Source of the DNA: a virus
Lineage: Duplodnaviria > Caudoviricetes
Strand: one strand, 5' to 3'
Virus record (IMG/VR): IMGVR_UViG_2597489997_000001
Location: 160,001-224,000 of that record
Length of the DNA stretch: 64,000 nt
Shown: positions 1 to 64,000 of the stretch, piece after piece
How the letters are laid out: each line of letters begins with the position of its first letter
How positions within the stretch are numbered: position 1 is the first letter of the stretch
Position numbers and translations under genes: made by a program
The notes under the pieces: generated by a model
Seen by the model: only the letters and a program-made list of their open reading frames with translations
What the model was told of the DNA's origin: nothing
Databases searched by the model: none

Positions 1-2
1 TC

Positions 3-113
3 CAGCACGTCAGTCTCAATAAGCTGATTCCTATCGCAACCCAGATGGGAATTGAAATGTCAATCACTACTTCTGCAAGCGGTGTTGATAAAGTAACCAA
101 AATAACTAGGTGA
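3..113 (+). CDS. 3' end of hypothetical protein (truncated by window)
   Basis: Frame 3 is open from the window edge to TGA at 111-113, just before the next ORF. Confidence 0.5.
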   Translation, partial: QHVSLNKLIPIATQMGIEMSITTSASGVDKVTKITR

Positions 114-119
114 GTTATT

Positions 120-587
120 ATGAAAGATAACAACGGTGTTGAGTATTATAATCCATCTGGGGTGGATGTCTGGTTTGCCCGTTACGAATTAAAAGCACCT
201 GGAGATCCAACCCCCATGTTCTTTGATATCTGGGGAGCTGGTTTAGCCAACCCTAGTAGTAAACCCAGCATGCTGGAAACGCCCCTGGTAGATATAGTAG
301 ATGATATTCCAATGACTGTTATCGATTGTTTTGGGATATTCACAGAAGCAGAAAGGGAAGCGCATAAGGCATGGTTAGTACCCAATCTAACTCCGCAATT
401 CGCTCCTATTCCTTTTGTTCTTCGTGAGCCTACTGATTCATTAGGAATGAGTAAAGTAGTCTGTACTCCCGTTCAGTACGGTGAGAAGAACTATCTTAGT
501 TATAAACCAGTGGGTGATGATTACATCCTCCAAGAAGGAGAACGGTTCGTAAAACCTAAGAACCCTTCTTTCCCAACTAAATTCTGA
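120..587 (+). CDS. hypothetical phage protein
   Basis: 155-aa ORF, AGGTGAG RBS-like sequence, tight packing. Confidence 0.75.
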   Translation: MKDNNGVEYYNPSGVDVWFARYELKAPGDPTPMFFDIWGAGLANPSSKPSMLETPLVDIVDDIPMTVIDCFGIFTEAEREAHKAWLVPNLTPQFAPIPFVLREPTDSLGMSKVVCTPVQYGEKNYLSYKPVGDDYILQEGERFVKPKNPSFPTKF

Positions 588-594
588 GGTAATA

Positions 595-1572
595 ATGAGC
601 AAGCAGATTTGGAACCACAGTCCTTTCGTCCACAGTGAGTGGGTGGAGTTTACCGGACTACGTTTTAAGAACCCGTACATGCTCCGTCTTAAAGATGGTC
701 GTGAACTACCAGGCTATCCCAATGCAGGTGCTTGGGCAGTTGAGTATAATGCCTGGATCGAGGATAGTGAGGTAACTCACATCATGCCTTTACCCGATAA
801 CTATCCTGGGCTGGGTCGCCAAATGCCCGGTGGTTTCAGGATTGCTCGTGACATCGAGTATTTCGGTAAGCGCTATCCTGTTTGGTGCGGAACCAAAGAT
901 GGGTTTGTCAGAGAAAACCAAATCCCTAAAGGAAAGGAAATTCTCCCAATCCGTATCATGGCTTACCGCGATAAGAAAGATACCACCAAGAAGGTTCATC
1001 TCTTCGTTACCCAGGGTTTGTTAGTTGATATTCATCCTTCTAATGTATCTCTGGAGTCAATGCAGAAATATACCGAAGTCCCTGGATTCTGGCCCGATGA
1101 CGACGTTCAGGTATTGTCGTGTGACGAACTGGTACACTGTATCAACAATGCAGCTGTGTACAAACAGTTAGAGTCCACAGAACCATTAGTCCCAGAGATC
1201 ACTAAGTATCTCCGCGAGGTTATTGGTTTGACTCCTCAACGATATCTTCCATTATTCGGGTTTGTGGTAACTCAGTGGAAAAAGGATAAGGAAGATTTCT
1301 GCCGTCAATTAGAAATGGGAATGATCGTCCAAGATAAAGTCAAAGACCGCATGGAGCAATGGCGTATCCTGGAGAAACCCAAGCTTACTAAGACTGCCCG
1401 CGCCAAGTTAATTAACTTAAGTCGTGGTCCTGAGGTAGATAAAACCTTCACCATTGAAATGTTGGAAATATCTAACTTCCTTAAGAACCCTCTCATTCTT
1501 CCTCCGGTCAAGTGGGAAGGAGCGAGTCGAGTATTCAATCCAGCTCATTATTTGAACTCACCTGGCCAATAA
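595..1572 (+). CDS. hypothetical phage protein
   Basis: 325-aa ORF, GAGGT RBS. Confidence 0.8.
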   Translation: MSKQIWNHSPFVHSEWVEFTGLRFKNPYMLRLKDGRELPGYPNAGAWAVEYNAWIEDSEVTHIMPLPDNYPGLGRQMPGGFRIARDIEYFGKRYPVWCGTKDGFVRENQIPKGKEILPIRIMAYRDKKDTTKKVHLFVTQGLLVDIHPSNVSLESMQKYTEVPGFWPDDDVQVLSCDELVHCINNAAVYKQLESTEPLVPEITKYLREVIGLTPQRYLPLFGFVVTQWKKDKEDFCRQLEMGMIVQDKVKDRMEQWRILEKPKLTKTARAKLINLSRGPEVDKTFTIEMLEISNFLKNPLILPPVKWEGASRVFNPAHYLNSPGQ

Positions 1573-1580
1573 GGAATCGC

Positions 1581-1934
1581 ATGAGCATAACTAAAATAAG
1601 ATCGGGTGTCCGTGTCTCTGGGTCTTTAAAAACCCTTGATATGGATACCAGTATTTTAGCGCTAATAAAAACACGGCTGAGAAGACTGTACTCTGAAGCT
1701 GACCAGTCGGTCTTTGCCTACATCATCAATCCATTAGTGACCACCAGAGCCAATCAGTTATCGGACGATAAGTTCCGCGCTCGTGTTAAGAGTGAATTAC
1801 TGAAGCACGCCCAAATGGTGTTCCCTGATCGTAATTATACCGAGGTTAGTGATTACTCGGTGTTGTATAATGCGATTGTTGATTTCATTAAGGAGCGCAA
1901 CGATAAGATCAGCGCCTACCAAAGGAATAAATGA
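1581..1934 (+). CDS. hypothetical protein
   Basis: ATG 1581 after AAGGA (start moved from 1512). Confidence 0.7.
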   Translation: MSITKIRSGVRVSGSLKTLDMDTSILALIKTRLRRLYSEADQSVFAYIINPLVTTRANQLSDDKFRARVKSELLKHAQMVFPDRNYTEVSDYSVLYNAIVDFIKERNDKISAYQRNK

Positions 1935-2185
1935 TGGAAATAAACTTATATGTTGCTATGGGGTTAGTATTCTTGGTTGGCTCGGTACTTCTTATTAGTG
2001 AGGTAGTGTTTAGCTATACCCATTACGCTCGAGTGGAGCCGAGGATGTCATACGAAGAGGATGTCCGTTATTCGCGCATTCTTAAAGAGATGTTGTTCCG
2101 GCGAATATTAATTATTGGCATTGCAGTTAGTGTGAGTGAAGCACTCCTCATCGCTATGCAATTAGCCAACGTCTTTTATAAATAG
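1931..2185 (+). CDS. small two-TM membrane protein
   Basis: Two hydrophobic segments; ATGA overlap with upstream ORF. Confidence 0.7.
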   Translation: MMEINLYVAMGLVFLVGSVLLISEVVFSYTHYARVEPRMSYEEDVRYSRILKEMLFRRILIIGIAVSVSEALLIAMQLANVFYK

Positions 2186-2194
2186 AGGGAATTT

Positions 2195-2440
2195 GTGCTC
2201 AATCTCATTTTAGCTTTTTCCATGGTTGCGGCAGTAGTTATGTTTGTAGCTGTGCTTGTGATGGAATCTATTTTCCTTGCAAGAGATCTCGGTCGACGTA
2301 TTAAGAATATCCCAGAGTCAGTTCGCTCTTTCCACCGTGCTTGGTTAATCAAGACGTTCCTTGTAAGGATGGGTGGTATGGGTGTTATCTTATTCCTGAT
2401 TGAATCAGTAGGTTGGACTTATATTTATCAAACATTATAG
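2195..2440 (+). CDS. small two-TM membrane protein
   Basis: GTG start after GAGGG; two hydrophobic segments; layout like 1931..2185. Confidence 0.7.
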   Translation: MLNLILAFSMVAAVVMFVAVLVMESIFLARDLGRRIKNIPESVRSFHRAWLIKTFLVRMGGMGVILFLIESVGWTYIYQTL

Positions 2441-2448
2441 AGAGCGCT

Positions 2449-3054
2449 ATGAGTAAATACCCAAGTATCGAAGCTGCATTGGTGGATGGACCCGGATCTA
2501 TGACCGGTAGCATTAACGAAGCATTCAGTGTTGGTGTGATGCGTGAGATCGGTGATTCTATCGATGGCGGATTAACCAGTTGGCTGAATGAAGTTGGTGT
2601 ACCTCGTCGTTTTCACTTTGCTTTCAAGGTGAAACGTCTGAAGAGTTTAATGGTGGATGATGTTAGCACCCACTCATTCCTCTCTTTACTTAAAGAAACC
2701 TTCAAGCTTCAATACGGGGATTGGATCTCCCTTATTCACATTGATCCGCCAGAGAAGTATAACTCTTCTCATTTACAGAAATTCCTGATGTTTACCGTCT
2801 ACAGTGCATTACTTGAAGATCTTAAAGATCATCATGCAGCGTTCAAGTCTACGCTGGTGTACCTCGATGATATTGAACATCATGTAAATCTGTTTAATCG
2901 TGTTCTTTCTAACTTACCTGATGCGACTATCATTGATGAAGTTATTATCAGCCAGGAGGTTGTACGGAGAGCAGCTAGAACACTTATCGATAAAGGCGTT
3001 ATGCAATTAACCTGGGATACAATTGAATATCGTCAAGGTATTATACTGAGCTAA
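2449..3054 (+). CDS. hypothetical protein
   Basis: ATG 2449 (MSKYPS); ORF ends just before a terminator. Confidence 0.7.
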   Translation: MSKYPSIEAALVDGPGSMTGSINEAFSVGVMREIGDSIDGGLTSWLNEVGVPRRFHFAFKVKRLKSLMVDDVSTHSFLSLLKETFKLQYGDWISLIHIDPPEKYNSSHLQKFLMFTVYSALLEDLKDHHAAFKSTLVYLDDIEHHVNLFNRVLSNLPDATIIDEVIISQEVVRRAARTLIDKGVMQLTWDTIEYRQGIILS

Positions 3055-3059
3055 CATAC

Positions 3060-3088
3060 GAGAACCTACCCGTAATGGGTAGGTTCTC
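3060..3088 (+). terminator. intrinsic terminator hairpin (CATA-hairpin-TATG type)
   Basis: GAGAACCTACCC-GTAAT-GGGTAGGTTCTC followed by a T-rich tract. Confidence 0.85.
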
Positions 3089-3097
3089 TATTATGTT
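3060..3097. repeat. 38-bp element, copy 1 (exact inverted copy at 18282-18319)
   Basis: Reverse complement AACATAATAGAGAACCTACCCATTACGGGTAGGTTCTC is identical to 18282-18319. Confidence 0.9.
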
Positions 3098-3121
3098 GTT
3101 TGTTTTTCTTTTCGGTATAAA

Positions 3122-3152
3122 TTTACAGGCAGATATTATCCTAGTGTATAAC
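3122..3152 (+). promoter_or_regulatory. phage early promoter motif
   Basis: TTTACAGGCAGATATTATCCTAGTGTATAAC; one of six aligned intergenic copies. Confidence 0.8.
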
Positions 3153-3176
3153 CGCAAACATTTAACCTGGAGATAA

Positions 3177-4181
3177 ATGATGGATAAGAAAATTGGGTAC
3201 ATTACCAAACCAGTCATGCCCGTAGCAAACTGGGAAGAAGAATTGAAACACTTTGGTATTTTAAGTGACTGTGTCACCGTTGCGGAATTGGAAAGCATCA
3301 AACCAATTCGTAGTGATTACGATTCCTGGATCTTCAATGTTCCGACCGAACTCATGGAGCGTATCAATGCACGTATCCTTGAAATGGGAATCACCCGCGA
3401 AGAAGCTGAAACCATAGTTGGTAAAATGGTTGCTTGGGTTCAGTATTCATCCAGTACAGGTGCGGTGTATGAATTGGACTCTGTTCCCAAAATGAAGTTA
3501 TCTCCCGAGTTTTCTTGGGCAGACTTCAAACCTAATCCAAATCTACATCGTATTAATGCGGACGCTTCTGATGTCGAAATCAAAGGTGTTCATTTGAAAT
3601 CGTCACGTCCAACGGCTCGTGACAAGGTCATGGTTATGTTAGCCACTTTGTCAGAACTCGAATTACAAGACGACTTCCCAGGTGTGGAACATGATGTCTT
3701 GGAATATGTGGCTTATTGGGGCAATGATGATTATGTCATGGGTGCTGATATGGGGAAATACCTCGAGTCGGTCACCATAGATGGTAAAGCAGTGCATCCT
3801 CGTCACTACATCTACTGCAAACCACAGAAAGCTGTTATCTGGTTGGGTTACGAATTACTTCGTGGTAACCGCCCACAGGTGGTTCTGAAACATGATCCAG
3901 AAAACGACCTCCGTGAGTTCATTGGTTTGCCTGACGACCATCCGCTGAAGAAAGGGGTACTTGCCTTAGCCCGCGAGAACCGTGTAACAGGTAAAACACT
4001 TTACCGTGAAGTTGCCTTATCTGGTGGCTTCCCACTAGGTCGGTCTTTTGCCGAACCATGTACTGAACAATTTGTTGATGACCGACCTGAAACCATCAAA
4101 GGTAACAGTCGCCAGCGCATCGTCGATAATGGTAAACATAAATGGCCAGCTGCCAAAACTCGGAAAGGACATCGCAAATGA
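3177..4181 (+). CDS. hypothetical early protein with basic C-terminal WP...KGHR tail
   Basis: 334-aa ORF, GGAG RBS, first gene after promoter. Confidence 0.8.
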   Translation: MMDKKIGYITKPVMPVANWEEELKHFGILSDCVTVAELESIKPIRSDYDSWIFNVPTELMERINARILEMGITREEAETIVGKMVAWVQYSSSTGAVYELDSVPKMKLSPEFSWADFKPNPNLHRINADASDVEIKGVHLKSSRPTARDKVMVMLATLSELELQDDFPGVEHDVLEYVAYWGNDDYVMGADMGKYLESVTIDGKAVHPRHYIYCKPQKAVIWLGYELLRGNRPQVVLKHDPENDLREFIGLPDDHPLKKGVLALARENRVTGKTLYREVALSGGFPLGRSFAEPCTEQFVDDRPETIKGNSRQRIVDNGKHKWPAAKTRKGHRK

Positions 4182-4435
4182 AAGACACAATCAACACTTT
4201 AACCCATGCGGCATTATTGGCAGTGGGTAAGAAAATGAGAGAGCAGGGTATCTCTGGGGGACTTATTTCAGATATACACTTCAGTCACCTCAGAAGACAA
4301 CAGCCTATCTTTGACCAACCGCGCGGTATTGATCTCCCCACCAATGACGGGTTCCAAGAGAAACGAAATCGTCAAGTACGTCAGGGTAAGAAATCTGCCT
4401 GGCCAGTTCCTCGTGGGAAGGGGCATCGTTATTAA
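4178..4435 (+). CDS. small basic protein with the same C-terminal WP...KGHR tail
   Basis: ATGA overlap; AAGGA RBS. Confidence 0.75.
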   Translation: MKDTINTLTHAALLAVGKKMREQGISGGLISDIHFSHLRRQQPIFDQPRGIDLPTNDGFQEKRNRQVRQGKKSAWPVPRGKGHRY

Positions 4436-4581
4436 TGAAATATGCTTTGGAGTACATAAGTAAGAAACGTGCGACACAACGGTGGTATCAGTCTCCGGAG
4501 TTTAGCGTGTTTCTTATTATATTAATCGCTACGGTCATTTCTCTGGCCGTAACTTATTTTGTCTATCGAGGACAGCCGTAA
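4435..4581 (+). CDS. 48-aa single-TM membrane protein (absent from ORF track)
   Basis: TAATG overlaps at both ends; MKYALEYISKKRATQRWYQSPEFSVFLIILIATVISLAVTYFVYRGQP. Confidence 0.7.
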   Translation: MKYALEYISKKRATQRWYQSPEFSVFLIILIATVISLAVTYFVYRGQP

Positions 4582-4904
4582 TGAAGTTGACAGGTCCAAA
4601 GGTGAAGGCAGATTTAATCAAAGGAATTATTATTTTGATTATCTGTTTGTTTTCCGTAATCATCGGGTTCACCTACATAGGTTATAAAGAAGAACATCGC
4701 CGTATCGAAAAAGGTGTTAATATTTTAACTGGAATGGGGTACAACAAAACCGAAATCATCAAAGGCAAAGCAGTGTGCCCTAAAGGTGAATACGGACGCT
4801 GGTATCACGCTGTCAATAAAGACGGTAAAGAAGAACGCGGTGTACTGTGTGTAACCGGGGACACTGGATTACCATACACCATCCCTGCTCCTAAGGATAA
4901 ATAA
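4581..4904 (+). CDS. membrane-anchored protein with small two-Cys exported domain
   Basis: N-terminal TM helix, then CPKG...GVLC. Confidence 0.75.
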   Translation: MKLTGPKVKADLIKGIIILIICLFSVIIGFTYIGYKEEHRRIEKGVNILTGMGYNKTEIIKGKAVCPKGEYGRWYHAVNKDGKEERGVLCVTGDTGLPYTIPAPKDK

Positions 4905-5141
4905 ATGCAATCTGAATTACTCATTTTAATTCTGTCTCAGGTCACCCTTACCGGGATTGTACTCATCCTGGCTGTTCTGGAGGTGGCTAAAATGTATCAC
5001 CGTATGTTCTATGCTGGAGAGGATGCTCGTAAAGCTAAGAGTGCCGTGGATAACTGTAAACACCAGCTCTGGACCATCATGGGTATCTACATGGTCCTGA
5101 CTGTGGTCCAGTTCTACAAATCGGGCATTCCTATTTTCTAA
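4905..5141 (+). CDS. small two-TM membrane protein
   Basis: Two hydrophobic segments; AAGGA RBS. Confidence 0.7.
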   Translation: MQSELLILILSQVTLTGIVLILAVLEVAKMYHRMFYAGEDARKAKSAVDNCKHQLWTIMGIYMVLTVVQFYKSGIPIF

Positions 5142-5153
5142 CCAGAGGTAACT

Positions 5154-5825
5154 ATGACACAGTTAGTTGAAGGACCAAACTTCGCATATTCAAATTGCGG
5201 AATTGATATGGTTATTCCTTTCCACCCAAGGGTATACCATCTCGTTGATAAGATCCACCTTAATACGTGGGCTGCAATCTTTTCGGTAGCATTATATAAC
5301 GTTGCCCATGAAGGTGAAGAACAAATCAACGAACGCAGTTTTATTCAGGATTCTATTATGCATCTTGAATTCGGATATGAACGACATACGGTCGCTGCTG
5401 ACATCGCTCAGTATCTTGCCAATACTCGTGACTTGTTAAAGATGTATTACATGCAGTGCGTCAATGACTATGTAATCAAAGCCATGAATATTGATAAGAC
5501 CAAATCCTCTACTCAATCTGGGGACTATACAGTAAGGAAGATTATTCATTACTGGCTGCGTACTGAGCTGAGTCATTTATGTGGAAAATCAACCCACCAT
5601 ACTACCTGGAGTACGGTATCTGATTTGTTCAAAGATCATGGTGTGTTGCTCCCAGCTATCTGGCTGGAAACATTTGGGTTATATGCTGAAGAACCAATTA
5701 GTCCGTTCGCCCAACTTGCGGCTGCTTCAATGAACGGTGATGATGTTACGACTATTGATGTCAGGGTGACTAACACTGATACCGGTGTTCATTTCGAAAC
5801 CATGGACAATGGTAGTTCTGAATAA
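5154..5825 (+). CDS. hypothetical protein
   Basis: 223-aa ORF, GAGGT RBS. Confidence 0.75.
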   Translation: MTQLVEGPNFAYSNCGIDMVIPFHPRVYHLVDKIHLNTWAAIFSVALYNVAHEGEEQINERSFIQDSIMHLEFGYERHTVAADIAQYLANTRDLLKMYYMQCVNDYVIKAMNIDKTKSSTQSGDYTVRKIIHYWLRTELSHLCGKSTHHTTWSTVSDLFKDHGVLLPAIWLETFGLYAEEPISPFAQLAAASMNGDDVTTIDVRVTNTDTGVHFETMDNGSSE

Positions 5826-5847
5826 TAGTTCGATTTCAGGAGCTTTA

Positions 5848-6186
5848 ATGGCGACAATTCAATTTAAAGATGTAGATTTCTTTGGTCTAAAGTTGTTGGA
5901 TAAAGAGAACTGCCGTTTCTGTGTTAGATCCGGTAAAGCCTTTATGTATATTAATAATCAACGTTTTGATTTTGAAGATACTCCGGCAACAACAGAAATC
6001 ACTAAGTTCGGTTTAGACTTTGAAGCAGTAAACATGGACACCAGTAAAGATGTCACTGTTGAAGGCTTCATTTTCTTCTGGCAAAAAGAATCCTTTTATG
6101 CCGCCGCAATTATTGACCTTAAACGTAAACACCCACCTATCGTTATCCGGGCCGGTGATGCTTTAAAGGAAATAGAAAATGAATGA
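5848..6186 (+). CDS. hypothetical protein
   Basis: ATG 5848 after AGGAG. Confidence 0.7.
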   Translation: MATIQFKDVDFFGLKLLDKENCRFCVRSGKAFMYINNQRFDFEDTPATTEITKFGLDFEAVNMDTSKDVTVEGFIFFWQKESFYAAAIIDLKRKHPPIVIRAGDALKEIENE

Positions 6187-6646
6187 CATGAAGAAAACCG
6201 AAGATGGGTATTACCAGTTGAGTGTCGGCGGACTTGATATAGAAAATGACAATGGTCGTATCTATCTCTCGCCAGGCGACTTTGATGACGATACTTATCC
6301 TGTTGACCATAAAGAATTGGCGATGGCTCAACAAGTAAGTAACCTGACTGCTGAGAACTATCAGAAGTTACGTGATGCGACTACTTACGAAGAACGTCTT
6401 GTCATTATCGAAGATGTTGCTACCTACAACCGCAGTAAGTTCAAATCCCTATCTAAACGTCGTAAGAAAATCTTTATAAAAGGATTTACGCATTACGACA
6501 TCAGAACGGGTGATTTGATTCACTATAATAACCGTGGATCCATCTGGGTATTCCCAGCTCCAATAACTCACACCTTCGTGGAGAAGACCGGTATACCGTT
6601 CGAGAACATGATGGGTGCCTGGGTTAGCGAGTTGATGCATCCATAA
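6179..6646 (+). CDS. hypothetical protein
   Basis: 155-aa ORF overlapping upstream stop, AAGGA RBS. Confidence 0.7.
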   Translation: MNDMKKTEDGYYQLSVGGLDIENDNGRIYLSPGDFDDDTYPVDHKELAMAQQVSNLTAENYQKLRDATTYEERLVIIEDVATYNRSKFKSLSKRRKKIFIKGFTHYDIRTGDLIHYNNRGSIWVFPAPITHTFVEKTGIPFENMMGAWVSELMHP

Positions 6647-6700
6647 TACGTTTCAATCAACTGGAGTAATGCTCCGAAATATAACCACCAAGAGGTAATT

Positions 6701-7153
6701 ATGTTTAAAGCAATTTGGAAAGGCGTTAAGTGGTTCTTCAAGCAACCGGATGATTCCAAACTTCCGGTACGCGGAAAACCGATGTTCTCCCAACCAGGTC
6801 AGGTTCCTCGTGTAGGAACTAACATCCCAGTCAACCGTAATGTTGAAGGACGGTTGGTTGCTGGTGAGAAAGAACAAGGGATTATGAGCTCTTATGCTCA
6901 AATGGTTGCTCTGACCAATTCTGACACGCAAGCTATTGAGCTGGCTCAGTCTAAACGTTTTGGTCCGCATGCATTAACCGAAGCTGAAATCGAGTACGTA
7001 CTGGAGAACTCCGATATCGCTCACCAAAAGGACAAAGTTATTAAGGCAATCAACCTGGCACTGAACTTCCAATATGCCCGCTATACCACGGTCATTGACG
7101 AAGCCATTGCAAAGATTGATGCCGTTATCGAGCAGCCTTCTGTAGATAAATAA
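6701..7153 (+). CDS. hypothetical protein
   Basis: 150-aa ORF, GAGGT RBS. Confidence 0.75.
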   Translation: MFKAIWKGVKWFFKQPDDSKLPVRGKPMFSQPGQVPRVGTNIPVNRNVEGRLVAGEKEQGIMSSYAQMVALTNSDTQAIELAQSKRFGPHALTEAEIEYVLENSDIAHQKDKVIKAINLALNFQYARYTTVIDEAIAKIDAVIEQPSVDK

Positions 7154-7180
7154 CTTTCCAGTTTTAAAGCACTAAAATCA

Positions 7181-7213
7181 GGATAGGGTGGTGAAATACC
7201 ACTCTATCTTTTT
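7181..7213 (+). terminator. intrinsic terminator
   Basis: GGATAGGGTGGT-GAAAT-ACCACTCTATCT then TTTT. Confidence 0.75.
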
Positions 7214-7249
7214 CCCACCTATTCTTTTTAATTTGTAAGGATTAGTGTA

Positions 7250-8686
7250 ATGACTAAGAAAGTAAAGAACAGTTCTCAGCCCGGTAGCCTGAATAAAGCG
7301 CTCCCTGAGAAAGCAAAGAAGGCCGTTGATACCATCGTTGACGATATTAAAAAGGCTGATGGCGAACTGGACAACAGCCAAGACTCGTTTGGGTTTGGTG
7401 GTATTACGGTTGAAGCTAAACCAGCTAAGCCATTCGAAGCGACCGTCGTTGAGCCTGTGAATATCCCGCAGCGGTTTTCCAAATATGGCCGTCGTGTTGA
7501 CATAACCAGAAAGCCAGAACTTATCGTGGGTGGTAAGGAAATCGAGCTGGTTGTATTAAAACCGGAAGAGTATCCGCGTGCTCTCAGCAGTACGTTCTAT
7601 AACCACGATAAAGACAATATCCTGGTTGCTCCTCGTGATACATCCAAGCACTCTGTAGCACATCCAGGTTGCACTCTCGAGCGTAAAGACTTAAAGGTTT
7701 ATAAGGCCATTGTCAATGGTACTGAAATCTTTATGACCGCAGGTTCTTCTCTGATCGTTAAGGAAACTGTCGTCAAAAATGGCTGCTCTGACCCGTGGGA
7801 TCTTGAAGAAGGATTTAATTCCACTTCTATCAAAGATCAAGACCCAGTCCTGGTTCTTATTGGTTCGGAATTAACCACCAGTTTATTGAACGTCAACGGG
7901 TATAACTTGTTGAACAACTCTTCTCTGGAGTCCAAGACAACATACCTGATGAATTCTCGTGTGATTGCGTCCCGTCTCCACTCTGAAGAGACGATTGACC
8001 TGGATAGCACCAACCTGAACTCCAGCGTTATCTCTGGAACTAAATGGTTGCGTTCTTCTAAGTCTGACTTGGCGTTACTTAACCTCGGGGGTATCCGACA
8101 TATTACTCTCGAGCGGGTTTCTACACGCGGTGATGGTTCGTTCTCTCTGACGACGTGGGCTAATAAAGACCGCTTATCTTTGCGCATTGCCGATATCACA
8201 CTGACAGAATTCAATATGAACTTCTCGTCTGATGATCTGCCGCTGGATAAGAACACCGGACCTGATACGGTAATCAACATTAACCGTCGCGTAGACTATG
8301 GTTACTTCTCGGGGATTATCCACGTTCCATTCATCCGTATCAATAAGTTTGATATGCTGGTTGGTGATAACGTGTTTACTGGTAAAGAGCTGAATCCGAC
8401 TTCCTTCCCTCAAGAAGAGAAGAAAGAAGAACTACTGCCAAATCCGAGCCCGTACGGTTATACTCCTCCTCTGTATCGCCCTGCCCCTTACTCTATGGGT
8501 GGAGCGCGTATGGATGATACCTGGAACAAAGCACGGAAGATCATTTCGTTCCAGGCTGCTGGTCATAACTATTCTGGTAAACAGAACCCACTGGGAACAC
8601 TGGGGGAATCATTGGTTGACACATTAGTCGATCAGATTCGTTCCCGTAACAAACTGTATATTGAACTGTTTTCATTTGTAAAGTAA
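7250..8686 (+). CDS. hypothetical protein, central Ser/Asn/Leu-rich possible beta-solenoid
   Basis: 478-aa ORF; short LxNSx-type repeats mid-protein. Confidence 0.75.
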   Translation: MTKKVKNSSQPGSLNKALPEKAKKAVDTIVDDIKKADGELDNSQDSFGFGGITVEAKPAKPFEATVVEPVNIPQRFSKYGRRVDITRKPELIVGGKEIELVVLKPEEYPRALSSTFYNHDKDNILVAPRDTSKHSVAHPGCTLERKDLKVYKAIVNGTEIFMTAGSSLIVKETVVKNGCSDPWDLEEGFNSTSIKDQDPVLVLIGSELTTSLLNVNGYNLLNNSSLESKTTYLMNSRVIASRLHSEETIDLDSTNLNSSVISGTKWLRSSKSDLALLNLGGIRHITLERVSTRGDGSFSLTTWANKDRLSLRIADITLTEFNMNFSSDDLPLDKNTGPDTVININRRVDYGYFSGIIHVPFIRINKFDMLVGDNVFTGKELNPTSFPQEEKKEELLPNPSPYGYTPPLYRPAPYSMGGARMDDTWNKARKIISFQAAGHNYSGKQNPLGTLGESLVDTLVDQIRSRNKLYIELFSFVK

Positions 8687-8698
8687 GAGAGGTGCATT

Positions 8699-9379
8699 AT
8701 GGAGGCTATTAACAAATTAGTCGCTGAGGAGCTGACTAAGCTAATGCATAGCTTCGGCAACCTGTTCATACATGTTTCGGGTGAGGGTAAGATTGACTTC
8801 CTCCAGAAAGATGGGCCAGGTTGGTTAGGGATGATTAAGTACGTAGTCTCTGGGGATATCGGGTGTATGAAACCTTATAAGGGTTACGACACCTGCGCAC
8901 TTGATCAAGCGATTGATTATCTGCTTAACCTGGAATACGCTCCTCACTTAAACTCATCCGCTAACGAAGAGTTTCTGCCTGATGATGAAACATGGAAGAA
9001 ATTCATCATGGACATTAAGGAAGAATGTTCTTATCAGGGACATCCAAAGCCGAAGTATAAGTTCGAGCTGTTAGGTGGTGATGACGGTAAAACTGTCGTG
9101 ACTACTGTCACACTTGAACCTATCTGCAATGAGTTCATTGTGGGTGAATACAAGGCAAGTCAGAAAGCTGAATTCATCGGAGAGATCGATGATTACGACC
9201 AGCCGAAGATTAATGGGTGTTGGGTGAAGGTTGGTGATAAGATTATCGATATTGAACTCGATAAACTGATTCATTTCCGCCACCGTAAATATCAGCCTCG
9301 TAAAGGGGACTATCTCCTGCACGATGAGAGTAAAGGTGTTTACATCATCCTTCCTCAAGCAGACTACTCAATCCACTAA
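8699..9379 (+). CDS. hypothetical protein
   Basis: 226-aa ORF, GAGGT RBS. Confidence 0.75.
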   Translation: MEAINKLVAEELTKLMHSFGNLFIHVSGEGKIDFLQKDGPGWLGMIKYVVSGDIGCMKPYKGYDTCALDQAIDYLLNLEYAPHLNSSANEEFLPDDETWKKFIMDIKEECSYQGHPKPKYKFELLGGDDGKTVVTTVTLEPICNEFIVGEYKASQKAEFIGEIDDYDQPKINGCWVKVGDKIIDIELDKLIHFRHRKYQPRKGDYLLHDESKGVYIILPQADYSIH

Positions 9380-9386
9380 CGCATAC

Positions 9387-9422
9387 GGTAAGAGGGGCTT
9401 CGGCTCCTCTTACCTATGTTTT
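9387..9422 (+). terminator. intrinsic terminator, UUCG loop, CATA/TATG flanks
   Basis: GGTAAGAGGGGC-TTCG-GCTCCTCTTACC-TATGTTTT. Confidence 0.85.
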
Positions 9423-9434
9423 CATTTGAATTAT

Positions 9435-9465
9435 TTTTTAGCTCTACATTATTAGAGTGTATAAC
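9435..9465 (+). promoter_or_regulatory. phage early promoter motif (variant)
   Basis: TTTTTAGCTCTACATTATTAGAGTGTATAAC; same spacing as the other copies. Confidence 0.7.
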
Positions 9466-9500
9466 TGATACAATTTTACTTACTTATAGAGAAAGGAATT

Positions 9501-9878
9501 ATGAATAATTGGACCCCGACCAAAATGGTTTCTGCATTAGCTGATGAAGAACATAAGCTGTATCCCCATCATTTAATTACTGCTGCACAAAACACGACCG
9601 TGGTTAATCCTATCGTCGATCATGCATTCTTCTACAACATCTCTAATCCGCCAGCGTCAGAAATGGAAAATCACTCTGTGGTGGCCAAACGTATGGCTGA
9701 GATTGAAGAACAGTTGACTGGATTTACTCCCGATGATAAAGTTCGGACATTATCAGACTTGCGTGATTTCTTCTACAAGCGTCTGTGTCGTGCTCAGCAT
9801 TCTGGCATCCAAGCTGCGGTAGTAGAATGTCGTAACCTGTTACAAGCAACTCGTTTAGTTGAAACTTCACTGCTGTAA
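9501..9878 (+). CDS. hypothetical early protein
   Basis: 125-aa ORF, AAGGA RBS. Confidence 0.75.
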   Translation: MNNWTPTKMVSALADEEHKLYPHHLITAAQNTTVVNPIVDHAFFYNISNPPASEMENHSVVAKRMAEIEEQLTGFTPDDKVRTLSDLRDFFYKRLCRAQHSGIQAAVVECRNLLQATRLVETSLL

Positions 9879-9919
9879 TTCGTAGTACCCTAACCCACCC
9901 TTATATAGAGAGATTAAAT

Positions 9920-11053
9920 ATGAACACTTTCAATTCCCAACGTTGTGACTACATCGAAGTTCTGAACTCTTATCTGATCGAAGCAAACTCTGAAGAGACA
10001 GAGTACGATGTAGATGCAATCCGTGTTCGTCTCAACTTCTGCCAGCAACTGACTGGCGAACAGTTCATGTTGAACAAAGATTATTTACTGAATACCCACC
10101 CAGCTCTGCTGTGCAAAGGTCTGATGGGTGTTCTTCTTCCAAACCTGCCAGGTACCGCTGTAAACCCACGTATCACCACATACGGTTGTGGGGTCGATAT
10201 TGACGGTGACTTCAATATCCACGGTGATTTGGTTATTGGGGTTGATAAAGCATTTGAGGCCAATAATCATATCTCTGCCAGAATTCAAGCGCTGGACCTT
10301 CTGTTTAATTCAGATGCACAGTTTACCGGTTATCCTTTATACCCTAGTGATTGCGCTCCACGTATGTCAATGTACGGTGGAAACAGAATGACTGGTGAAA
10401 GTGAGCGTCGTGACCCACGTGACATTTTCCATAAAGGTTTCGATGTTTCAGAACTGAACCTCGGTGGTGATTTGGTTAACTTGTTTACTCACGTTCCGAA
10501 CCCATTCCCTAAAACAGATATTGTCGGAATGATTGCTCGTAAACATCCTGAGCTTGCTCAAACACGCATGCATCTGGATATGGAGATGCCAATCAGCGAT
10601 GGCACTAAGAACGTCATGGATGCCGTTGTAGCACGTCATTACATGTCTGAGTTCTCCCAGGCCATCGAAGAAGCTGTTGCCCTTCCTGGCCTTGATAAAG
10701 AAATCAAGACTGGGCTCTCCTTAGTGAGCGAAGTGATCAATAAACATTTCTCCGGTCTTGCCATGGACAAAGAGATCCCGAATGAACCAATCTCTATGGT
10801 TCAGATGTGTTCCTTGAAACATCATCCTTCTGTTGTTAACGAACAATATCGTTCAAAGGCGTTCCTCAACGTTATGCCTGCTGAACATGCTGAGAAGTTA
10901 ATGAAGAACATGCAAGTCATGCTGAACCTCATGAGTGAGCAAGATGACCCTGAGTATTACGAATCAGTCAAAACGGAAATTAAGCGTCTCCGTTATATCG
11001 CTGAAGGGGCAATCAAGTCTCATCGTGACGTAAACAGCAAATGGGTTGATTGA
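9920..11053 (+). CDS. hypothetical protein
   Basis: 377-aa ORF. Confidence 0.8.
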   Translation: MNTFNSQRCDYIEVLNSYLIEANSEETEYDVDAIRVRLNFCQQLTGEQFMLNKDYLLNTHPALLCKGLMGVLLPNLPGTAVNPRITTYGCGVDIDGDFNIHGDLVIGVDKAFEANNHISARIQALDLLFNSDAQFTGYPLYPSDCAPRMSMYGGNRMTGESERRDPRDIFHKGFDVSELNLGGDLVNLFTHVPNPFPKTDIVGMIARKHPELAQTRMHLDMEMPISDGTKNVMDAVVARHYMSEFSQAIEEAVALPGLDKEIKTGLSLVSEVINKHFSGLAMDKEIPNEPISMVQMCSLKHHPSVVNEQYRSKAFLNVMPAEHAEKLMKNMQVMLNLMSEQDDPEYYESVKTEIKRLRYIAEGAIKSHRDVNSKWVD

Positions 11054-11091
11054 TTCAACCCACTTAACCATTTAGTACAGAGGAAAGTAAA

Positions 11092-11895
11092 ATGAACAAC
11101 AACTTTAACTATTATCACAATTCTGGGTTTGGTACGCTTTACATGAACGAAATGTTTGGTCGCTCATCTATCGGTACCAGTCGTCTTCTCGACTGTGTTA
11201 ATATTATCACCAGTGGGATACACAAAACAGTTACTGATAACTTCAACGTTATTGTGAGTACAATGGGTCGTCCCGAGGCTGTTGCTATTTTCCTCAACAA
11301 CTTGGAAAGGGCCACTGACCGTGACCGACTCACGTATATTGAACAATCAGTGGCTCATCTTCGTGGTGAGGGCGTTCTCAGAAAAGAGGAGTCTAAATGG
11401 GGTGCGGATCTCTTTGAGGGGGATTACATGGAGAACTTGGCTAAGTCTCCTAAACTGGTCTCCATGTTAGCGCTGGTAACAATAAGTCGTACCATAACAG
11501 ATCCTAACAACCCAGTTATTAAACTCCGTATCAAACTGGCCGAAGACTACAACAACGGCAACAAGGTTCATTTGAATCCAGTAGACGATCAACGTGATAA
11601 GCTAACCAGTCTGAAAACCATTCTTAAAGAGGGTGGTCGTAATACTCGTATGCGGAAAGCCACAATAACAGCTCGTTGGATTGAGGTCATTAAGATTTAT
11701 GTTGACCTGAAGAAAGAGATGTTGAAGAACTCATTGGAAAAGACCATCTGGTTGAAAGATGAGAAAGCGAAAATCGATTCTGATCCTAAACTTCGTGCTG
11801 GTGTACGAGACCTGGTCGACGATATTGAAGATCTGATCCGGTTCACTGATGAACTCCCAGAAGAAGTGTTAGAAGTATTCCGTAAAGCAATCTAA
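11092..11895 (+). CDS. hypothetical alpha-helical protein
   Basis: 267-aa ORF, GAGGA RBS. Confidence 0.8.
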   Translation: MNNNFNYYHNSGFGTLYMNEMFGRSSIGTSRLLDCVNIITSGIHKTVTDNFNVIVSTMGRPEAVAIFLNNLERATDRDRLTYIEQSVAHLRGEGVLRKEESKWGADLFEGDYMENLAKSPKLVSMLALVTISRTITDPNNPVIKLRIKLAEDYNNGNKVHLNPVDDQRDKLTSLKTILKEGGRNTRMRKATITARWIEVIKIYVDLKKEMLKNSLEKTIWLKDEKAKIDSDPKLRAGVRDLVDDIEDLIRFTDELPEEVLEVFRKAI

Positions 11896-11953
11896 CATTA
11901 CTTCACTCCCAATAACTCGTAAACAATTAAACCCATTAATTAAGGATTTAACC

Positions 11954-12391
11954 ATGACTAAGATTAAAGCATCCACTCCAGACGTCGCTCCTAACAACCC
12001 GTTCAAAGATGTATTCGGTCCAGCAGCGGCAGAGCGCAAACAACTGATCAATAAGATCAAAGGTATCCACGCTAAACGTAATGAACTGCGTGGCGTGTCT
12101 GGCACCAAAGAGCAGTGGAATGCTCTCACTAAAGAAATGCACTCTGTTCAGAACCGCATTAATGAACTGAACGTTCAACTGGGTATTGAGGTGAAAGTGT
12201 TCCCCGCTCCGGTGGATAAGAAACACTTCAATGAACAGAAAACTGGACGCTTGCGCACAGATCGTAAGCAAGGCGAATTCAAACATTACAAGGGTCGTCC
12301 ACAAGGTGGATTCAAACGTGGCGAGGCTATTGTAGTCGGTGCAGAAACTTCAGCTGACAAATCTCGGGTCACTGGTAATCTGAAGGACTAA
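11954..12391 (+). CDS. basic coiled-coil hypothetical protein
   Basis: 145-aa ORF, TAAGGA RBS, Lys/Arg-rich. Confidence 0.75.
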   Translation: MTKIKASTPDVAPNNPFKDVFGPAAAERKQLINKIKGIHAKRNELRGVSGTKEQWNALTKEMHSVQNRINELNVQLGIEVKVFPAPVDKKHFNEQKTGRLRTDRKQGEFKHYKGRPQGGFKRGEAIVVGAETSADKSRVTGNLKD

Positions 12392-12395
12392 CAGG

Positions 12396-12427
12396 TAGGG
12401 GGAGGAAACTCCCCTATTATTTTGTTT
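12396..12427 (+). terminator. intrinsic terminator
   Basis: TAGGGGGAG-GAAA-CTCCCCTA then TTATTTTGTTT. Confidence 0.75.
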
Positions 12428-12490
12428 GATCAAAGGGCGGTTAATCACTTCCCTTTTATGAAACAAACCTAACAATATAGAGAGGTCATT

Positions 12491-12925
12491 ATGTTCCAGA
12501 TTCGTAAGGTTCAAATTAGTAAAGACGGAACTGCAATGTCCGTCCCTGGTCGTAACTTAGCCGAGATCGTTACTATCTTGGTTACTATCAATAACCACAT
12601 CCAAGCCTGGTCAACCGAATTCAGTCATGACTTCGATGTTAGGATCAGTACTGGGTTTGAGTGGAACGAGAAGATTGAAAACAAGTTCTCTCGTAAAGCT
12701 CCCGTCAGGTACATTCGTATTTGGGGTAAGTATCCAGATGACCTAACTCAGGGTTATCGTACTGTTATCGGCATTGAACTGGAAACGCACACCGGAAGGA
12801 AACACCTGGTCATGTTTAACGACCTGCAATTCCCAGAAGTACGTGATACCATCGAAAAGCTGTATAAACGTTTTCATAGCGAGTTGATGAAAAATGACAT
12901 TGAACGAGCACAAGAAAGAAGTTGA
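12491..12925 (+). CDS. hypothetical protein (possible paralog of 15041..15451)
   Basis: 144-aa ORF, GAGGT RBS; VPG and APVxxIR motifs. Confidence 0.75.
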   Translation: MFQIRKVQISKDGTAMSVPGRNLAEIVTILVTINNHIQAWSTEFSHDFDVRISTGFEWNEKIENKFSRKAPVRYIRIWGKYPDDLTQGYRTVIGIELETHTGRKHLVMFNDLQFPEVRDTIEKLYKRFHSELMKNDIERAQERS

Positions 12926-13109
12926 GGCTTTGCTAGCTCATGCTAAACGTTACGGTGATTACCAAGGTATTACCGAACATGAACAGCTTCTCTCTGACTT
13001 AGAGAAGTTAACTGAATCCGAATATGCTTCTTATATCAAAGTAAGAAAAATGTTCGGGGCTAACAGTGTCAAACCTATAGTAAGGATTCCCAATGCCAAT
13101 GGCACTTAG
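12894..13109 (+). CDS. hypothetical protein
   Basis: 71-aa ORF filling the gap in the operon. Confidence 0.6.
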   Translation: MTLNEHKKEVEALLAHAKRYGDYQGITEHEQLLSDLEKLTESEYASYIKVRKMFGANSVKPIVRIPNANGT

Positions 13110-13296
13110 CAGAAAAGAGGTTGTTCTTATTCTTCGTCATAAATCCAAGACGTCCAAGAATAGAACAATGTCTCAAATGTTTGATTTGGAAGCAAACCGA
13201 ATTGAACGTATGGATGACAAAGAGTTCGAAGCATTTGCTAAGGACTTTGTCGGTAAGCAAAATCAAACCACTGTAACTAAAAGGACAACACGATGA
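13093..13296 (+). CDS. hypothetical protein
   Basis: 67-aa ORF, TAAGGA RBS (start may be 13099). Confidence 0.6.
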   Translation: MPMALSRKEVVLILRHKSKTSKNRTMSQMFDLEANRIERMDDKEFEAFAKDFVGKQNQTTVTKRTTR

Positions 13297-13652
13297 AACA
13301 TGTTCGCTATCTGGATCAGGATTTAGGTACTCCTCTTCCACCTGCTCCAAAGGAAGATTGTTGGGATGCGCTTTTCAAAGGTGGGTTGTCTAAGGCTAAG
13401 AAGATCGATCTCTTCTATAAGCTCCAATCTCAGAAAGAAGCTTCTGAAGGTAATACCCGTCCGACTAACACAATTGAACGTCGTTTGATTGCCAAGCTGT
13501 TTAGTCGTAAGGCTCAAGCCATATGGATGAACTGTACTCTGCGTATCTATGATTACAGAAATGCTAATCTTCGTCCATCAGAAGTTGACATCCGTATTAT
13601 CAACAAGTTATTTGATAATCACGGGGCAATGATCAAGGCTGGTACCATCTAA
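13293..13652 (+). CDS. hypothetical protein
   Basis: 119-aa ORF, ATGA overlap. Confidence 0.7.
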   Translation: MKHVRYLDQDLGTPLPPAPKEDCWDALFKGGLSKAKKIDLFYKLQSQKEASEGNTRPTNTIERRLIAKLFSRKAQAIWMNCTLRIYDYRNANLRPSEVDIRIINKLFDNHGAMIKAGTI

Positions 13653-13705
13653 CTCCGTATTACCGTAGTACCTCATTAACCATTTTAACCAAGAAGGAAA
13701 ATATC

Positions 13706-14335
13706 ATGGCTGCTAACAAGAAATCCCCACGTAAGAAAGGTTCTGCAACTCGTCGTCGTTCTGTACACATCACCAACGTGATGAACCATGCAATCAACCG
13801 CTTTTACATGATGGGCGATATGAACCATGATCCCATGTCGTTTCACACTAGTGAAATCAACATGTATTTGAAAGGACTTGACCTTTCTATCGCTTTGCAA
13901 GAATTGACCAAATTCTTTTACGCTGAACGTCGTGAATGGATTCTTGGTGTTTACCACTTCTTTAAAGTGGACGGGAGCATTCAAGTTGTTCCTACGGAAG
14001 TCATCATTCAGGACGCACTGCTGAATGAAGTAGCCGATGCAGTAGAGGGTCATATTAAGACTCTGAAAGAATCTATCATCGATGTTGATGATGACCACAC
14101 CGAGGAGAACTACTTCTTCTACGGGTACTACATCAACTTCGGTAACGGGTTAAATATGCCCGCTATGGAAGAGGATATCATCCAGGCATTCTTTAAAGTT
14201 AACAATGACCTGAGTGATGTTAAACCAGAAGTGTGCGAGTGTAACGCTGAGAAAGTTCTTCGTGCCATTGCAGGTGAGAAATTCTCCCTGACCAACTCCA
14301 ACGCTTTAGTAAGCACAATGAAAGAGGTTGTATAA
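13706..14335 (+). CDS. hypothetical protein with basic N-terminus
   Basis: 209-aa ORF, AAGGA RBS. Confidence 0.8.
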   Translation: MAANKKSPRKKGSATRRRSVHITNVMNHAINRFYMMGDMNHDPMSFHTSEINMYLKGLDLSIALQELTKFFYAERREWILGVYHFFKVDGSIQVVPTEVIIQDALLNEVADAVEGHIKTLKESIIDVDDDHTEENYFFYGYYINFGNGLNMPAMEEDIIQAFFKVNNDLSDVKPEVCECNAEKVLRAIAGEKFSLTNSNALVSTMKEVV

Positions 14336-14673
14336 TGAGCAAGATGAAACTGGTATTCACCGCATACGAAGAACGCTGGGATAACTTCACTGTTGATGTC
14401 GTAATCAAAGCCACTCTGAATGGCGTTGAGTTGGACGCTACTTCTTTACCTATGTCGCACAAGCGTGCGACTACTGAAGTGGTTAACCGGGCTGCTATGA
14501 GCCAAATTCAAGACATCGTGGAACAATCCATCAAACGTCTGGGAATGCAGCCCTCTGATTATGACCGTAATCTGACTGACATGTTGAAACAGTTCGAAGT
14601 GTTCTTACACCAGGACTTCCGTGATCAATGTTCAGAATACGAAATCCCTTTCAAACATTTACTTGCCGCTTAA
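14335..14673 (+). CDS. hypothetical protein (paralog of 14691..15041)
   Basis: TAATG overlap; LxFT...ATLNG motif. Confidence 0.75.
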   Translation: MSKMKLVFTAYEERWDNFTVDVVIKATLNGVELDATSLPMSHKRATTEVVNRAAMSQIQDIVEQSIKRLGMQPSDYDRNLTDMLKQFEVFLHQDFRDQCSEYEIPFKHLLAA

Positions 14674-14690
14674 CTTAGAAGGAAAGCGAA

Positions 14691-15041
14691 ATGAAACAGA
14701 CTCTTATCTTTACTGACTTCATCGAAAACATCGAACCTAATCGTTACAGTGTCGAAATGCTGGCTACTCTCAACGGTCACGTGTTAAAGTTCCTTTCTCC
14801 GTATAACGCTGCTGATATCACCAAAGAGAAGAAGGATCAGATCTTCCGTGTAGGTCTGAACACTATCTTGTCTAACGCCATTGCTCATCAGCGCCTTACT
14901 GACGACACTGTGCCTTCGCCGGTTAATATGGCGATGCTGGATAAGTTTGGTATGTTCGATATCAAACAAACCGTTACTTTCAATAACGATCTGAATAAAG
15001 CCGGTCGTGATACTTCTATCCTGTTGGAAGGGATCTGGTAA
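14691..15041 (+). CDS. hypothetical protein (paralog of 14335..14673)
   Basis: AAGGA RBS; LxFT...ATLNG motif. Confidence 0.75.
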   Translation: MKQTLIFTDFIENIEPNRYSVEMLATLNGHVLKFLSPYNAADITKEKKDQIFRVGLNTILSNAIAHQRLTDDTVPSPVNMAMLDKFGMFDIKQTVTFNNDLNKAGRDTSILLEGIW

Positions 15042-15451
15042 TGGAAACTCGTGAATATCATTTACCTGGTGAATTTGATCTGCGTGTTCCTGGTGTAGAC
15101 AAACGTCAAATTTCTTATGTTATTGGGAAGATCGTCGCCATTCTCATAGAGATGGATAAAGCCGTAGAACAGAGGGCGTTTGGTGTATTTGAGCTTGTCC
15201 TTGATTTACTCCCGATCAAACCTACCCGAATCTATGGGTCGGCTCCTGTTAAATCGATAAGGGTCACTCTTAAGGAATCTGGGGATGGTAAGCGACTCGT
15301 GATTCTACTCGGAGTCCTGAATTGTGTTAACGTCAGAACGGAAGATTATTTCTACGTTGAAGATCTAAAGGCAATCAGGGGCAAACTGATCCGTCATAAT
15401 TTCAAATTAGAACGTGAACTTATGCTGGAGAAGGGGGACGAGGGGAGATAA
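15041..15451 (+). CDS. hypothetical protein
   Basis: TAATG overlap; 136 aa. Confidence 0.7.
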   Translation: METREYHLPGEFDLRVPGVDKRQISYVIGKIVAILIEMDKAVEQRAFGVFELVLDLLPIKPTRIYGSAPVKSIRVTLKESGDGKRLVILLGVLNCVNVRTEDYFYVEDLKAIRGKLIRHNFKLERELMLEKGDEGR

Positions 15452-15452
15452 C

Positions 15453-16274
15453 ATGTTTGATTTCTTCAGACCTAAACCGATAAGTAAAAAGAAGCTCTTT
15501 GAGATTCATCATGGAACAACACGTTCCGTGATTCTCTTTCATAAGTGGGCAATTAAAATTCCTCACTTGAAATCATATAAGGGGTTCCTTAAGGGACTCC
15601 TTGCTAATATGACTGAACGGTCCATTTGGCATTGTTGTCCTAACTACTTTCTTCCGGTCATCTGGTCTATGCCATTGGGTCTGGTAGTGGTTATGCCGCG
15701 TGTCAAAGCAACCAAACAGGTTACTTGGTATTTACATGCGTTCATGGCCGATTTATTTCATGCTAACAACGATGATAACGATGAAGCCCTTAATGCAAGG
15801 CGGTATTGCGAATACATCCCAAGTAATGTGGCGATGTATAAAGGTAAACCCGTTTGTATTGATTATGGTACCTATATTCACCCCGACGTCACGGAAAAGG
15901 AACTAGACGGGGAGATGTATTATTTAAAGTTAAAGACCAGAAACCTCGTAGAGGAAAAGTTTGGTCCTCAGGACTGGAGTCATTATGGAAACCAAGAAAA
16001 TATTCTCGTTGTACAAGAATCCGCTGAGGTATGTTTGGAGCTATTGGATATTCCAACATTTACCGCTAATGTGGAAAGTAAGGATCGCAAACTTCCACAT
16101 GGATTACTGGCAATGGAAAAGGCAAACGAAGGATCGGTTATTCGGGTCTCTCGGCGTGGTAGTGCTCCAGGAAGTGAATCCCTGGGGGACAATAACGTTA
16201 TCCCACGGAACGTTCCGACTCAGAGACGTCCGATACCGGTTGAAGCGATCCAAACTACCGTGGTACTCAACTAA
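15453..16274 (+). CDS. protein kinase-like fold protein (catalytic-loop Asp appears replaced by Glu)
   Basis: GTTRSV loop, WAIKIP, NMTE, VVMPRV, EYIPSN and IDYG motifs in kinase order. Confidence 0.6.
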   Translation: MFDFFRPKPISKKKLFEIHHGTTRSVILFHKWAIKIPHLKSYKGFLKGLLANMTERSIWHCCPNYFLPVIWSMPLGLVVVMPRVKATKQVTWYLHAFMADLFHANNDDNDEALNARRYCEYIPSNVAMYKGKPVCIDYGTYIHPDVTEKELDGEMYYLKLKTRNLVEEKFGPQDWSHYGNQENILVVQESAEVCLELLDIPTFTANVESKDRKLPHGLLAMEKANEGSVIRVSRRGSAPGSESLGDNNVIPRNVPTQRRPIPVEAIQTTVVLN

Positions 16275-16444
16275 GACCGCTGTCGGTACGCAGTGTACGG
16301 ATGAGGAGGCTCATCCCATAAAGTTATCTGGTCACAATCAGTTAGCTAAGTTCCTGAATGAGCAGTTAAGAACTGTGGCTAATCAGAAACAACATCAAGA
16401 GCTGAAAGCTCAAATCGTAAATCACAAATTCAAGGAATACAATC

Positions 16445-17185
16445 ATGACTAAGCAACGTAAAACAGTTTACATCACCCACGCTTCTGCACCACACGAGGA
16501 TCGACTCATCATTAAACTGAGTTCATCAGAAGCTGCTGTTCAGGGATCCTGTAAAGCATCAGAAATCTTCCCTACCATCAAATCACTGGTAGCGGAACTG
16601 TTTGCCGAAGACTGGAAGGTCGCTAATCAGATTAACCGCATGGACCGTGAAGAGTTTGCATCCAAATACCACCTCGGATTCACTCCCACGGTACGTCCAG
16701 AATTCAAAGACGACTTCCTTGTTCCTCGCCCTCTGCGTATTCTGGCCGAACTCATTGATGCTCTGCAAAATAAAGAAGACCGCCAAGAAGGCGTGGCAGC
16801 TGTTGTTGAAGCATTGGCCGGTGAAGCCAAAGAAGATGACAACCCAATTTCCGATGTCATTGAAAAGATGTTCGACACTCGTGATTTTGCATGGGCTGTT
16901 GCAGCACAGGGACAGTGCAAAGCGAGTGGTAAAGCGTGGGGCGCAGAATACGAATTACGCTTCACTCATGCTGTAGGTAACTGGTATGTAGAAGGTTATG
17001 TGGGTACCATGAAAATGCGAATTTTCAAAACTCACTCTACCATCCAGATTTATCTGACCACTATGGACTGCAATCAGTTCGATATGTCTCGTTGCGATGT
17101 CAACCTGAGCGTTCATGATAAGTTCGGGTTCCGTGATTGGATCAAAGCACTGGCTAAACGTCAAGCTCCTAAACAGGAAGGCTAA
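16445..17185 (+). CDS. hypothetical protein
   Basis: 246-aa ORF, AAGGA RBS. Confidence 0.8.
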   Translation: MTKQRKTVYITHASAPHEDRLIIKLSSSEAAVQGSCKASEIFPTIKSLVAELFAEDWKVANQINRMDREEFASKYHLGFTPTVRPEFKDDFLVPRPLRILAELIDALQNKEDRQEGVAAVVEALAGEAKEDDNPISDVIEKMFDTRDFAWAVAAQGQCKASGKAWGAEYELRFTHAVGNWYVEGYVGTMKMRIFKTHSTIQIYLTTMDCNQFDMSRCDVNLSVHDKFGFRDWIKALAKRQAPKQEG

Positions 17186-17415
17186 TGAAAGAAGCTTTAA
17201 TAATAATTCTCATGGTTGTGGTAGCGTTAGTGCTACCCACCATTACCGCCTTCTATGTCCACACACTGTTTGAAGAGTTAAACATTATGGATCTCTTTAT
17301 GCTCTGGCTTGGGTGTGTTGTGATGTTCTCCGTAATCACCATTGGCATATTAGACGCAGTGTCCCCCACGTTAGTTCGTGGGGAATTCTCTAACAGAAAT
17401 CATCGGGGTGTATAA
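17185..17415 (+). CDS. small two-TM membrane protein
   Basis: TAATG overlap; two hydrophobic segments. Confidence 0.7.
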   Translation: MKEALIIILMVVVALVLPTITAFYVHTLFEELNIMDLFMLWLGCVVMFSVITIGILDAVSPTLVRGEFSNRNHRGV

Positions 17416-17900
17416 TGATTAAAGAAATCTCTACGTGGTTGATTGATCCTATTGATAATAACTGTGGGATCACGTTAACCGATGCTCAAATAACAGCATT
17501 ATCTATTTGGTTGACATTGGCTTATAATGACCCTCATGTGAAACCTTTGTGGTTTGCTCGCTGTGGTGAGTTTGCAACGCGTGATGGTCACACCATCAAG
17601 CTGAAGGGCATGGATGGCTGCATGTCTATGGATACGGTAATTAAGTTCCTGAAATCTATCAACTCTATCTGTGGCGGACCACTACATCACGAATATAATC
17701 GTGATGGGCTCTACTCAGTTAAAGTGATAGATGAAATTCTGGGTTACTACGATAGCCGTGATCGTAGTTGTTCGTCCATTGGCTTACGCTATACCGATGA
17801 CATGAAGGTTTGGTACGGGGTCAAAGCTAAAGTCTCTCAGGGTGCTGAACTAACATCCGTTAATTACAAGTTCGACAATTTGACTTTAGGTCAATTCTAA
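17415..17900 (+). CDS. hypothetical protein
   Basis: TAATG overlap; 161 aa. Confidence 0.7.
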   Translation: MIKEISTWLIDPIDNNCGITLTDAQITALSIWLTLAYNDPHVKPLWFARCGEFATRDGHTIKLKGMDGCMSMDTVIKFLKSINSICGGPLHHEYNRDGLYSVKVIDEILGYYDSRDRSCSSIGLRYTDDMKVWYGVKAKVSQGAELTSVNYKFDNLTLGQF

Positions 17901-17931
17901 TTTAACCATTCTCCTATAGAGGTAGTAACAA

Positions 17932-18282
17932 ATGAAACGTGCGGTGATTCTCGTTGTAGCTATTAGTATGATTCTTACAGGTTGTTTTATGGAACCAAAC
18001 TCTACTAATACTGAGATCAGTGCTGGCAGTCATTATTTAAAAGGTCAGGTAATAGCCCTAGAAGCGTGTTACAGCAACGCGACTGACGTAGGGTCTACTT
18101 GTGTGGGTGTTGTCGATAACAACGGTCAGAAGCGCGCTGGTCGCGTTATGGGTGATATACGGATAGGTTCAAACGTCTATAAAGAATGTACCATCAGTGA
18201 AAGGGGTAATACCTGTTCCAATGTTTGGAAAACCTCTGTGGGAGAAGGTTATTTGAAGGGCGGTGAAATAGTTAACTTGTAA
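17932..18282 (+). CDS. putative lipoprotein
   Basis: MKRAVILVVAISMILTGC: basic N-region, h-region and lipobox LTGC; four further Cys. Confidence 0.75.
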   Translation: MKRAVILVVAISMILTGCFMEPNSTNTEISAGSHYLKGQVIALEACYSNATDVGSTCVGVVDNNGQKRAGRVMGDIRIGSNVYKECTISERGNTCSNVWKTSVGEGYLKGGEIVNL

Positions 18283-18319
18283 ACATAATAGAGAACCTAC
18301 CCATTACGGGTAGGTTCTC
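18282..18319. repeat. 38-bp element, copy 2 (inverted copy of 3060-3097)
   Basis: AACATAATAGAGAACCTACCCATTACGGGTAGGTTCTC. Confidence 0.9.
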
Positions 18320-18320
18320 T
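18290..18320. terminator. bidirectional terminator between convergent blocks
   Basis: AGAGAACCTACCC-ATTAC-GGGTAGGTTCTCT between convergent stops. Confidence 0.85.
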
Positions 18321-18345
18321 AGTTTATAATCTATTCATTTTTTTT

Positions 18346-19869
18346 TTATGAGTCAATACCGACCTGTATTATCACATCTTGAGCAGGTCCGTTGTTCTCA
18401 CTCTCTTTAAAATTCAGTTGAGCGAGGTATGCGAGGAACCCTGTCGTGGGTATGTTAAACAATCCCATGGTCCTTATCCTGTATGGATCGCTCCACGGAA
18501 CATCGAGGAATACTGTTGCACCACTCGATGTATTAATGCTCCCAGAACCCGTTATCGGAGTTGGGCTTCCGTTCTTCGTTCTCTTCTGGTTTACAGTAAT
18601 CTGTAAAGAAGCAGACGTTGCACCCTTAGGAACATTGGCTGGGGTTACTACTGTACTCAATGGCTCAGGGGTGAAATTAACCACCACAGGGTTAAGGGTA
18701 TATTCCTTATTACCGGATTTAACCTTGAACACCACGCTGATTTTACCACCTGCAAATTTAGAGGAATAATCAAACGCATATACCCCTGAAGCAGGTGTAA
18801 CGGGATTCAGCCGTGTAGCAATGGAATCATAAACGTTTGTGTTCCCACTGACTACAGGTGTTGTCACAGCGGAAACAAATGTGACATCAGTAGCAGGAAC
18901 CCCATCTTGATCTACGATGGTTATCTTTCGTTCACCTACGGTGAACGTGTTCAGGCTTCCAGATTCTAATGTCGCTGATAATGTTCTCACAACTTGCTTA
19001 GCGATGTTGTAAGTAATGGTGGATGTTAGATTCCAAGTAACCCCTAGAACGGTATACTCGTAACTAAAAGTGACTTCTCTAGAAACAGCTTCGACGGAAT
19101 CATTAATCACCTCCCAAGCTCCAGTCTCTGGGGTAAAGTTAATATACTCGTCTGAAGCAGTTATGTTTTTAGCAGAAGCAGTTACGTTGGTTCCATTGTA
19201 GTTAGTTAAGACTAATGGGAAAGCTCCAGTATCCCCTAGTTTAACATCTATGGAAGATGGTGTTGCTGTTAAAACGGGCGGTAGTACAAATGTGTAAACA
19301 ACGGTTAATTGAGCATCGTAATAATTGAACTTCAGATTCCCACTGATACTCTCACCGGGATTAGGGTTAAAGTCAGGAGAGATTTTAAACTTAAGTTCTG
19401 ACGCGGTTTTGCCAGTGATATTAATGATACCGGAAGAATCGACTATTCCTAAGTCAAGACTATTGAGGTCTATTCTTTCCGTACCGTTCCAAAGAGTAAA
19501 CGGAATGGTGTATTCAACTGCTTTATCAAATCTCTCTATGGGTTCGGTAGAATCCATTTTAAAATCTGGCGGAGAAACCTCAACCTCTATACTGAGCGTT
19601 GATATGTCTTCACCCTCGACACCTTCCTCATGCCCGTCATATCCAAATGGGACCACTATCGTGTTGGTGCCAGTCGCGATACCCTTTATATGAAGATCTA
19701 TGTGTTTACCATCTTCGTTTATATCACCACCCGCGCCTTCGACGAGATCTTTGAAATCGACTTGGTCGTTGAGTGTCATAGTCTTATCTACAGCGTTCTT
19801 ACCCTCAAACAAAGCAGTAACTTGGAACATTACTGTTTGCCCTTGCAACAATGTTACTTTATTAGCCAT
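18346..19869 (-). CDS. Ig-like repeat virion fibre protein, putative terminal/cap subunit
   Basis: 507 aa, Thr/Val-rich beta repeats; starts mid-domain (KVTLLQGQ...FEGK, VEGED); no C-terminal donor-like tail. Confidence 0.7.
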   Translation of the reverse strand: MANKVTLLQGQTVMFQVTALFEGKNAVDKTMTLNDQVDFKDLVEGAGGDINEDGKHIDLHIKGIATGTNTIVVPFGYDGHEEGVEGEDISTLSIEVEVSPPDFKMDSTEPIERFDKAVEYTIPFTLWNGTERIDLNSLDLGIVDSSGIINITGKTASELKFKISPDFNPNPGESISGNLKFNYYDAQLTVVYTFVLPPVLTATPSSIDVKLGDTGAFPLVLTNYNGTNVTASAKNITASDEYINFTPETGAWEVINDSVEAVSREVTFSYEYTVLGVTWNLTSTITYNIAKQVVRTLSATLESGSLNTFTVGERKITIVDQDGVPATDVTFVSAVTTPVVSGNTNVYDSIATRLNPVTPASGVYAFDYSSKFAGGKISVVFKVKSGNKEYTLNPVVVNFTPEPLSTVVTPANVPKGATSASLQITVNQKRTKNGSPTPITGSGSINTSSGATVFLDVPWSDPYRIRTMGLFNIPTTGFLAYLAQLNFKESENNGPAQDVIIQVGIDS

Positions 19870-19933
19870 GGCGATTTCCTCGTTATGACTCCTGTGATAT
19901 ATCTCCGAAATAATGGGGACATAAAATCCTAAT

Positions 19934-19963
19934 AGGAGTATCTCCCAGATGGGAGATACTCCT
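19934..19963 (-). terminator. perfect 13-bp hairpin after the 230-aa gene
   Basis: AGGAGTATCTCCC-AGAT-GGGAGATACTCCT; followed on the - strand by TTTTATGTC. Confidence 0.75.
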
Positions 19964-19971
19964 TAGTTATA

Positions 19972-20664
19972 TTACTGTACGAACTGAACGTCGAAGCGAT
20001 TAGTCGGAATTGACCCATCGTTAATGTTGGTGTTCAGAACAACATCTGCACGCAGGGTGTAATCAACACCATCGTGATTACCAACTACCAGCAGTTTAGC
20101 GGTTGCCGTAACAACTTCAGTAGTGGATGATGCGATAGATTTAAACGCAAAGTTACCTTCACCAACCACACCGCTGAACTCAAACTTATCCATAATTGCA
20201 TCTGGATCGACACTAACGCCGGTGATGGTGTTGGATATATCGTTCTCAGCTTCGCCTTCACCTTTAACAACTTTAAAGGTCAGAGGTTTACTTTCCCAAA
20301 GATCCATGGTAAGTGGAGTGGTAACATCGATCAAGCGAGCCAGAGGGGCGGCTGCGGTGATCGTAAGTGCTATGGTCTTCGTACTTTTACCATAGCCTTC
20401 CACATCGGAGTTAACCCCAGCATCAGCATATTTGAATACCACTGTTGCTTCTTGGGTACCTTCCAGTACACCAGTAAGTGGTACGTCAACAACACCAGCA
20501 CCGCCATCAACGAGAGCACCGATAGTAACCAGACCCTTGAGGTCAGAAGCATCGGAATCAACACTGATCTTATTCAGGGCAAATGTTTTCCCTTCAAAGG
20601 TAGGTTTGATTTGAAGAGATGCAACTGCTCCCACTTCCAATGTAAAGTCTTTGTCGGCCATCAT
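19972..20664 (-). CDS. two-domain Ig-like fibre subunit, putative polymerising shaft
   Basis: 230 aa; N-term DFTLEVGA...FEGK; C-term IPTNRFDVQFVQ matches the end of the 939-aa protein. Confidence 0.7.
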   Translation of the reverse strand: MMADKDFTLEVGAVASLQIKPTFEGKTFALNKISVDSDASDLKGLVTIGALVDGGAGVVDVPLTGVLEGTQEATVVFKYADAGVNSDVEGYGKSTKTIALTITAAAPLARLIDVTTPLTMDLWESKPLTFKVVKGEGEAENDISNTITGVSVDPDAIMDKFEFSGVVGEGNFAFKSIASSTTEVVTATAKLLVVGNHDGVDYTLRADVVLNTNINDGSIPTNRFDVQFVQ

Positions 20665-20674
20665 TTTCTCCTGT

Positions 20675-20692
20675 TAGGGACCGAAGTCCCTA
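20675..20692 (-). promoter_or_regulatory. UUCG hairpin directly upstream of RBS (possible mRNA 5' stabiliser)
   Basis: - strand TAGGGAC-TTCG-GTCCCTA-ACAGGAG-AAAATG, no U tract. Confidence 0.6.
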
Positions 20693-20697
20693 TTGTT

Positions 20698-23517
20698 TTA
20701 AAGGAACTCAATATTAAAACGAGTAGTAGGAATACCACCCGAGTTAGGACGAGTACTCAATTTCACCTCTGCGGGGAGATCGAATACATTACCTTCATGT
20801 GTAACCTTGAACATCAGTGAAGCATAGTTAACCTGCCATTTAACCGGGTCGGCTTTAACAGATTTGAAGCCCCATGATGTATCAGAGATTTTCACAAACT
20901 CAAACTGCTGTGAAATTTCAGATGCGTTAACACAAGTAATCTCAGTCAGTTCAGAGGTAATATCTTGGTCACCTGCTTTAATACTAAATACTAAAGGCGC
21001 GGTATCCCAAAGGTCCATCTCATAACTTCCAGTCAATCCTTCTAAATGAGGACCGGTGGAGTTACCGATGGTGTACTTAATCTGAACGTTATCAGACCAC
21101 TTCATCGCCTGTTCTGGAATACGGAAGGAGAATCTGAATTCACCAGTTGCGGTAGTCTCAGGGTCCTTCTTAATAGTCCAGGTACCATCAGGCGAAACAT
21201 CAATATAGTCGTTAGGTGTTACCGACCACTCAACGGTAGCGTCTGTCAGGTCAAGACCAGGAGTCATCCTGGAAGTCACTTTAACAGGAACCTTACCGCT
21301 GTCGCCATTAACCCCAGTGATTTCACCAATCACTTCAACAGTCGGTGATGGGTTAGTCGTTTGGTGAGAAACTTTCACATCGAAGCTAACAGTACGTTCA
21401 TGATAGGTAATCGTAAAGTTAGTGATTCTCGTGTTCATCCCCTGGTCAGGAACCCACAAGGATTTAATCGTGAACCCACCTTCGATATTCTTAACAATCT
21501 CCACTTCATCCGGTTTGTTTGTCGTAACAACTAAACCATCGGAAAACATACTGATTGTATCTGTCTCTGATGTCAGTTTAAGGGTGATGTCAACCTGGTC
21601 TCCGGTTTTAACGTAAACCTGAGGAATAACATCGTCTACAGTTAAACTACCCAAACAAACTACTGACGTTTTGACTTCTACACGGTCTTCACCAATAACA
21701 CCTGTTGGGCTTCCGCCATCACGATAGAAGTTGAAAGTAATATCACCGTAGCGGTTATTCTGGAGACCTTCTACAACTACGTCATAGCTTCCATTGTCCC
21801 CAGGACCCTGACCGACAATGCTAACATGACTAGGGACTGTTGAAGTTGGCTCATCAAGATGGATAGGAATGTCAGTTCCTTCACCATTTATCGTTGGGTA
21901 GAAATTAAGCGTTTTCTGCTCACCCACTCTGAGGTTAACCTTGCTATTCCCAATCACATCAAAGTTGACAGGAGGAATAACATTAACCTGACACATCACG
22001 TCGACCCATTGGACGATATTGCCTGTGGTGTTCCAGTCCTCATCAATGGTGAATTTGAATTGTCCCGATTCCCCAACATTGCTGGACTTAATTGTCCCAA
22101 CGTAAGTACCAGGCGCTCCTTCTTTAGGAACAAACTGAGTAATGATCTCAACACCCGGACCAGATTGTTGGAGAACCAACTCACCAACTACCGGCGCTGA
22201 AGAATTATTCAGTCGTTCTTGTTTAAGAGTAACTTCTACCTGGGTATCTTTATCTACGGTAATCGCGAGTGGTGTGACAGTAGATATGACCGCTTTACCT
22301 GGAGCACTGTAAGTCAGTGTATTCAAGGTGGTTTTGAAAGCACCCAAACTTACTTTAGGAGCAACAGTAAGTTCACATGCTACAGGACCTAAATCGACAG
22401 TCCAGTAATAACGACCAGGCGTACCCTCTACAGGGAAGAAGTTCCCACTGTCGCCCTGATTGGTACCAAACAGTGGCGTGACCTGAGCGTTTAATGAGCC
22501 GTCGTAGAGAAGACCAGAAACAGGAACATTATCCTGATCGACTACATCAAACTGAATGGTGTTCTTCTTAGAAGATTCCAGCTCAGTTGATCCGACAACC
22601 TTAGCAGTGAGGGTAATGGCTTTAACGTATTCGAATTCAAAACTGAACGGAACAGTTGGGTAAATAGATGCAGTACTGTCGTTGTTGTAAGTTCCACTGA
22701 CAGTAACTTTACCAACCTCACCAGTTGATTTAATACCGAAGCTATATGTACCAGGAGTTTCAGTATTGGTTATTTGCTGACCTAACGTCGCAGGACCTTC
22801 GAAACCAGTAATTCTAACTGTTCCCACAGCTGGGGAATTAGGATCACTCGAGATTGCTTTGGTTAAGGCAAGAGTGATATCAGTTACTTCATTCAGCACT
22901 GCTGGAGCTGAATTTGGTACTGGAGTTGCAACAACCAAGGTCCCAGGGTTATTAAAGACCATATCGTCCAGGACGTAGGAATCTGTCTTATCTGGAACGG
23001 TAACGGTGAGAGTTACCGTTATCGTACCGGTTGTTTCACCAGGAGTTACTACAATGTAGTAACGGCCAGGAGTGTTAGGGTCCTGGTATATCCCACTGCC
23101 GTAAGATGTTACGACCGATCCAGTTCTTGGGTTCGTCACAAGCTTGAAATCAACTTTAGTGGCGCCGATAACTGGATCACCATTACCATCTTTCAGAGTA
23201 AAGTAAAGCTGTACGCGCTCAAAGGGAGTAAGGTCTCCAGTTGTTTCCAACTCGTAGGTTAGGACGTACGTTTCGATATGCTTATGGGTTAATGATAAAG
23301 GAACAACAACACGATGCTTTCCTTTATATGTAAAAGTTAGGTTCGGTGTATAAACAGTATCCTGTTCCACATCACCGGTAAAGGAATACGTAATCGTATC
23401 CTCACCGATGTCGGAAATCTGGACCCCTGGGGTGGGGTCCAGTGTTATTACCATTTCAGGATCTTTGTTAGATATCACCGTACCATTAACACTAGCGGCT
23501 TGCTTAAGTGTTTTCAT
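20698..23517 (-). CDS. Ig-like repeat fibre protein, putative adaptor subunit
   Basis: 939 aa; N-term homologous to the 1859-aa N-term (SNKDP...IGEDTITY); invasin-like DGNGDPV / DQDNVPV motifs. Confidence 0.75.
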   Translation of the reverse strand: MKTLKQAASVNGTVISNKDPEMVITLDPTPGVQISDIGEDTITYSFTGDVEQDTVYTPNLTFTYKGKHRVVVPLSLTHKHIETYVLTYELETTGDLTPFERVQLYFTLKDGNGDPVIGATKVDFKLVTNPRTGSVVTSYGSGIYQDPNTPGRYYIVVTPGETTGTITVTLTVTVPDKTDSYVLDDMVFNNPGTLVVATPVPNSAPAVLNEVTDITLALTKAISSDPNSPAVGTVRITGFEGPATLGQQITNTETPGTYSFGIKSTGEVGKVTVSGTYNNDSTASIYPTVPFSFEFEYVKAITLTAKVVGSTELESSKKNTIQFDVVDQDNVPVSGLLYDGSLNAQVTPLFGTNQGDSGNFFPVEGTPGRYYWTVDLGPVACELTVAPKVSLGAFKTTLNTLTYSAPGKAVISTVTPLAITVDKDTQVEVTLKQERLNNSSAPVVGELVLQQSGPGVEIITQFVPKEGAPGTYVGTIKSSNVGESGQFKFTIDEDWNTTGNIVQWVDVMCQVNVIPPVNFDVIGNSKVNLRVGEQKTLNFYPTINGEGTDIPIHLDEPTSTVPSHVSIVGQGPGDNGSYDVVVEGLQNNRYGDITFNFYRDGGSPTGVIGEDRVEVKTSVVCLGSLTVDDVIPQVYVKTGDQVDITLKLTSETDTISMFSDGLVVTTNKPDEVEIVKNIEGGFTIKSLWVPDQGMNTRITNFTITYHERTVSFDVKVSHQTTNPSPTVEVIGEITGVNGDSGKVPVKVTSRMTPGLDLTDATVEWSVTPNDYIDVSPDGTWTIKKDPETTATGEFRFSFRIPEQAMKWSDNVQIKYTIGNSTGPHLEGLTGSYEMDLWDTAPLVFSIKAGDQDITSELTEITCVNASEISQQFEFVKISDTSWGFKSVKADPVKWQVNYASLMFKVTHEGNVFDLPAEVKLSTRPNSGGIPTTRFNIEFL

Positions 23518-23536
23518 GGTGACGATTTAATCCTTA

Positions 23537-26500
23537 TTAACTTGGGAGGACGGAACTCTGAGTTAAGGTTAAAGGATGGTCCTTATCGCCTTCACCAGAA
23601 GTTTGGAATCCTTCCGAGAGTACCAGAGCAACTGATGTACTTTGTTGTGTCACTGTTAATGGACGATTCACCACTTGCGCGGCATTAGTACCAATCTTCA
23701 TGCTATAATCAATAGAGGTTTGAACGACAGTTTCATCGAATACTTCCCCTTTGAATCTAACTTTGAAGCTCGTTGGGGTTAGAGAATTAGGAACCATTTC
23801 GATAGCTGCATTATCTTTAACAGTTACCGATACGACTCCATTATTATTGGTAGTTGAATTATCCAGAGTTAATGGGGAAGAGCCATAACGCATGTCAGCG
23901 TGAATTTCAATCTCATCACCAAAGACACCGGTGATGGCTGTTTCGGTCTGATTAACGTTAGTGGTGTTAGCGGTAAACGTAGTGATAGGGATGGTCAACA
24001 CTGCGTAATCCACACCTTCCACTGAACCCGTTGCACCCGTTCTGGTGAAGGATATGATATTTGGGATAGCTACTGAGTTGCCTGGCTGTATTGGGCAGTC
24101 GTATAACTTAGTGTCACCCATGAAGTTCACACCTTCAATGGATTTGATATTGCCAGCCACCAGAATTTCCTTAACGGTAAATCCAGGGTTGCTAGATATC
24201 TTCTCACCTCTGTACCAGCCACTGACATTTATCCTTGCTGTTCCGCCTGCGGCCACAGTAACGTCACCACGAGGTGTGCCCGGGTTCATCAATTTAAGAA
24301 TGAACTCGGCACCGTCGTATTCAGCAATATTAAAGGTACCCGATGCATTACGAACAACACTATCGCCAGTGAGCTGATAAGTGAAGTCGGTAAGAACGGA
24401 AGTAGCCGGAATCTCAGTCGAGGAAGTGATTAACCAACCCGCATCTTTCTGAACAACATGGTCATTAGGAACAACCTTCAGATTAGTTACACGGCTAGTA
24501 AGATCAGTGGTTCCTTCCATTACTTTAAATGGAGGGGTGGTTCCAAAATCCCAAACTTTAACGCCCACAGGTGCATCAGTTACAGTAAGGTTATACTCTC
24601 TAACGACTGGAGCGGTTACTGTGAATGGATACTTCCAATTACCCTCATCAGTAATCGTCCCTGTGATCACTGCGTTCCCACTTGTCACCAGATCAAGGAT
24701 GATCCCGTAATATCCATTCTCATCCAATGCCAGTAACCCGGCGTTACTACCACCTGTTACAGTAATTCCACTGAGAGTCCCATTAGGGAACGTATACGGT
24801 GCTTCCACCCCATAGCGTTTCTGATCAAGTTTGAACTTGACCGTTACCTGATGGTTTTCATCTGCGGTGTAAGAAGGTGCATCTAACGTAGGTGTGACTG
24901 GAGATTTAGGTACGACAATGGTCGTATCCAATGACACTCTACCGCCTGAGTTTGGAGAGGTAACGGCACCTTTCAAGTTTAAGGTGTCTCCAGTATGCCC
25001 TGCGGTAAATTTCAATATCAGTCCATCAGCATCGTCAGGGTCATTAATGACACTATAACCTTCAGAAGCAATCATCGCATTACCATTACTCGGAGCCGGT
25101 ATAAGTTTAGGGTTATACACTACAGGTGTTGTTAATGCGGTAGAACCAACCCGTAGTTTGAACTTAAGCTCATTCTGAGTTGCCGGTGTGGCAGTAACTG
25201 TTTCAGATGTTACAGCTATCCCTAAATTTCCTGATGTGGCATAAACCCAGAAGTTAGAGTCGGTAGCTGGAGGCGGTGATGGTGTCCAATCCTTACTACC
25301 TTCAGGGGTACTATAGTACGCTCTAATCGGGTTGAAATACCCCTCAGTCCCTCCGAGGGTTGGTCTGGTGATTCTACCCCATACAGTGGTTCCTGTTCCA
25401 CCCACCCATTCCCAGGCTATGTTACCATTGGTGTTACCGGTCGCCTGACCAAAAATACTGTACATCGTAAGTTTGGTGTCTTCTAGCGGGATTCTAACAC
25501 CGTTAAGAATTGCGTAGACTATCGCTGCCGGACCAGTCCTTGATCCGCTCCTCATGTATGTAACTTCGTTTTGCCGACCAGTGAAACACCAACCAACGTT
25601 ATACATGCTGAGATAGTCACCGTTAATGAATCCAAGATCGGATGACCTGGTAACAACATCTTTACCTTCAACTGTTCCCGGAGTACCCTTAACCTTATAC
25701 TTAACACCAGTGAGTGTTAAAGGCGTTGCCTGCTTATTAGGTGATGCATGAGTAGCTCTAGCCCTAAGCGTTATTGTCAGTGTTTTATTATCTTCGGAGG
25801 CTTCTTGTTTAACTAAGGTAGTGTATCCACCCAAGGTTCCGCCAAGATCTGACAATTCAACTTTATCTGCGGCAGGTTTGCCTTTATATATAGGATAAAC
25901 TATAAAGGTTGTATCCTGAGCGATGGAGGCTCCGATCACCTCAGTAGGTTTAATGATTTCTAAAGTGACCCCATTCCAAGCAGCCAACTTAAAGGTAGCA
26001 GTTACCTGAGAGGTGAACTCTTTACCATCAACCTCAAAGGTCAGGTTAAATGTGGTCTTAACGTCACGAGCCGTTGTTTCGGCTGTTTCAACATACCACA
26101 GTTTTCCACCTTCGGTATCCGCAGTGATGTAAGTGTTAGGGACCATCTCAACTTTCTTGAGTTTGTCACTAGCATCTTCGCCGGCTGCGTTGGTGATGGT
26201 AAATGGTAATTCATCACCAGACTGCCAGATAGAAGTGGAGATAGGTTTGTCGGTGTAAACCAGATCTTTAATCAGGTTAGGTTGAACAGTAACATTGATA
26301 TCCATGGTGTCAGATTTACCGCCATAAGTGACAGTCATCTTAACAGGATAGCTCGTTTCCTGAAGAACCTCTTTGATTATCTTACACGTTACATCGGTAT
26401 CAGTTAAGAAACCTTTGCGCTCCAGGATATCGGCCGGAGCAAACGTATAAGTGATCCCAGTTGTAGCTGGTTTCAGTTCAGCGCCATTCCAGGTCAACTG

Positions 26501-29116
26501 GATAGGGATGTTAACGTCTTTGGTTTCAACCCCAGTGACATCTTGAGATTCAGGTGTTACTGCAAGAACATCATCCCATACCTCAACTTCTGGTAACCAC
26601 GCATCCCAGTTTAGATGTTTGGTATTGGCAGGGTAGCCCCAGTTATTGGCGGCTTTAACCGCAATAGACGGGTGGTGGGTACCGACTGTCTTACCAACGA
26701 TATTGATACGGCGGCCTTCACTGAGACCATATGGCATTACTTCATAAAGAACACCACCATCCGCTCCATTGGAGTTGGATGGATCTGGAGGACTGAGTGT
26801 GTCACTAGTAGCATCTTTGCCGCGATCAGTAATGACCACATTCAACATGCTGTTCTGACCAACCTTAAGTCTGAGTTTCTCCCAACGATCGACAGAGTTC
26901 GCATGAGGGCTCATCTTGAAGGCAACACCATCCCAGGCCGGAAGGTTGAATGTACCTGTTCCACTGTAGTCAGTATTGACACCGTCCACCACTAACTTAA
27001 AGTTAAATGTAACCTGAGTGGATTTAGGTGCAGTGTCAGCATAAAGAACAGCCCATGCCTTTTTGTTCACAGCAGGGGAGGTATCTGGTTTAACATAATC
27101 GTTAGCCGTTACCTTAAGTTCCGTTATCTGGGAAGTTACATCTGTTCCAGCCAACGTCACTGTAAACGGAGGAACATCACCCATCTGCCACATCGCTACC
27201 GTAATTGGGTTGTCAGTGATGACAGGAACAATCTTACTTGCTCTGAGCTTAAACTCAACAACCTGAGTCTCCCCAATCGGATACTGAACTTTCATGGAAA
27301 CACTAACGTCTCCAAGTTCACCCATACCTTTAGCATTAAAGCTATAAGTACCGTCTTCCGTTTCCTTAACAGGAGAGGTGTCGGTGGTGAAGCCTTTACC
27401 TGTAACAGTAAGTTCGGTAATTTCAATGGCGTTAATAGGAGTGGTGACTGCTCCCTGTTCCTGGGTTAACTTAAAGATAACCTTAGTCACAGAGTTGTTA
27501 AAGTAGTTGATCTTATTATCAGTAGGTGTTGCTACAAATGGGGAAGCTTCAACAATAACTGGAGTAAAGGTTCCCGGTACTGAAGCGTAACCCGTACCTT
27601 CACCATTCTTACCTTGTTTTGGTGAGACCATTCCAACTATTTCAAATCGGAATTTCTTATACGGCATCACAGGTAGGTCGATTTGGACCACACCTTGCTG
27701 GTTAGCAGTATGCCCACCAAAGGTAATGTCTTCACCAATTTTAGCGTCAGTTGCTACATCATAGAGACGTCCAACAAGACCATCGGACTTAGCCCCATTA
27801 ACAGTCCACAGAGGACCTTCCCCATAAGTAGGTTGAGACAGTTTCAATCTCAAGGATTGCGCTACGTTAGGAGTTATAGGGTCAAGCAATTCCATTGGAA
27901 TAGAAGAAGGGGTTAATGCAAATACAGTAACACCACCTGCTATACCAATACTCGGATTATCGTCTACCGCGTAAGTGGCTTTCCATAAGAAACCAACATC
28001 TTTAGCGATAGGTCCATTTAAACGTACAGTCCACGAGTTCCCGCTCTTACCCACAATGGTGATGTTTGGAGGAGTACTCGGGTCAGATGCACTTACTGAC
28101 ACTGTCAGTGTCAGGTTAGCATTCCCATTAGGAATGGCGGCGCCCTTATACGTGATTACTGGCGATACCAAAATAGTATCTCCAGCATTACCGCTCAGCA
28201 AACGTTCATATGTGTTAGGGAATTGAATACTCAACCCAGTTCCAGTATCTACCAGACACAGGACCCCGAACTGAGTTAACAGCTCGCCTTGTGTATCTCT
28301 GACAACTACGTTCTTTCTACTATTACTGATATCAGTGAAAGTCATTGAGACTTTTCTAGCATCATCGCCTACTACAACGTCAGTAGCACCAGATACGCCA
28401 TTACCAGGTTGATTCAGTAGCGCGGTGTCAGTAACGTATTCTGAAGGGTTAACCAGGATATTTCTTTTATAAAGGGAATAAGTAAATTCACCGGACTGGT
28501 TTACCGAGCTAATTACTGGAGTGTCATTCCCACCATGGATGCGTGCCTCGTAATCGGCTTTCGTCCATTTCTTAATGGTAACAGGAACATCTGCGGTTAA
28601 CGTATATGGTTTACCTGCGTGTGTACCTGATACTGTAAATTTGAATGTGCTTACTACGTCATCGCTATCAGCAGTGATGGCGGTGAACATCATGTTATTT
28701 GTTTTTGCGAGATAACTGGTATGAGTACCAGCATTATCAACGATACTATCAATAGCGAATCCGGAAGTAAGATCCCGGCCAGAGACCGGGAGAATTACTC
28801 GGAACGGTGCTTGATAGGCTGAGCCTGCCTCGACTTCGATCGGTTTGACTTCTACGATAGTAGGTTCTTCAGCTAATGCCCGCTGAACGATATTCAGCGG
28901 GACTTCATAGCTAATGAGACCCATGTACGTAAAGGTCAAGTTGAGCGAGTACGTTGCGTCTTCATCCGGGAATCCATTAAAGCCGTAGGTGATAGTATCT
29001 TCACCGATTTCCTTAATGAACACGTTCGGGTTGGACTCAAGTACTATAACAAGGTTTGGATCCTTGTTGCTCAACTTTTTACCGTCAACCATCAGGCTTT
29101 GTTTCATCTTAGCCAT
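23537..29116 (-). CDS. large Ig-like repeat fibre protein
   Basis: 1859 aa, repeated W..G..PF.V / FxxxxW(D/N)G / VEGxD domains; AAGGA RBS. Confidence 0.8.
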   Translation of the reverse strand: MAKMKQSLMVDGKKLSNKDPNLVIVLESNPNVFIKEIGEDTITYGFNGFPDEDATYSLNLTFTYMGLISYEVPLNIVQRALAEEPTIVEVKPIEVEAGSAYQAPFRVILPVSGRDLTSGFAIDSIVDNAGTHTSYLAKTNNMMFTAITADSDDVVSTFKFTVSGTHAGKPYTLTADVPVTIKKWTKADYEARIHGGNDTPVISSVNQSGEFTYSLYKRNILVNPSEYVTDTALLNQPGNGVSGATDVVVGDDARKVSMTFTDISNSRKNVVVRDTQGELLTQFGVLCLVDTGTGLSIQFPNTYERLLSGNAGDTILVSPVITYKGAAIPNGNANLTLTVSVSASDPSTPPNITIVGKSGNSWTVRLNGPIAKDVGFLWKATYAVDDNPSIGIAGGVTVFALTPSSIPMELLDPITPNVAQSLRLKLSQPTYGEGPLWTVNGAKSDGLVGRLYDVATDAKIGEDITFGGHTANQQGVVQIDLPVMPYKKFRFEIVGMVSPKQGKNGEGTGYASVPGTFTPVIVEASPFVATPTDNKINYFNNSVTKVIFKLTQEQGAVTTPINAIEITELTVTGKGFTTDTSPVKETEDGTYSFNAKGMGELGDVSVSMKVQYPIGETQVVEFKLRASKIVPVITDNPITVAMWQMGDVPPFTVTLAGTDVTSQITELKVTANDYVKPDTSPAVNKKAWAVLYADTAPKSTQVTFNFKLVVDGVNTDYSGTGTFNLPAWDGVAFKMSPHANSVDRWEKLRLKVGQNSMLNVVITDRGKDATSDTLSPPDPSNSNGADGGVLYEVMPYGLSEGRRINIVGKTVGTHHPSIAVKAANNWGYPANTKHLNWDAWLPEVEVWDDVLAVTPESQDVTGVETKDVNIPIQLTWNGAELKPATTGITYTFAPADILERKGFLTDTDVTCKIIKEVLQETSYPVKMTVTYGGKSDTMDINVTVQPNLIKDLVYTDKPISTSIWQSGDELPFTITNAAGEDASDKLKKVEMVPNTYITADTEGGKLWYVETAETTARDVKTTFNLTFEVDGKEFTSQVTATFKLAAWNGVTLEIIKPTEVIGASIAQDTTFIVYPIYKGKPAADKVELSDLGGTLGGYTTLVKQEASEDNKTLTITLRARATHASPNKQATPLTLTGVKYKVKGTPGTVEGKDVVTRSSDLGFINGDYLSMYNVGWCFTGRQNEVTYMRSGSRTGPAAIVYAILNGVRIPLEDTKLTMYSIFGQATGNTNGNIAWEWVGGTGTTVWGRITRPTLGGTEGYFNPIRAYYSTPEGSKDWTPSPPPATDSNFWVYATSGNLGIAVTSETVTATPATQNELKFKLRVGSTALTTPVVYNPKLIPAPSNGNAMIASEGYSVINDPDDADGLILKFTAGHTGDTLNLKGAVTSPNSGGRVSLDTTIVVPKSPVTPTLDAPSYTADENHQVTVKFKLDQKRYGVEAPYTFPNGTLSGITVTGGSNAGLLALDENGYYGIILDLVTSGNAVITGTITDEGNWKYPFTVTAPVVREYNLTVTDAPVGVKVWDFGTTPPFKVMEGTTDLTSRVTNLKVVPNDHVVQKDAGWLITSSTEIPATSVLTDFTYQLTGDSVVRNASGTFNIAEYDGAEFILKLMNPGTPRGDVTVAAGGTARINVSGWYRGEKISSNPGFTVKEILVAGNIKSIEGVNFMGDTKLYDCPIQPGNSVAIPNIISFTRTGATGSVEGVDYAVLTIPITTFTANTTNVNQTETAITGVFGDEIEIHADMRYGSSPLTLDNSTTNNNGVVSVTVKDNAAIEMVPNSLTPTSFKVRFKGEVFDETVVQTSIDYSMKIGTNAAQVVNRPLTVTQQSTSVALVLSEGFQTSGEGDKDHPLTLTQSSVLPS

Positions 29117-29149
29117 TAGTTACAGTTCCTTTATTACAGGGTTGCTAGT

Positions 29150-32100
29150 TTAAGCGGATACTGATTGCTTAACCGTAGCAGGGTGATATACGTCACCAAT
29201 GACGTCAGTCTCGAAATCATCGGAAGGAGTTAAGGTTGCCGGGAGTATACGAACGTTGAGTGTTACGTCAGCGAAGTCACTACCCTCGATAGCGTTACCT
29301 GAATCCACGATAGCTTTAACTCTAACTGTGATGTCTTCAGTACCAACAACATCGCCAGTGTAAGTCAAGAGCAGACCATCGTCAGTTGCTTTCTCTACCT
29401 TGGTAACGGTGATAATACCTTTACCATCAATAGTAGCAATGTCGACAGTTGTATCAGGGTACAGTTTGCCATCACCAAAAGATCCGCCGATGTGAATCTG
29501 ACCGGTCTTACCTACAACTCCTACGCTGTCTTCGGCGACAGGTTTCAGGAGCTTACCGTTCCAACCCTTGACAGTGAACTTCACAGTTTGCTTCAAGGTT
29601 ACCAGGTCAATACCAGTACCATAGGTAACGGTAAATTCTGGCATCACGGTACTTTCTGCCGTGGCTGCATCGTAGACTTCCCAAGTGTTACCTTCGCCTT
29701 TACGTACGTAGCTATTGGCGGAGATCCCAGTGAGAGTACAATCAGCAGTAATATCATTTCCTTTGAACATTACTTTAAATGGCAGTTCGCCTTTATCCCA
29801 GATCTTAGCTACAACGTCTTGGACGTCAGTAATTTCTGGAGTCGCAGCTGGTTGCTGGGTCACTGACAGGTCAAACTTCCCACTATAAATAGGTGGAGTT
29901 TTCGCCGCTACTGTTGTTGATATAACAGTGTGAACCGCAGAATCGACATCTGCCAAGAATCTGACTTTAAAACTATCGACTTTACCAGAACCCGGCACAT
30001 ATTCGATAACCCCAGCTGGTAAGAACGTAATTCCATTTTTCGCTTCAGAGTAATCCAGCCTTGTGTTACTGGTGTAACCAATCACATTAACAGTAAGTTC
30101 GTCACCCAACTTACCAGTGACAGCATTAGGTCCCTCTATGAAGATGTATGCAGGGCTGCTGTATATACTTATCGGTACTCGTATTTTAGCCTGCTGTTTA
30201 GGATCGGTAGAGCCAGTTACCTTAGCTGTAACATCAATCCAAGAAGCAGCATGGGCATTCCTATTCGGAGTGAATTGGTAAATCAACGCCGGACCAGTAC
30301 CAGCATACACAGTAGGACCTGACATCGATCCTCCCTGACCTAACGCGACATGAGTTAATGAGGAAACAGGTTCTCCTTTATAGATACCGGCCACTCTCAA
30401 TGTTGCATTATTCCCACCGCCACTGGAAACCGCCATGGTGTTTCCGTTGTTTCCATCTCCGGTCACTCTCAAGACTAATTCAATTCCATCATACTTCCCG
30501 ATGTTGAACAGAACTTTTTGAGTCGGAGACTTCGTTACTTTACCGCTATTAACAGTAATGGTGTAGGTTACTTCCTCAGTCACTGCCTGTGTTTGATCAC
30601 CAGCAATAATCTTCCATGGCTTAGTGATTAGAGGACCAGCCTCAACACGGTTGTTAGGAGACACCACAGAAATACCAGTAATCCATTTAGCTGGAATCTC
30701 ATTACCACCAATCGCAGTTTTCACTTTGAATGGTAATTCAGTACCTTTATCCCAAACCTTCCCATCGATAGATTTAACATCAGTGACAATGAAGTTACCA
30801 TCCCAAGCTTTCAGATGGAACGTTACATCAGTACTGAGGTTAACTGCGGAAGCACCAGAAGGAACAGACACAGTCATCTTAACTACGACATCTGTATCAG
30901 CTGCTGGAGCATTCAGCACTTGCCATTTACCATCTACCAGACCAATGTAATCATTGGCTGAAATAGTGGTCAATGTCACAGTTGATGTTTTATCAACACC
31001 ATCTAAAGTCACTTTGAATGGCAGAGGTCCAGTATCACCCAGAGACGCGGTGACTTCCTGAACATCTTCTACTTCTGGGAAAGTGATGTTACTGATCTGA
31101 GTAGCAGCAACAGTGAACCATGCGAACTTATCTTCACCACCGACTTTACCAAACCCGATAAGAGCATCCTTGGTTATCTTAGGATCGGTAGTCAGCTCGC
31201 TTTCGAACCAAACGCTAATTTGGGTGGTAGTTACGTTGGCACCATTACTGGTGATCAACGGTCCTTTAACCCAGCTCGCACCACCATGTGTCAGGACAAC
31301 AGGGGTGAGTCCGTAGCGGATAGAGAATGCTAACGGATACTTCAGCGCATTGGTAGGTGAGTAACGACCTTCTACAGCAGTTGGTTGTACCACGTCAGTA
31401 CGAGGGTAATACTTGTCGGAATAATACACGTAGCAAGGGAGTTTAACCTTCACGTAGTCAACGTTCTCAACTGCGTTTGGATCATTCTCTTTGCTCAGTA
31501 ACCCGAACAGGAAATACCCGTCCTCGCTCGCCATCATATCCGTAGCGCCTGCTGTAGTGTACACAGGTTGGAATGACGGACTAGCTCCGGCTCCGGCACC
31601 TTGCAGTTTCAGGGTATGACCAGGCATGGTTATGTTTTTAGCCCAGACGCCGTACTTAACGCCTAGGTCAGCAGCGACCATTGCTCTGGTACGATAGGAC
31701 CCTTTAACGTAGAAAGTACCTTGAGCGCCAACGGTAGTAACCATCCCACCATTAAACGCATTAGGGGTATGGAGTTCAACCGCAAACTCTTTACCGTCAT
31801 ATGGCCTGATGGTAAACTGACTGGTTACCTCAAGAGTGACATCTTTAAATCCATCATTAAACACAGCAATAAACGTAACTGGCGTAACTACCCCAGCGGC
31901 CGTACCGTTGTATACTTCCCAGACGACAGTTCTAGGGTTTGCTGGATTATAATCAGGGTTTGTTCTGACATAATCATTTTGTTTAACGGTAACTGATTTG
32001 TACTGGTTTAGGGAGACAGCTTTACCGTTATGTTCAATATCGAACAGCGCGGCACCTATTTGCCAGACGTCAACAGTTGGATTCGTTATGTTCTTAGGTA

Positions 32101-35100
32101 TGGTGGTGTCACCAGCGCCTGTACCTTTAATGAGAACTTCCTGATCCCATTCGATAGTAGCGTTGATTAATCTAGCATTGTAATAAGGGAGATTCAATCT
32201 CATCTTAACAACAATGACTTGATCTTCACCACGGTTATCCGCAAGGATTTTAATTCTTGCAGTAGTGGGTGTTACTGGCGCAGCTGTTTTTAGTACCTCA
32301 ACCAAAGTTCCATTGGTAAGAACACTGAAACCAAATTGGTTACTCTGTGCTCCAGGCAAGCTGTTTCGCTCAATGTTGAGACCCATACTTAACGGAATAG
32401 GGATATCAACAATATCGTCCTTTTTACCTTCTACCTGTACAGGCGGAATGTTATCAGGGAACCAATACAGCTTCTCCTCATACCCCACCATTTCACTGGT
32501 TTCTTCAATGATTACCTTGTTCTTCTCAGGATCTGGATCAGCATCTGGTCCGGTATAATAAACCGGATACCGTACTTTACCAATAAACTGACTGATTACT
32601 TTAAAGGAGAATACACCCCAGTTAGCCGGGCTGTTAGACCCACGGGTAGCAAACTGCAAGCCTGGGTTCAATTGCTCGAACTCAGCTTTAGGAATATCCC
32701 ATGTTGACAGGTTATTCATACTAACACTTCTTCCCTTATATTCCAACAGCAGGGACATACCTCCTGTCTGGTTATAAGGAATTTGCCTATTGCCAACACC
32801 GCTAAAGTTAGTCACTACCAGATCTTTACCATCCCAAGCTTCGATGGTAAACGGAACCTCTGCTTCCATAGGGAATGAGCGAACACCGTCAGTGAATGTG
32901 AAGATATACTTCGCAGTCAGCTGCTTCTCAGTTGGATCTGCTTTCACACATGTCCAAAGAGCACTAGGGTCCTTTTTATACTCAAGGTATCCGTCTGATT
33001 CGAGAACGGCATCATTCATCCAACCAGTGGTATAGGTCGGGGTAATTACCTGACCCTGATAACTAACTTTAAATCCAGCAGCACCACCACTCTTATACAT
33101 CCTGGTAGTTTGCGGAGTTATCTCCACAATTTCGGGAACTGGATCAACACCACCAGTACCTTTGATCAATACCTTTTGATCATACTCAAGAGTATAGGTT
33201 CTCCCAGATACAGGAGACCATGACAAGCGAATAGGTAAGACAGTCTCAATATCGGAACCAGTGTTGTTATACGCGATTTTGATAGTGAAGAAGTCAAGAC
33301 CTTTATCGTTAGTGCCGGTGCTGATCGTAGCAAGTGCGGTATTCAGACTGGTGACAGTAAATGTCTCGCCAGCTGTGTTGCCCGCCATGTTGACTTGGAT
33401 TGCAGGACCGAACATTAAACCATTGGTAGGAACTTTAACCGATGCCTGATATGCACCTGAAACCTCAGCTGGAGGAAGATCATCTTTCCATGTCAACTTA
33501 GGATCAAAGGCAACATACTTGACAGGTATCTCGGCGGAGTTCTTTTTGTCGGTACCCAATGGATATCCGTTAATCGGAGACGTGTTAGCAGAGTTCCAAT
33601 TCCACTCTAACCCTAACTTACCAAGATGCTCCCCTACCTTGTTGGCTTTAAGCTGTGCGTTTACTGAAGTACCATTACCACCGCCTGACTTCCAAGTATA
33701 GATTCCATCAGACGTAGAGTTAATTTTACTTTGGTTAACAAGAGCCGATGCGTTAGATATAGGAGCGTTAGTAGCGACTAGTGTGTTAGGTACGTAATTT
33801 GCACCAAGTGCTCTCCCCACAAGAACGACGGAACCTGAATAACTATCAGCGGCGCTATAAGGGAATGCAATGATTAAATTACCATCTTGGTCGTATACCG
33901 CAGGTTTTGCTTGACCACCGACGTTCTGATGGAACGCCTGAAGCGTTTGGACTTCAATCTTGAATTGGATTTGGTCCCAAGCAACAGTGCTAACCTTCTG
34001 AACAACAGTTAGATCTTTAGTCCCATAACGGGCAGAAGTTCTAACTTTGAAGGTCAACTCAACTTCTGAATCTGCGACGTCACACTTAAGCAGTAACCAC
34101 GTAGGTCCGGCTGTCCAAGCTACACCACCCCAACTACCCGCTGAAGCGCCCGCAGTACCAACGTTCAGTTTGGCAACAGCCTCGGTATTTTCGTCACCAA
34201 TGATTCCATTAGGGCCTGCAACGGAAATCAAAGTAACGTCAGTGGCTGTAATGTCTACATCACCGGACATCACTTTAAATGGCAGGTTATAACGACGGAA
34301 GACCAGTTTCGGATCACCAGGGTTCGGAACAGTCTCCAACTCAGGAGTCATCGTTACAGCTGGCTTCACACGGTTTACAGCATCGCGACCTTCTTCAGCC
34401 GGTAAAAGCTCGGTATACCAAACAAAGTTCATCACACCGTTATAACTGAGTTTAGTCTTCAGTTTCAGGTAAGTGATTCCGGCGTCTACTCTCTGACCCA
34501 TGACTTCAAAGTACTTAGTCAATGGTTCATTAAGGTTAGCCGTCTTTGTCTCGTCTACTGCAAGGTAACCTGTCAAGTGAGGTTTGCCGTACAGAGCTAA
34601 TCCGAATGGAACTTCAAACTCCTCACCGACCTTCTTAGTAAGTTGAGTGAATGTATTCGGGGTACACGTAAATTGCGCAATCGGTCCCGGCCAGTTCCAG
34701 TTGGTATCAATAGCAGCCGTGCCATCCACCCAACCACCACGGAATGGTGCTTTGAAAGTGAATACGTGATCTTTGTAAGATCCGGCTGTGTCGCCTGGGG
34801 CTTTACCTATGATGAATAACTGGTTCTTTGATGTCGCTGGGAAATCTGGGTTCAGTATCATCCAACCGAACTGGTCTGGCGTAGGAGTCAGCGTGAGGAA
34901 TTGACATTGCTCACTAATATCAACGCCATTAGCTCTGATCCAGTTAGGGATCTTGACAGACTTATATAAGCTATCATAAATCGAGAAACCGCCAGATCTT
35001 GGCTGCCAGCGTGGATAGTCATCCGGGTCCTGAATCTGAACACGTTGTTCAGCAGTTCCTTTATGCACACGGTTAGTAGCCGGGTTGGTGTACACGAACT

Positions 35101-38100
35101 CCAACAGAGTTCCGAAGATCTCTTTTGGTTTATCCAGAGGAGCTGTGATCTCGTAGGTCATGTCAGTAGCAGAACGAGCAGTAATTCTGAAGATATCCTC
35201 ATTGGCCGGTGTAATGGTCAAATCAGGATCGTTCAGAGGGATGCTCTTACCAGATAACACAACACGGTTGTTACCTGAGCTACGGATGTCCTGGTTACCA
35301 GCTAAGATTGGGTTCGTCAGTCCAGTGATTACCAGTGGAGGTGTGACTATTTCCAAATCAAAGTTAACAACAGCATAGTCCAAATCAGCAACACCAGGAG
35401 TAGGTCCGCCAGCACGTCTGAACGTGATAGGGATCGTCTCTTTGCCAGGATCCAGAGCACGGCAGGTATAGGTAGTCGTAGTACCGTTAGTGGTAACGGA
35501 CTTAACTTCCATCAGCCCTTTCCAATCGGTTAATGTTTCATCGATCAGGTTAGTGGTCTGAATAGTGGCACGGTAGCGCTGACTAACGGTGAAAGTAAAA
35601 TCAGTATCAACGTTAGGGGTAGCTGGGTTACCTGCTGTGAATGCAACGCGGAATGTTCTTCCATCCCAAGGTTCAACCCACCAGAAGGTATCGATGTCAG
35701 CAGTGTACTCCCAGTTACGATACGTCGCGTAGAAACGGAACGGAACGACCTGGTTAGCAATACCACCTACTTCAGAACCTTCGACAGTACACTGACGAGT
35801 CAGCGTGTTGTCAATCCATACGTATTTGCCTTTACCCGTTTCGGTATAGTCGATACGCTGTAATGGATATGTGGTGTTAACAATAGTAGTATCAGCACAA
35901 GTCAGGATCGGAGAAACAACCTGTGAAGACCACATTGTCTTAGGTGTTACTGAGCTACCAAATGTGTTACCACTGAGCGCTGTCGGCTTAGGCGTCGTAT
36001 AGCTCATTGGAATTTCAATACGTCTGGTGTAGTTCGTACCACCAAATCTGTACGTCACATTTAAGAAGTCAGACACGTTAACAGTTTGGCCTGGAGCAAC
36101 TGGACCGAACAGTTCATAGTCGAATGAGTCAGCATGCCACGTTTTAGGATTCAGAACAAATGCGTTAGGCATTGTAGAGGCGCCAGTCTCACGAGTGATC
36201 GTCAGGTTCCCAGCAGCAATCTCTTTCTGAATATCCAAAGGTAACAGACCGAACAACAGTTCGAGTTTGTAAGTACCTGTGTCTTTGTGAGTCCCTGTTA
36301 ACAGGTTATCACGTTCACCTACTTCTAACGTCAGTTCACCCAGAACACGAGTATCAAGAGTTAACTCTACAACGTCACGTGGTTTAGGATTAGTACCGGC
36401 GTCAGGAGACCAGAAGACTACCTTAGTCTGAGCAACACCACCTTTCTTACCAGTAAAGGTAATCTCGTGGAGAATGCCATTGACGATAGCTTGCTTCACT
36501 TCCACTTGTGCTGGAATGGTTGACAGGTCTTGTTTAAAGGTAGCGCGAGAACCAACGTTCTGATCTTTATAGACAGGGCGGAAACTCAAGGTCACATCAG
36601 AGTCAATACCAGTTTCGATCTTACTCGGCGTGGCAATAACTTTAAACCGTACAGAGGTAGAGCCTGTGATGCGGAATGTGGCTTCAAATGCGATGACTTG
36701 CAGTTCAGCAACAGCGTCTACTTTATAGTAAGCGCGCATCGGAATGACTTGATTACCTGTGGTCGGTTCAGCACCAATGATTTCATAACCACGTGGTGGG
36801 GTCAGTTCCACATACCTGTTATCCGGGGTGACCAGTTCAAAGTGGTCAATGGCTACCGCTGATTCAGGTGTTTTAAGACCTTGCCAGAAGCTACCTTTAT
36901 CCCAGATGTTAACAGCATGGTAATCATCGTTGTTGGTTACTTCAACTTCACCCATGGTAATTTTGGCTGTGAAATTGAAAGATGCAGTCTTAGGTGTTGG
37001 AGCACCTACTTCGTACTCGATGTCGAGTACGAAGTTAAAGGTTTCAATACCACCAGGAACGTTGGAACGCTCACCTTTGATATAGATACCGTTAGAAGAC
37101 TTACCACCAACAGAAACGTAGTTATCACCTGCTCCATTCAGACCAGTGATTGTGTACTTCAAACCAGGGGCGTTCGCAGGGAGGTCATACTCACCATACT
37201 TCAGATTCAAAGTAAGGAGGTCGGTACCTTTCCAGAACATCTCTGTCTTATCACCATGATCGCCTAAGGTAAAGACTTCATCGCTTGAAACAGACTTGAC
37301 TGGAACTGTTAACGTTAACTGGTCCATGCCTTCCACTGGAGTAGCTCCAGCAGTTGCCATTTTAAATACAAACTTAGCAGTGTCTTCTGCTTGACCTACC
37401 AGGGTGTAAGTTACCTTACCAGTCTCTGGGTCATACGGAAGAACAGCCAGGTTCTTTGGAATCACAGTGTTGGTGTCATCAAGGACTGATTCAGTATACG
37501 GCTTACCTTTGTAAGTAAACTCGAACTGAAGGTCACCCGCCATACCAGCTTTACCATCTAACTTCAATGGTGCAACTTCACCTTTATAGTCAATACCGTC
37601 GAACTTAGCGATATCGAACAACACAGATGCGTCAATGGTTCTTCTTAAACCACCATTGTCATAAGTCAGCGTTAATGGTAATGACGCCTCGATTGGTTGG
37701 GTTTTGGAACCCTGAACAACGTACCAACCTTGTGGTTCTTCAAATGCAATATAAGGACTCGTACCACGTGGAACGTATTCCTGAATCTCCACGTTAAGAC
37801 CACGTTCATCGGCCAGACGAATTTTAATATCGCCATAGTCGTAAACGTTAACGTTCTCAACTGGGTTACGTTGAATCTCTACACGAGAGATACGAATCGT
37901 CCCAACCTGATCAAGAACTACGGTCTGCGGCTGACCAGTACCAACATCATTCCAAACGAGAGTGATCGTTGTCGGATACGTGTAGTCAGTGTCTTCATCC
38001 CCGCCTGCATCGAGAGAAAGCAGCAGTGATTCACCACGCATTTCAACTACGGAGATCGGATCAGCATCACCAGCATCGAAAGTAACTGACAGATTAGCGT

Positions 38101-41100
38101 TAGTCAATTCGATTGGAGAGCCAGAGACATTGAGCACCAATGGATATTCGATTTGATCTTTGTAGAAGCCCTTAAACGTTTCTGGAGCTGTTACAACGTT
38201 CAGACCATCTGGCCACTGTACTTTAGTGGTGATAGGTGCTGAGATTGTTTCAGAGCCTTCTGTACGTTTAAACACCAGGTTCATCGGATATTCCCCACCA
38301 CGAGTAGTAGTGTAGTTAATCACGAAACCTTTACCTTCCACAAACATACCGTTATCTAACAGTTTGATTGTTTCAGGAATGGTGCTAGAAGCTAATACAA
38401 GTTCGATCTTGTCGGTTACGTCGTTACCTTTATATACAAAGTTGGCAACAATTTCACCACCTTCAGATGACTTAACATCGATGGCTTTTGGATCGTAATC
38501 AATACCGAAGGTAATCTGATCCCACTCGGCTAAGTTAAAGACAGCATCTGTCATGAACTCGCCTTTAGATTCACCAACTTCCCAGGTGATCTTTAAAGGA
38601 ACAGTAGTGGTGATAGCAGTTTTCTCAGCCCAAGTAACAGACCAGTTATAACGGTTCACACTGATGTAGGTATTGCCACCAGGGACAGTTACTGTTCTAG
38701 TTCCCGTTGTCCAGTCTTTCGTACCAGCCATAAGCTTGATAGGGAAAGAACCGGTATCCCAGATCTTGGCATCGATAGGTTGCTTATCGTATTCCAGTCT
38801 CAGAGGAGGGAAGGTAATCAGTGCAGGCATGATCAAGACTTGCTTGAACGTGTTGACTGGATTCAGTGGATCGGTATACTCAATGGTCAGTTCTGTACCG
38901 ACGTTATAAGTACGACCTACGAAACGCCACAGGTTGTCAATGACACGCAGGTGATCTTCTTCACGAGAAATAATCTCAACGTCAGAGACTTTAGTTTTGG
39001 TAATCTTCAGAATAGGATCGTTCAGAGGAACGTTAACACCTGCGAATTCAAATACAGGTTTGAACTGTCCTTCCTCTTCTACATTCATAGCCAAATTAGT
39101 TGGCCACTCAATTACCTTGAATGTACGAGCCTGTTCAATCACTGCACTAAACAGAACAACACCACGCTGCTCAGGTGCGGGTACCAGGATTTCCTTCTTA
39201 GCAAATGCGTAGCGGCCAGCGCCAGTACCTGCCTTCATCTTGGTATAGTCAAGTTCGAGATTACCAGTGGCATCATTGAACTTCAGCGCATTGAACTTCA
39301 GTTGTTCTGGAACAGAAGAGTTAGCGTCAACAATTCCGACCAGTTCTGAAATATCAACACCTTCTTCGAAGACCTTGAATTCCAGTTTGCCTTTCTCATC
39401 TGTTTTACCTGTGATGGAGAAACTAGATGGAACAGCAACAACCAGGGTGTTCTCGCCATCTTCCCCGCCACCACCTTGAGTATACTTTCTAACAACAAAG
39501 TCTTGCTCAAATGTAAAGCGAGTGTTAACGCCATCAATTACTACGAAGAACTCAAACTCAACTTTGACAGGTGTGTCTTCTGTCTTACTGGCCTGAAGCA
39601 CACGCCAGGTGTTGGGAGCTTTAGGTTCATTATAGATGTATCCGTTATCACCAACAACGGCCAGGTTCTTAACCAGTTCAGTTTGGTTCTCGCCATTCAA
39701 CATAAAGGTGAATGTAGTCTTACCAGTCTGGTAACGGTCAACGAACAGTGGTGTTGGACCTGGGACAACTTCATAGACAGAACGACGTTTGACTTCAACG
39801 TTGATCGTGTATTCCGGAGCATAGCGAACACCACGAGGGTCAACCCACGTTAATGTCTGTCTAAAGCTATCCAGAATAGATTGGCCGTCTATATCAGAAT
39901 CGCGTAACAGTTTGAAACGCACACCTTCATCGGTTACTTCGAGGAACTCGATTAAGCGTTTATCACCTTTGACTCCAAGTTTAATACCCAGTTCTTTAGG
40001 TGATACTACTTGAGGTTCTTCTTCATCAGGTAATCCGTAAACTGCCTGGATGATCATCAGACCTTCTTCGTCTTTATAGCCACGAAGTGAAGTCATGATG
40101 CTGGTAACACGGAAGGAAGGTTTGACTTCTGGTTTAACAACGATCATGTTCACAAAAGCCGGAGCTTTATAAAGTGTTCCTGAATCGCTGTACTGGAAGT
40201 CAGCACGATACAGCTCAGTATCTTTATCCCAGTTCACTGGTAGATTACCGGTGATTGCACCACGGTAAGTCATAGAGCCATCTGGTAGAGTCTCGACATA
40301 AGCCAAGTTACCATATTTCTTCTTAGACTCAAATTCAGTAGCTGGGATGTTCAGAGTAACTGGATTACCCTGGAAGAACGCCTGAACGTTAACTTCAACC
40401 ACGTCACCTTTAGATGCAGTGATCTCGGCAGGAGTCACCACAAAGGTCAAATCCAACTGTTCATCTTTCTCGATGATAACTTTGATACGGAAAGTCTTCT
40501 TAACCGGACGACCCATGTACATGTGAGTAACACGTACCACGATGAAGTCAGTCACTTCCTTATCAGTCGCACCGAAGATCGTTTCACCCTCAATGGACAG
40601 TTTGTCATCAGAACGTCTCGGAATGGTGTAACCCGAATCAGTAGTGATGTCAACCTGAGCAGTCATGGTGATATCTTCTACACCACCGAACCAATAGGTG
40701 TTCGGGATGTTGAAGTCTTTACCACGGCTAGAGGTGATTTCGGTTGGGAGGTTAGATGTAATCTCAGGGAGCATCGCTTCGGCTTTAACCAGTTCATAAA
40801 TGAACAGCGGGAATTCACCCATACCGAATGCCGGATCAGTTACCTTAACCGTACCGGATTCTAACGTATCGTAATCGATAGAGGTCAGAGACTCACGAGT
40901 AGAAGTATAGGTATTAAAGAACAGCCCACCGAAAGCTTTTTGCATGCCAGACATGGTCTTGGCGTTTTCTTGGTTGAGCAGAACACCGTAAGTATTCTTA
41001 TAAGTCAACCAAAGCAGTGTAGCTTCAACATCATCGTTTGCTTTAGCATATGCTTTAAGTTCGTCAACATCATTGATCTCAACAAAAGGAACAGCGAAGT

Positions 41101-41389
41101 CCTCAAGGATCTCTTTAATGGTAACGCGTTTAACTTCAACGTCAGCACGAGCAAAGCCAGTCTTACGAGATACGATACAAACACGGACGATACCATCCGG
41201 AAATGAGATTGGGTCTTCAATAACAAGATCACCCGCAATCAAACCGGTGTAACGTTGCCGAGCAAGTTCTAACTCGTCATTAGGATCATCGATCTCAAGG
41301 TCAGCAATACGCTGCTTCAGATATTTGATCACAGGAGTGAATAAAGGATCTTTAATCACTTTACTGTTGGTTCTTGTAATAATCGCCAT
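29150..41389 (-). CDS. giant Ig-like repeat virion fibre protein with N-terminal anchor domain
   Basis: 4079 aa; about 12 copies of a WDxGxxPF...FxxxxWDG domain interleaved with two other domain types. Confidence 0.85.
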   Translation of the reverse strand: MAIITRTNSKVIKDPLFTPVIKYLKQRIADLEIDDPNDELELARQRYTGLIAGDLVIEDPISFPDGIVRVCIVSRKTGFARADVEVKRVTIKEILEDFAVPFVEINDVDELKAYAKANDDVEATLLWLTYKNTYGVLLNQENAKTMSGMQKAFGGLFFNTYTSTRESLTSIDYDTLESGTVKVTDPAFGMGEFPLFIYELVKAEAMLPEITSNLPTEITSSRGKDFNIPNTYWFGGVEDITMTAQVDITTDSGYTIPRRSDDKLSIEGETIFGATDKEVTDFIVVRVTHMYMGRPVKKTFRIKVIIEKDEQLDLTFVVTPAEITASKGDVVEVNVQAFFQGNPVTLNIPATEFESKKKYGNLAYVETLPDGSMTYRGAITGNLPVNWDKDTELYRADFQYSDSGTLYKAPAFVNMIVVKPEVKPSFRVTSIMTSLRGYKDEEGLMIIQAVYGLPDEEEPQVVSPKELGIKLGVKGDKRLIEFLEVTDEGVRFKLLRDSDIDGQSILDSFRQTLTWVDPRGVRYAPEYTINVEVKRRSVYEVVPGPTPLFVDRYQTGKTTFTFMLNGENQTELVKNLAVVGDNGYIYNEPKAPNTWRVLQASKTEDTPVKVEFEFFVVIDGVNTRFTFEQDFVVRKYTQGGGGEDGENTLVVAVPSSFSITGKTDEKGKLEFKVFEEGVDISELVGIVDANSSVPEQLKFNALKFNDATGNLELDYTKMKAGTGAGRYAFAKKEILVPAPEQRGVVLFSAVIEQARTFKVIEWPTNLAMNVEEEGQFKPVFEFAGVNVPLNDPILKITKTKVSDVEIISREEDHLRVIDNLWRFVGRTYNVGTELTIEYTDPLNPVNTFKQVLIMPALITFPPLRLEYDKQPIDAKIWDTGSFPIKLMAGTKDWTTGTRTVTVPGGNTYISVNRYNWSVTWAEKTAITTTVPLKITWEVGESKGEFMTDAVFNLAEWDQITFGIDYDPKAIDVKSSEGGEIVANFVYKGNDVTDKIELVLASSTIPETIKLLDNGMFVEGKGFVINYTTTRGGEYPMNLVFKRTEGSETISAPITTKVQWPDGLNVVTAPETFKGFYKDQIEYPLVLNVSGSPIELTNANLSVTFDAGDADPISVVEMRGESLLLSLDAGGDEDTDYTYPTTITLVWNDVGTGQPQTVVLDQVGTIRISRVEIQRNPVENVNVYDYGDIKIRLADERGLNVEIQEYVPRGTSPYIAFEEPQGWYVVQGSKTQPIEASLPLTLTYDNGGLRRTIDASVLFDIAKFDGIDYKGEVAPLKLDGKAGMAGDLQFEFTYKGKPYTESVLDDTNTVIPKNLAVLPYDPETGKVTYTLVGQAEDTAKFVFKMATAGATPVEGMDQLTLTVPVKSVSSDEVFTLGDHGDKTEMFWKGTDLLTLNLKYGEYDLPANAPGLKYTITGLNGAGDNYVSVGGKSSNGIYIKGERSNVPGGIETFNFVLDIEYEVGAPTPKTASFNFTAKITMGEVEVTNNDDYHAVNIWDKGSFWQGLKTPESAVAIDHFELVTPDNRYVELTPPRGYEIIGAEPTTGNQVIPMRAYYKVDAVAELQVIAFEATFRITGSTSVRFKVIATPSKIETGIDSDVTLSFRPVYKDQNVGSRATFKQDLSTIPAQVEVKQAIVNGILHEITFTGKKGGVAQTKVVFWSPDAGTNPKPRDVVELTLDTRVLGELTLEVGERDNLLTGTHKDTGTYKLELLFGLLPLDIQKEIAAGNLTITRETGASTMPNAFVLNPKTWHADSFDYELFGPVAPGQTVNVSDFLNVTYRFGGTNYTRRIEIPMSYTTPKPTALSGNTFGSSVTPKTMWSSQVVSPILTCADTTIVNTTYPLQRIDYTETGKGKYVWIDNTLTRQCTVEGSEVGGIANQVVPFRFYATYRNWEYTADIDTFWWVEPWDGRTFRVAFTAGNPATPNVDTDFTFTVSQRYRATIQTTNLIDETLTDWKGLMEVKSVTTNGTTTTYTCRALDPGKETIPITFRRAGGPTPGVADLDYAVVNFDLEIVTPPLVITGLTNPILAGNQDIRSSGNNRVVLSGKSIPLNDPDLTITPANEDIFRITARSATDMTYEITAPLDKPKEIFGTLLEFVYTNPATNRVHKGTAEQRVQIQDPDDYPRWQPRSGGFSIYDSLYKSVKIPNWIRANGVDISEQCQFLTLTPTPDQFGWMILNPDFPATSKNQLFIIGKAPGDTAGSYKDHVFTFKAPFRGGWVDGTAAIDTNWNWPGPIAQFTCTPNTFTQLTKKVGEEFEVPFGLALYGKPHLTGYLAVDETKTANLNEPLTKYFEVMGQRVDAGITYLKLKTKLSYNGVMNFVWYTELLPAEEGRDAVNRVKPAVTMTPELETVPNPGDPKLVFRRYNLPFKVMSGDVDITATDVTLISVAGPNGIIGDENTEAVAKLNVGTAGASAGSWGGVAWTAGPTWLLLKCDVADSEVELTFKVRTSARYGTKDLTVVQKVSTVAWDQIQFKIEVQTLQAFHQNVGGQAKPAVYDQDGNLIIAFPYSAADSYSGSVVLVGRALGANYVPNTLVATNAPISNASALVNQSKINSTSDGIYTWKSGGGNGTSVNAQLKANKVGEHLGKLGLEWNWNSANTSPINGYPLGTDKKNSAEIPVKYVAFDPKLTWKDDLPPAEVSGAYQASVKVPTNGLMFGPAIQVNMAGNTAGETFTVTSLNTALATISTGTNDKGLDFFTIKIAYNNTGSDIETVLPIRLSWSPVSGRTYTLEYDQKVLIKGTGGVDPVPEIVEITPQTTRMYKSGGAAGFKVSYQGQVITPTYTTGWMNDAVLESDGYLEYKKDPSALWTCVKADPTEKQLTAKYIFTFTDGVRSFPMEAEVPFTIEAWDGKDLVVTNFSGVGNRQIPYNQTGGMSLLLEYKGRSVSMNNLSTWDIPKAEFEQLNPGLQFATRGSNSPANWGVFSFKVISQFIGKVRYPVYYTGPDADPDPEKNKVIIEETSEMVGYEEKLYWFPDNIPPVQVEGKKDDIVDIPIPLSMGLNIERNSLPGAQSNQFGFSVLTNGTLVEVLKTAAPVTPTTARIKILADNRGEDQVIVVKMRLNLPYYNARLINATIEWDQEVLIKGTGAGDTTIPKNITNPTVDVWQIGAALFDIEHNGKAVSLNQYKSVTVKQNDYVRTNPDYNPANPRTVVWEVYNGTAAGVVTPVTFIAVFNDGFKDVTLEVTSQFTIRPYDGKEFAVELHTPNAFNGGMVTTVGAQGTFYVKGSYRTRAMVAADLGVKYGVWAKNITMPGHTLKLQGAGAGASPSFQPVYTTAGATDMMASEDGYFLFGLLSKENDPNAVENVDYVKVKLPCYVYYSDKYYPRTDVVQPTAVEGRYSPTNALKYPLAFSIRYGLTPVVLTHGGASWVKGPLITSNGANVTTTQISVWFESELTTDPKITKDALIGFGKVGGEDKFAWFTVAATQISNITFPEVEDVQEVTASLGDTGPLPFKVTLDGVDKTSTVTLTTISANDYIGLVDGKWQVLNAPAADTDVVVKMTVSVPSGASAVNLSTDVTFHLKAWDGNFIVTDVKSIDGKVWDKGTELPFKVKTAIGGNEIPAKWITGISVVSPNNRVEAGPLITKPWKIIAGDQTQAVTEEVTYTITVNSGKVTKSPTQKVLFNIGKYDGIELVLRVTGDGNNGNTMAVSSGGGNNATLRVAGIYKGEPVSSLTHVALGQGGSMSGPTVYAGTGPALIYQFTPNRNAHAASWIDVTAKVTGSTDPKQQAKIRVPISIYSSPAYIFIEGPNAVTGKLGDELTVNVIGYTSNTRLDYSEAKNGITFLPAGVIEYVPGSGKVDSFKVRFLADVDSAVHTVISTTVAAKTPPIYSGKFDLSVTQQPAATPEITDVQDVVAKIWDKGELPFKVMFKGNDITADCTLTGISANSYVRKGEGNTWEVYDAATAESTVMPEFTVTYGTGIDLVTLKQTVKFTVKGWNGKLLKPVAEDSVGVVGKTGQIHIGGSFGDGKLYPDTTVDIATIDGKGIITVTKVEKATDDGLLLTYTGDVVGTEDITVRVKAIVDSGNAIEGSDFADVTLNVRILPATLTPSDDFETDVIGDVYHPATVKQSVSA

Positions 41390-41468
41390 GTTGGTCGATT
41401 CCTATATAAGTTGATATACTCTACACTAGTGTTTGAAGCAAAGTATTCGATACCCAGCACAGAAATAC

Positions 41469-41499
41469 AGAGTCTACCGGGGATGACCCGGTAGACTCT
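41469..41499 (-). terminator. terminator hairpin
   Basis: AGAGTCTACCGGG-GATGA-CCCGGTAGACTCT, after the 1265-aa gene. Confidence 0.75.
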
Positions 41500-41508
41500 T
41501 ATATTAAG

Positions 41509-44500
41509 TTACACTTTTAATTTAAGCGTGGTTGGTTTATTAGCCTTACCAGATCGCACTTCAAGTTGAACTTCGAACTCAACCGGATGAGGGGGTGGGT
41601 ACTTAACTATCTTAATCGTTAATGTACGAGCCACAGAGTTAGATGAAACAGTCAGTCCAGCAAATGTACCAGACTGAGTAATGACCTTCCCAGAAACGTC
41701 CTCAGGTCCAATCTGAGTACCTTCATAAGTCGCTGGATAAACGTACACAACTTCGGTATCGGTTATCTGAACTTTAGGTGTTCCTAACACAAGACGGTTG
41801 TACGGTTTATTGATTCCGTAAACAATCACGTCTGCTTCATAACTAACACCGTCTTTGCTAATACCGCGAACTTTATGATGGACATCTTGTTTGTCATTCA
41901 GGAAGACGATAAACTCACCGTAAACCAGATTGGTAACAGGATCGATAGCCAGCTTACCTTTAGCCAATCTTACATCCTTGGAGGCAGTCCATATTACATC
42001 GCTAAGTTCATTACCCATATTGGTCCAGTATATTCTCAGGACATCCGTCTTAGGGATTATCTCGGAATATACTTGTTGGGTATAACCAACGTTATCTGTG
42101 TTAGCATAACCGGATCTCAGAATAACTTGGTTAGGTGCGCCTTCGATGCTCAGAGCGATATCAAATAGAATAGCTTCGGCATCCACACCAACCTTCTGAT
42201 TAAGTTTTAGAGTATCGCCAATTTGGACCAAATCAATAGGTTCCACTTTAGCTTTCTCACCACCAAACAGATAGTTGATCTTTTCGATCTTAGCAACACC
42301 CACTGAATTACCACGGGTATTCTTCAAGTCATAAGTAAATTCGAATGACCGAGTCGCATTATCCCATACTGGTTTCTTTGTGACCTCAACTGAAAACTTT
42401 GGTTCTTGAGGGGCCGAGCTCTCAATTACACCATCGAAAGAGATAGGGTAAACAGTAGTGTCCGGAGTAGGGAGCATGAATACGTTATTACCTGCGTAAT
42501 ACATATCCTTGCCACGGTTAATTACGGCAGGGAACTTAATGGTGAGTTCATTGCCCACTTGGTTCCACGATGCTACTGGTTCACCAGGAAGGTTATTCAC
42601 TTGCTCTTTCCAGATGCGCTGATTCATACTAATGTATTCAGCAGGAATAGAAGACCAGTCGCCAATCACCCAAGTAACTTCCAATGGTCTAGCTAGATCG
42701 TCACCTATCTTCATGCTTTTGAATTCAGCACGACCAGGAACATTATACTGCTCTTTAAATTCCAGAGTCAGTGTGTTCTTCTGGTCAACGATAAGTGATA
42801 ACGCTCCTTCGAGCACCTGAGATTTCAGTGGGTCATCCAGACGAATACGAATAGCGAAGGTTTTAAGTTCATCCACTGCGCGCATACTGACCAGTGTAGC
42901 GCCAGGGATATTAACATCGCCCAAGGTTACACTTTTGCTTTCACCTAGGTCATGTCTAACCACGCCAACACATATTTCTGTGTATCGGGTGCCCGACAAA
43001 ACAGGATGTGCTAAACCAGCATATTCTAATTCAGCCTCAAACTTAGGCTCTTGTTTGAATTCTACCGTAGCAAGTTTATCAGAGAAGTCAGTGACGTTAG
43101 TATCAGCAAAGCGAATATCAAGGGAGTAGTTACTTCCTGACCAATCCAGCTTACCTAACTCAACGGTCATTGTCACAGCGCCATTCTTAAATGCAAAATC
43201 AGAATAGTTGCGGATTCCCTTGTGTGGATAAATCTCTTCCACGCTCACTACGTCGGTGATGTTAGCTGTGGGCATCCCATCCGGAGTACGCAAACCGAAT
43301 GACAGCCTTACCCTATTACCATCTAACAGTTCAGATTTAACACCCGATACTAAATAAGGGTAGAAGTCAGAACCTATGGTAACATTGGTCTTAACTGACA
43401 TCGGAGGTAATCCATAATCAGGGGTATTGATCAGAGCTGTAAATTCAAACTCGTCTTTCATACCGCTTGGGATAACGTCAACGTAATAAGTCAGATTACC
43501 CTCTTCACTAGAGTACTCCCACTTTTTGACTAACACTCTTCCATTAGGGGTTGAGACTTCATTAGCCATTGTTACGTTGATTGGGTGCGTTCCATCTTCC
43601 CACTGTAGCTTGGTTGTTACGCCAAGAGTATTGTCATTGACCAGCTTAGACATCACTGGGGTAGAAGTTAATTCACCCTCACCGGGTTTCAGGAATAGCT
43701 CAACCTCATCGCTGAAAATAATAGAGCGACAGTTATCAGAAGCAAAAACAAGTCGACCACCGAGAAGTTTCTTAACAGGTCTAAGAGTACGAGCCGCCCC
43801 TCTGAACGTAATCTTAACCACGTTCGCACCAAGATGTTCGAGTTCTGTTTCATACTGAGAACCTTTATTCTCGGCAAGTTTAACTGTGCCGATTGGGTAC
43901 CCTCTTGAAAGTATGAGGGTCTCAACAACATCAGCTGTTTTGATTTCAGTGGCGATCGAATCGATAGCGAGGGATTTCAACACTACTTTCATATCGTAAA
44001 GGAAATCATTTCCTCTAAAGCTATAAATACCTAATGCTGAGAATTCGACATCACGACTATCATCTTGGCGGACATTCCACTGAAGGACTGTCTTGCCTTC
44101 TACAGATTTAACTGATGGAGATAAGATATCTCCCAGACCACGTGAAGTGAATGCATTACGCTGGTAATCATTCAACAGCGAAATAGGAACATTCAGTCCA
44201 GTTTCATCCGAAGTAACTGTAATCGGCAGATTGATTGTTTCGCCTTTAAAGAAAGGGGTACCGTACGCAATCTTACATTTTACTTGCTTAGGTGGGATCT
44301 GAACCAGCAGGCTAACAAAGTGAGGATCGAACTCATCGGCTGTGACTAACATACCCAGCTCATAATCCATTTTAATTAGATTATTTTCATTCACTTTAAT
44401 AGATGCACGAAGATCACCAGTAAGAGGATTGTAATCCACTTTAGAGACCTTAACAGAACCACTTGGTACATTGGTAGCCGATTTCAGAGTAAGCGGTATA

Positions 44501-45306
44501 GAGAGCTTCTCAGGGGGTTTACCTGTCGTACCCCAACGGAAGTTAGCTACAAATGTTAAAAGACCCTTTTCAATAAACCCACCAACCACACGAGACCGAA
44601 TCGTTCTGCTGCGAGGTACGGGACTTTTGACTTTAACATTGGTCGTGGTTTTAGTTTCTTCAACCGCTACTGGGAATTGGACATCGACATCAACCATGTT
44701 GCCCGTAAGCTTATCCATTTTGATGTTGACTGTTAGCTCACCGAGATTACTATCCCAAGTGTGCCAAACACCAGGACCGCTTACATCTACCCAAGCTCGT
44801 TTAGTTGGGCGACCGTCATCACGGGTGACACCAAGAACTACCTTTAATACCTCATCCGTAATACTGGATGAGATTCTCGTGACTTTAGGACCCAACTCGA
44901 GTTTGGACATGCGAGTCTTGAAAGTCAGTGTTGCGGTGTTGTCAGGAGTTTCAACAACCGTCTCGAACAGATATTCTAATACCTGGTCACTATTAGCGGA
45001 AGGTTGGATTTCCATAGTGAATGCAAACAAACCGCTCTCAGGTTTCCAATCAAACCAAATAGGGTATTTGGTTTTGTCTTTTGCATTAACCGTATTAATG
45101 AATGGGGTACGGACCACTGTCCCTTCTGGGATGGATCCTGTATCGTGTTTGATAATAGCGTGAAATGTTACTTGGTCTTTCTTGCTATTGGTTTCTACCT
45201 TTAACAGTTGGACCGAGAACGGTTCATTGGGATCTATCCCAACGCTACTCTCGTGACTAATGTTCATACCAGCTCCTGGAGTAAAGAATCGTCTAAGGAC
45301 GGACAT
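41509..45306 (-). CDS. beta-rich repeat protein, probable virion structural/fibre protein
   Basis: 1265 aa; recurring (Y/W)(D/N)xxxGxL motif. Confidence 0.75.
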   Translation of the reverse strand: MSVLRRFFTPGAGMNISHESSVGIDPNEPFSVQLLKVETNSKKDQVTFHAIIKHDTGSIPEGTVVRTPFINTVNAKDKTKYPIWFDWKPESGLFAFTMEIQPSANSDQVLEYLFETVVETPDNTATLTFKTRMSKLELGPKVTRISSSITDEVLKVVLGVTRDDGRPTKRAWVDVSGPGVWHTWDSNLGELTVNIKMDKLTGNMVDVDVQFPVAVEETKTTTNVKVKSPVPRSRTIRSRVVGGFIEKGLLTFVANFRWGTTGKPPEKLSIPLTLKSATNVPSGSVKVSKVDYNPLTGDLRASIKVNENNLIKMDYELGMLVTADEFDPHFVSLLVQIPPKQVKCKIAYGTPFFKGETINLPITVTSDETGLNVPISLLNDYQRNAFTSRGLGDILSPSVKSVEGKTVLQWNVRQDDSRDVEFSALGIYSFRGNDFLYDMKVVLKSLAIDSIATEIKTADVVETLILSRGYPIGTVKLAENKGSQYETELEHLGANVVKITFRGAARTLRPVKKLLGGRLVFASDNCRSIIFSDEVELFLKPGEGELTSTPVMSKLVNDNTLGVTTKLQWEDGTHPINVTMANEVSTPNGRVLVKKWEYSSEEGNLTYYVDVIPSGMKDEFEFTALINTPDYGLPPMSVKTNVTIGSDFYPYLVSGVKSELLDGNRVRLSFGLRTPDGMPTANITDVVSVEEIYPHKGIRNYSDFAFKNGAVTMTVELGKLDWSGSNYSLDIRFADTNVTDFSDKLATVEFKQEPKFEAELEYAGLAHPVLSGTRYTEICVGVVRHDLGESKSVTLGDVNIPGATLVSMRAVDELKTFAIRIRLDDPLKSQVLEGALSLIVDQKNTLTLEFKEQYNVPGRAEFKSMKIGDDLARPLEVTWVIGDWSSIPAEYISMNQRIWKEQVNNLPGEPVASWNQVGNELTIKFPAVINRGKDMYYAGNNVFMLPTPDTTVYPISFDGVIESSAPQEPKFSVEVTKKPVWDNATRSFEFTYDLKNTRGNSVGVAKIEKINYLFGGEKAKVEPIDLVQIGDTLKLNQKVGVDAEAILFDIALSIEGAPNQVILRSGYANTDNVGYTQQVYSEIIPKTDVLRIYWTNMGNELSDVIWTASKDVRLAKGKLAIDPVTNLVYGEFIVFLNDKQDVHHKVRGISKDGVSYEADVIVYGINKPYNRLVLGTPKVQITDTEVVYVYPATYEGTQIGPEDVSGKVITQSGTFAGLTVSSNSVARTLTIKIVKYPPPHPVEFEVQLEVRSGKANKPTTLKLKV

Positions 45307-45348
45307 AGAATCTGAGAGCCACAGCCCCCAGATTCTAGTTGTAGTCTT

Positions 45349-47484
45349 TTATGAGTGCGGATAAGTCGCAGTGTGGAAGTACACACTGGTCAAATCATCT
45401 TGGTTACTAAAATAGAGACGATAATAGGTTTCGTTAGGATCCCAACCGATTAAACAGTAGAAGGTAACTGTTCTTTCATTTGGATTCTCTCTGCCCGATA
45501 TCCAGCCTGTTGTCAGACTGTCATTCCCGTAATTATAATCACGTTCCACAATCACTTTATCAGAAGTGATGCCGCCCTCAGGAAGTCTAAGGGTAAATTG
45601 CATCATTTTCTTTTCTGGATCGAACTGAGCAGTTATCTCGCCTACATCAACAGGGGTATATGTGAATTCGGTATCTATATCTACCTGTTCACCATTGACC
45701 TCTAATGTCACTCGTGTCAATCCACTCGCTGGGCGGTTGTAATCGACAATGTGCATATCCAGTACGGCAGCTGTACCAACGCCATCAGAGATAGGGGATA
45801 TATTACTGATGCTACTCCATATACCAGGCATCAGGTTCTTATTCTTCCACGTCGCTTGACCGTCAGTGATTCCATTTGCTTTGATCAGTTTGAATACACC
45901 ACGCTTACGGTAACGAGTCATACGTTCCCAGTTCACCACTACACCTTCTGGACCAGTATATCCATATCGATGTTCGAACCAGGTGGATGGTTGTTTAATG
46001 TATTCGTAAGCAGTAACTTTGACTGTACTCAATACCGTTTGAACATCCACTTCCGATAAGTTAGTGAATTTTAGTTCATACCCTTCGGTTGTTTGAGTTA
46101 TGTTGAATCTTTCACCAGATGTTTCATTCATTAACACCGTAGCATCGAAACCGATTCTTCCTTTGATTGGAGTTCTGGCTGGGTCGTTAAAGGTAATGGC
46201 TACTTTGGCTTTAAACAGATATTCCACTTCTGTTTTCTCAAGGGGTTCAGGAATAGCAATGATTCCAGTCGCACCTTCAGGCCAATTAAGATATCTGGCA
46301 CCACTACCAATTATCCAGTTAGAGGTATCACCATTTGCACCGTCAACTAAGAATGAGACATTAAACTCACCCAACTCATTAAACCCAGGACCATCAGTTA
46401 CCACAGTCAGTCGATCACTACTACCTGATAAACTAGTGACTACGGCTTCAAGATGAATATCTTCACCGCCTTCATTGTAGTCATAGAAGATCTTACCAGG
46501 TATTGTTAAGGTATTGGCCTGTACACCACCACCGAACCAATATTGACCTTGGATCTGTTTCCATACCGAAAGGTTACCGCAAGACATTGAGTTCCAGTTT
46601 GGTGGACTGTGATCAAATGACTTATCGAATTCAAACTCGACACCGTTGACAGTAACCTTTCCCTTTATCTCACGCTTGCCAGGATAGAAAGCCTTACGCT
46701 TTAATGTGAGTTTGAGTTTTGCAGTTTTACCATCTGGATTGATAACGAGTTCATCCGCATCAAAGTCAGGATGGGTGGCTGCAAGAACCCATTCAGCACC
46801 TTCAAGTTTCTTACCCAAAGTAAAGGTGAGTGTCGAGATACCAGCGACCATTTGTGAACGAGTGACGGTCATGTCATCTTCATCAGGTCCTATTGGACGA
46901 TACTGGTCTCTGATATACAGAGCGGCGTTCTGTATACCGAGTGAAAGGTCCTCAACAGAAACACTACCTGATGTCATGGACTCCGGATCATAATCAGCGG
47001 TTAATGCCCTGATCTTATCGAACTGGATATTCCCTAACAAATCAGGGATGGTGTTGATTAATGCTTCGGTTTGGATGATAACCCCAAACGTTTGATTCCA
47101 GTCGTTATAAATAACATAGGAATCAACATCTTGCTTATTGGACAATACCGCTCTTAGATCGTCCTGAGTTTCCATAATTGGAACATGAACTTCGAACTCG
47201 TCCAACATTTGTTTAAAGGTAACTGGGAAAATCTCAAGATCGTATCGTGCAAATCCTCGGTGGCGTGCAACGAAACATACTTGTAATCTTCCATCGGGGA
47301 AAGGACAAATAGATTCTATTTGAATATCTCTATATCCCATTCCACCATAACGCTTGACACATTGATCATACATGGCTTGGTTACCTTCAGCCAGGTATTT
47401 ATCCTGTATCTTCTTAAGCGCTATCTTAACACATGGCCAAGCAGGGTACTTGAGCAGTGTCGTAGAATCAAACACTTTATCCAT
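45349..47484 (-). CDS. structural protein with the same N-terminal anchor domain as the 4079-aa protein
   Basis: ATG 47484 after GGAG; KRYGG..D..IE...FPDG...CFV.R..GFAR.D motif. Confidence 0.75.
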   Translation of the reverse strand: MDKVFDSTTLLKYPAWPCVKIALKKIQDKYLAEGNQAMYDQCVKRYGGMGYRDIQIESICPFPDGRLQVCFVARHRGFARYDLEIFPVTFKQMLDEFEVHVPIMETQDDLRAVLSNKQDVDSYVIYNDWNQTFGVIIQTEALINTIPDLLGNIQFDKIRALTADYDPESMTSGSVSVEDLSLGIQNAALYIRDQYRPIGPDEDDMTVTRSQMVAGISTLTFTLGKKLEGAEWVLAATHPDFDADELVINPDGKTAKLKLTLKRKAFYPGKREIKGKVTVNGVEFEFDKSFDHSPPNWNSMSCGNLSVWKQIQGQYWFGGGVQANTLTIPGKIFYDYNEGGEDIHLEAVVTSLSGSSDRLTVVTDGPGFNELGEFNVSFLVDGANGDTSNWIIGSGARYLNWPEGATGIIAIPEPLEKTEVEYLFKAKVAITFNDPARTPIKGRIGFDATVLMNETSGERFNITQTTEGYELKFTNLSEVDVQTVLSTVKVTAYEYIKQPSTWFEHRYGYTGPEGVVVNWERMTRYRKRGVFKLIKANGITDGQATWKNKNLMPGIWSSISNISPISDGVGTAAVLDMHIVDYNRPASGLTRVTLEVNGEQVDIDTEFTYTPVDVGEITAQFDPEKKMMQFTLRLPEGGITSDKVIVERDYNYGNDSLTTGWISGRENPNERTVTFYCLIGWDPNETYYRLYFSNQDDLTSVYFHTATYPHS

Positions 47485-47530
47485 CTTTACAACTCCAGAT
47501 TGGTTGTTGGTTACCCAAGGGGCATAGGAT

Positions 47531-47560
47531 CCTCCCACACCCCGTTAGGGATGCAGGAGG
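47531..47560 (-). terminator. 13-bp hairpin after yfaE, with CATAG/CTATG flanks
   Basis: - strand CCUCCUGCAUCCC-UAAC-GGGGUGUGGGAGG (three G-U pairs fix the strand). Confidence 0.65.
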
Positions 47561-47566
47561 CTATGG

Positions 47567-47821
47567 TTACAGGTCTATCTCAATATCACCCTTGGGCTTT
47601 ACACAACAAGGTAGGATCTCACCTTTGTTAATGAATGCTAGTGGTTCTCTTATCCATGTCACTTCTCCTTTGAGAAGCTTGCAACGACAAGAACCACAAT
47701 AACCTTCACGACATTGGTACTCCACCTCTACCTGATTGGCCTCTAGGGCAGCAAGTAAAGAAGGATGTTCTCCTTTTACTTCAACTTCTTTATCTAGCTT
47801 AAATAGCTTGATCAGACTCAT
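47567..47821 (-). CDS. yfaE: 2Fe-2S ferredoxin, RNR beta maintenance protein
   Basis: EHPSLLAALE...EYQCREGYCGSCR...EPLAFI..GEILPCC closely matches E. coli YfaE; overlaps the nrdB stop. Confidence 0.92.
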   Translation of the reverse strand: MSLIKLFKLDKEVEVKGEHPSLLAALEANQVEVEYQCREGYCGSCRCKLLKGEVTWIREPLAFINKGEILPCCVKPKGDIEIDL

Positions 47822-48954
47822 TACAGTTGGAAATCACCGAACTCGGCAGTATCTACTTCTGAGTCGATCTGACCTACCAGGTAAGAAGAAACTTCTACTT
47901 CCTGAGGAGCAACCTGAACGTTGTCAGTTACCAGCCATGAGTTAATCCATGGAATTGGGTTAGAGTTGGTTTTGAATGGAAGATCCAAACCGATCGCCTG
48001 CATACGGATGTTGGTAATGTACTCAACATACTGGCAGAGGATCTCTTTGTTCAGACCGATCATTGAACCATCTTTGAACAGATAGTCAGCCCACTCTTTT
48101 TCTTGCTGAGCGGTAGCAACGAACATGTCGTATGACTCTTGACGACACTCTGCTGCAATCTCAGCCATCTCTGGATCATCTTTACCAGAGTTCATCAGGT
48201 TGATGATGTGCTGAGTACCAACCATGTGAAGTGCTTCGTCACGTGCGATCATTTTGATGATCTTAGCGTTACCTTCCATCAGCTTACGTTCGGCAAATGC
48301 GAATGAGCAAGCGAAGGATACGTAGAAACGAATAGCTTCAAGTGAGTTGATAGATTGCAGAGCCAGGTACAGTGCTTTCTTAATAGCACGAAGATTAACA
48401 TTAACCTTCTCGCCATTGACTACGTGGTCACCCAGACCCAGGTAATAGTACTGGTTGATCAAGGCAATCAGTTTGTCGTAGTAATGGGAAACAGATGCAG
48501 CACGTTTCTTGATATGTTCGTTATCTACAACGTCATCAAAGACAATGGAAGGATCGTTAACGATGTTCCTGATGATGTGAGTATAGCTACGACTGTGGAT
48601 GGTTTCAGAGAAGCCCCAGGTCTCAGCCCATGTTTCCAGCTCTGGGATAGAGCAGATCGGGAGTAATGCAACGTTTGGACCACGGCCCTGGATAGAGTCC
48701 AGTAGTGTCTGATATTTCAGGTTACTGATGAACAGGTGTTTCTCGTGATCTGGTAAAGCCATGTAGTCAATACGGTCACGGGAGACATCTACTTCTTCAG
48801 GACGCCAGAAGAAAGAAAGTTGTTTCTCAATGAGTTTCTCAAAGATCTCATACTTCTGTTGGTCGTAACGAGAAACGTTGACGTTTTGACCCAGGAACAT
48901 GTGTTCTTGTAATTGATCGTTTTTGTTTTGGTTGAAAGTTGAGTAACCTGACAT
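47821..48954 (-). CDS. nrdB: class Ia ribonucleotide reductase beta subunit
   Basis: [50 protein letters not shown]; colinear with E. coli NrdB. Confidence 0.97.
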
Positions 48955-49022
48955 GTCTAATTCCTTGAAAAAGATTGGGATTGAATTTGTTTAGCTAATG
49001 ATGTAATCGTTGATAAAAACTT

Positions 49023-49042
49023 TACTGTCTAATGTAACAGTA
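49023..49042. promoter_or_regulatory. LexA (SOS) box-like palindrome upstream of nrdB
   Basis: TACTGT-CTAATGTA-ACAGTA = CTGT-N8-ACAG with consensus TA flanks. Confidence 0.45.
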
Positions 49043-49182
49043 CTTTATTAATCCCTTCCCTATTATTTAGTTTAGATATCTCCGGTTAGGAGGGGGAAGG
49101 GGAGTTTGTTTAATAACGCGTTTACGAAGTAAACATCCTTTAATGTCCTTTCCCGGTGAGCAGCCTGATTCATTTGTATATG

Positions 49183-49213
49183 GTTTCAGACATATATTAT
49201 TTACGTGTATAAC
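49183..49213 (+). promoter_or_regulatory. phage early promoter motif
   Basis: GTTTCAGACATATATTATTTACGTGTATAAC. Confidence 0.8.
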
Positions 49214-49246
49214 ATAAACCTATTCAAACTTATTAAGGATGTCATC

Positions 49247-49531
49247 ATGTCTAACTTCATCAAAAACGTAATTGCTAATATCTTCTTTATCTTAGGCTTG
49301 ATCATCGCCGGCATCCTGGGTTTATTTCTGGCTGCTTTTAAAGTGATCGTTATCGCGGCCAACTGTTACTGGAAAACAGTCTACACCATCAGCTCTTTCA
49401 TGCTTGAGCATTTTGGCGCTATCTTCTCAGTGATCATCATTGGTGTATTTGGTTACGCTATTCTCTCACCACGTGACCCTAACTTCATTTCTCAAGATGA
49501 CCCGCGTCATCCTTGCAACAACGAACTTTAA
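49247..49531 (+). CDS. membrane protein (paralog of next gene)
   Basis: ATG after TAAGGA; hydrophobic; MSNFI.NV...HF...GY..L.P. Confidence 0.75.
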   Translation: MSNFIKNVIANIFFILGLIIAGILGLFLAAFKVIVIAANCYWKTVYTISSFMLEHFGAIFSVIIIGVFGYAILSPRDPNFISQDDPRHPCNNEL

Positions 49532-49558
49532 TTAACCTATTTATAAGGAATCAAAATC

Positions 49559-49816
49559 ATGACTAACTTTATTCTGAACGTACTGTGGATCATCTTCCTG
49601 GCAGTTATCTCCATTGTCAACCTGTTCCATAAAGCTGTAGTTGCAGTGGGTGTTGCAATCGTAAATACTTTCTTCTGGATCGGTGATCACTTCATCGAAC
49701 TCTTCGCAGGGTTCCTGGTTGTGAGTGTAGGTTACCTGGTATTGAATCCACCTGTTGTTATTGAAGAGGAAGAAGTTGAAGAACCAGTTGACCTGGTTTT
49801 AGTCATCAATTTTTAA
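49559..49816 (+). CDS. membrane protein
   Basis: TAAGGA RBS; MTNFI.NV...HF...GY..L.P. Confidence 0.75.
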   Translation: MTNFILNVLWIIFLAVISIVNLFHKAVVAVGVAIVNTFFWIGDHFIELFAGFLVVSVGYLVLNPPVVIEEEEVEEPVDLVLVINF

Positions 49817-49851
49817 GAAACTATCAAAACCACTAAAGAAGGGAAATTGTA

Positions 49852-50151
49852 ATGAAGAAGTTGATCTTAGCTGTGTGCGTTCTGGCTACTGTAAGCGCTC
49901 AGGCTGCTGTTGATCCTCAGCCGACCCAGATGTGTCGGGTGGAAGTCTGTAACAAGCTGGAGCGCGTTACGTTAAGCGTCAGCAAGTGGATCTCTGACAG
50001 CATGGGTGAAACGTGTTTCGATATTACCATGCCGAAGTCTGAAGCCATTCCGGGTTCAGTACTCAGTTCAGAATCTCGTTGGTATCAGGGTAGTTTTAAC
50101 CCTACTAAGAAATCAGTTACCCGAGTCAGCCGTGTACTCGAGTGTCAATAA
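49852..50151 (+). CDS. secreted/periplasmic protein with four mature-region Cys
   Basis: Sec signal MKKLILAVCVLATVSAQA. Confidence 0.75.
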   Translation: MKKLILAVCVLATVSAQAAVDPQPTQMCRVEVCNKLERVTLSVSKWISDSMGETCFDITMPKSEAIPGSVLSSESRWYQGSFNPTKKSVTRVSRVLECQ

Positions 50152-50158
50152 TTTAATC

Positions 50159-50186
50159 GCCCTCTGAAAGGAGGGCTTTCTTATTT
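50159..50186 (+). terminator. short terminator
   Basis: GCCCTCT-GAAA-GGAGGGC-TTTCTTATTT. Confidence 0.6.
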
Positions 50187-50201
50187 GAAAAGGATATTAA
50201 A

Positions 50202-50669
50202 ATGAAATACGCATTAATCGCTCTGGCATTATCTACCGCTGTTCTGTCTTTCGGATCTCAGGCTAGTACCGATCCGCTGGATATCGTTGGCGATCGTTGT
50301 GCTCCAGGTGATGTGATCTTCTATGGCCAGAATGTGAAGCACACCAAAGAAGTTCTGATTTGCCAGTTGGGTACGAATATCTTCTACTCATTTGGTCGTA
50401 TTGGTCAAGAACCAGAGATGGTTGTTAAGTCTGATAACTCAGAATCTAAAGTAGAGATCTCTGATGGAAATGTTTGGTCAACCGATTACATCTATGTTCC
50501 TAACGTGGATGTAACTTATCGTGTTGGCCATACTGGCGACTTCATTCAAAACACCGAGGAAGAAGCCATCTACGTTTATAGCGAAGTTCGTGAAGAACCG
50601 ATTGCTGTGATTAAACTAGACCCTGCAACTGTGGTCAACGGAATTCGTTCCAACTTTGTCCCAAACTAA
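50202..50669 (+). CDS. secreted/periplasmic protein
   Basis: Sec signal MKYALIALALSTAVLSFGSQA; two Cys. Confidence 0.75.
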   Translation: MKYALIALALSTAVLSFGSQASTDPLDIVGDRCAPGDVIFYGQNVKHTKEVLICQLGTNIFYSFGRIGQEPEMVVKSDNSESKVEISDGNVWSTDYIYVPNVDVTYRVGHTGDFIQNTEEEAIYVYSEVREEPIAVIKLDPATVVNGIRSNFVPN

Positions 50670-50787
50670 ACATCTAACCTAATAGAGGTGGCAAAAATAA
50701 ATCGACTTACCAGTCGTTGAGAATACTTTTCATTATTCTTACAAAACTGTTTATCAATTTCAAACTTTAGTATAGAAGGAAAGAATC

Positions 50788-51177
50788 ATGAAAACTATTA
50801 TCGATATCATCCGTGCTTTGTTCCACAAACTGTGGGTATCTCCTAAACACGCTTTGGTTGTTGGTTTTATTCTTGCATTGACCAACAGCTTATTCCTGTT
50901 CTCTGCTTGGATCGTTATTTATGCATCTATGTATTATGGTCACAAGGTTGCTCTGGCTGCTTCGGATTATAATGATTACTCTCGGTATACGCCGTATGCT
51001 GAAGCCGACTTGCGTTTCAAAGATGCAATCACCCCGTCCTTCTTTAAAGCTCTGGCGATTTACGCAGCAGTCTTTACTGGTAACTTTTGGCTTATTCCTG
51101 TCTGTTACTTAATTACAGATAACAGCACTTGCTATGCTTACATCAACAGAGGTTTCCGTTATGTTATCGTTCTTTGA
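50788..51177 (+). CDS. membrane protein
   Basis: Hydrophobic segments; AAGGA RBS. Confidence 0.7.
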   Translation: MKTIIDIIRALFHKLWVSPKHALVVGFILALTNSLFLFSAWIVIYASMYYGHKVALAASDYNDYSRYTPYAEADLRFKDAITPSFFKALAIYAAVFTGNFWLIPVCYLITDNSTCYAYINRGFRYVIVL

Positions 51178-51493
51178 TCGCACAGCTCCTTTGTATGGGC
51201 TGCCGATCTACTGGTTCGCAGCTCAGTTCAATCCGGTATTAGCAGCGGCATTGTTCAACGTGTACTTAGTGATTGTTCTGATCACCCTGCTCAAAAAGAT
51301 CATGAAGGCTAATAAAGGTAAACCTCAGGAAGTGGCTAAGGTCAATACCGCTTCCTGGGTTTCTTCTATCGCTGTCATGTTAATTACCATTTGGGGTGTT
51401 GTTACGACATCCTCACTGTTCATTATTGCTGTGGGTGTAATTGTAGTGATGAGCATCGAAACTATCCGTAAACGAAAATTAGACAAGGAATAA
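51161..51493 (+). CDS. membrane protein
   Basis: ATG 51161 after GAGGT; about three TM segments. Confidence 0.7.
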   Translation: MLSFFDRTAPLYGLPIYWFAAQFNPVLAAALFNVYLVIVLITLLKKIMKANKGKPQEVAKVNTASWVSSIAVMLITIWGVVTTSSLFIIAVGVIVVMSIETIRKRKLDKE

Positions 51494-51496
51494 CAA

Positions 51497-51898
51497 ATGA
51501 ACGTCACCTTATACCTGGATACTCCAGAACATCACCCAACTTCTAAAATGCCACGAGCTATTCGTGAGCTTTGGTATTCCAATCGTCGGGAGGGTCTGCT
51601 TTCTTTGGTGGAAGGGTATGGTTGCCCCCACAGTGGTTGTGAACATCGTTTCCACTTCACTGCACCACGGGCTGATGTAGTGGCATGGTTGGACTTGTTT
51701 GTAGAAGAGTTCCCTGACTGTTCTCCAGAAGTGGCTATTCTGAAATCAAAGATTCGTATTGGTTTCGTACAAGGAATCGGCGTGGACTCCCGTGGGAATA
51801 TGCGCCTCGTATTAAAAACTATTCAGCGCCAAGTGGGATATAACGGTGAACTACTATCACGCCCATGGTTTTGGACACCTGAGTGGGAAGAAAAATAA
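51497..51898 (+). CDS. hypothetical protein
   Basis: 133-aa ORF, AAGGA RBS. Confidence 0.7.
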   Translation: MNVTLYLDTPEHHPTSKMPRAIRELWYSNRREGLLSLVEGYGCPHSGCEHRFHFTAPRADVVAWLDLFVEEFPDCSPEVAILKSKIRIGFVQGIGVDSRGNMRLVLKTIQRQVGYNGELLSRPWFWTPEWEEK

Positions 51899-51941
51899 AC
51901 CCATCCATATTTCTTACTAACAAACTCTTTGAGGTTAACAA

Positions 51942-52274
51942 ATGAAATACATTAGTTCTTTTATTCACGTCCCTACTACTGACGGTCAGTTGGCTCTCGA
52001 TGTAACAGCTATCACTTCCATCTCTGGTCATGCTGGTGAATACAAGTGTTGCGTGATGACTACTGGCCCTTCACCGGTCGTTGTTGATATGAACCGTGAT
52101 AAACTCATTGACATGGTGGAGCAACTTCGTCGCCAGATCTGGGAAAATCAGCAGAAGGGTAATGCGGTTGCGATCAATCTCTTAACAGAGATTGCTAAGA
52201 ACACGACACCAGAACCATCAATCACCCAGCAGTTAACTAAAACAGTTCACTTTGGGAATAACCATACAGGATAA
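51942..52274 (+). CDS. FlbD/LytTR-like small beta-domain protein
   Basis: LDVTAITSI...VVVDMNRDKLIDMV pattern; GAGGT RBS. Confidence 0.55.
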   Translation: MKYISSFIHVPTTDGQLALDVTAITSISGHAGEYKCCVMTTGPSPVVVDMNRDKLIDMVEQLRRQIWENQQKGNAVAINLLTEIAKNTTPEPSITQQLTKTVHFGNNHTG

Positions 52275-52278
52275 AAAA

Positions 52279-52689
52279 GTGAAAAGAGAAATCGAAGTAA
52301 ATCTGATAGATATGCTCGGTGATAACTCTTCTGGTACCACCCCAGAACTTATTAATATTGAAAATATTGCTACAGTGGGTAGCAATAATAATTTCAATAC
52401 AGGGACCATTCGTCTGGATGATGGTAAGGTTTACTATACCAAGGAAAGTTATAGTCAGCTCCGTGACAAGATTGAAGAAGCTAAAATTCTTCGTGAATGT
52501 TACACTGTGAAAATGAAGTCCGAGGGAAAGCGACCTAGTAATACCCACTACATCCCCCTCGAGTCAGTCGACCTCATTGAGGTTAACTCTGAAACTAACC
52601 ATGTAACATTATGGTGTAAAGGGACCCGCTTCAATACTGGCATGACTGGCATTGAACTTCGTAAAACTATCATCAAACTTCCAATGTAA
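52279..52689 (+). CDS. tandem FlbD/LytTR-like domain protein
   Basis: GTG start after AGGA; INIENIATV...IRLDDGKVYYTKESYSQL and IPLESVDLIEV...MTGIEL. Confidence 0.6.
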   Translation: MKREIEVNLIDMLGDNSSGTTPELINIENIATVGSNNNFNTGTIRLDDGKVYYTKESYSQLRDKIEEAKILRECYTVKMKSEGKRPSNTHYIPLESVDLIEVNSETNHVTLWCKGTRFNTGMTGIELRKTIIKLPM

Positions 52690-52698
52690 GGGATAGTA

Positions 52699-52917
52699 AT
52701 GGAAATCACAATTGATTTAGATGTTGATCGACACGGCGTATCATCCAAGATCGTTAAGGTTGAAGATATTGCTTGGATGTCCGGGCACGCTAGGCGACCA
52801 GGTTGCTACGTGACTATGAAGGATGGTTCTCGTTATAAATCCACTAACGATTCCATTGCCCTCCGTCAGCGTCTCGACCAAGCTAAAGCTAACGATACTA
52901 AGCCGCAGAGAGGTTAA
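52699..52917 (+). CDS. FlbD/LytTR-like small protein
   Basis: VKVEDIAWM...VTMKDGSRYKSTNDSIALRQRL. Confidence 0.6.
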   Translation: MEITIDLDVDRHGVSSKIVKVEDIAWMSGHARRPGCYVTMKDGSRYKSTNDSIALRQRLDQAKANDTKPQRG

Positions 52918-53075
52918 TGTGAAGGGTGTATCTCGCCGGTCGTTGTTACTGTTTGCGGTGGGAAGATCCATTACACCAAAAGCAGTCGTTGTGGGCACAG
53001 TAACAGAAGTAATTTGTAAAGCCGTAATTGGGCCAGAGCTAACTTTGCTCACTAACTTTAGAAAGAGGTTGCAAC

Positions 53076-53531
53076 ATGTTAAGTAAATTTAAGTACAATC
53101 GCATTACGGGGATGTGGTCTCGTATCTTACTGCTTTCTGACGGTAAAAATAATCCTTACCAAAATGAGGTGATGTTAACTCCTGTTGAGTTGGCTGGCTA
53201 TCCTCGTACCTGGGATGAAGTAGCGGAACTGAATGTGGTTAAGTATTTCCATCAGCAGCTTCCTAACGACGTTAGTTACTACTCCGAACTCCCTTCTGAT
53301 ATTGAACACGAGATGCTGGAGAATCTTCCTTACCGTGTTTGGGATGTCTTAGTACAAAAAGATATTCCACTTATTCACGTAACTCTCCCATCTGGGTTTA
53401 TCGTGAAAGGGAAGGTCTGCGTATCGGGTTTCAAGGAACTTATGGAACCTCAGCACACTCTCGGTAGCGAAGCACTGGGTAACCAGTTGAAGTCGTCTCT
53501 CTTTGGTAAGGAAAGTAACGATGCTCAGTAA
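53076..53531 (+). CDS. hypothetical protein (paralog of next gene N-terminus)
   Basis: MLSK..NR...W.R.LL...LTPV...WD.V.E motif. Confidence 0.75.
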   Translation: MLSKFKYNRITGMWSRILLLSDGKNNPYQNEVMLTPVELAGYPRTWDEVAELNVVKYFHQQLPNDVSYYSELPSDIEHEMLENLPYRVWDVLVQKDIPLIHVTLPSGFIVKGKVCVSGFKELMEPQHTLGSEALGNQLKSSLFGKESNDAQ

Positions 53532-54321
53532 GAATAAAGATTGGTTCCGTTTTAATCGCTACTTCCGCTGTTGGGAGCGCGTGTTATTACGGGGTGGTGG
53601 TGACTATACTCATCAGGTCTCGGTTGACTTAACTCCGGTAAACGATACCCCTAATGAGTGGGATAAGGTACGCGAAGTAACCATCTCTCGCCGAGATATT
53701 CGTTTCGCAGCAAAACCTTTACTGGCACGTGACATCGTCTGGACGCATCATCTTCCAGATGAAGTGTATGACCAGATGGTTAAGAATCTCGGTAAAGATA
53801 AGGCTGATTTCTTAGTCCATGCTGATATCTACAAATTGGTGGATTGGAATGAATACTCTAAGTACTCATTCGGCGCGTCTTGTGCGTTACGCTTAGTTCG
53901 CCGTGATCTGACGGTTAACTTCCGTTCCATCCATACAGATGAGTATGGCACTCGTGAAATCTATCTGAAACCATCCCAGTTCCAGCTACACACGGATATC
54001 TCTATATCTCCTAACTGTGACATGGTTGGTGGAGTTGCCTTCACTAAAAGCTCCGAGGGCACTGGTAACTCGATGAACACGATTGTGATCTATTACGATC
54101 ATATCAATCAGCTGACTGCCATAGAGATCAAAGCCTGTATCCCAGAGAAGGAAGAACTGAATACTCGCATTATTGGTCGCCATGGCGAACGTTGGGATGA
54201 CCGTATTACTAACTATATGGATGAGTTAGTTTCGCTCGGTTATTTCAATGTTGGGAATATTGGCGTAGTGCGTGAAATATCCGCTAACGCCTGGACTCTA
54301 ATTCAATCGGGGAATATCTAA
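53521..54321 (+). CDS. hypothetical protein
   Basis: ATG 53521 after TAAGGA; same N-terminal domain as the previous gene. Confidence 0.75.
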   Translation: MLSKNKDWFRFNRYFRCWERVLLRGGGDYTHQVSVDLTPVNDTPNEWDKVREVTISRRDIRFAAKPLLARDIVWTHHLPDEVYDQMVKNLGKDKADFLVHADIYKLVDWNEYSKYSFGASCALRLVRRDLTVNFRSIHTDEYGTREIYLKPSQFQLHTDISISPNCDMVGGVAFTKSSEGTGNSMNTIVIYYDHINQLTAIEIKACIPEKEELNTRIIGRHGERWDDRITNYMDELVSLGYFNVGNIGVVREISANAWTLIQSGNI

Positions 54322-54773
54322 TGGATGAGCTTTATCATTTTGATTATGGCGTACTTATCACTTATGGTGAAGGGCCGTCGTGTAATGTAGCCGTGTTCCG
54401 TGATTACTGCTCTGATCCGGAAATGCTTACTTTTATCGGCGATCGTAAATTGAACTTCAACAATGTTCCATCCATTCCTGTTCCTAACTCATTTAAAGAG
54501 ATTAGCGAAGTGATCGATGGAGTAGAACGCACAACCAGTTTCTCACCAAGTCACGTTGCCCAAATACTGGATAAGCTGAACTGGGCTGGGTTCTGTTATC
54601 TCGAAAAGAATGATCAACGTAGAACAGCATTGGGAATTCTCCCTACGGTAATCTTTGTAGATACCGATCATTATATCGATTCAACCCACTGGGAAGAAAT
54701 CTCGACTCAACGCGCTATTGAGTTAATTAACCAACACACAACTCCTAAGAAGGAAGAGGAAAATGCAGCTTAA
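54321..54773 (+). CDS. hypothetical protein
   Basis: TAATG overlap; 150 aa. Confidence 0.7.
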   Translation: MDELYHFDYGVLITYGEGPSCNVAVFRDYCSDPEMLTFIGDRKLNFNNVPSIPVPNSFKEISEVIDGVERTTSFSPSHVAQILDKLNWAGFCYLEKNDQRRTALGILPTVIFVDTDHYIDSTHWEEISTQRAIELINQHTTPKKEEENAA

Positions 54774-55221
54774 GTTTTTGTTTGGTACTGTTCGTGCTAT
54801 TCCTGAAGGATCAGAAGACATCATTGAAAATGTGAAGTTGAAAGACTTCCTGGCGTTGACCCGCAAGACAGATGTGTTCCAGCATTCTGATATGCGTTCG
54901 ATGGTGGTAATGGGTCTTTCCACTGGCGGGTTCGTTAAGAAACTCCATAACCCAGAAAGGATGGACTTCTACGGTGAATCAATTTCTTGTCGTGTCAGAA
55001 CTGATGAAAGCATGGATCCTATCTATGCTGAGTTAATCAAGACCGGGACCTGGTGGAAACATGAATTCCAACAGCACAAGAAAACGTTTACTATCTTCGG
55101 GGTAACCGAAGCTGGGTTTAAACCTTCTTCCGGGGTAAGTGAGTTGAATTGGGTTGAGACAACTCATGCCGACATGCTAGATATTGTAAGGGCTGAAGAC
55201 GAAGCGTCAAACGGCTGGTAA
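54763..55221 (+). CDS. hypothetical protein
   Basis: 152 aa, purine-rich RBS. Confidence 0.7.
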   Translation: MQLKFLFGTVRAIPEGSEDIIENVKLKDFLALTRKTDVFQHSDMRSMVVMGLSTGGFVKKLHNPERMDFYGESISCRVRTDESMDPIYAELIKTGTWWKHEFQQHKKTFTIFGVTEAGFKPSSGVSELNWVETTHADMLDIVRAEDEASNGW

Positions 55222-55230
55222 ACAAACATA

Positions 55231-55262
55231 AACTCTACTCACCCATTTGGGTGAGTAGAGTT
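55231..55262. terminator. bidirectional terminator, CATA/TATG flanks
   Basis: AACTCTACTCACCC-ATTT-GGGTGAGTAGAGTT between convergent genes. Confidence 0.85.
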
Positions 55263-55288
55263 GTTAACATATATGTTTTATTTTGGTT

Positions 55289-55891
55289 TTACGGTACTGC
55301 TTGAACGTCTTCGATAACATACAGATGTCCGGCCAAGGCATCTATATTGAGCGCAGTAATACCGAATACACCAGAGTTCCAACTTACCATATCAATTGGC
55401 TGGTAATCCGTTTCAATGGTATCCCAATAGATATCACCCATCAGCTTCATTGCGTTATCAGGGTTGACATCATCGCGCTCCATCACTAGTCCGTATTTGG
55501 ACGTTTCAGTAATGAAGACCACTCCAGCTTGCTGGTTACCATTTTTAATCGCACCAACTAAATCCATAGTAGTTGCATGAGTACGAATAGTGACTGCGAA
55601 CTCTTCAAAGATGAGAGATACGTCTACCTTCTCAACTTCAAAGTCGCCGCGCAGGAAACCAGTCTTACGGGATACGAAACAGGCAAGCTCGTTGCCATTA
55701 CTAAACGAAACCGGAGGCTCAATGATAACGTCTTCGGCTGTCAAGCCGGTATAACGTTTCTTCGCCAGTTCGAGTTCGCTACTAGGTCCTTGTGCTTCCA
55801 GTTTTCTTATGCGTTCTTCCATCCATTTACGAGCGGATAAGAATACAGGATCTTTGACCTTTTTATTGTTCACGCCTGTGACAACAATCAT
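55289..55891 (-). CDS. stand-alone paralog of the fibre N-terminal anchor domain
   Basis: 200 aa aligning over its length to the 4079-aa N-terminus (KDP, ELELA..RYTGL, VSRKTGF). Confidence 0.85.
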   Translation of the reverse strand: MIVVTGVNNKKVKDPVFLSARKWMEERIRKLEAQGPSSELELAKKRYTGLTAEDVIIEPPVSFSNGNELACFVSRKTGFLRGDFEVEKVDVSLIFEEFAVTIRTHATTMDLVGAIKNGNQQAGVVFITETSKYGLVMERDDVNPDNAMKLMGDIYWDTIETDYQPIDMVSWNSGVFGITALNIDALAGHLYVIEDVQAVP

Positions 55892-55965
55892 GAGTCATTA
55901 CCTATAGGTGAAAATTAAAACGATTGGATATCCAAACGATTCAACCGTTATTTAATTTGTAATAA

Positions 55966-55996
55966 ATTACAAGCAGATATTATCCTTATGTAGACA
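55966..55996 (+). promoter_or_regulatory. phage early promoter motif
   Basis: ATTACAAGCAGATATTATCCTTATGTAGACA. Confidence 0.7.
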
Positions 55997-56026
55997 ATAT
56001 TAATGAAGTTAATAGAGGATTAAAAT

Positions 56027-56464
56027 ATGGCTGTTCTGATTGATGGGATTACTTTGGATGTTGATCAACTTAGACGCATACAGATGTTGTACGGTTCAAT
56101 CGAAAAGATGAAGACCTATCCTTTCTGGATTGAGTGCCAACAGAAACATAAGTATTTAACTGACTTGATTGAGAACATCAAGATAGGTCGCCAAATGGAA
56201 AAAGATAATACTCCTCGTTGGAATATTTTATCGCGTTGGATAGTGAGTCCATTAGGTACCTGGGGGATGAATAAATTTATCATCCCTCGTATTGAGAAAC
56301 TCAAAGAAAAATATCAAACCCTACTCACCCTTCCAGCTGGGTTTGCTGTCTCCGCCGCCAATGAAGAGTTCGATAAGTTCATTGAAGAACTCGGTAATTT
56401 CATTGCTGTCACTAACAAAATAACTGGAATTAAGGACGACCCTTATGTCAAACCAAAAGCTTGA
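56027..56464 (+). CDS. hypothetical early protein
   Basis: 145 aa, GAGGA RBS. Confidence 0.75.
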   Translation: MAVLIDGITLDVDQLRRIQMLYGSIEKMKTYPFWIECQQKHKYLTDLIENIKIGRQMEKDNTPRWNILSRWIVSPLGTWGMNKFIIPRIEKLKEKYQTLLTLPAGFAVSAANEEFDKFIEELGNFIAVTNKITGIKDDPYVKPKA

Positions 56465-56855
56465 TTTATCTAAACCATTTGTAGCTGATCGTTCAGAAAT
56501 TGCAGCTGATGTGATTAGCGATCTTTGTAACCATATCGAACACGCCCAGAGCATTTTCAAACTGGCTCCAATTTTTCATATTGGTAAGTTCTTCTCATCT
56601 CTCGGAATGAAACTGGATATTAAGAAGGCTGTCTCTGTTTCTTACCAGCTGCGCGAAATCAAGTTATGGTTGGCGGATGGCCAGAGAAGTAAAGACTTCA
56701 GTGATACACATGAATTATTATGTGAACTGAATGACCTCCTGGAAGAGAATAAGGAACTTCTGATCAGGGTGTTCGAGCCAGTTGCCATCGACTGTAATTT
56801 ACGGGTTGATGGGACAGAGTTATTTAACGCAACAACTTATGGAGGGCAGATATGA
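56445..56855 (+). CDS. hypothetical protein
   Basis: 136 aa, TAAGGA RBS. Confidence 0.7.
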   Translation: MSNQKLDLSKPFVADRSEIAADVISDLCNHIEHAQSIFKLAPIFHIGKFFSSLGMKLDIKKAVSVSYQLREIKLWLADGQRSKDFSDTHELLCELNDLLEENKELLIRVFEPVAIDCNLRVDGTELFNATTYGGQI

Positions 56856-57406
56856 ATACACTTTTCTGGGCCGATGGTCATGTTGATCATTTAGCAGCAG
56901 CGAAACGTAGAGGGTTTGAAACTCTTCGTGAATTCCAGGAGAAGTTTGCTGATGGGTGGTGTAGCAAGGCAAACAAGAACTCTATCGTCTACTGTGTGGG
57001 TGATATGGCTCTCTTCCATGAGGGATTAGTTTTCCTCAAGAAGTTACCTGGTAAGAAGATCTTGGTTATGGGCAACCATGACACCGAGCGTCAAAACGAT
57101 ACTCGCGATCTGTTAGAAGTTTATGATGAACTCGCTGGGTTCCATAAACATAAGAAGTCCCCATTGTACATCGGACATTGTCCAAGTCACCCGTCCCAGT
57201 TACGTGGCCGACTAATGGTACATGGGCATACTCATACGGACATTATTCCGGATGAGCGATACGTTAACGTCTGTTGGGATTTACTCCAAGACGGCCCCGT
57301 ATCGATTGAAGATATTGTGTCCGGGAAATATAAGTCCTGGCGTAAACCCGATTTATTTAAGGAGCATCAGCACCATGATAAAGTTCATCGACCGAATGTT
57401 AACTAG
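56852..57406 (+). CDS. calcineurin-like metallophosphoesterase
   Basis: DxH (ADGH), GD, GNHD, H and HGHTH motifs. Confidence 0.88.
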   Translation: MNTLFWADGHVDHLAAAKRRGFETLREFQEKFADGWCSKANKNSIVYCVGDMALFHEGLVFLKKLPGKKILVMGNHDTERQNDTRDLLEVYDELAGFHKHKKSPLYIGHCPSHPSQLRGRLMVHGHTHTDIIPDERYVNVCWDLLQDGPVSIEDIVSGKYKSWRKPDLFKEHQHHDKVHRPNVN

Positions 57407-57584
57407 CCTATATATCTATAGCACTGCATTCTGGTTTATCTCTCTGGGTTTGCACATCTTTAAGCCAAGCCCTAAAACATCAACTTTCTTCTTTGATGTC
57501 GCTGCACCAGTGACGTTAAGTGTGGTGGCTATCGCTATGTGTCACTGGGCTTACCATTACCGGAAACTGTTGAAAGGTAGTTAA
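57375..57584 (+). CDS. small two-TM membrane protein
   Basis: ATG 57375 after TAAGGAG. Confidence 0.65.
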   Translation: MIKFIDRMLTSLYIYSTAFWFISLGLHIFKPSPKTSTFFFDVAAPVTLSVVAIAMCHWAYHYRKLLKGS

Positions 57585-57812
57585 ATGTTCATGCGCTTAA
57601 TGAAGTTGACCTACATCCTGTTAATACTTATGTTTGTGGGTCACTGGATTTATCTGAACGTTGGAACCATGGATGAGGAATTCCGTGGGTTTTTATTTAA
57701 GGTAAATGTAATACTAGGAATTGCTATTGCTTACCTAACCTACGCATTCATTATGAATAGCGTAGAAACAACCATCCAAACTGAAGAAGAGGATTTTCAT
57801 GAAAACTCGTAA
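57585..57812 (+). CDS. small two-TM membrane protein
   Basis: Two hydrophobic segments, acidic tail. Confidence 0.65.
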   Translation: MFMRLMKLTYILLILMFVGHWIYLNVGTMDEEFRGFLFKVNVILGIAIAYLTYAFIMNSVETTIQTEEEDFHENS

Positions 57813-58044
57813 CGGCGAAACCGGTATCTCTAAACGTTTCAAGTGGATCTCCGGTATTTACACGGTAATCATCATTGCCATCATTCTGTACATCCTGGCT
57901 GCCGATTGGTTGAACTATGCGGCTAACCCTACACTGATCAAATACCATGACAACCTTTTGTTCCCACTTTGGGTACTGATGGTCGGTTATGAGTTCGGTG
58001 TGCGTCGCACCTACAAAAAGCTAACCGCCCGATGGAAACATTAA
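57799..58044 (+). CDS. small two-TM membrane protein
   Basis: GAGGA RBS; two hydrophobic segments. Confidence 0.65.
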   Translation: MKTRNGETGISKRFKWISGIYTVIIIAIILYILAADWLNYAANPTLIKYHDNLLFPLWVLMVGYEFGVRRTYKKLTARWKH

Positions 58045-58274
58045 AAGAACTGGGTAAACTGTTGGATGAGATGCTGACTAGATTGTCAGCACTTATCTTA
58101 ACCGTTGCGCTTGCAGGAACATTGTTCTGGCCAATAGGACCAGAAGAATGGTGGGATCGTTTCCTCAAGTATGTTTACATGGGAGTTGGTGGCGTGGCGA
58201 TATATTTGGTCGCCCCTATCATCTACTATTTCTTTAAAGCAGCTTATTACGACTGGAAATTAAAAAGGCTATGA
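58032..58274 (+). CDS. small two-TM membrane protein
   Basis: Two hydrophobic segments; ATGA overlap with thyA. Confidence 0.65.
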   Translation: METLKELGKLLDEMLTRLSALILTVALAGTLFWPIGPEEWWDRFLKYVYMGVGGVAIYLVAPIIYYFFKAAYYDWKLKRL

Positions 58275-59449
58275 AAAAGTATAATCGTTATGAAGCCTGG
58301 TACATGGACCAACTGGGTAACATCATTGAGAACGGGCAACGTCGTGGGGATCGTACAGGGACTGGTGTTATTTCACAGCCAAACCTCAGTTACACCCATG
58401 ACCTCCGTGAGTCGTACCCATTGATGTTTGGTCGTCAGTTTGTTTATGATCAACCCATCACTGAAATGATCTGGATGATGTCGGGTAGCTCCAATATCCA
58501 ATATCTGAAAGATAACGGTTGTCCTTTCTGGAATGGCTTTGCTGTTAAAGATGGTCAGGTGACTGAAGCTGATCTGACCCGCATGGAACGACTAAAGATC
58601 TTGGCTGACCAACGTGGGATGCCATTGAGTCAAGTCGGTACCTTATTCGGTAACATCCCTCTTGCAGAGATCGATGAAGAACTGGATAAGCAGCAGATTC
58701 CAAATATGGTAAATGCTGCTGTGGGTAAGATTGGTGAATTAGGTCCTGTGTATGGGGTTATGTGGCGTTACTGGCCAAACCCTGATGGAACTACATTCGA
58801 TCAGTTGGCGTACGCTCTGCGCGAGCTACAAAAGAACCCTAACAACCGTCGTATAGTAGTAGACTGCTGGAACCCAAGTTTCTTACCTGATCCGAAGATC
58901 AAACCCGCCGATAACGCAGCAAAAGGTAAAATGGCATTAACACCGTGTCACTTTGCTTTTGGTTTCTACACATGGGAAATTCCTTTCCATGAGCGGGCTG
59001 AACTTCTGATTAAAGAAATGGGTGCCGAAGGTAATAAATTCTACCCAATCCGTAACGAAGATCGTTCCGATTACGAACTTTTGTTTGAGATTCACGGTAT
59101 CCCTGAGTATTACCTGGATATCAACTTTACCATGCGTAGTAATGACTGGATTCTCGGTCAACCTGCTAACATGAACATGTATTCTGCAATGAACATTATG
59201 TTCGCCCAGCAGTGTAACATGGTTCCTCGCTTCGTTAACTATACGGGCTGGGATTCTCATGTTTACACCAACCATCTGGAAGGTGCTGCTGAATTGCAGA
59301 AACGTTGGGAAAGTGGGATTTACAAATACCAGACTGTTGGGATGCATACCAATAAAAAGGATGACCTCTTTGGTTACCATAAGTCTGATTTCCAATTAAT
59401 CGGTGACTATAATCCTGGAGAAAAGATTAAGTTCCCAATCGCAATTTAA
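58271..59449 (+). CDS. thyA: thymidylate synthase with large insertions
   Basis: DRTGTG, LGPVYG..WR, NRR, MALTPCH, RSND..LG.P.N, DSHVY.NH. Confidence 0.92.
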   Translation: MKKYNRYEAWYMDQLGNIIENGQRRGDRTGTGVISQPNLSYTHDLRESYPLMFGRQFVYDQPITEMIWMMSGSSNIQYLKDNGCPFWNGFAVKDGQVTEADLTRMERLKILADQRGMPLSQVGTLFGNIPLAEIDEELDKQQIPNMVNAAVGKIGELGPVYGVMWRYWPNPDGTTFDQLAYALRELQKNPNNRRIVVDCWNPSFLPDPKIKPADNAAKGKMALTPCHFAFGFYTWEIPFHERAELLIKEMGAEGNKFYPIRNEDRSDYELLFEIHGIPEYYLDINFTMRSNDWILGQPANMNMYSAMNIMFAQQCNMVPRFVNYTGWDSHVYTNHLEGAAELQKRWESGIYKYQTVGMHTNKKDDLFGYHKSDFQLIGDYNPGEKIKFPIAI

Positions 59450-59455
59450 TTAACT

Positions 59456-59487
59456 AGGAACAGGGATCCATTAGGGTCCTTGTTCTT
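59456..59487 (+). promoter_or_regulatory. hairpin after thyA abutting the next RBS
   Basis: AGGAACAGGGATCC-ATTA-GGGTCCTTGTTCTT then GAGG. Confidence 0.55.
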
Positions 59488-59499
59488 GAGGTATTGCAG

Positions 59500-59775
59500 A
59501 TGGACGTCTTACACGAAATTATAACACTCTGTACTGAAAACCCAGACGTAGCTTTTAACATGATCGTTTCAGTCATCTTCTTTTTAGGAATGGTTGATAC
59601 AGTTCATGAATATAGTTATCCTGGTGGTATCCCTGCGCGTGACCGTAACTTAGCCGGATATAAATTAAAAGCAGTCGGCTTCTTTACATTGATGTATATT
59701 GGTAATACTTTCCGCTACTTCGTTATCGCCGTTGCGGTAGTCTCCGTAGTCTCAACTATCTATCTCATTATGTAA
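59500..59775 (+). CDS. membrane protein
   Basis: ATG 59500 after GAGGT; hydrophobic segments. Confidence 0.65.
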   Translation: MDVLHEIITLCTENPDVAFNMIVSVIFFLGMVDTVHEYSYPGGIPARDRNLAGYKLKAVGFFTLMYIGNTFRYFVIAVAVVSVVSTIYLIM

Positions 59776-59784
59776 GGAATTAAA

Positions 59785-60675
59785 ATGGATCTCCAAGATA
59801 TTAAAAACGTTGCTGGTGTGGCTTATGTACAAACTCGCCTGCAAGCGTTGCTGGAACAGCTGAACCCATTGATCTTCTCGATCAACGAACCTATCGTCGT
59901 TGACGGGATGTGCGGGAATAATACAATCCAAGCATTAAGTAAGTTAGCTCATTTCTATTATGGTGTACATGTCGCACACCCAGCTATACACGAATATGTA
60001 TATGGAATGAACACCATACAGCAGTGGTACCGGAATTTCCATCATCAGGTCAGTGTGAATAATGTCACCACTATTGCTGATTTTGGTATTGCTTTCCACG
60101 ATCCGGAAATGGATGGTAAATGGGGTAAGGATACCAAGGCATGTTTCGACATTATCTTCTCCGACATCGCAGTGGGTAAGAGAAAAACCGGTGGGGCGGA
60201 TCCTAACAAACACGCCTTCCATACATTTTCTGTGGCCAGTCAGAATGACTCTAAATGGGTAGTGGAATCTGAAGCATTACTTCGTAGTGCATTGGCGGTA
60301 CCTGTAAACACCATGGTTTCTGTCTCTCTACTTACGCCTTACAACGTGGTTATCTTTGCGCGCGATATCTACGAAGGTAAACCACGTGGTGTTCTTGTTG
60401 CTCGTAAAATAACTGGTAACTGCTCAGTATCCAAGTTTGCCCAAGACGAATTATTCATTACTGGCCTGCACGTTAATCCTGATCTTGAGTGGGACGATGT
60501 TGCAGAAGGAATGATTAGTAAACTCCTGGAGGTGAGTAAATTTGGGGGAGTTAAGGAAATATCACACGCTCAAACTTTCCAGCGTGGTCCCATGTCTAAA
60601 AGAACAGAAGAACTTTTAGTCTCTAAGTTCTCATTCTACAAAACAGGTCACGGAACAGTAACGCGACGTGGTTAA
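59785..60675 (+). CDS. peptidoglycan-binding-like repeats fused to a degenerate GNAT-like domain
   Basis: VDGMCGNNTIQAL and MDGKWGKDTKACF; C-term LFITGLHVNPD...A..MI..L. Confidence 0.55.
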   Translation: MDLQDIKNVAGVAYVQTRLQALLEQLNPLIFSINEPIVVDGMCGNNTIQALSKLAHFYYGVHVAHPAIHEYVYGMNTIQQWYRNFHHQVSVNNVTTIADFGIAFHDPEMDGKWGKDTKACFDIIFSDIAVGKRKTGGADPNKHAFHTFSVASQNDSKWVVESEALLRSALAVPVNTMVSVSLLTPYNVVIFARDIYEGKPRGVLVARKITGNCSVSKFAQDELFITGLHVNPDLEWDDVAEGMISKLLEVSKFGGVKEISHAQTFQRGPMSKRTEELLVSKFSFYKTGHGTVTRRG

Positions 60676-60682
60676 CATATTT

Positions 60683-60722
60683 CCCTCTACTCCTTAACGG
60701 GAGTAGAGGGTTATTGTTGTTC
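60683..60722 (+). terminator. intrinsic terminator
   Basis: CCCTCTACTCCT-TAAC-GGGAGTAGAGGG then T-rich; preceded by AACATA. Confidence 0.85.
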
Positions 60723-60752
60723 TTATTTTCTTTTGGATTTCAGTTGAAATAG

Positions 60753-60783
60753 ATTTCAGACCTATATTACCTAAGTGTAAATA
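60753..60783 (+). promoter_or_regulatory. phage early promoter motif
   Basis: ATTTCAGACCTATATTACCTAAGTGTAAATA; contains exact TATATTAC. Confidence 0.8.
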
Positions 60784-60837
60784 CAATAAGTATTAGTTAG
60801 GCTAATACATTCACCTGCAAATTTAAGGAACAACATC

Positions 60838-61188
60838 ATGGCTAACAACTTCGCATTCGTAAACCACTATGAAACCCGTAACGCTGCTGGCGTTGCTTTC
60901 ATCAAATCTCGTCTGGTTGCTCTGATCAACTTCTCTTCTGAAGAGAAAGAAGATGAAATCGGTTCAGTAACTATGAACGCTATCCGCACGATCGCTCGTG
61001 TTGCTTTTGGTCGTATCCCATTCGGTCGCACTGAGTTCAAATCTAACTCAGTTGAAACCTTCCAGAACTGGTACAACGATTTCGCTGAAACTAACAATCT
61101 GAAATCCATCAAAGTTACTGGTGTATGGAACGAAGAAACTCAGATCGCTTTCGCTTCTATCGCTGATAAGTACGAGGGCACTCTGTAA
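60838..61188 (+). CDS. stand-alone paralog of the 59785 N-terminal domain
   Basis: NAAGVAFIKSRLVAL / TFQNWYNDF / VTGVWNEETQIAF; TAAGGA RBS. Confidence 0.75.
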   Translation: MANNFAFVNHYETRNAAGVAFIKSRLVALINFSSEEKEDEIGSVTMNAIRTIARVAFGRIPFGRTEFKSNSVETFQNWYNDFAETNNLKSIKVTGVWNEETQIAFASIADKYEGTL

Positions 61189-61234
61189 TAAACAACGTAG
61201 TTAACTTAACCAAATTCTAATAAGGAATATCGAA

Positions 61235-61411
61235 ATGACTCCATTCATCAAATCTGTAATCATCACTGTAATTGTTATGGCTCTGATCATCATCGGAAAT
61301 GTATTCGGTACTCCTGCATTCATCGCTGCATCAGTAGCAGTTGCCGCTATCGCAGTAGTTCTGTCTTACTATGTGTTTGATGGAATGATGGCGGCATTCA
61401 GAAAGTGTTAA
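61235..61411 (+). CDS. 58-aa two-TM membrane protein (absent from ORF track)
   Basis: TAAGGA RBS; MTPFIKSVIITVIVMALIIIGNVFGTPAFIAASVAVAAIAVVLSYYVFDGMMAAFRKC. Confidence 0.75.
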   Translation: MTPFIKSVIITVIVMALIIIGNVFGTPAFIAASVAVAAIAVVLSYYVFDGMMAAFRKC

Positions 61412-61416
61412 TAAGA

Positions 61417-61473
61417 ATCCCATCCTAGTTTAATACTAGCGATGGGATAACTTGTTTACTTTATTTTATTTTT
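61417..61473 (+). terminator. intrinsic terminator
   Basis: ATCCCATC-CTAGT-TTAAT-ACTAG-C-GATGGGAT then a long T-rich tract. Confidence 0.7.
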
Positions 61474-61489
61474 GTTTCAAGGATCCATA

Positions 61490-62179
61490 ATGGCTAAGAA
61501 AGTTTTACTTGCAGTTGACATGGATGACACGTTAACTGAAACTCGTCTTATAATACTGAAAGATATTTATAACCGACTTATCCAAAATGGTCGTTTAGCT
61601 GAAGCGACCTATGTTAATCAAAATTATCACATCTCTCCTTTACTCTGGAGTAAAGAAATGTGTGATGTTGTTTATGAGTACGTAATTGAGTCTGGCGATT
61701 TCATGTGGTGTGCGTCGCCCGCTAAATTAGTTAGAGACGGTCTGGCTGATTTACTGCGTGCATTCAGCGACCACCAATGGGGACCTTATTTTAAATCAGT
61801 TGTCTGTACGCACCGAGGATTCCATAAGAGCGGGTTACTGGCGACAACTGACTGGCTGATTCGTCACAACTGTGACGATGTGTTCTCTGAAGTTCATGCG
61901 TTAGATCCCAAAGAACATCCTAACAAGATTGACTTCTTGCGGAAAGTTTATCCTGATTACGAAATTCTGTTATTGGATGACAATCCATTCCATGATCCGC
62001 ATCTGGTTCATCCATACTCAGATGAAGTTCTGATTGTTGAAACAGAGCACGCCCTTCCTGGTTACGTTAATCAGGAGAAGTTTACAGACCTGGACGATCT
62101 GAAAGTCCGTATCATCCGCAAGATGTTTGGTCGGCGTGGATACGAGAAACTCATTAAACAGTATGCTGATATCGCATAA
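61490..62179 (+). CDS. HAD-superfamily hydrolase, 5'(3')-deoxyribonucleotidase-like
   Basis: LAVDMDDTL motif I, VCTHR motif II, K, LLDDNP motif IV. Confidence 0.75.
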   Translation: MAKKVLLAVDMDDTLTETRLIILKDIYNRLIQNGRLAEATYVNQNYHISPLLWSKEMCDVVYEYVIESGDFMWCASPAKLVRDGLADLLRAFSDHQWGPYFKSVVCTHRGFHKSGLLATTDWLIRHNCDDVFSEVHALDPKEHPNKIDFLRKVYPDYEILLLDDNPFHDPHLVHPYSDEVLIVETEHALPGYVNQEKFTDLDDLKVRIIRKMFGRRGYEKLIKQYADIA

Positions 62180-62188
62180 GGAAACACC

Positions 62189-62671
62189 ATGGGTGTTGAA
62201 ATAAGAATCCTCACTAATGATGATCTAAGAACTATTCCCACCAGAATCAGTTCAGGGATTATTAAGTTGGTAAAAGGATTAACAGAAGTTGAGCAACCTT
62301 TAACCCGATTTGACTTTGAGCGTGTCCCAAGTGAGGTTGCTACCTATGGGCTAGATTTCTATCTTGCTCCTGGTAACATAATGACCATTGCTTTAAACAC
62401 AGTCACATCTGAAGTATTGGGGATGGTCATTAATAAGATCAATGACGTAGATCACTTGAAGGTATCTGCGTTATGGTATCTGTATATCGTTCCAGAGTGT
62501 CGTGGTAAAGGTCTTGGTAGACAGCTTATGGAATCTTCGGAAGAGATGTCTCGTCGCTTAGGAGCCAACTCAATGCTTCTGAGCGTATTACCCGATAACC
62601 TCTCTGCAATCGAGTTCTATAATGAACTTGGTTATAAACCACAATTAATCAATTTAGCTAAGGATCTCTAA
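62189..62671 (+). CDS. GNAT acetyltransferase
   Basis: LYIVPECRGKGLGRQLM; L.V...N..AIEFY..LGY. Confidence 0.9.
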   Translation: MGVEIRILTNDDLRTIPTRISSGIIKLVKGLTEVEQPLTRFDFERVPSEVATYGLDFYLAPGNIMTIALNTVTSEVLGMVINKINDVDHLKVSALWYLYIVPECRGKGLGRQLMESSEEMSRRLGANSMLLSVLPDNLSAIEFYNELGYKPQLINLAKDL

Positions 62672-63381
62672 TGAACCAGACCTTTTATAAGGTAAACACC
62701 TTCGCATCTCCACTTTCTTATTCGCTGATTTTGGCTGCTGATGAACGTGGCGGGATTGGGCTTGATAATGACCTCCCGTGGAAACTGGCAGGCGTTAACA
62801 ATAAGTCAGATATGCAATGGTTCCGTGATAAGACCAAAGGTAAGATCATCATCATGGGATATAACACCTGGGTGAGCATCGGCCGTAAACCTTTACCAGG
62901 TCGTTACAACGTGATCATTACTGAAAAGCACTATGACGAAGTCGGTAGTGATTTAAAGGCATGGGGTGAGGAATACTACAAAACAGAAAAGGGTCAAGCT
63001 TCACCGATTCACTCGGCTGTGTGTAAATCCCCTAGCCTTGCTGTCGCGTACCTTGAAAATACCTTAGGTTACGCAACCCGTGGTGGCGAGGTAATGGTTA
63101 TCGGTGGTGCTCGTATCTATGAAGCTTTCATGGAGTACGCATCCCGCATTTATCTGACCACTTTCGAAGGTGAGTTCAAAGCGGACACATTTGTTAAACT
63201 GGATCTAACTGATTTCGAATTACGGTACCGTGATACCATGGGAGTACTGGATCCTAAGTTTGAGATTTGGGATGTTACTGAGCAGGTTGCAAAACGTCCA
63301 GATTCAGAGATCATTCAAATCTCTTATGGTCTCAAAGAAGCCACAGGTTGGGTTGCTGATATTGTTAAGGATAAAGAATAA
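62671..63381 (+). CDS. folA: dihydrofolate reductase
   Basis: IG..NDLPW, D..WFR..T, IMG..TW.SI..PLPGR.N, VIGGA.IY. Confidence 0.92.
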   Translation: MNQTFYKVNTFASPLSYSLILAADERGGIGLDNDLPWKLAGVNNKSDMQWFRDKTKGKIIIMGYNTWVSIGRKPLPGRYNVIITEKHYDEVGSDLKAWGEEYYKTEKGQASPIHSAVCKSPSLAVAYLENTLGYATRGGEVMVIGGARIYEAFMEYASRIYLTTFEGEFKADTFVKLDLTDFELRYRDTMGVLDPKFEIWDVTEQVAKRPDSEIIQISYGLKEATGWVADIVKDKE

Positions 63382-63590
63382 TGTTTGTTATTCCAAATGA
63401 GCACGTTACTGCTGTAAAGGCAGATGAAATCTTTATCGTCTCTAAAATGGGACATGGGCGTGCTTCCTTGTGTGGAAGTAAACTCACTCTGGATGTTCCA
63501 GGTGAGGGACTGTATCTGGGAATGCGCTTTACGGCTACCGCCAACAACAGGGTTATTCCTGTGAGTAAAAAGAAGCCATTGTTTAAATGA
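63381..63590 (+). CDS. hypothetical protein
   Basis: TAATG overlap; 69 aa. Confidence 0.6.
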   Translation: MFVIPNEHVTAVKADEIFIVSKMGHGRASLCGSKLTLDVPGEGLYLGMRFTATANNRVIPVSKKKPLFK

Positions 63591-63595
63591 TAGTT

Positions 63596-63626
63596 GGGTG
63601 GGGAGCTTCGGCTCCTCATCCTTTTT
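63596..63626 (+). terminator. intrinsic terminator, UUCG loop
   Basis: GGGTGGGGAGC-TTCG-GCTCCTCATCC-TTTTT. Confidence 0.85.
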
Positions 63627-63640
63627 GTCTTCCTTATTAT

Positions 63641-63671
63641 TTTTCGGACAGATATTATCATCGTGTATAAG
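63641..63671 (+). promoter_or_regulatory. phage early promoter motif
   Basis: TTTTCGGACAGATATTATCATCGTGTATAAG. Confidence 0.8.
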
Positions 63672-63702
63672 CTCAATAAAATTTTAATCTAAGGGTAATG
63701 AG

Positions 63703-63918
63703 ATGGAAAAGTTAGTCAACATTTTAGCGAGTCGTGGAGTTCTGATTACACTGGCGATTCTCATCGTGGTGATCAAGGGCGGAATGGCTGTATTCAGTAA
63801 TCAGGGATTTAGTCTGGCTGACTTTGGTATTGGCGGGGTCTGGGCTTTCACTATTTACTGTGTTCTTAAATTCGCTGTTAATTTCGCTAAAGGGTATATC
63901 ACTGGTAAAAGAGGATAA
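63703..63918 (+). CDS. small two-TM membrane protein
   Basis: First gene after promoter; hydrophobic. Confidence 0.7.
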   Translation: MEKLVNILASRGVLITLAILIVVIKGGMAVFSNQGFSLADFGIGGVWAFTIYCVLKFAVNFAKGYITGKRG

Positions 63919-63919
63919 C

Positions 63920-64000
63920 ATGTCCGAAGTTAAAGAAGTGGTTGAAAAGAAAGAACCTATAATCGCAGAAATTTCCATAAACAAGTCATTCAATCATGAT
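63920..64000 (+). CDS. 5' part of hypothetical protein (truncated)
   Basis: GAGGA RBS; ATG 63920 open to the window end. Confidence 0.55.
   Translation, partial: MSEVKEVVEKKEPIIAEISINKSFNHD

Follow-up and report, generated by a model that had tools for sequence, protein, structure and literature searches.

Chaperone-usher pili such as Fim and Pap consist of subunits with an Ig-like fold that lack the last (G) strand, which is supplied by the N-terminal extension of a neighbouring subunit. In the type V pili that Bacteroidia form from FimA/Mfa1, subunits exchange strands once an N-terminal strand has been removed. In phages, long strings of Ig-like domains typically represent exposed decorations or fibres of the virion. 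For one phage, completion of such a domain by a partner protein has been resolved: in the crystal structure of BppU-BppA from the adhesion device of Tuc2009, as described in the accessible part of the paper, a C-terminal hairpin of ~25 residues completes the Ig-like (titin-like) sandwich of the partner (PMC4742702). According to the portions available of two further reports, the lateral fibre protein LtfA of phage DT57C, which is attached to LtfC, uses N-terminal strands to extend complete sheets of the collar protein (PMC10713586), and the beta-sandwich protein TasA of Bacillus subtilis biofilm fibres self-assembles by donor-strand exchange (PMC9674648).

The window analysed here, i.e. the whole stretch of 64,000 nucleotides, is part of a phage genome of 284,757 bp. 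On its minus strand, it contains five open reading frames of 4079, 1859, 939, 230 and 507 codons, together 7614 aa (Table 1). The first-pass annotation had delineated these frames and their protein termini correctly, and its claim that each downstream gene has a ribosome-binding site of its own also holds: a Shine-Dalgarno sequence and an ATG are found at every one of them. They are real, separate cistrons. The operon adjoins and follows nrdB, and no recognisable structural module is present there.

We propose, with a probability of roughly 60%, that the five proteins are segments of a single non-covalent head-to-tail chain of Ig-like domains, joined by completion of split domains. Each joint would be an Ig-like sandwich composed of strands from two polypeptides: the upstream protein would give the first strand or strands through its C-terminal tail, and the protein that follows would give the remainder through its N-terminal head. 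The order would be set by two joint classes without shared sequence. The 4079-aa protein (anchor at one end, tail 1 at the other) would be followed by the 1859-aa protein (head 1, tail 1), the 939-aa protein (head 1, tail 2), the 230-aa protein (head 2, tail 2) and the 507-aa protein, which has head 2 and no tail. These assignments agree with the roles proposed in the first-pass annotation (anchor plus donor 1, acceptor 1 plus donor 1, adaptor, acceptor 2 plus donor 2, and cap), which fit the module content. As the head and tail of the 1859-aa protein belong to one class, and likewise those of the 230-aa protein, both proteins are self-compatible and could each be incorporated repeatedly.

Table 1. 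Features of the chain locus (positions refer to the window).
Feature	Position	Strand	Basis or remark
4079-aa protein gene	29150..41389	(-)	open ORF and translation
4079-aa: N-terminal anchor, ~175 aa	about 40862-41389	(-)	paralogy to 200-aa protein, E 1.1e-33
4079-aa: tens of Ig-like repeats		(-)	between anchor and class-1 tail
4079-aa: class-1 tail, last ~48 aa	about 29153-29299	(-)	unsplit-domain profile match
1859-aa protein gene	23537..29116	(-)	open ORF
1859-aa: class-1 head, residues 2-95	about 28832-29113	(-)	profile match
1859-aa: class-1 tail, last ~45 aa	23540-23674	(-)	profile match
939-aa adaptor gene	20698..23517	(-)	open ORF
939-aa: class-1 head, residues 1-83	23269-23517	(-)	
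939-aa: assorted beta domains, then final Ig-like domain			between head and tail
939-aa: class-2 tail, residues 923-939	20701-20751	(-)	
Small UUCG-loop hairpin	20675..20692	(-)	sequence reading; stem-loop listing at same coordinates, plus strand
230-aa protein gene	19972..20664	(-)	open ORF
230-aa: class-2 head domain, residues 1-107	20344-20664	(-)	
230-aa: second Ig-like domain			between class-2 head and class-2 tail
230-aa: class-2 tail, residues 213-230	19975-20028	(-)	
Perfect 13-bp hairpin, 230-aa/507-aa intergenic	19934..19963	(-)	sequence reading and stem-loop listing
507-aa candidate cap or tip gene	18346..19869	(-)	open ORF
507-aa: class-2 head	about 19555-19869	(-)	profile match; no tail module
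Terminator-like hairpin at operon end	18289..18321	(-)	stem-loop listing
729-aa protein, upstream in same operon	45349..47538	(-)	diverged anchor copy, E 8e-14
200-aa protein, stand-alone anchor-domain copy	55289..55891	(-)	

Among the known systems, the Tuc2009 joint is similar in that a C-terminal extension completes the sandwich of a partner within a phage adhesion device, which is here predicted from sequence. The joint logic is therefore not wholly without phage precedent. However, going by the available text on Tuc2009 (PMC4742702), a single joint attaches an accessory protein in that case, whereas here a series of joint classes would order giant proteins, and the acceptor domain lies at the C-terminus of BppA but at the N-terminus of the present proteins. 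Search of PHROGs with the five chain proteins detected no sequence relation to BppU or BppA. As to the serial arrangement, literature searches on phage fibres that involve strand complementation or strand exchange found no multi-gene Ig chain joined in this manner. The DT57C fibre shares the augmentation of beta-sheets of another virion protein by terminal strands of a fibre protein, but involves, in the portion of the report available, neither a cut domain nor a serial chain. TasA likewise relies on a donated strand for fibre assembly, yet according to the accessible text its fibre is bacterial and built from copies of a single small subunit.

The chain would resemble chaperone-usher pili in the completion of an Ig-like fold by a strand of the neighbour and in the ordering of adaptor, polymerising and terminating subunits by joint specificity. 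The polarity is reversed, as the heads here lack one or more N-terminal strands and the donor is C-terminal. PapD-type chaperones and ushers (PF00345 and PF00577) gave no match in the 284,757-bp genome, while control genomes were matched, and Fimbrial and related Pfam models did not match any of the five chain proteins. With type V pili the polarity would be shared, in that C-terminal strands of one subunit would insert where the following subunit has its N-terminal strand. There is no Pfam match to FimA/Mfa among the five chain proteins, and direct reading of the N-termini of the 1859-, 939-, 230- and 507-aa proteins, each of which starts with a head domain, revealed no lipoprotein signal or lipobox. 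In contrast to type V pili, a protease step is not evident, assembly would be cytoplasmic, and the split affects only the terminal domains of giant subunits that comprise many domains.

As noted before, tails and heads of two types recur within the locus. For class 1, the tails of the 4079-aa and 1859-aa proteins are identical at 10 of 21 residues (E 5e-5), and the heads of the 1859-aa and 939-aa proteins share 48% identity over 77 aa (E 1.3e-20). Profiles derived either from split tails only or from split heads only detected the same internal site in the giant proteins of five of the seven named relatives, with E values at this unsplit site of 1e-8 to 2e-3 for tails and 8e-13 to 2e-18 for heads. 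When aligned to a profile of unsplit copies, which matches the independent unsplit copy P0060 at 4.3e-38, all 12 class-1 heads start at positions 42-45 (E <= 3.4e-15) and span positions 42-135, and 11 of the 13 class-1 tails fall inside positions 2-51 (E < 0.01). In the window, the tail of the 4079-aa protein covers positions 2-49 (E 1.5e-15; 4.8e-12 in a second profile search), the head of the 1859-aa protein positions 42-135 (E 1.7e-20) and its tail positions 24-50 (E 3.1e-3). Judged by these alignments, class 1 is a single domain that is cut in two here and occurs unsplit in relatives. The idea that joined tail and head correspond to an intact domain is thus supported for class 1 by the relatives, which contain much better unsplit copies than the example originally given for it. 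That example, around residue 1063 in the 4079-aa protein, has no match to the unsplit class-1 profile at a domain E value of <= 0.05.

The gene boundary falls inside the class-1 domain as claimed, but the cut is not clean. Since tails lie at positions 2-51 and heads at positions 42-135, one strand is present twice: about 8-9 residues with the motif P.T[LV].Q.. (profile positions 42-50) are found at the end of the tail and again at the start of the head. Both copies are homologous, and they use different codons on the two sides of the gap. The duplication lies outside a simple donor-strand picture; two copies cannot share one position. It may be a pointer to a strand-exchange step; displacement of an N-terminal placeholder strand similar to that in type V pili would fit. 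On this basis, one could tentatively, and with considerable doubt, regard the joints as chaperone-free strand-exchange devices with a three-class assembly grammar, providing a cytoplasmic phage counterpart of pilus biogenesis. Class-1 heads, and class-3 heads in relatives, would then retain the shared strand as an N-terminal placeholder that keeps the head fragment soluble, until an incoming tail delivers the shared strand along with both edge strands that the head lacks and zips in, pushing the placeholder out. With three classes that do not cross-react, the giant proteins would be arranged in a filament comprising about 70 Ig-like domains. Its length could vary through the self-compatible 1859-aa and 230-aa units, and cap proteins would stop elongation.

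For class 2, the C-terminal domain plus tail of the 939-aa and 230-aa proteins compare at 33% (E 6.3e-14), and the heads of the 230-aa and 507-aa proteins at 32-33% (E 3e-5 to 6e-5). All 17 class-2 heads begin at positions 42-49 of an intact tandem-domain profile, right after the first strand; the head of the 507-aa protein covers positions 42-83 (E 2.1e-4). Going by their alignment, class-2 heads are devoid of the first strand of this domain type. The segment of tail 2 that follows N.G, in a tail of 12 aa, did not align significantly with the intact first strand in any of 21 tails, and three class-2 tails matched an unrelated part of the intact-domain profile. For the proposed reconstitution of an intact class-2 domain, the profile comparison thus supports the head half. 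Tail 2 is located at the C-terminus (<=2 residues from the end) in 31 of 31 matching database proteins, while the head-2 domain type is N-terminal in seven database proteins and internal in four. The 230-aa protein has 23 homologues and 40 representative matches, and tail 2 is the best conserved stretch of this family of 24 sequences: 11 of its 46 invariant columns fall within the last 21 residues. Similarly, mean pairwise identity of head 1 is 58% compared to 24-34% across the remainder of the adaptor proteins. As far as can be judged from these head-1 identities and invariant tail columns, selection acts on the joints. A charge swap was observed as an event in a single lineage, the Yubaba-like one, in which the tail changed from ..NRF.. 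to ..PEF.. and the cognate head from ..FEG.. to ..FRN...

Structure prediction assigns a tandem Ig-like fold to the 230-aa protein, with titin Z1Z2 and further Ig tandems among its structural matches (Foldseek E 6e-9). Its AlphaFold2 monomer model has a pLDDT of 89.4 with the tail unstructured, and in the corresponding model of the 939-aa protein the head blocks reach pLDDT 68-88, whereas residues 923-939 lack secondary structure and residues 934-939 fall below 50. The pLDDT of tail 2 drops to 62 in the 230-aa and to 44 in the 939-aa model. In these monomer models, the class-2 tails thus appear to be free, despite top conservation. In Pfam, only three matches were obtained, all sub-threshold, to Invasin_D3 (20.9 bits vs. 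a cut-off of 33), PM2 spike and CshA_NR2; the 4079-, 1265- and 729-aa proteins had no match, and no PHROGs family was found for any of the five chain proteins or the anchor. According to the predictions, each of the two head domains folds confidently in the absence of a tail (pLDDT about 80-95) and is therefore not obviously incomplete, at variance with the assumption that heads are incomplete on their own.

Autonomous folding of the heads would also be expected if the proteins were independent appendages that do not bind each other. Their heads would then dock at a shared site of another kind, either on the virion or at a different location; the tails would serve as assembly signal, chaperone handle or in ligand binding. 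This scenario would likewise accommodate class-2 tails that lack significant alignment to a first strand, and chains that end in an unpaired tail. We nevertheless consider it quite unlikely, as tail 1 and head 1 lie side by side and overlap within a single domain in the unsplit homologues, and as it leaves gene order unaccounted for. Gene order was compared in 12 related jumbo-phage genomes, comprising the window, the seven named and cultured phages Kc263, N1M2, pEt-SU, AH04, Yubaba, SXP01 and Survivor, and four uncultured contigs. A profile scan of viral contigs had returned five loci, one of which was counted as a duplicate of pEt-SU, a single-protein scan none, and a metagenome scan one locus near-identical to L013. 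The class of the tail predicts the class of the following head at 34 of the 35 gene junctions, so the cognate order claimed for the window extends to its relatives with one exception. The non-cognate junction is in SXP01, indicating that gene order is not always assembly order. The chain ends in a tail-2 protein without a cap in 3 of the 12 genomes (pEt-SU, Kc263 and SXP01). Downstream of the giant gene, it is cut into two to five genes, and its proteins range from 62 to over 5000 aa. Neither head class occurs in the whole 284,757-bp genome other than at the four N-termini described here, which also disfavours independent appendages. The boundary pattern is thus kept across a dozen related phages, for which reason the proteins most likely plug end to end and, although made separately, most likely form one very long beaded filament. 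We infer that tails bind their heads and that the classes do not cross-react.

The gaps between the genes measure 33, 19, 33 and 102 nt in gene order, and 14 to 137 nt in relatives according to annotated coordinates. All but the 1859-aa/939-aa junction are in frame, which is compatible with two further explanations. The genes could be decaying pieces of one giant ancestor gene that was disrupted by nonsense or frameshift mutations, without reassembly of the products, and the existence of an unsplit class-1 domain would agree with this. But the cut points with their own ribosome-binding sites and start codons persist in 12 diverged genomes, the modules flanking the cuts are the best conserved parts, each in-frame gap contains two TAA stops, and conservation of the 230-aa family suggests purifying selection on the downstream proteins; decay is accordingly very improbable. 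Alternatively, ribosomal readthrough or hopping could generate one fused polypeptide, the peptide motif repeated on both sides of class-1 gaps marking take-off and landing sites. The paired stops in each in-frame gap are consecutive, the second junction is out of frame, the two copies of the motif are coded differently and gap sizes vary among relatives, all of which render such a mechanism hardly credible. Two hairpins lie within the operon in addition to the one at its end. The UUCG-loop hairpin directly precedes the ribosome-binding site of the 230-aa gene. The perfect hairpin preceding the 507-aa gene lacks a canonical U tract on the minus strand and may have a role in setting the ratio of the 230-aa and 507-aa products.

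By means of the N-terminal anchor domain of the 4079-aa protein, the chain would hang from the virion. This domain is common to the 4079-, 729- and 200-aa proteins, the second of which carries neither a head nor a tail module, and it is conserved as a gene of ~200 aa in 31 phage records. The particle proteome of phage OBP has reportedly been determined. OBP is the closest relative of N1M2 according to the available part of the paper PMC7058600. In the accessible text of the respective papers, no tail fibres are visible for N1M2, and visible fibres of unspecified nature are mentioned for Kc263; particle mass spectrometry was not found in the accessible portions of the papers on N1M2, Kc263, ZPAH34 and SXP01.

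The completed chain might also form without being a virion fibre, for instance as a structure in or on the infected cell. Such a role would be in line with the position of the operon behind nrdB, outside any structural-gene context, and with an anchor domain that has no known relative in Pfam and PHROGs, no meaningful match among sequences of solved structures and no usable match in the ESM Atlas. Yet Ig-like strings of phages are as a rule exposed on virions, and the nearest structural matches among viral models outside the family include a tail tube protein, minor capsid proteins and a tip attachment protein J. Moreover, direct reading of the five N-termini shows no signal peptide, which argues against export, and the early-type promoter motif is absent from the chain strand. 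Taken together, we regard a function apart from the virion as unlikely.

If the proposed chain exists, this phage group would assemble separately translated pieces into a filament exceeding 7,600 residues, through plug-and-socket joints that are coded in the sequence. This would explain how phages obtain very long and diversified fibres without translating and folding one enormous polypeptide. It would also explain the swapping of segments and tips between phages. The joint modules are conserved, and the segments between them vary freely. The joints would represent orthogonal connectors of natural origin that might be useful for protein engineering, and the cultured status of the seven relatives makes the idea of a chain directly testable.

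The five chain genes belong to a minus-strand operon with the order nrdB, 729-aa gene, 1265-aa gene, terminator-like hairpin, the 4079-, 1859-, 939-, 230- and 507-aa genes and a second terminator-like hairpin. Translation confirmed all five ORFs and every terminus quoted in the first-pass annotation. Each downstream gene had also been credited with its own ribosome binding site, and indeed a Shine-Dalgarno sequence and an ATG are present at each. The intergenic gaps along the chain measure 33, 19, 33 and 102 nt; two TAA stops lie inside each of the three in-frame gaps, while the 1859-to-939 junction is out of frame. The five genes are separate cistrons, and the 230-aa cistron carries hairpins on both flanks. 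The 1265-aa protein contains neither a head nor a tail module and has no match in Pfam or PHROGs. The window forms part of a virus record of 284,757 bp, which in DNA and proteins resembles the jumbo myophages (250-277 kb) Kc263, N1M2, pEt-SU, AH04, Yubaba, Sureiya, SXP01 and Survivor. Five copies of a promoter-like motif reported for this group of phages (TTTYARRYAKATATTATY; PMC7058600) are present in the window, versus 0.2 expected by chance. None of these copies is located within the fibre operon and all are on the plus strand, which therefore places the fibre operon in a different expression class.

Positions of features at the fibre locus and of the variant class-2 joint (L004, locus of Serratia phage Yubaba; P00xx, database representative proteins)
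Feature	Position	Strand	Remark
nrdB	47821-48954	minus	operon start
1265-aa beta-rich protein	41509-45306	minus	between 729-aa and 4079-aa genes
Terminator-like hairpin	about 41469-41499		divides 1265-aa gene from 4079-aa gene
Terminator-like hairpin	18289-18321		operon end
Promoter-like motif TTTYARRYAKATATTATY	3123, 49184, 55967, 60754, 63642	plus	all five copies
Shared domain (~175-200 aa)	40862-41389 (4079-aa), 45349-47538 (729-aa gene), 55289-55891 (200-aa)	minus
Variant class-2 joint	L004:20001-24829		also P0044, P0046, P0050, P0067

The same locus was compared in seven named relatives and four uncultured contigs, giving 12 genomes together with the window. Every genome has 2-5 smaller genes downstream of a giant one, which encodes about 3,400-5,100 aa or appears as a 2,400-3,000-aa ORF that runs past the end of the compared sequence. 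Piece lengths are highly variable (62-3124 aa), but despite this variation the protein ends fall into few motif classes. C-terminal modules (tails) of class 1, ..GF.T.G.G....P.T[LV].Q.....*, are followed by the N-terminal module (head) M.TLKQ...V.G...SN.DP..VI.LD of the next protein, and tails of class 2, ..N.G.IPT.RF.V.F.*, by MADK......G......IKPTFEG. A third class, present in Yubaba, N1M2 and SXP01, combines tail ..G.S...PFKV...* with head ..KQS..VPF.V. Across the 12 genomes, tail and head match in class at 34 of 35 junctions. The sole non-cognate junction is found in Shewanella phage SXP01, where two paralogous head-3/tail-1 genes stand in tandem, so that assembly order sometimes differs from gene order. 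One of these is 1523 codons long and lies unannotated in an annotation gap (L010:11913-16484); this open frame starts with head 3, ends with tail 1 and is the tandem paralogue of the preceding 1533-aa gene. In Klebsiella phage N1M2, gene N1M2_161 is annotated at 1338 aa, but its frame stays open for about 200 codons further upstream (L005:15355-15970) and begins there with the head-3 motif; the start given in the annotation probably lies too far downstream.

Within the whole 284,757-bp genome, head 1 is confined to the N-termini of the 1859- and 939-aa proteins and head 2 to those of the 230- and 507-aa proteins. Mean pairwise identity of head 1 is 58%, compared with 24-34% for the remaining sequence of the adaptor proteins. 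The 1859- and 230-aa proteins each combine head and tail of matching class, because of which their repeated uptake could in principle be possible. The chain terminates in a 222-229-aa protein without a cap in pEt-SU, Kc263 and SXP01, which leaves a free tail 2 and is not accounted for by the simple chain model. Two database proteins of 201-202 aa, P0054 and P0055, are minimal adaptors composed of head 1, one Ig-like domain and tail 2, indicating that joint modules can form nearly a whole protein.

The first-pass annotation had proposed that class-1 tails and heads, when joined, match an intact domain. We built separate profiles, one from split tails alone and one from split heads alone. Both profiles found the same internal site of the giant protein in five of the seven named relatives (N1M2, Yubaba, Survivor, pEt-SU and SXP01), with E-values of 8e-13 to 2e-18 for the head and 1e-8 to 2e-3 for the tail, and the two matches overlap by 6-8 residues. 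Against a 135-position profile built from these five unsplit copies, all 12 heads align from start positions 42-45 (E <= 3.4e-15) and 11 of 13 tails align inside positions 2-51 (E < 0.01); the remaining two did not match it significantly. P0060 (5283 aa), an unsplit copy left out of the profile, scored E 4.3e-38. These alignments of heads, tails and P0060 show that tail 1 and head 1 are one domain divided between two proteins. The unsplit copies in relatives bear out the proposal, but the intact example claimed inside the 4079-aa protein went undetected by the unsplit profile. One strand of about 8-9 residues (P.T[LV].Q..) is found in both halves, and the third class exhibits a like duplication, ..PFKV occurring twice.

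For class 2, 23 homologues of the 230-aa protein were identified, all 221-229 aa long. In the family alignment, 11 of 46 invariant columns fall within the last 21 residues (LNTNINDGSIPTNRFDVQF), so that no other stretch is as well conserved as the tail. Searching 1.84 billion representative proteins with a profile yielded 40 relatives; in 31 of them the best match extends into the tail, and it always ends at most 2 residues from the C-terminus. As for the head-2 domain type, seven proteins carry it at the N-terminus and four internally. These internal copies, as well as 25 internal copies found by a domain profile, each have a short first strand of their own ahead of the domain, which in 14 of the 25 follows the terminal [WYF][DN][GQ] motif of the preceding domain. 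When aligned to a profile of the intact tandem junction, 17 of 17 heads start at positions 42-49, immediately past the first strand (E <= 9e-4). The tails are located where the first strand is expected, straight after the N.G motif, but none of 21 could be significantly aligned to the first strand of this profile. Hence, the split claimed for class 2 is upheld for the head half, while the tail half agrees by position only. In P0036 (3635 aa), an entire 230-aa-type unit is fused to the C-terminus of a giant protein, comprising a head-2-type domain with its own first strand, a second domain and tail 2; P0036 thus provides a naturally unsplit version of the region around the class-2 joint.

The Yubaba lineage carries a variant class-2 joint, detected among representative clusters as tail in three and as head in one. 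Its tail ends ..PKPEFDVEII versus the usual ..IPTNRFDVQF, i.e. Arg is replaced by Glu (..NRF.. to ..PEF..), and the cognate head reads ..PTFRN versus ..PTFEG, Glu being replaced by Arg (..FEG.. to ..FRN..). This apparent charge swap across the joint looks like one compensatory event.

The AlphaFold2 model of the 230-aa protein (pLDDT 89.4; 24-row alignment) comprises two Ig-like domains, residues about 1-105 and 108-212, and Foldseek matched it to tandem Ig domains, e.g. titin Z1Z2 (E 6e-9). The first domain has seven strands, and the strand list suggests an I-set-like sandwich lacking the A strand. Residues 213-230 are devoid of secondary structure, with pLDDT dropping from 75 to 62. In the model of the whole 939-aa protein (pLDDT 79.9; 23-row alignment), head 1 comes out folded over residues 1-78 (block means 68, 80, 88, 86, 82, 84, 86 and 83); residues 1-10 form strands in the model, with lower confidence than anywhere else in this domain. 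No structure is predicted for residues 923-939, of which 934-939 score below 50. Both class-2 tails are thus free in the modelled monomers, and being free yet highly conserved is as expected of a strand that would be buried by a partner. Both heads, too, fold confidently when modelled alone, an outcome that speaks neither for nor against their dependence on a donated edge strand.

Over its first ~175 residues, the 4079-aa protein shares homology with a stand-alone 200-aa protein (E 1.1e-33) and, more distantly, with the 729-aa protein at its N-terminus (E 8e-14). The stand-alone gene is kept in 31 phage records, Aeromonas jumbo phages included. No match to this module was found in Pfam, PHROGs, solved-structure sequences or the ESM Atlas; we consider it a candidate virion anchor.

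Taken together, a head-to-tail chain formed by completion of split Ig-like domains is the best supported reading, with a probability of about 0.6; tail-head binding, class specificity, stoichiometry and virion location are all predicted parts of it. What had been observed initially stands for the five genes, their termini and the mid-domain splits, and is corrected on the class-1 example, the duplicated strand, the class-2 tail and gene order. A C-terminal donor combined with a missing N-terminal strand is the reverse of the polarity of chaperone-usher pili and corresponds to that of type V pili. By sequence, none of the five proteins was found to belong to a pilin, Pfam or PHROG family, and the 284,757-bp genome encodes no PapD-like chaperone or usher. 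In phage Tuc2009, a C-terminal hairpin of BppU completes the sheet of the BppA Ig-like sandwich, a solved phage joint that works like those proposed here (PMC4742702). In DT57C, LtfC sheets are augmented by LtfA strands (PMC10713586). Our literature search turned up no multi-gene Ig chain whose order is set by several joint classes. The locus contributes two joint classes within a single operon, with three across the family, a duplicated strand and self-compatible units, as well as a cut that is directly visible through unsplit homologues and cultured relatives in which it can be tested.
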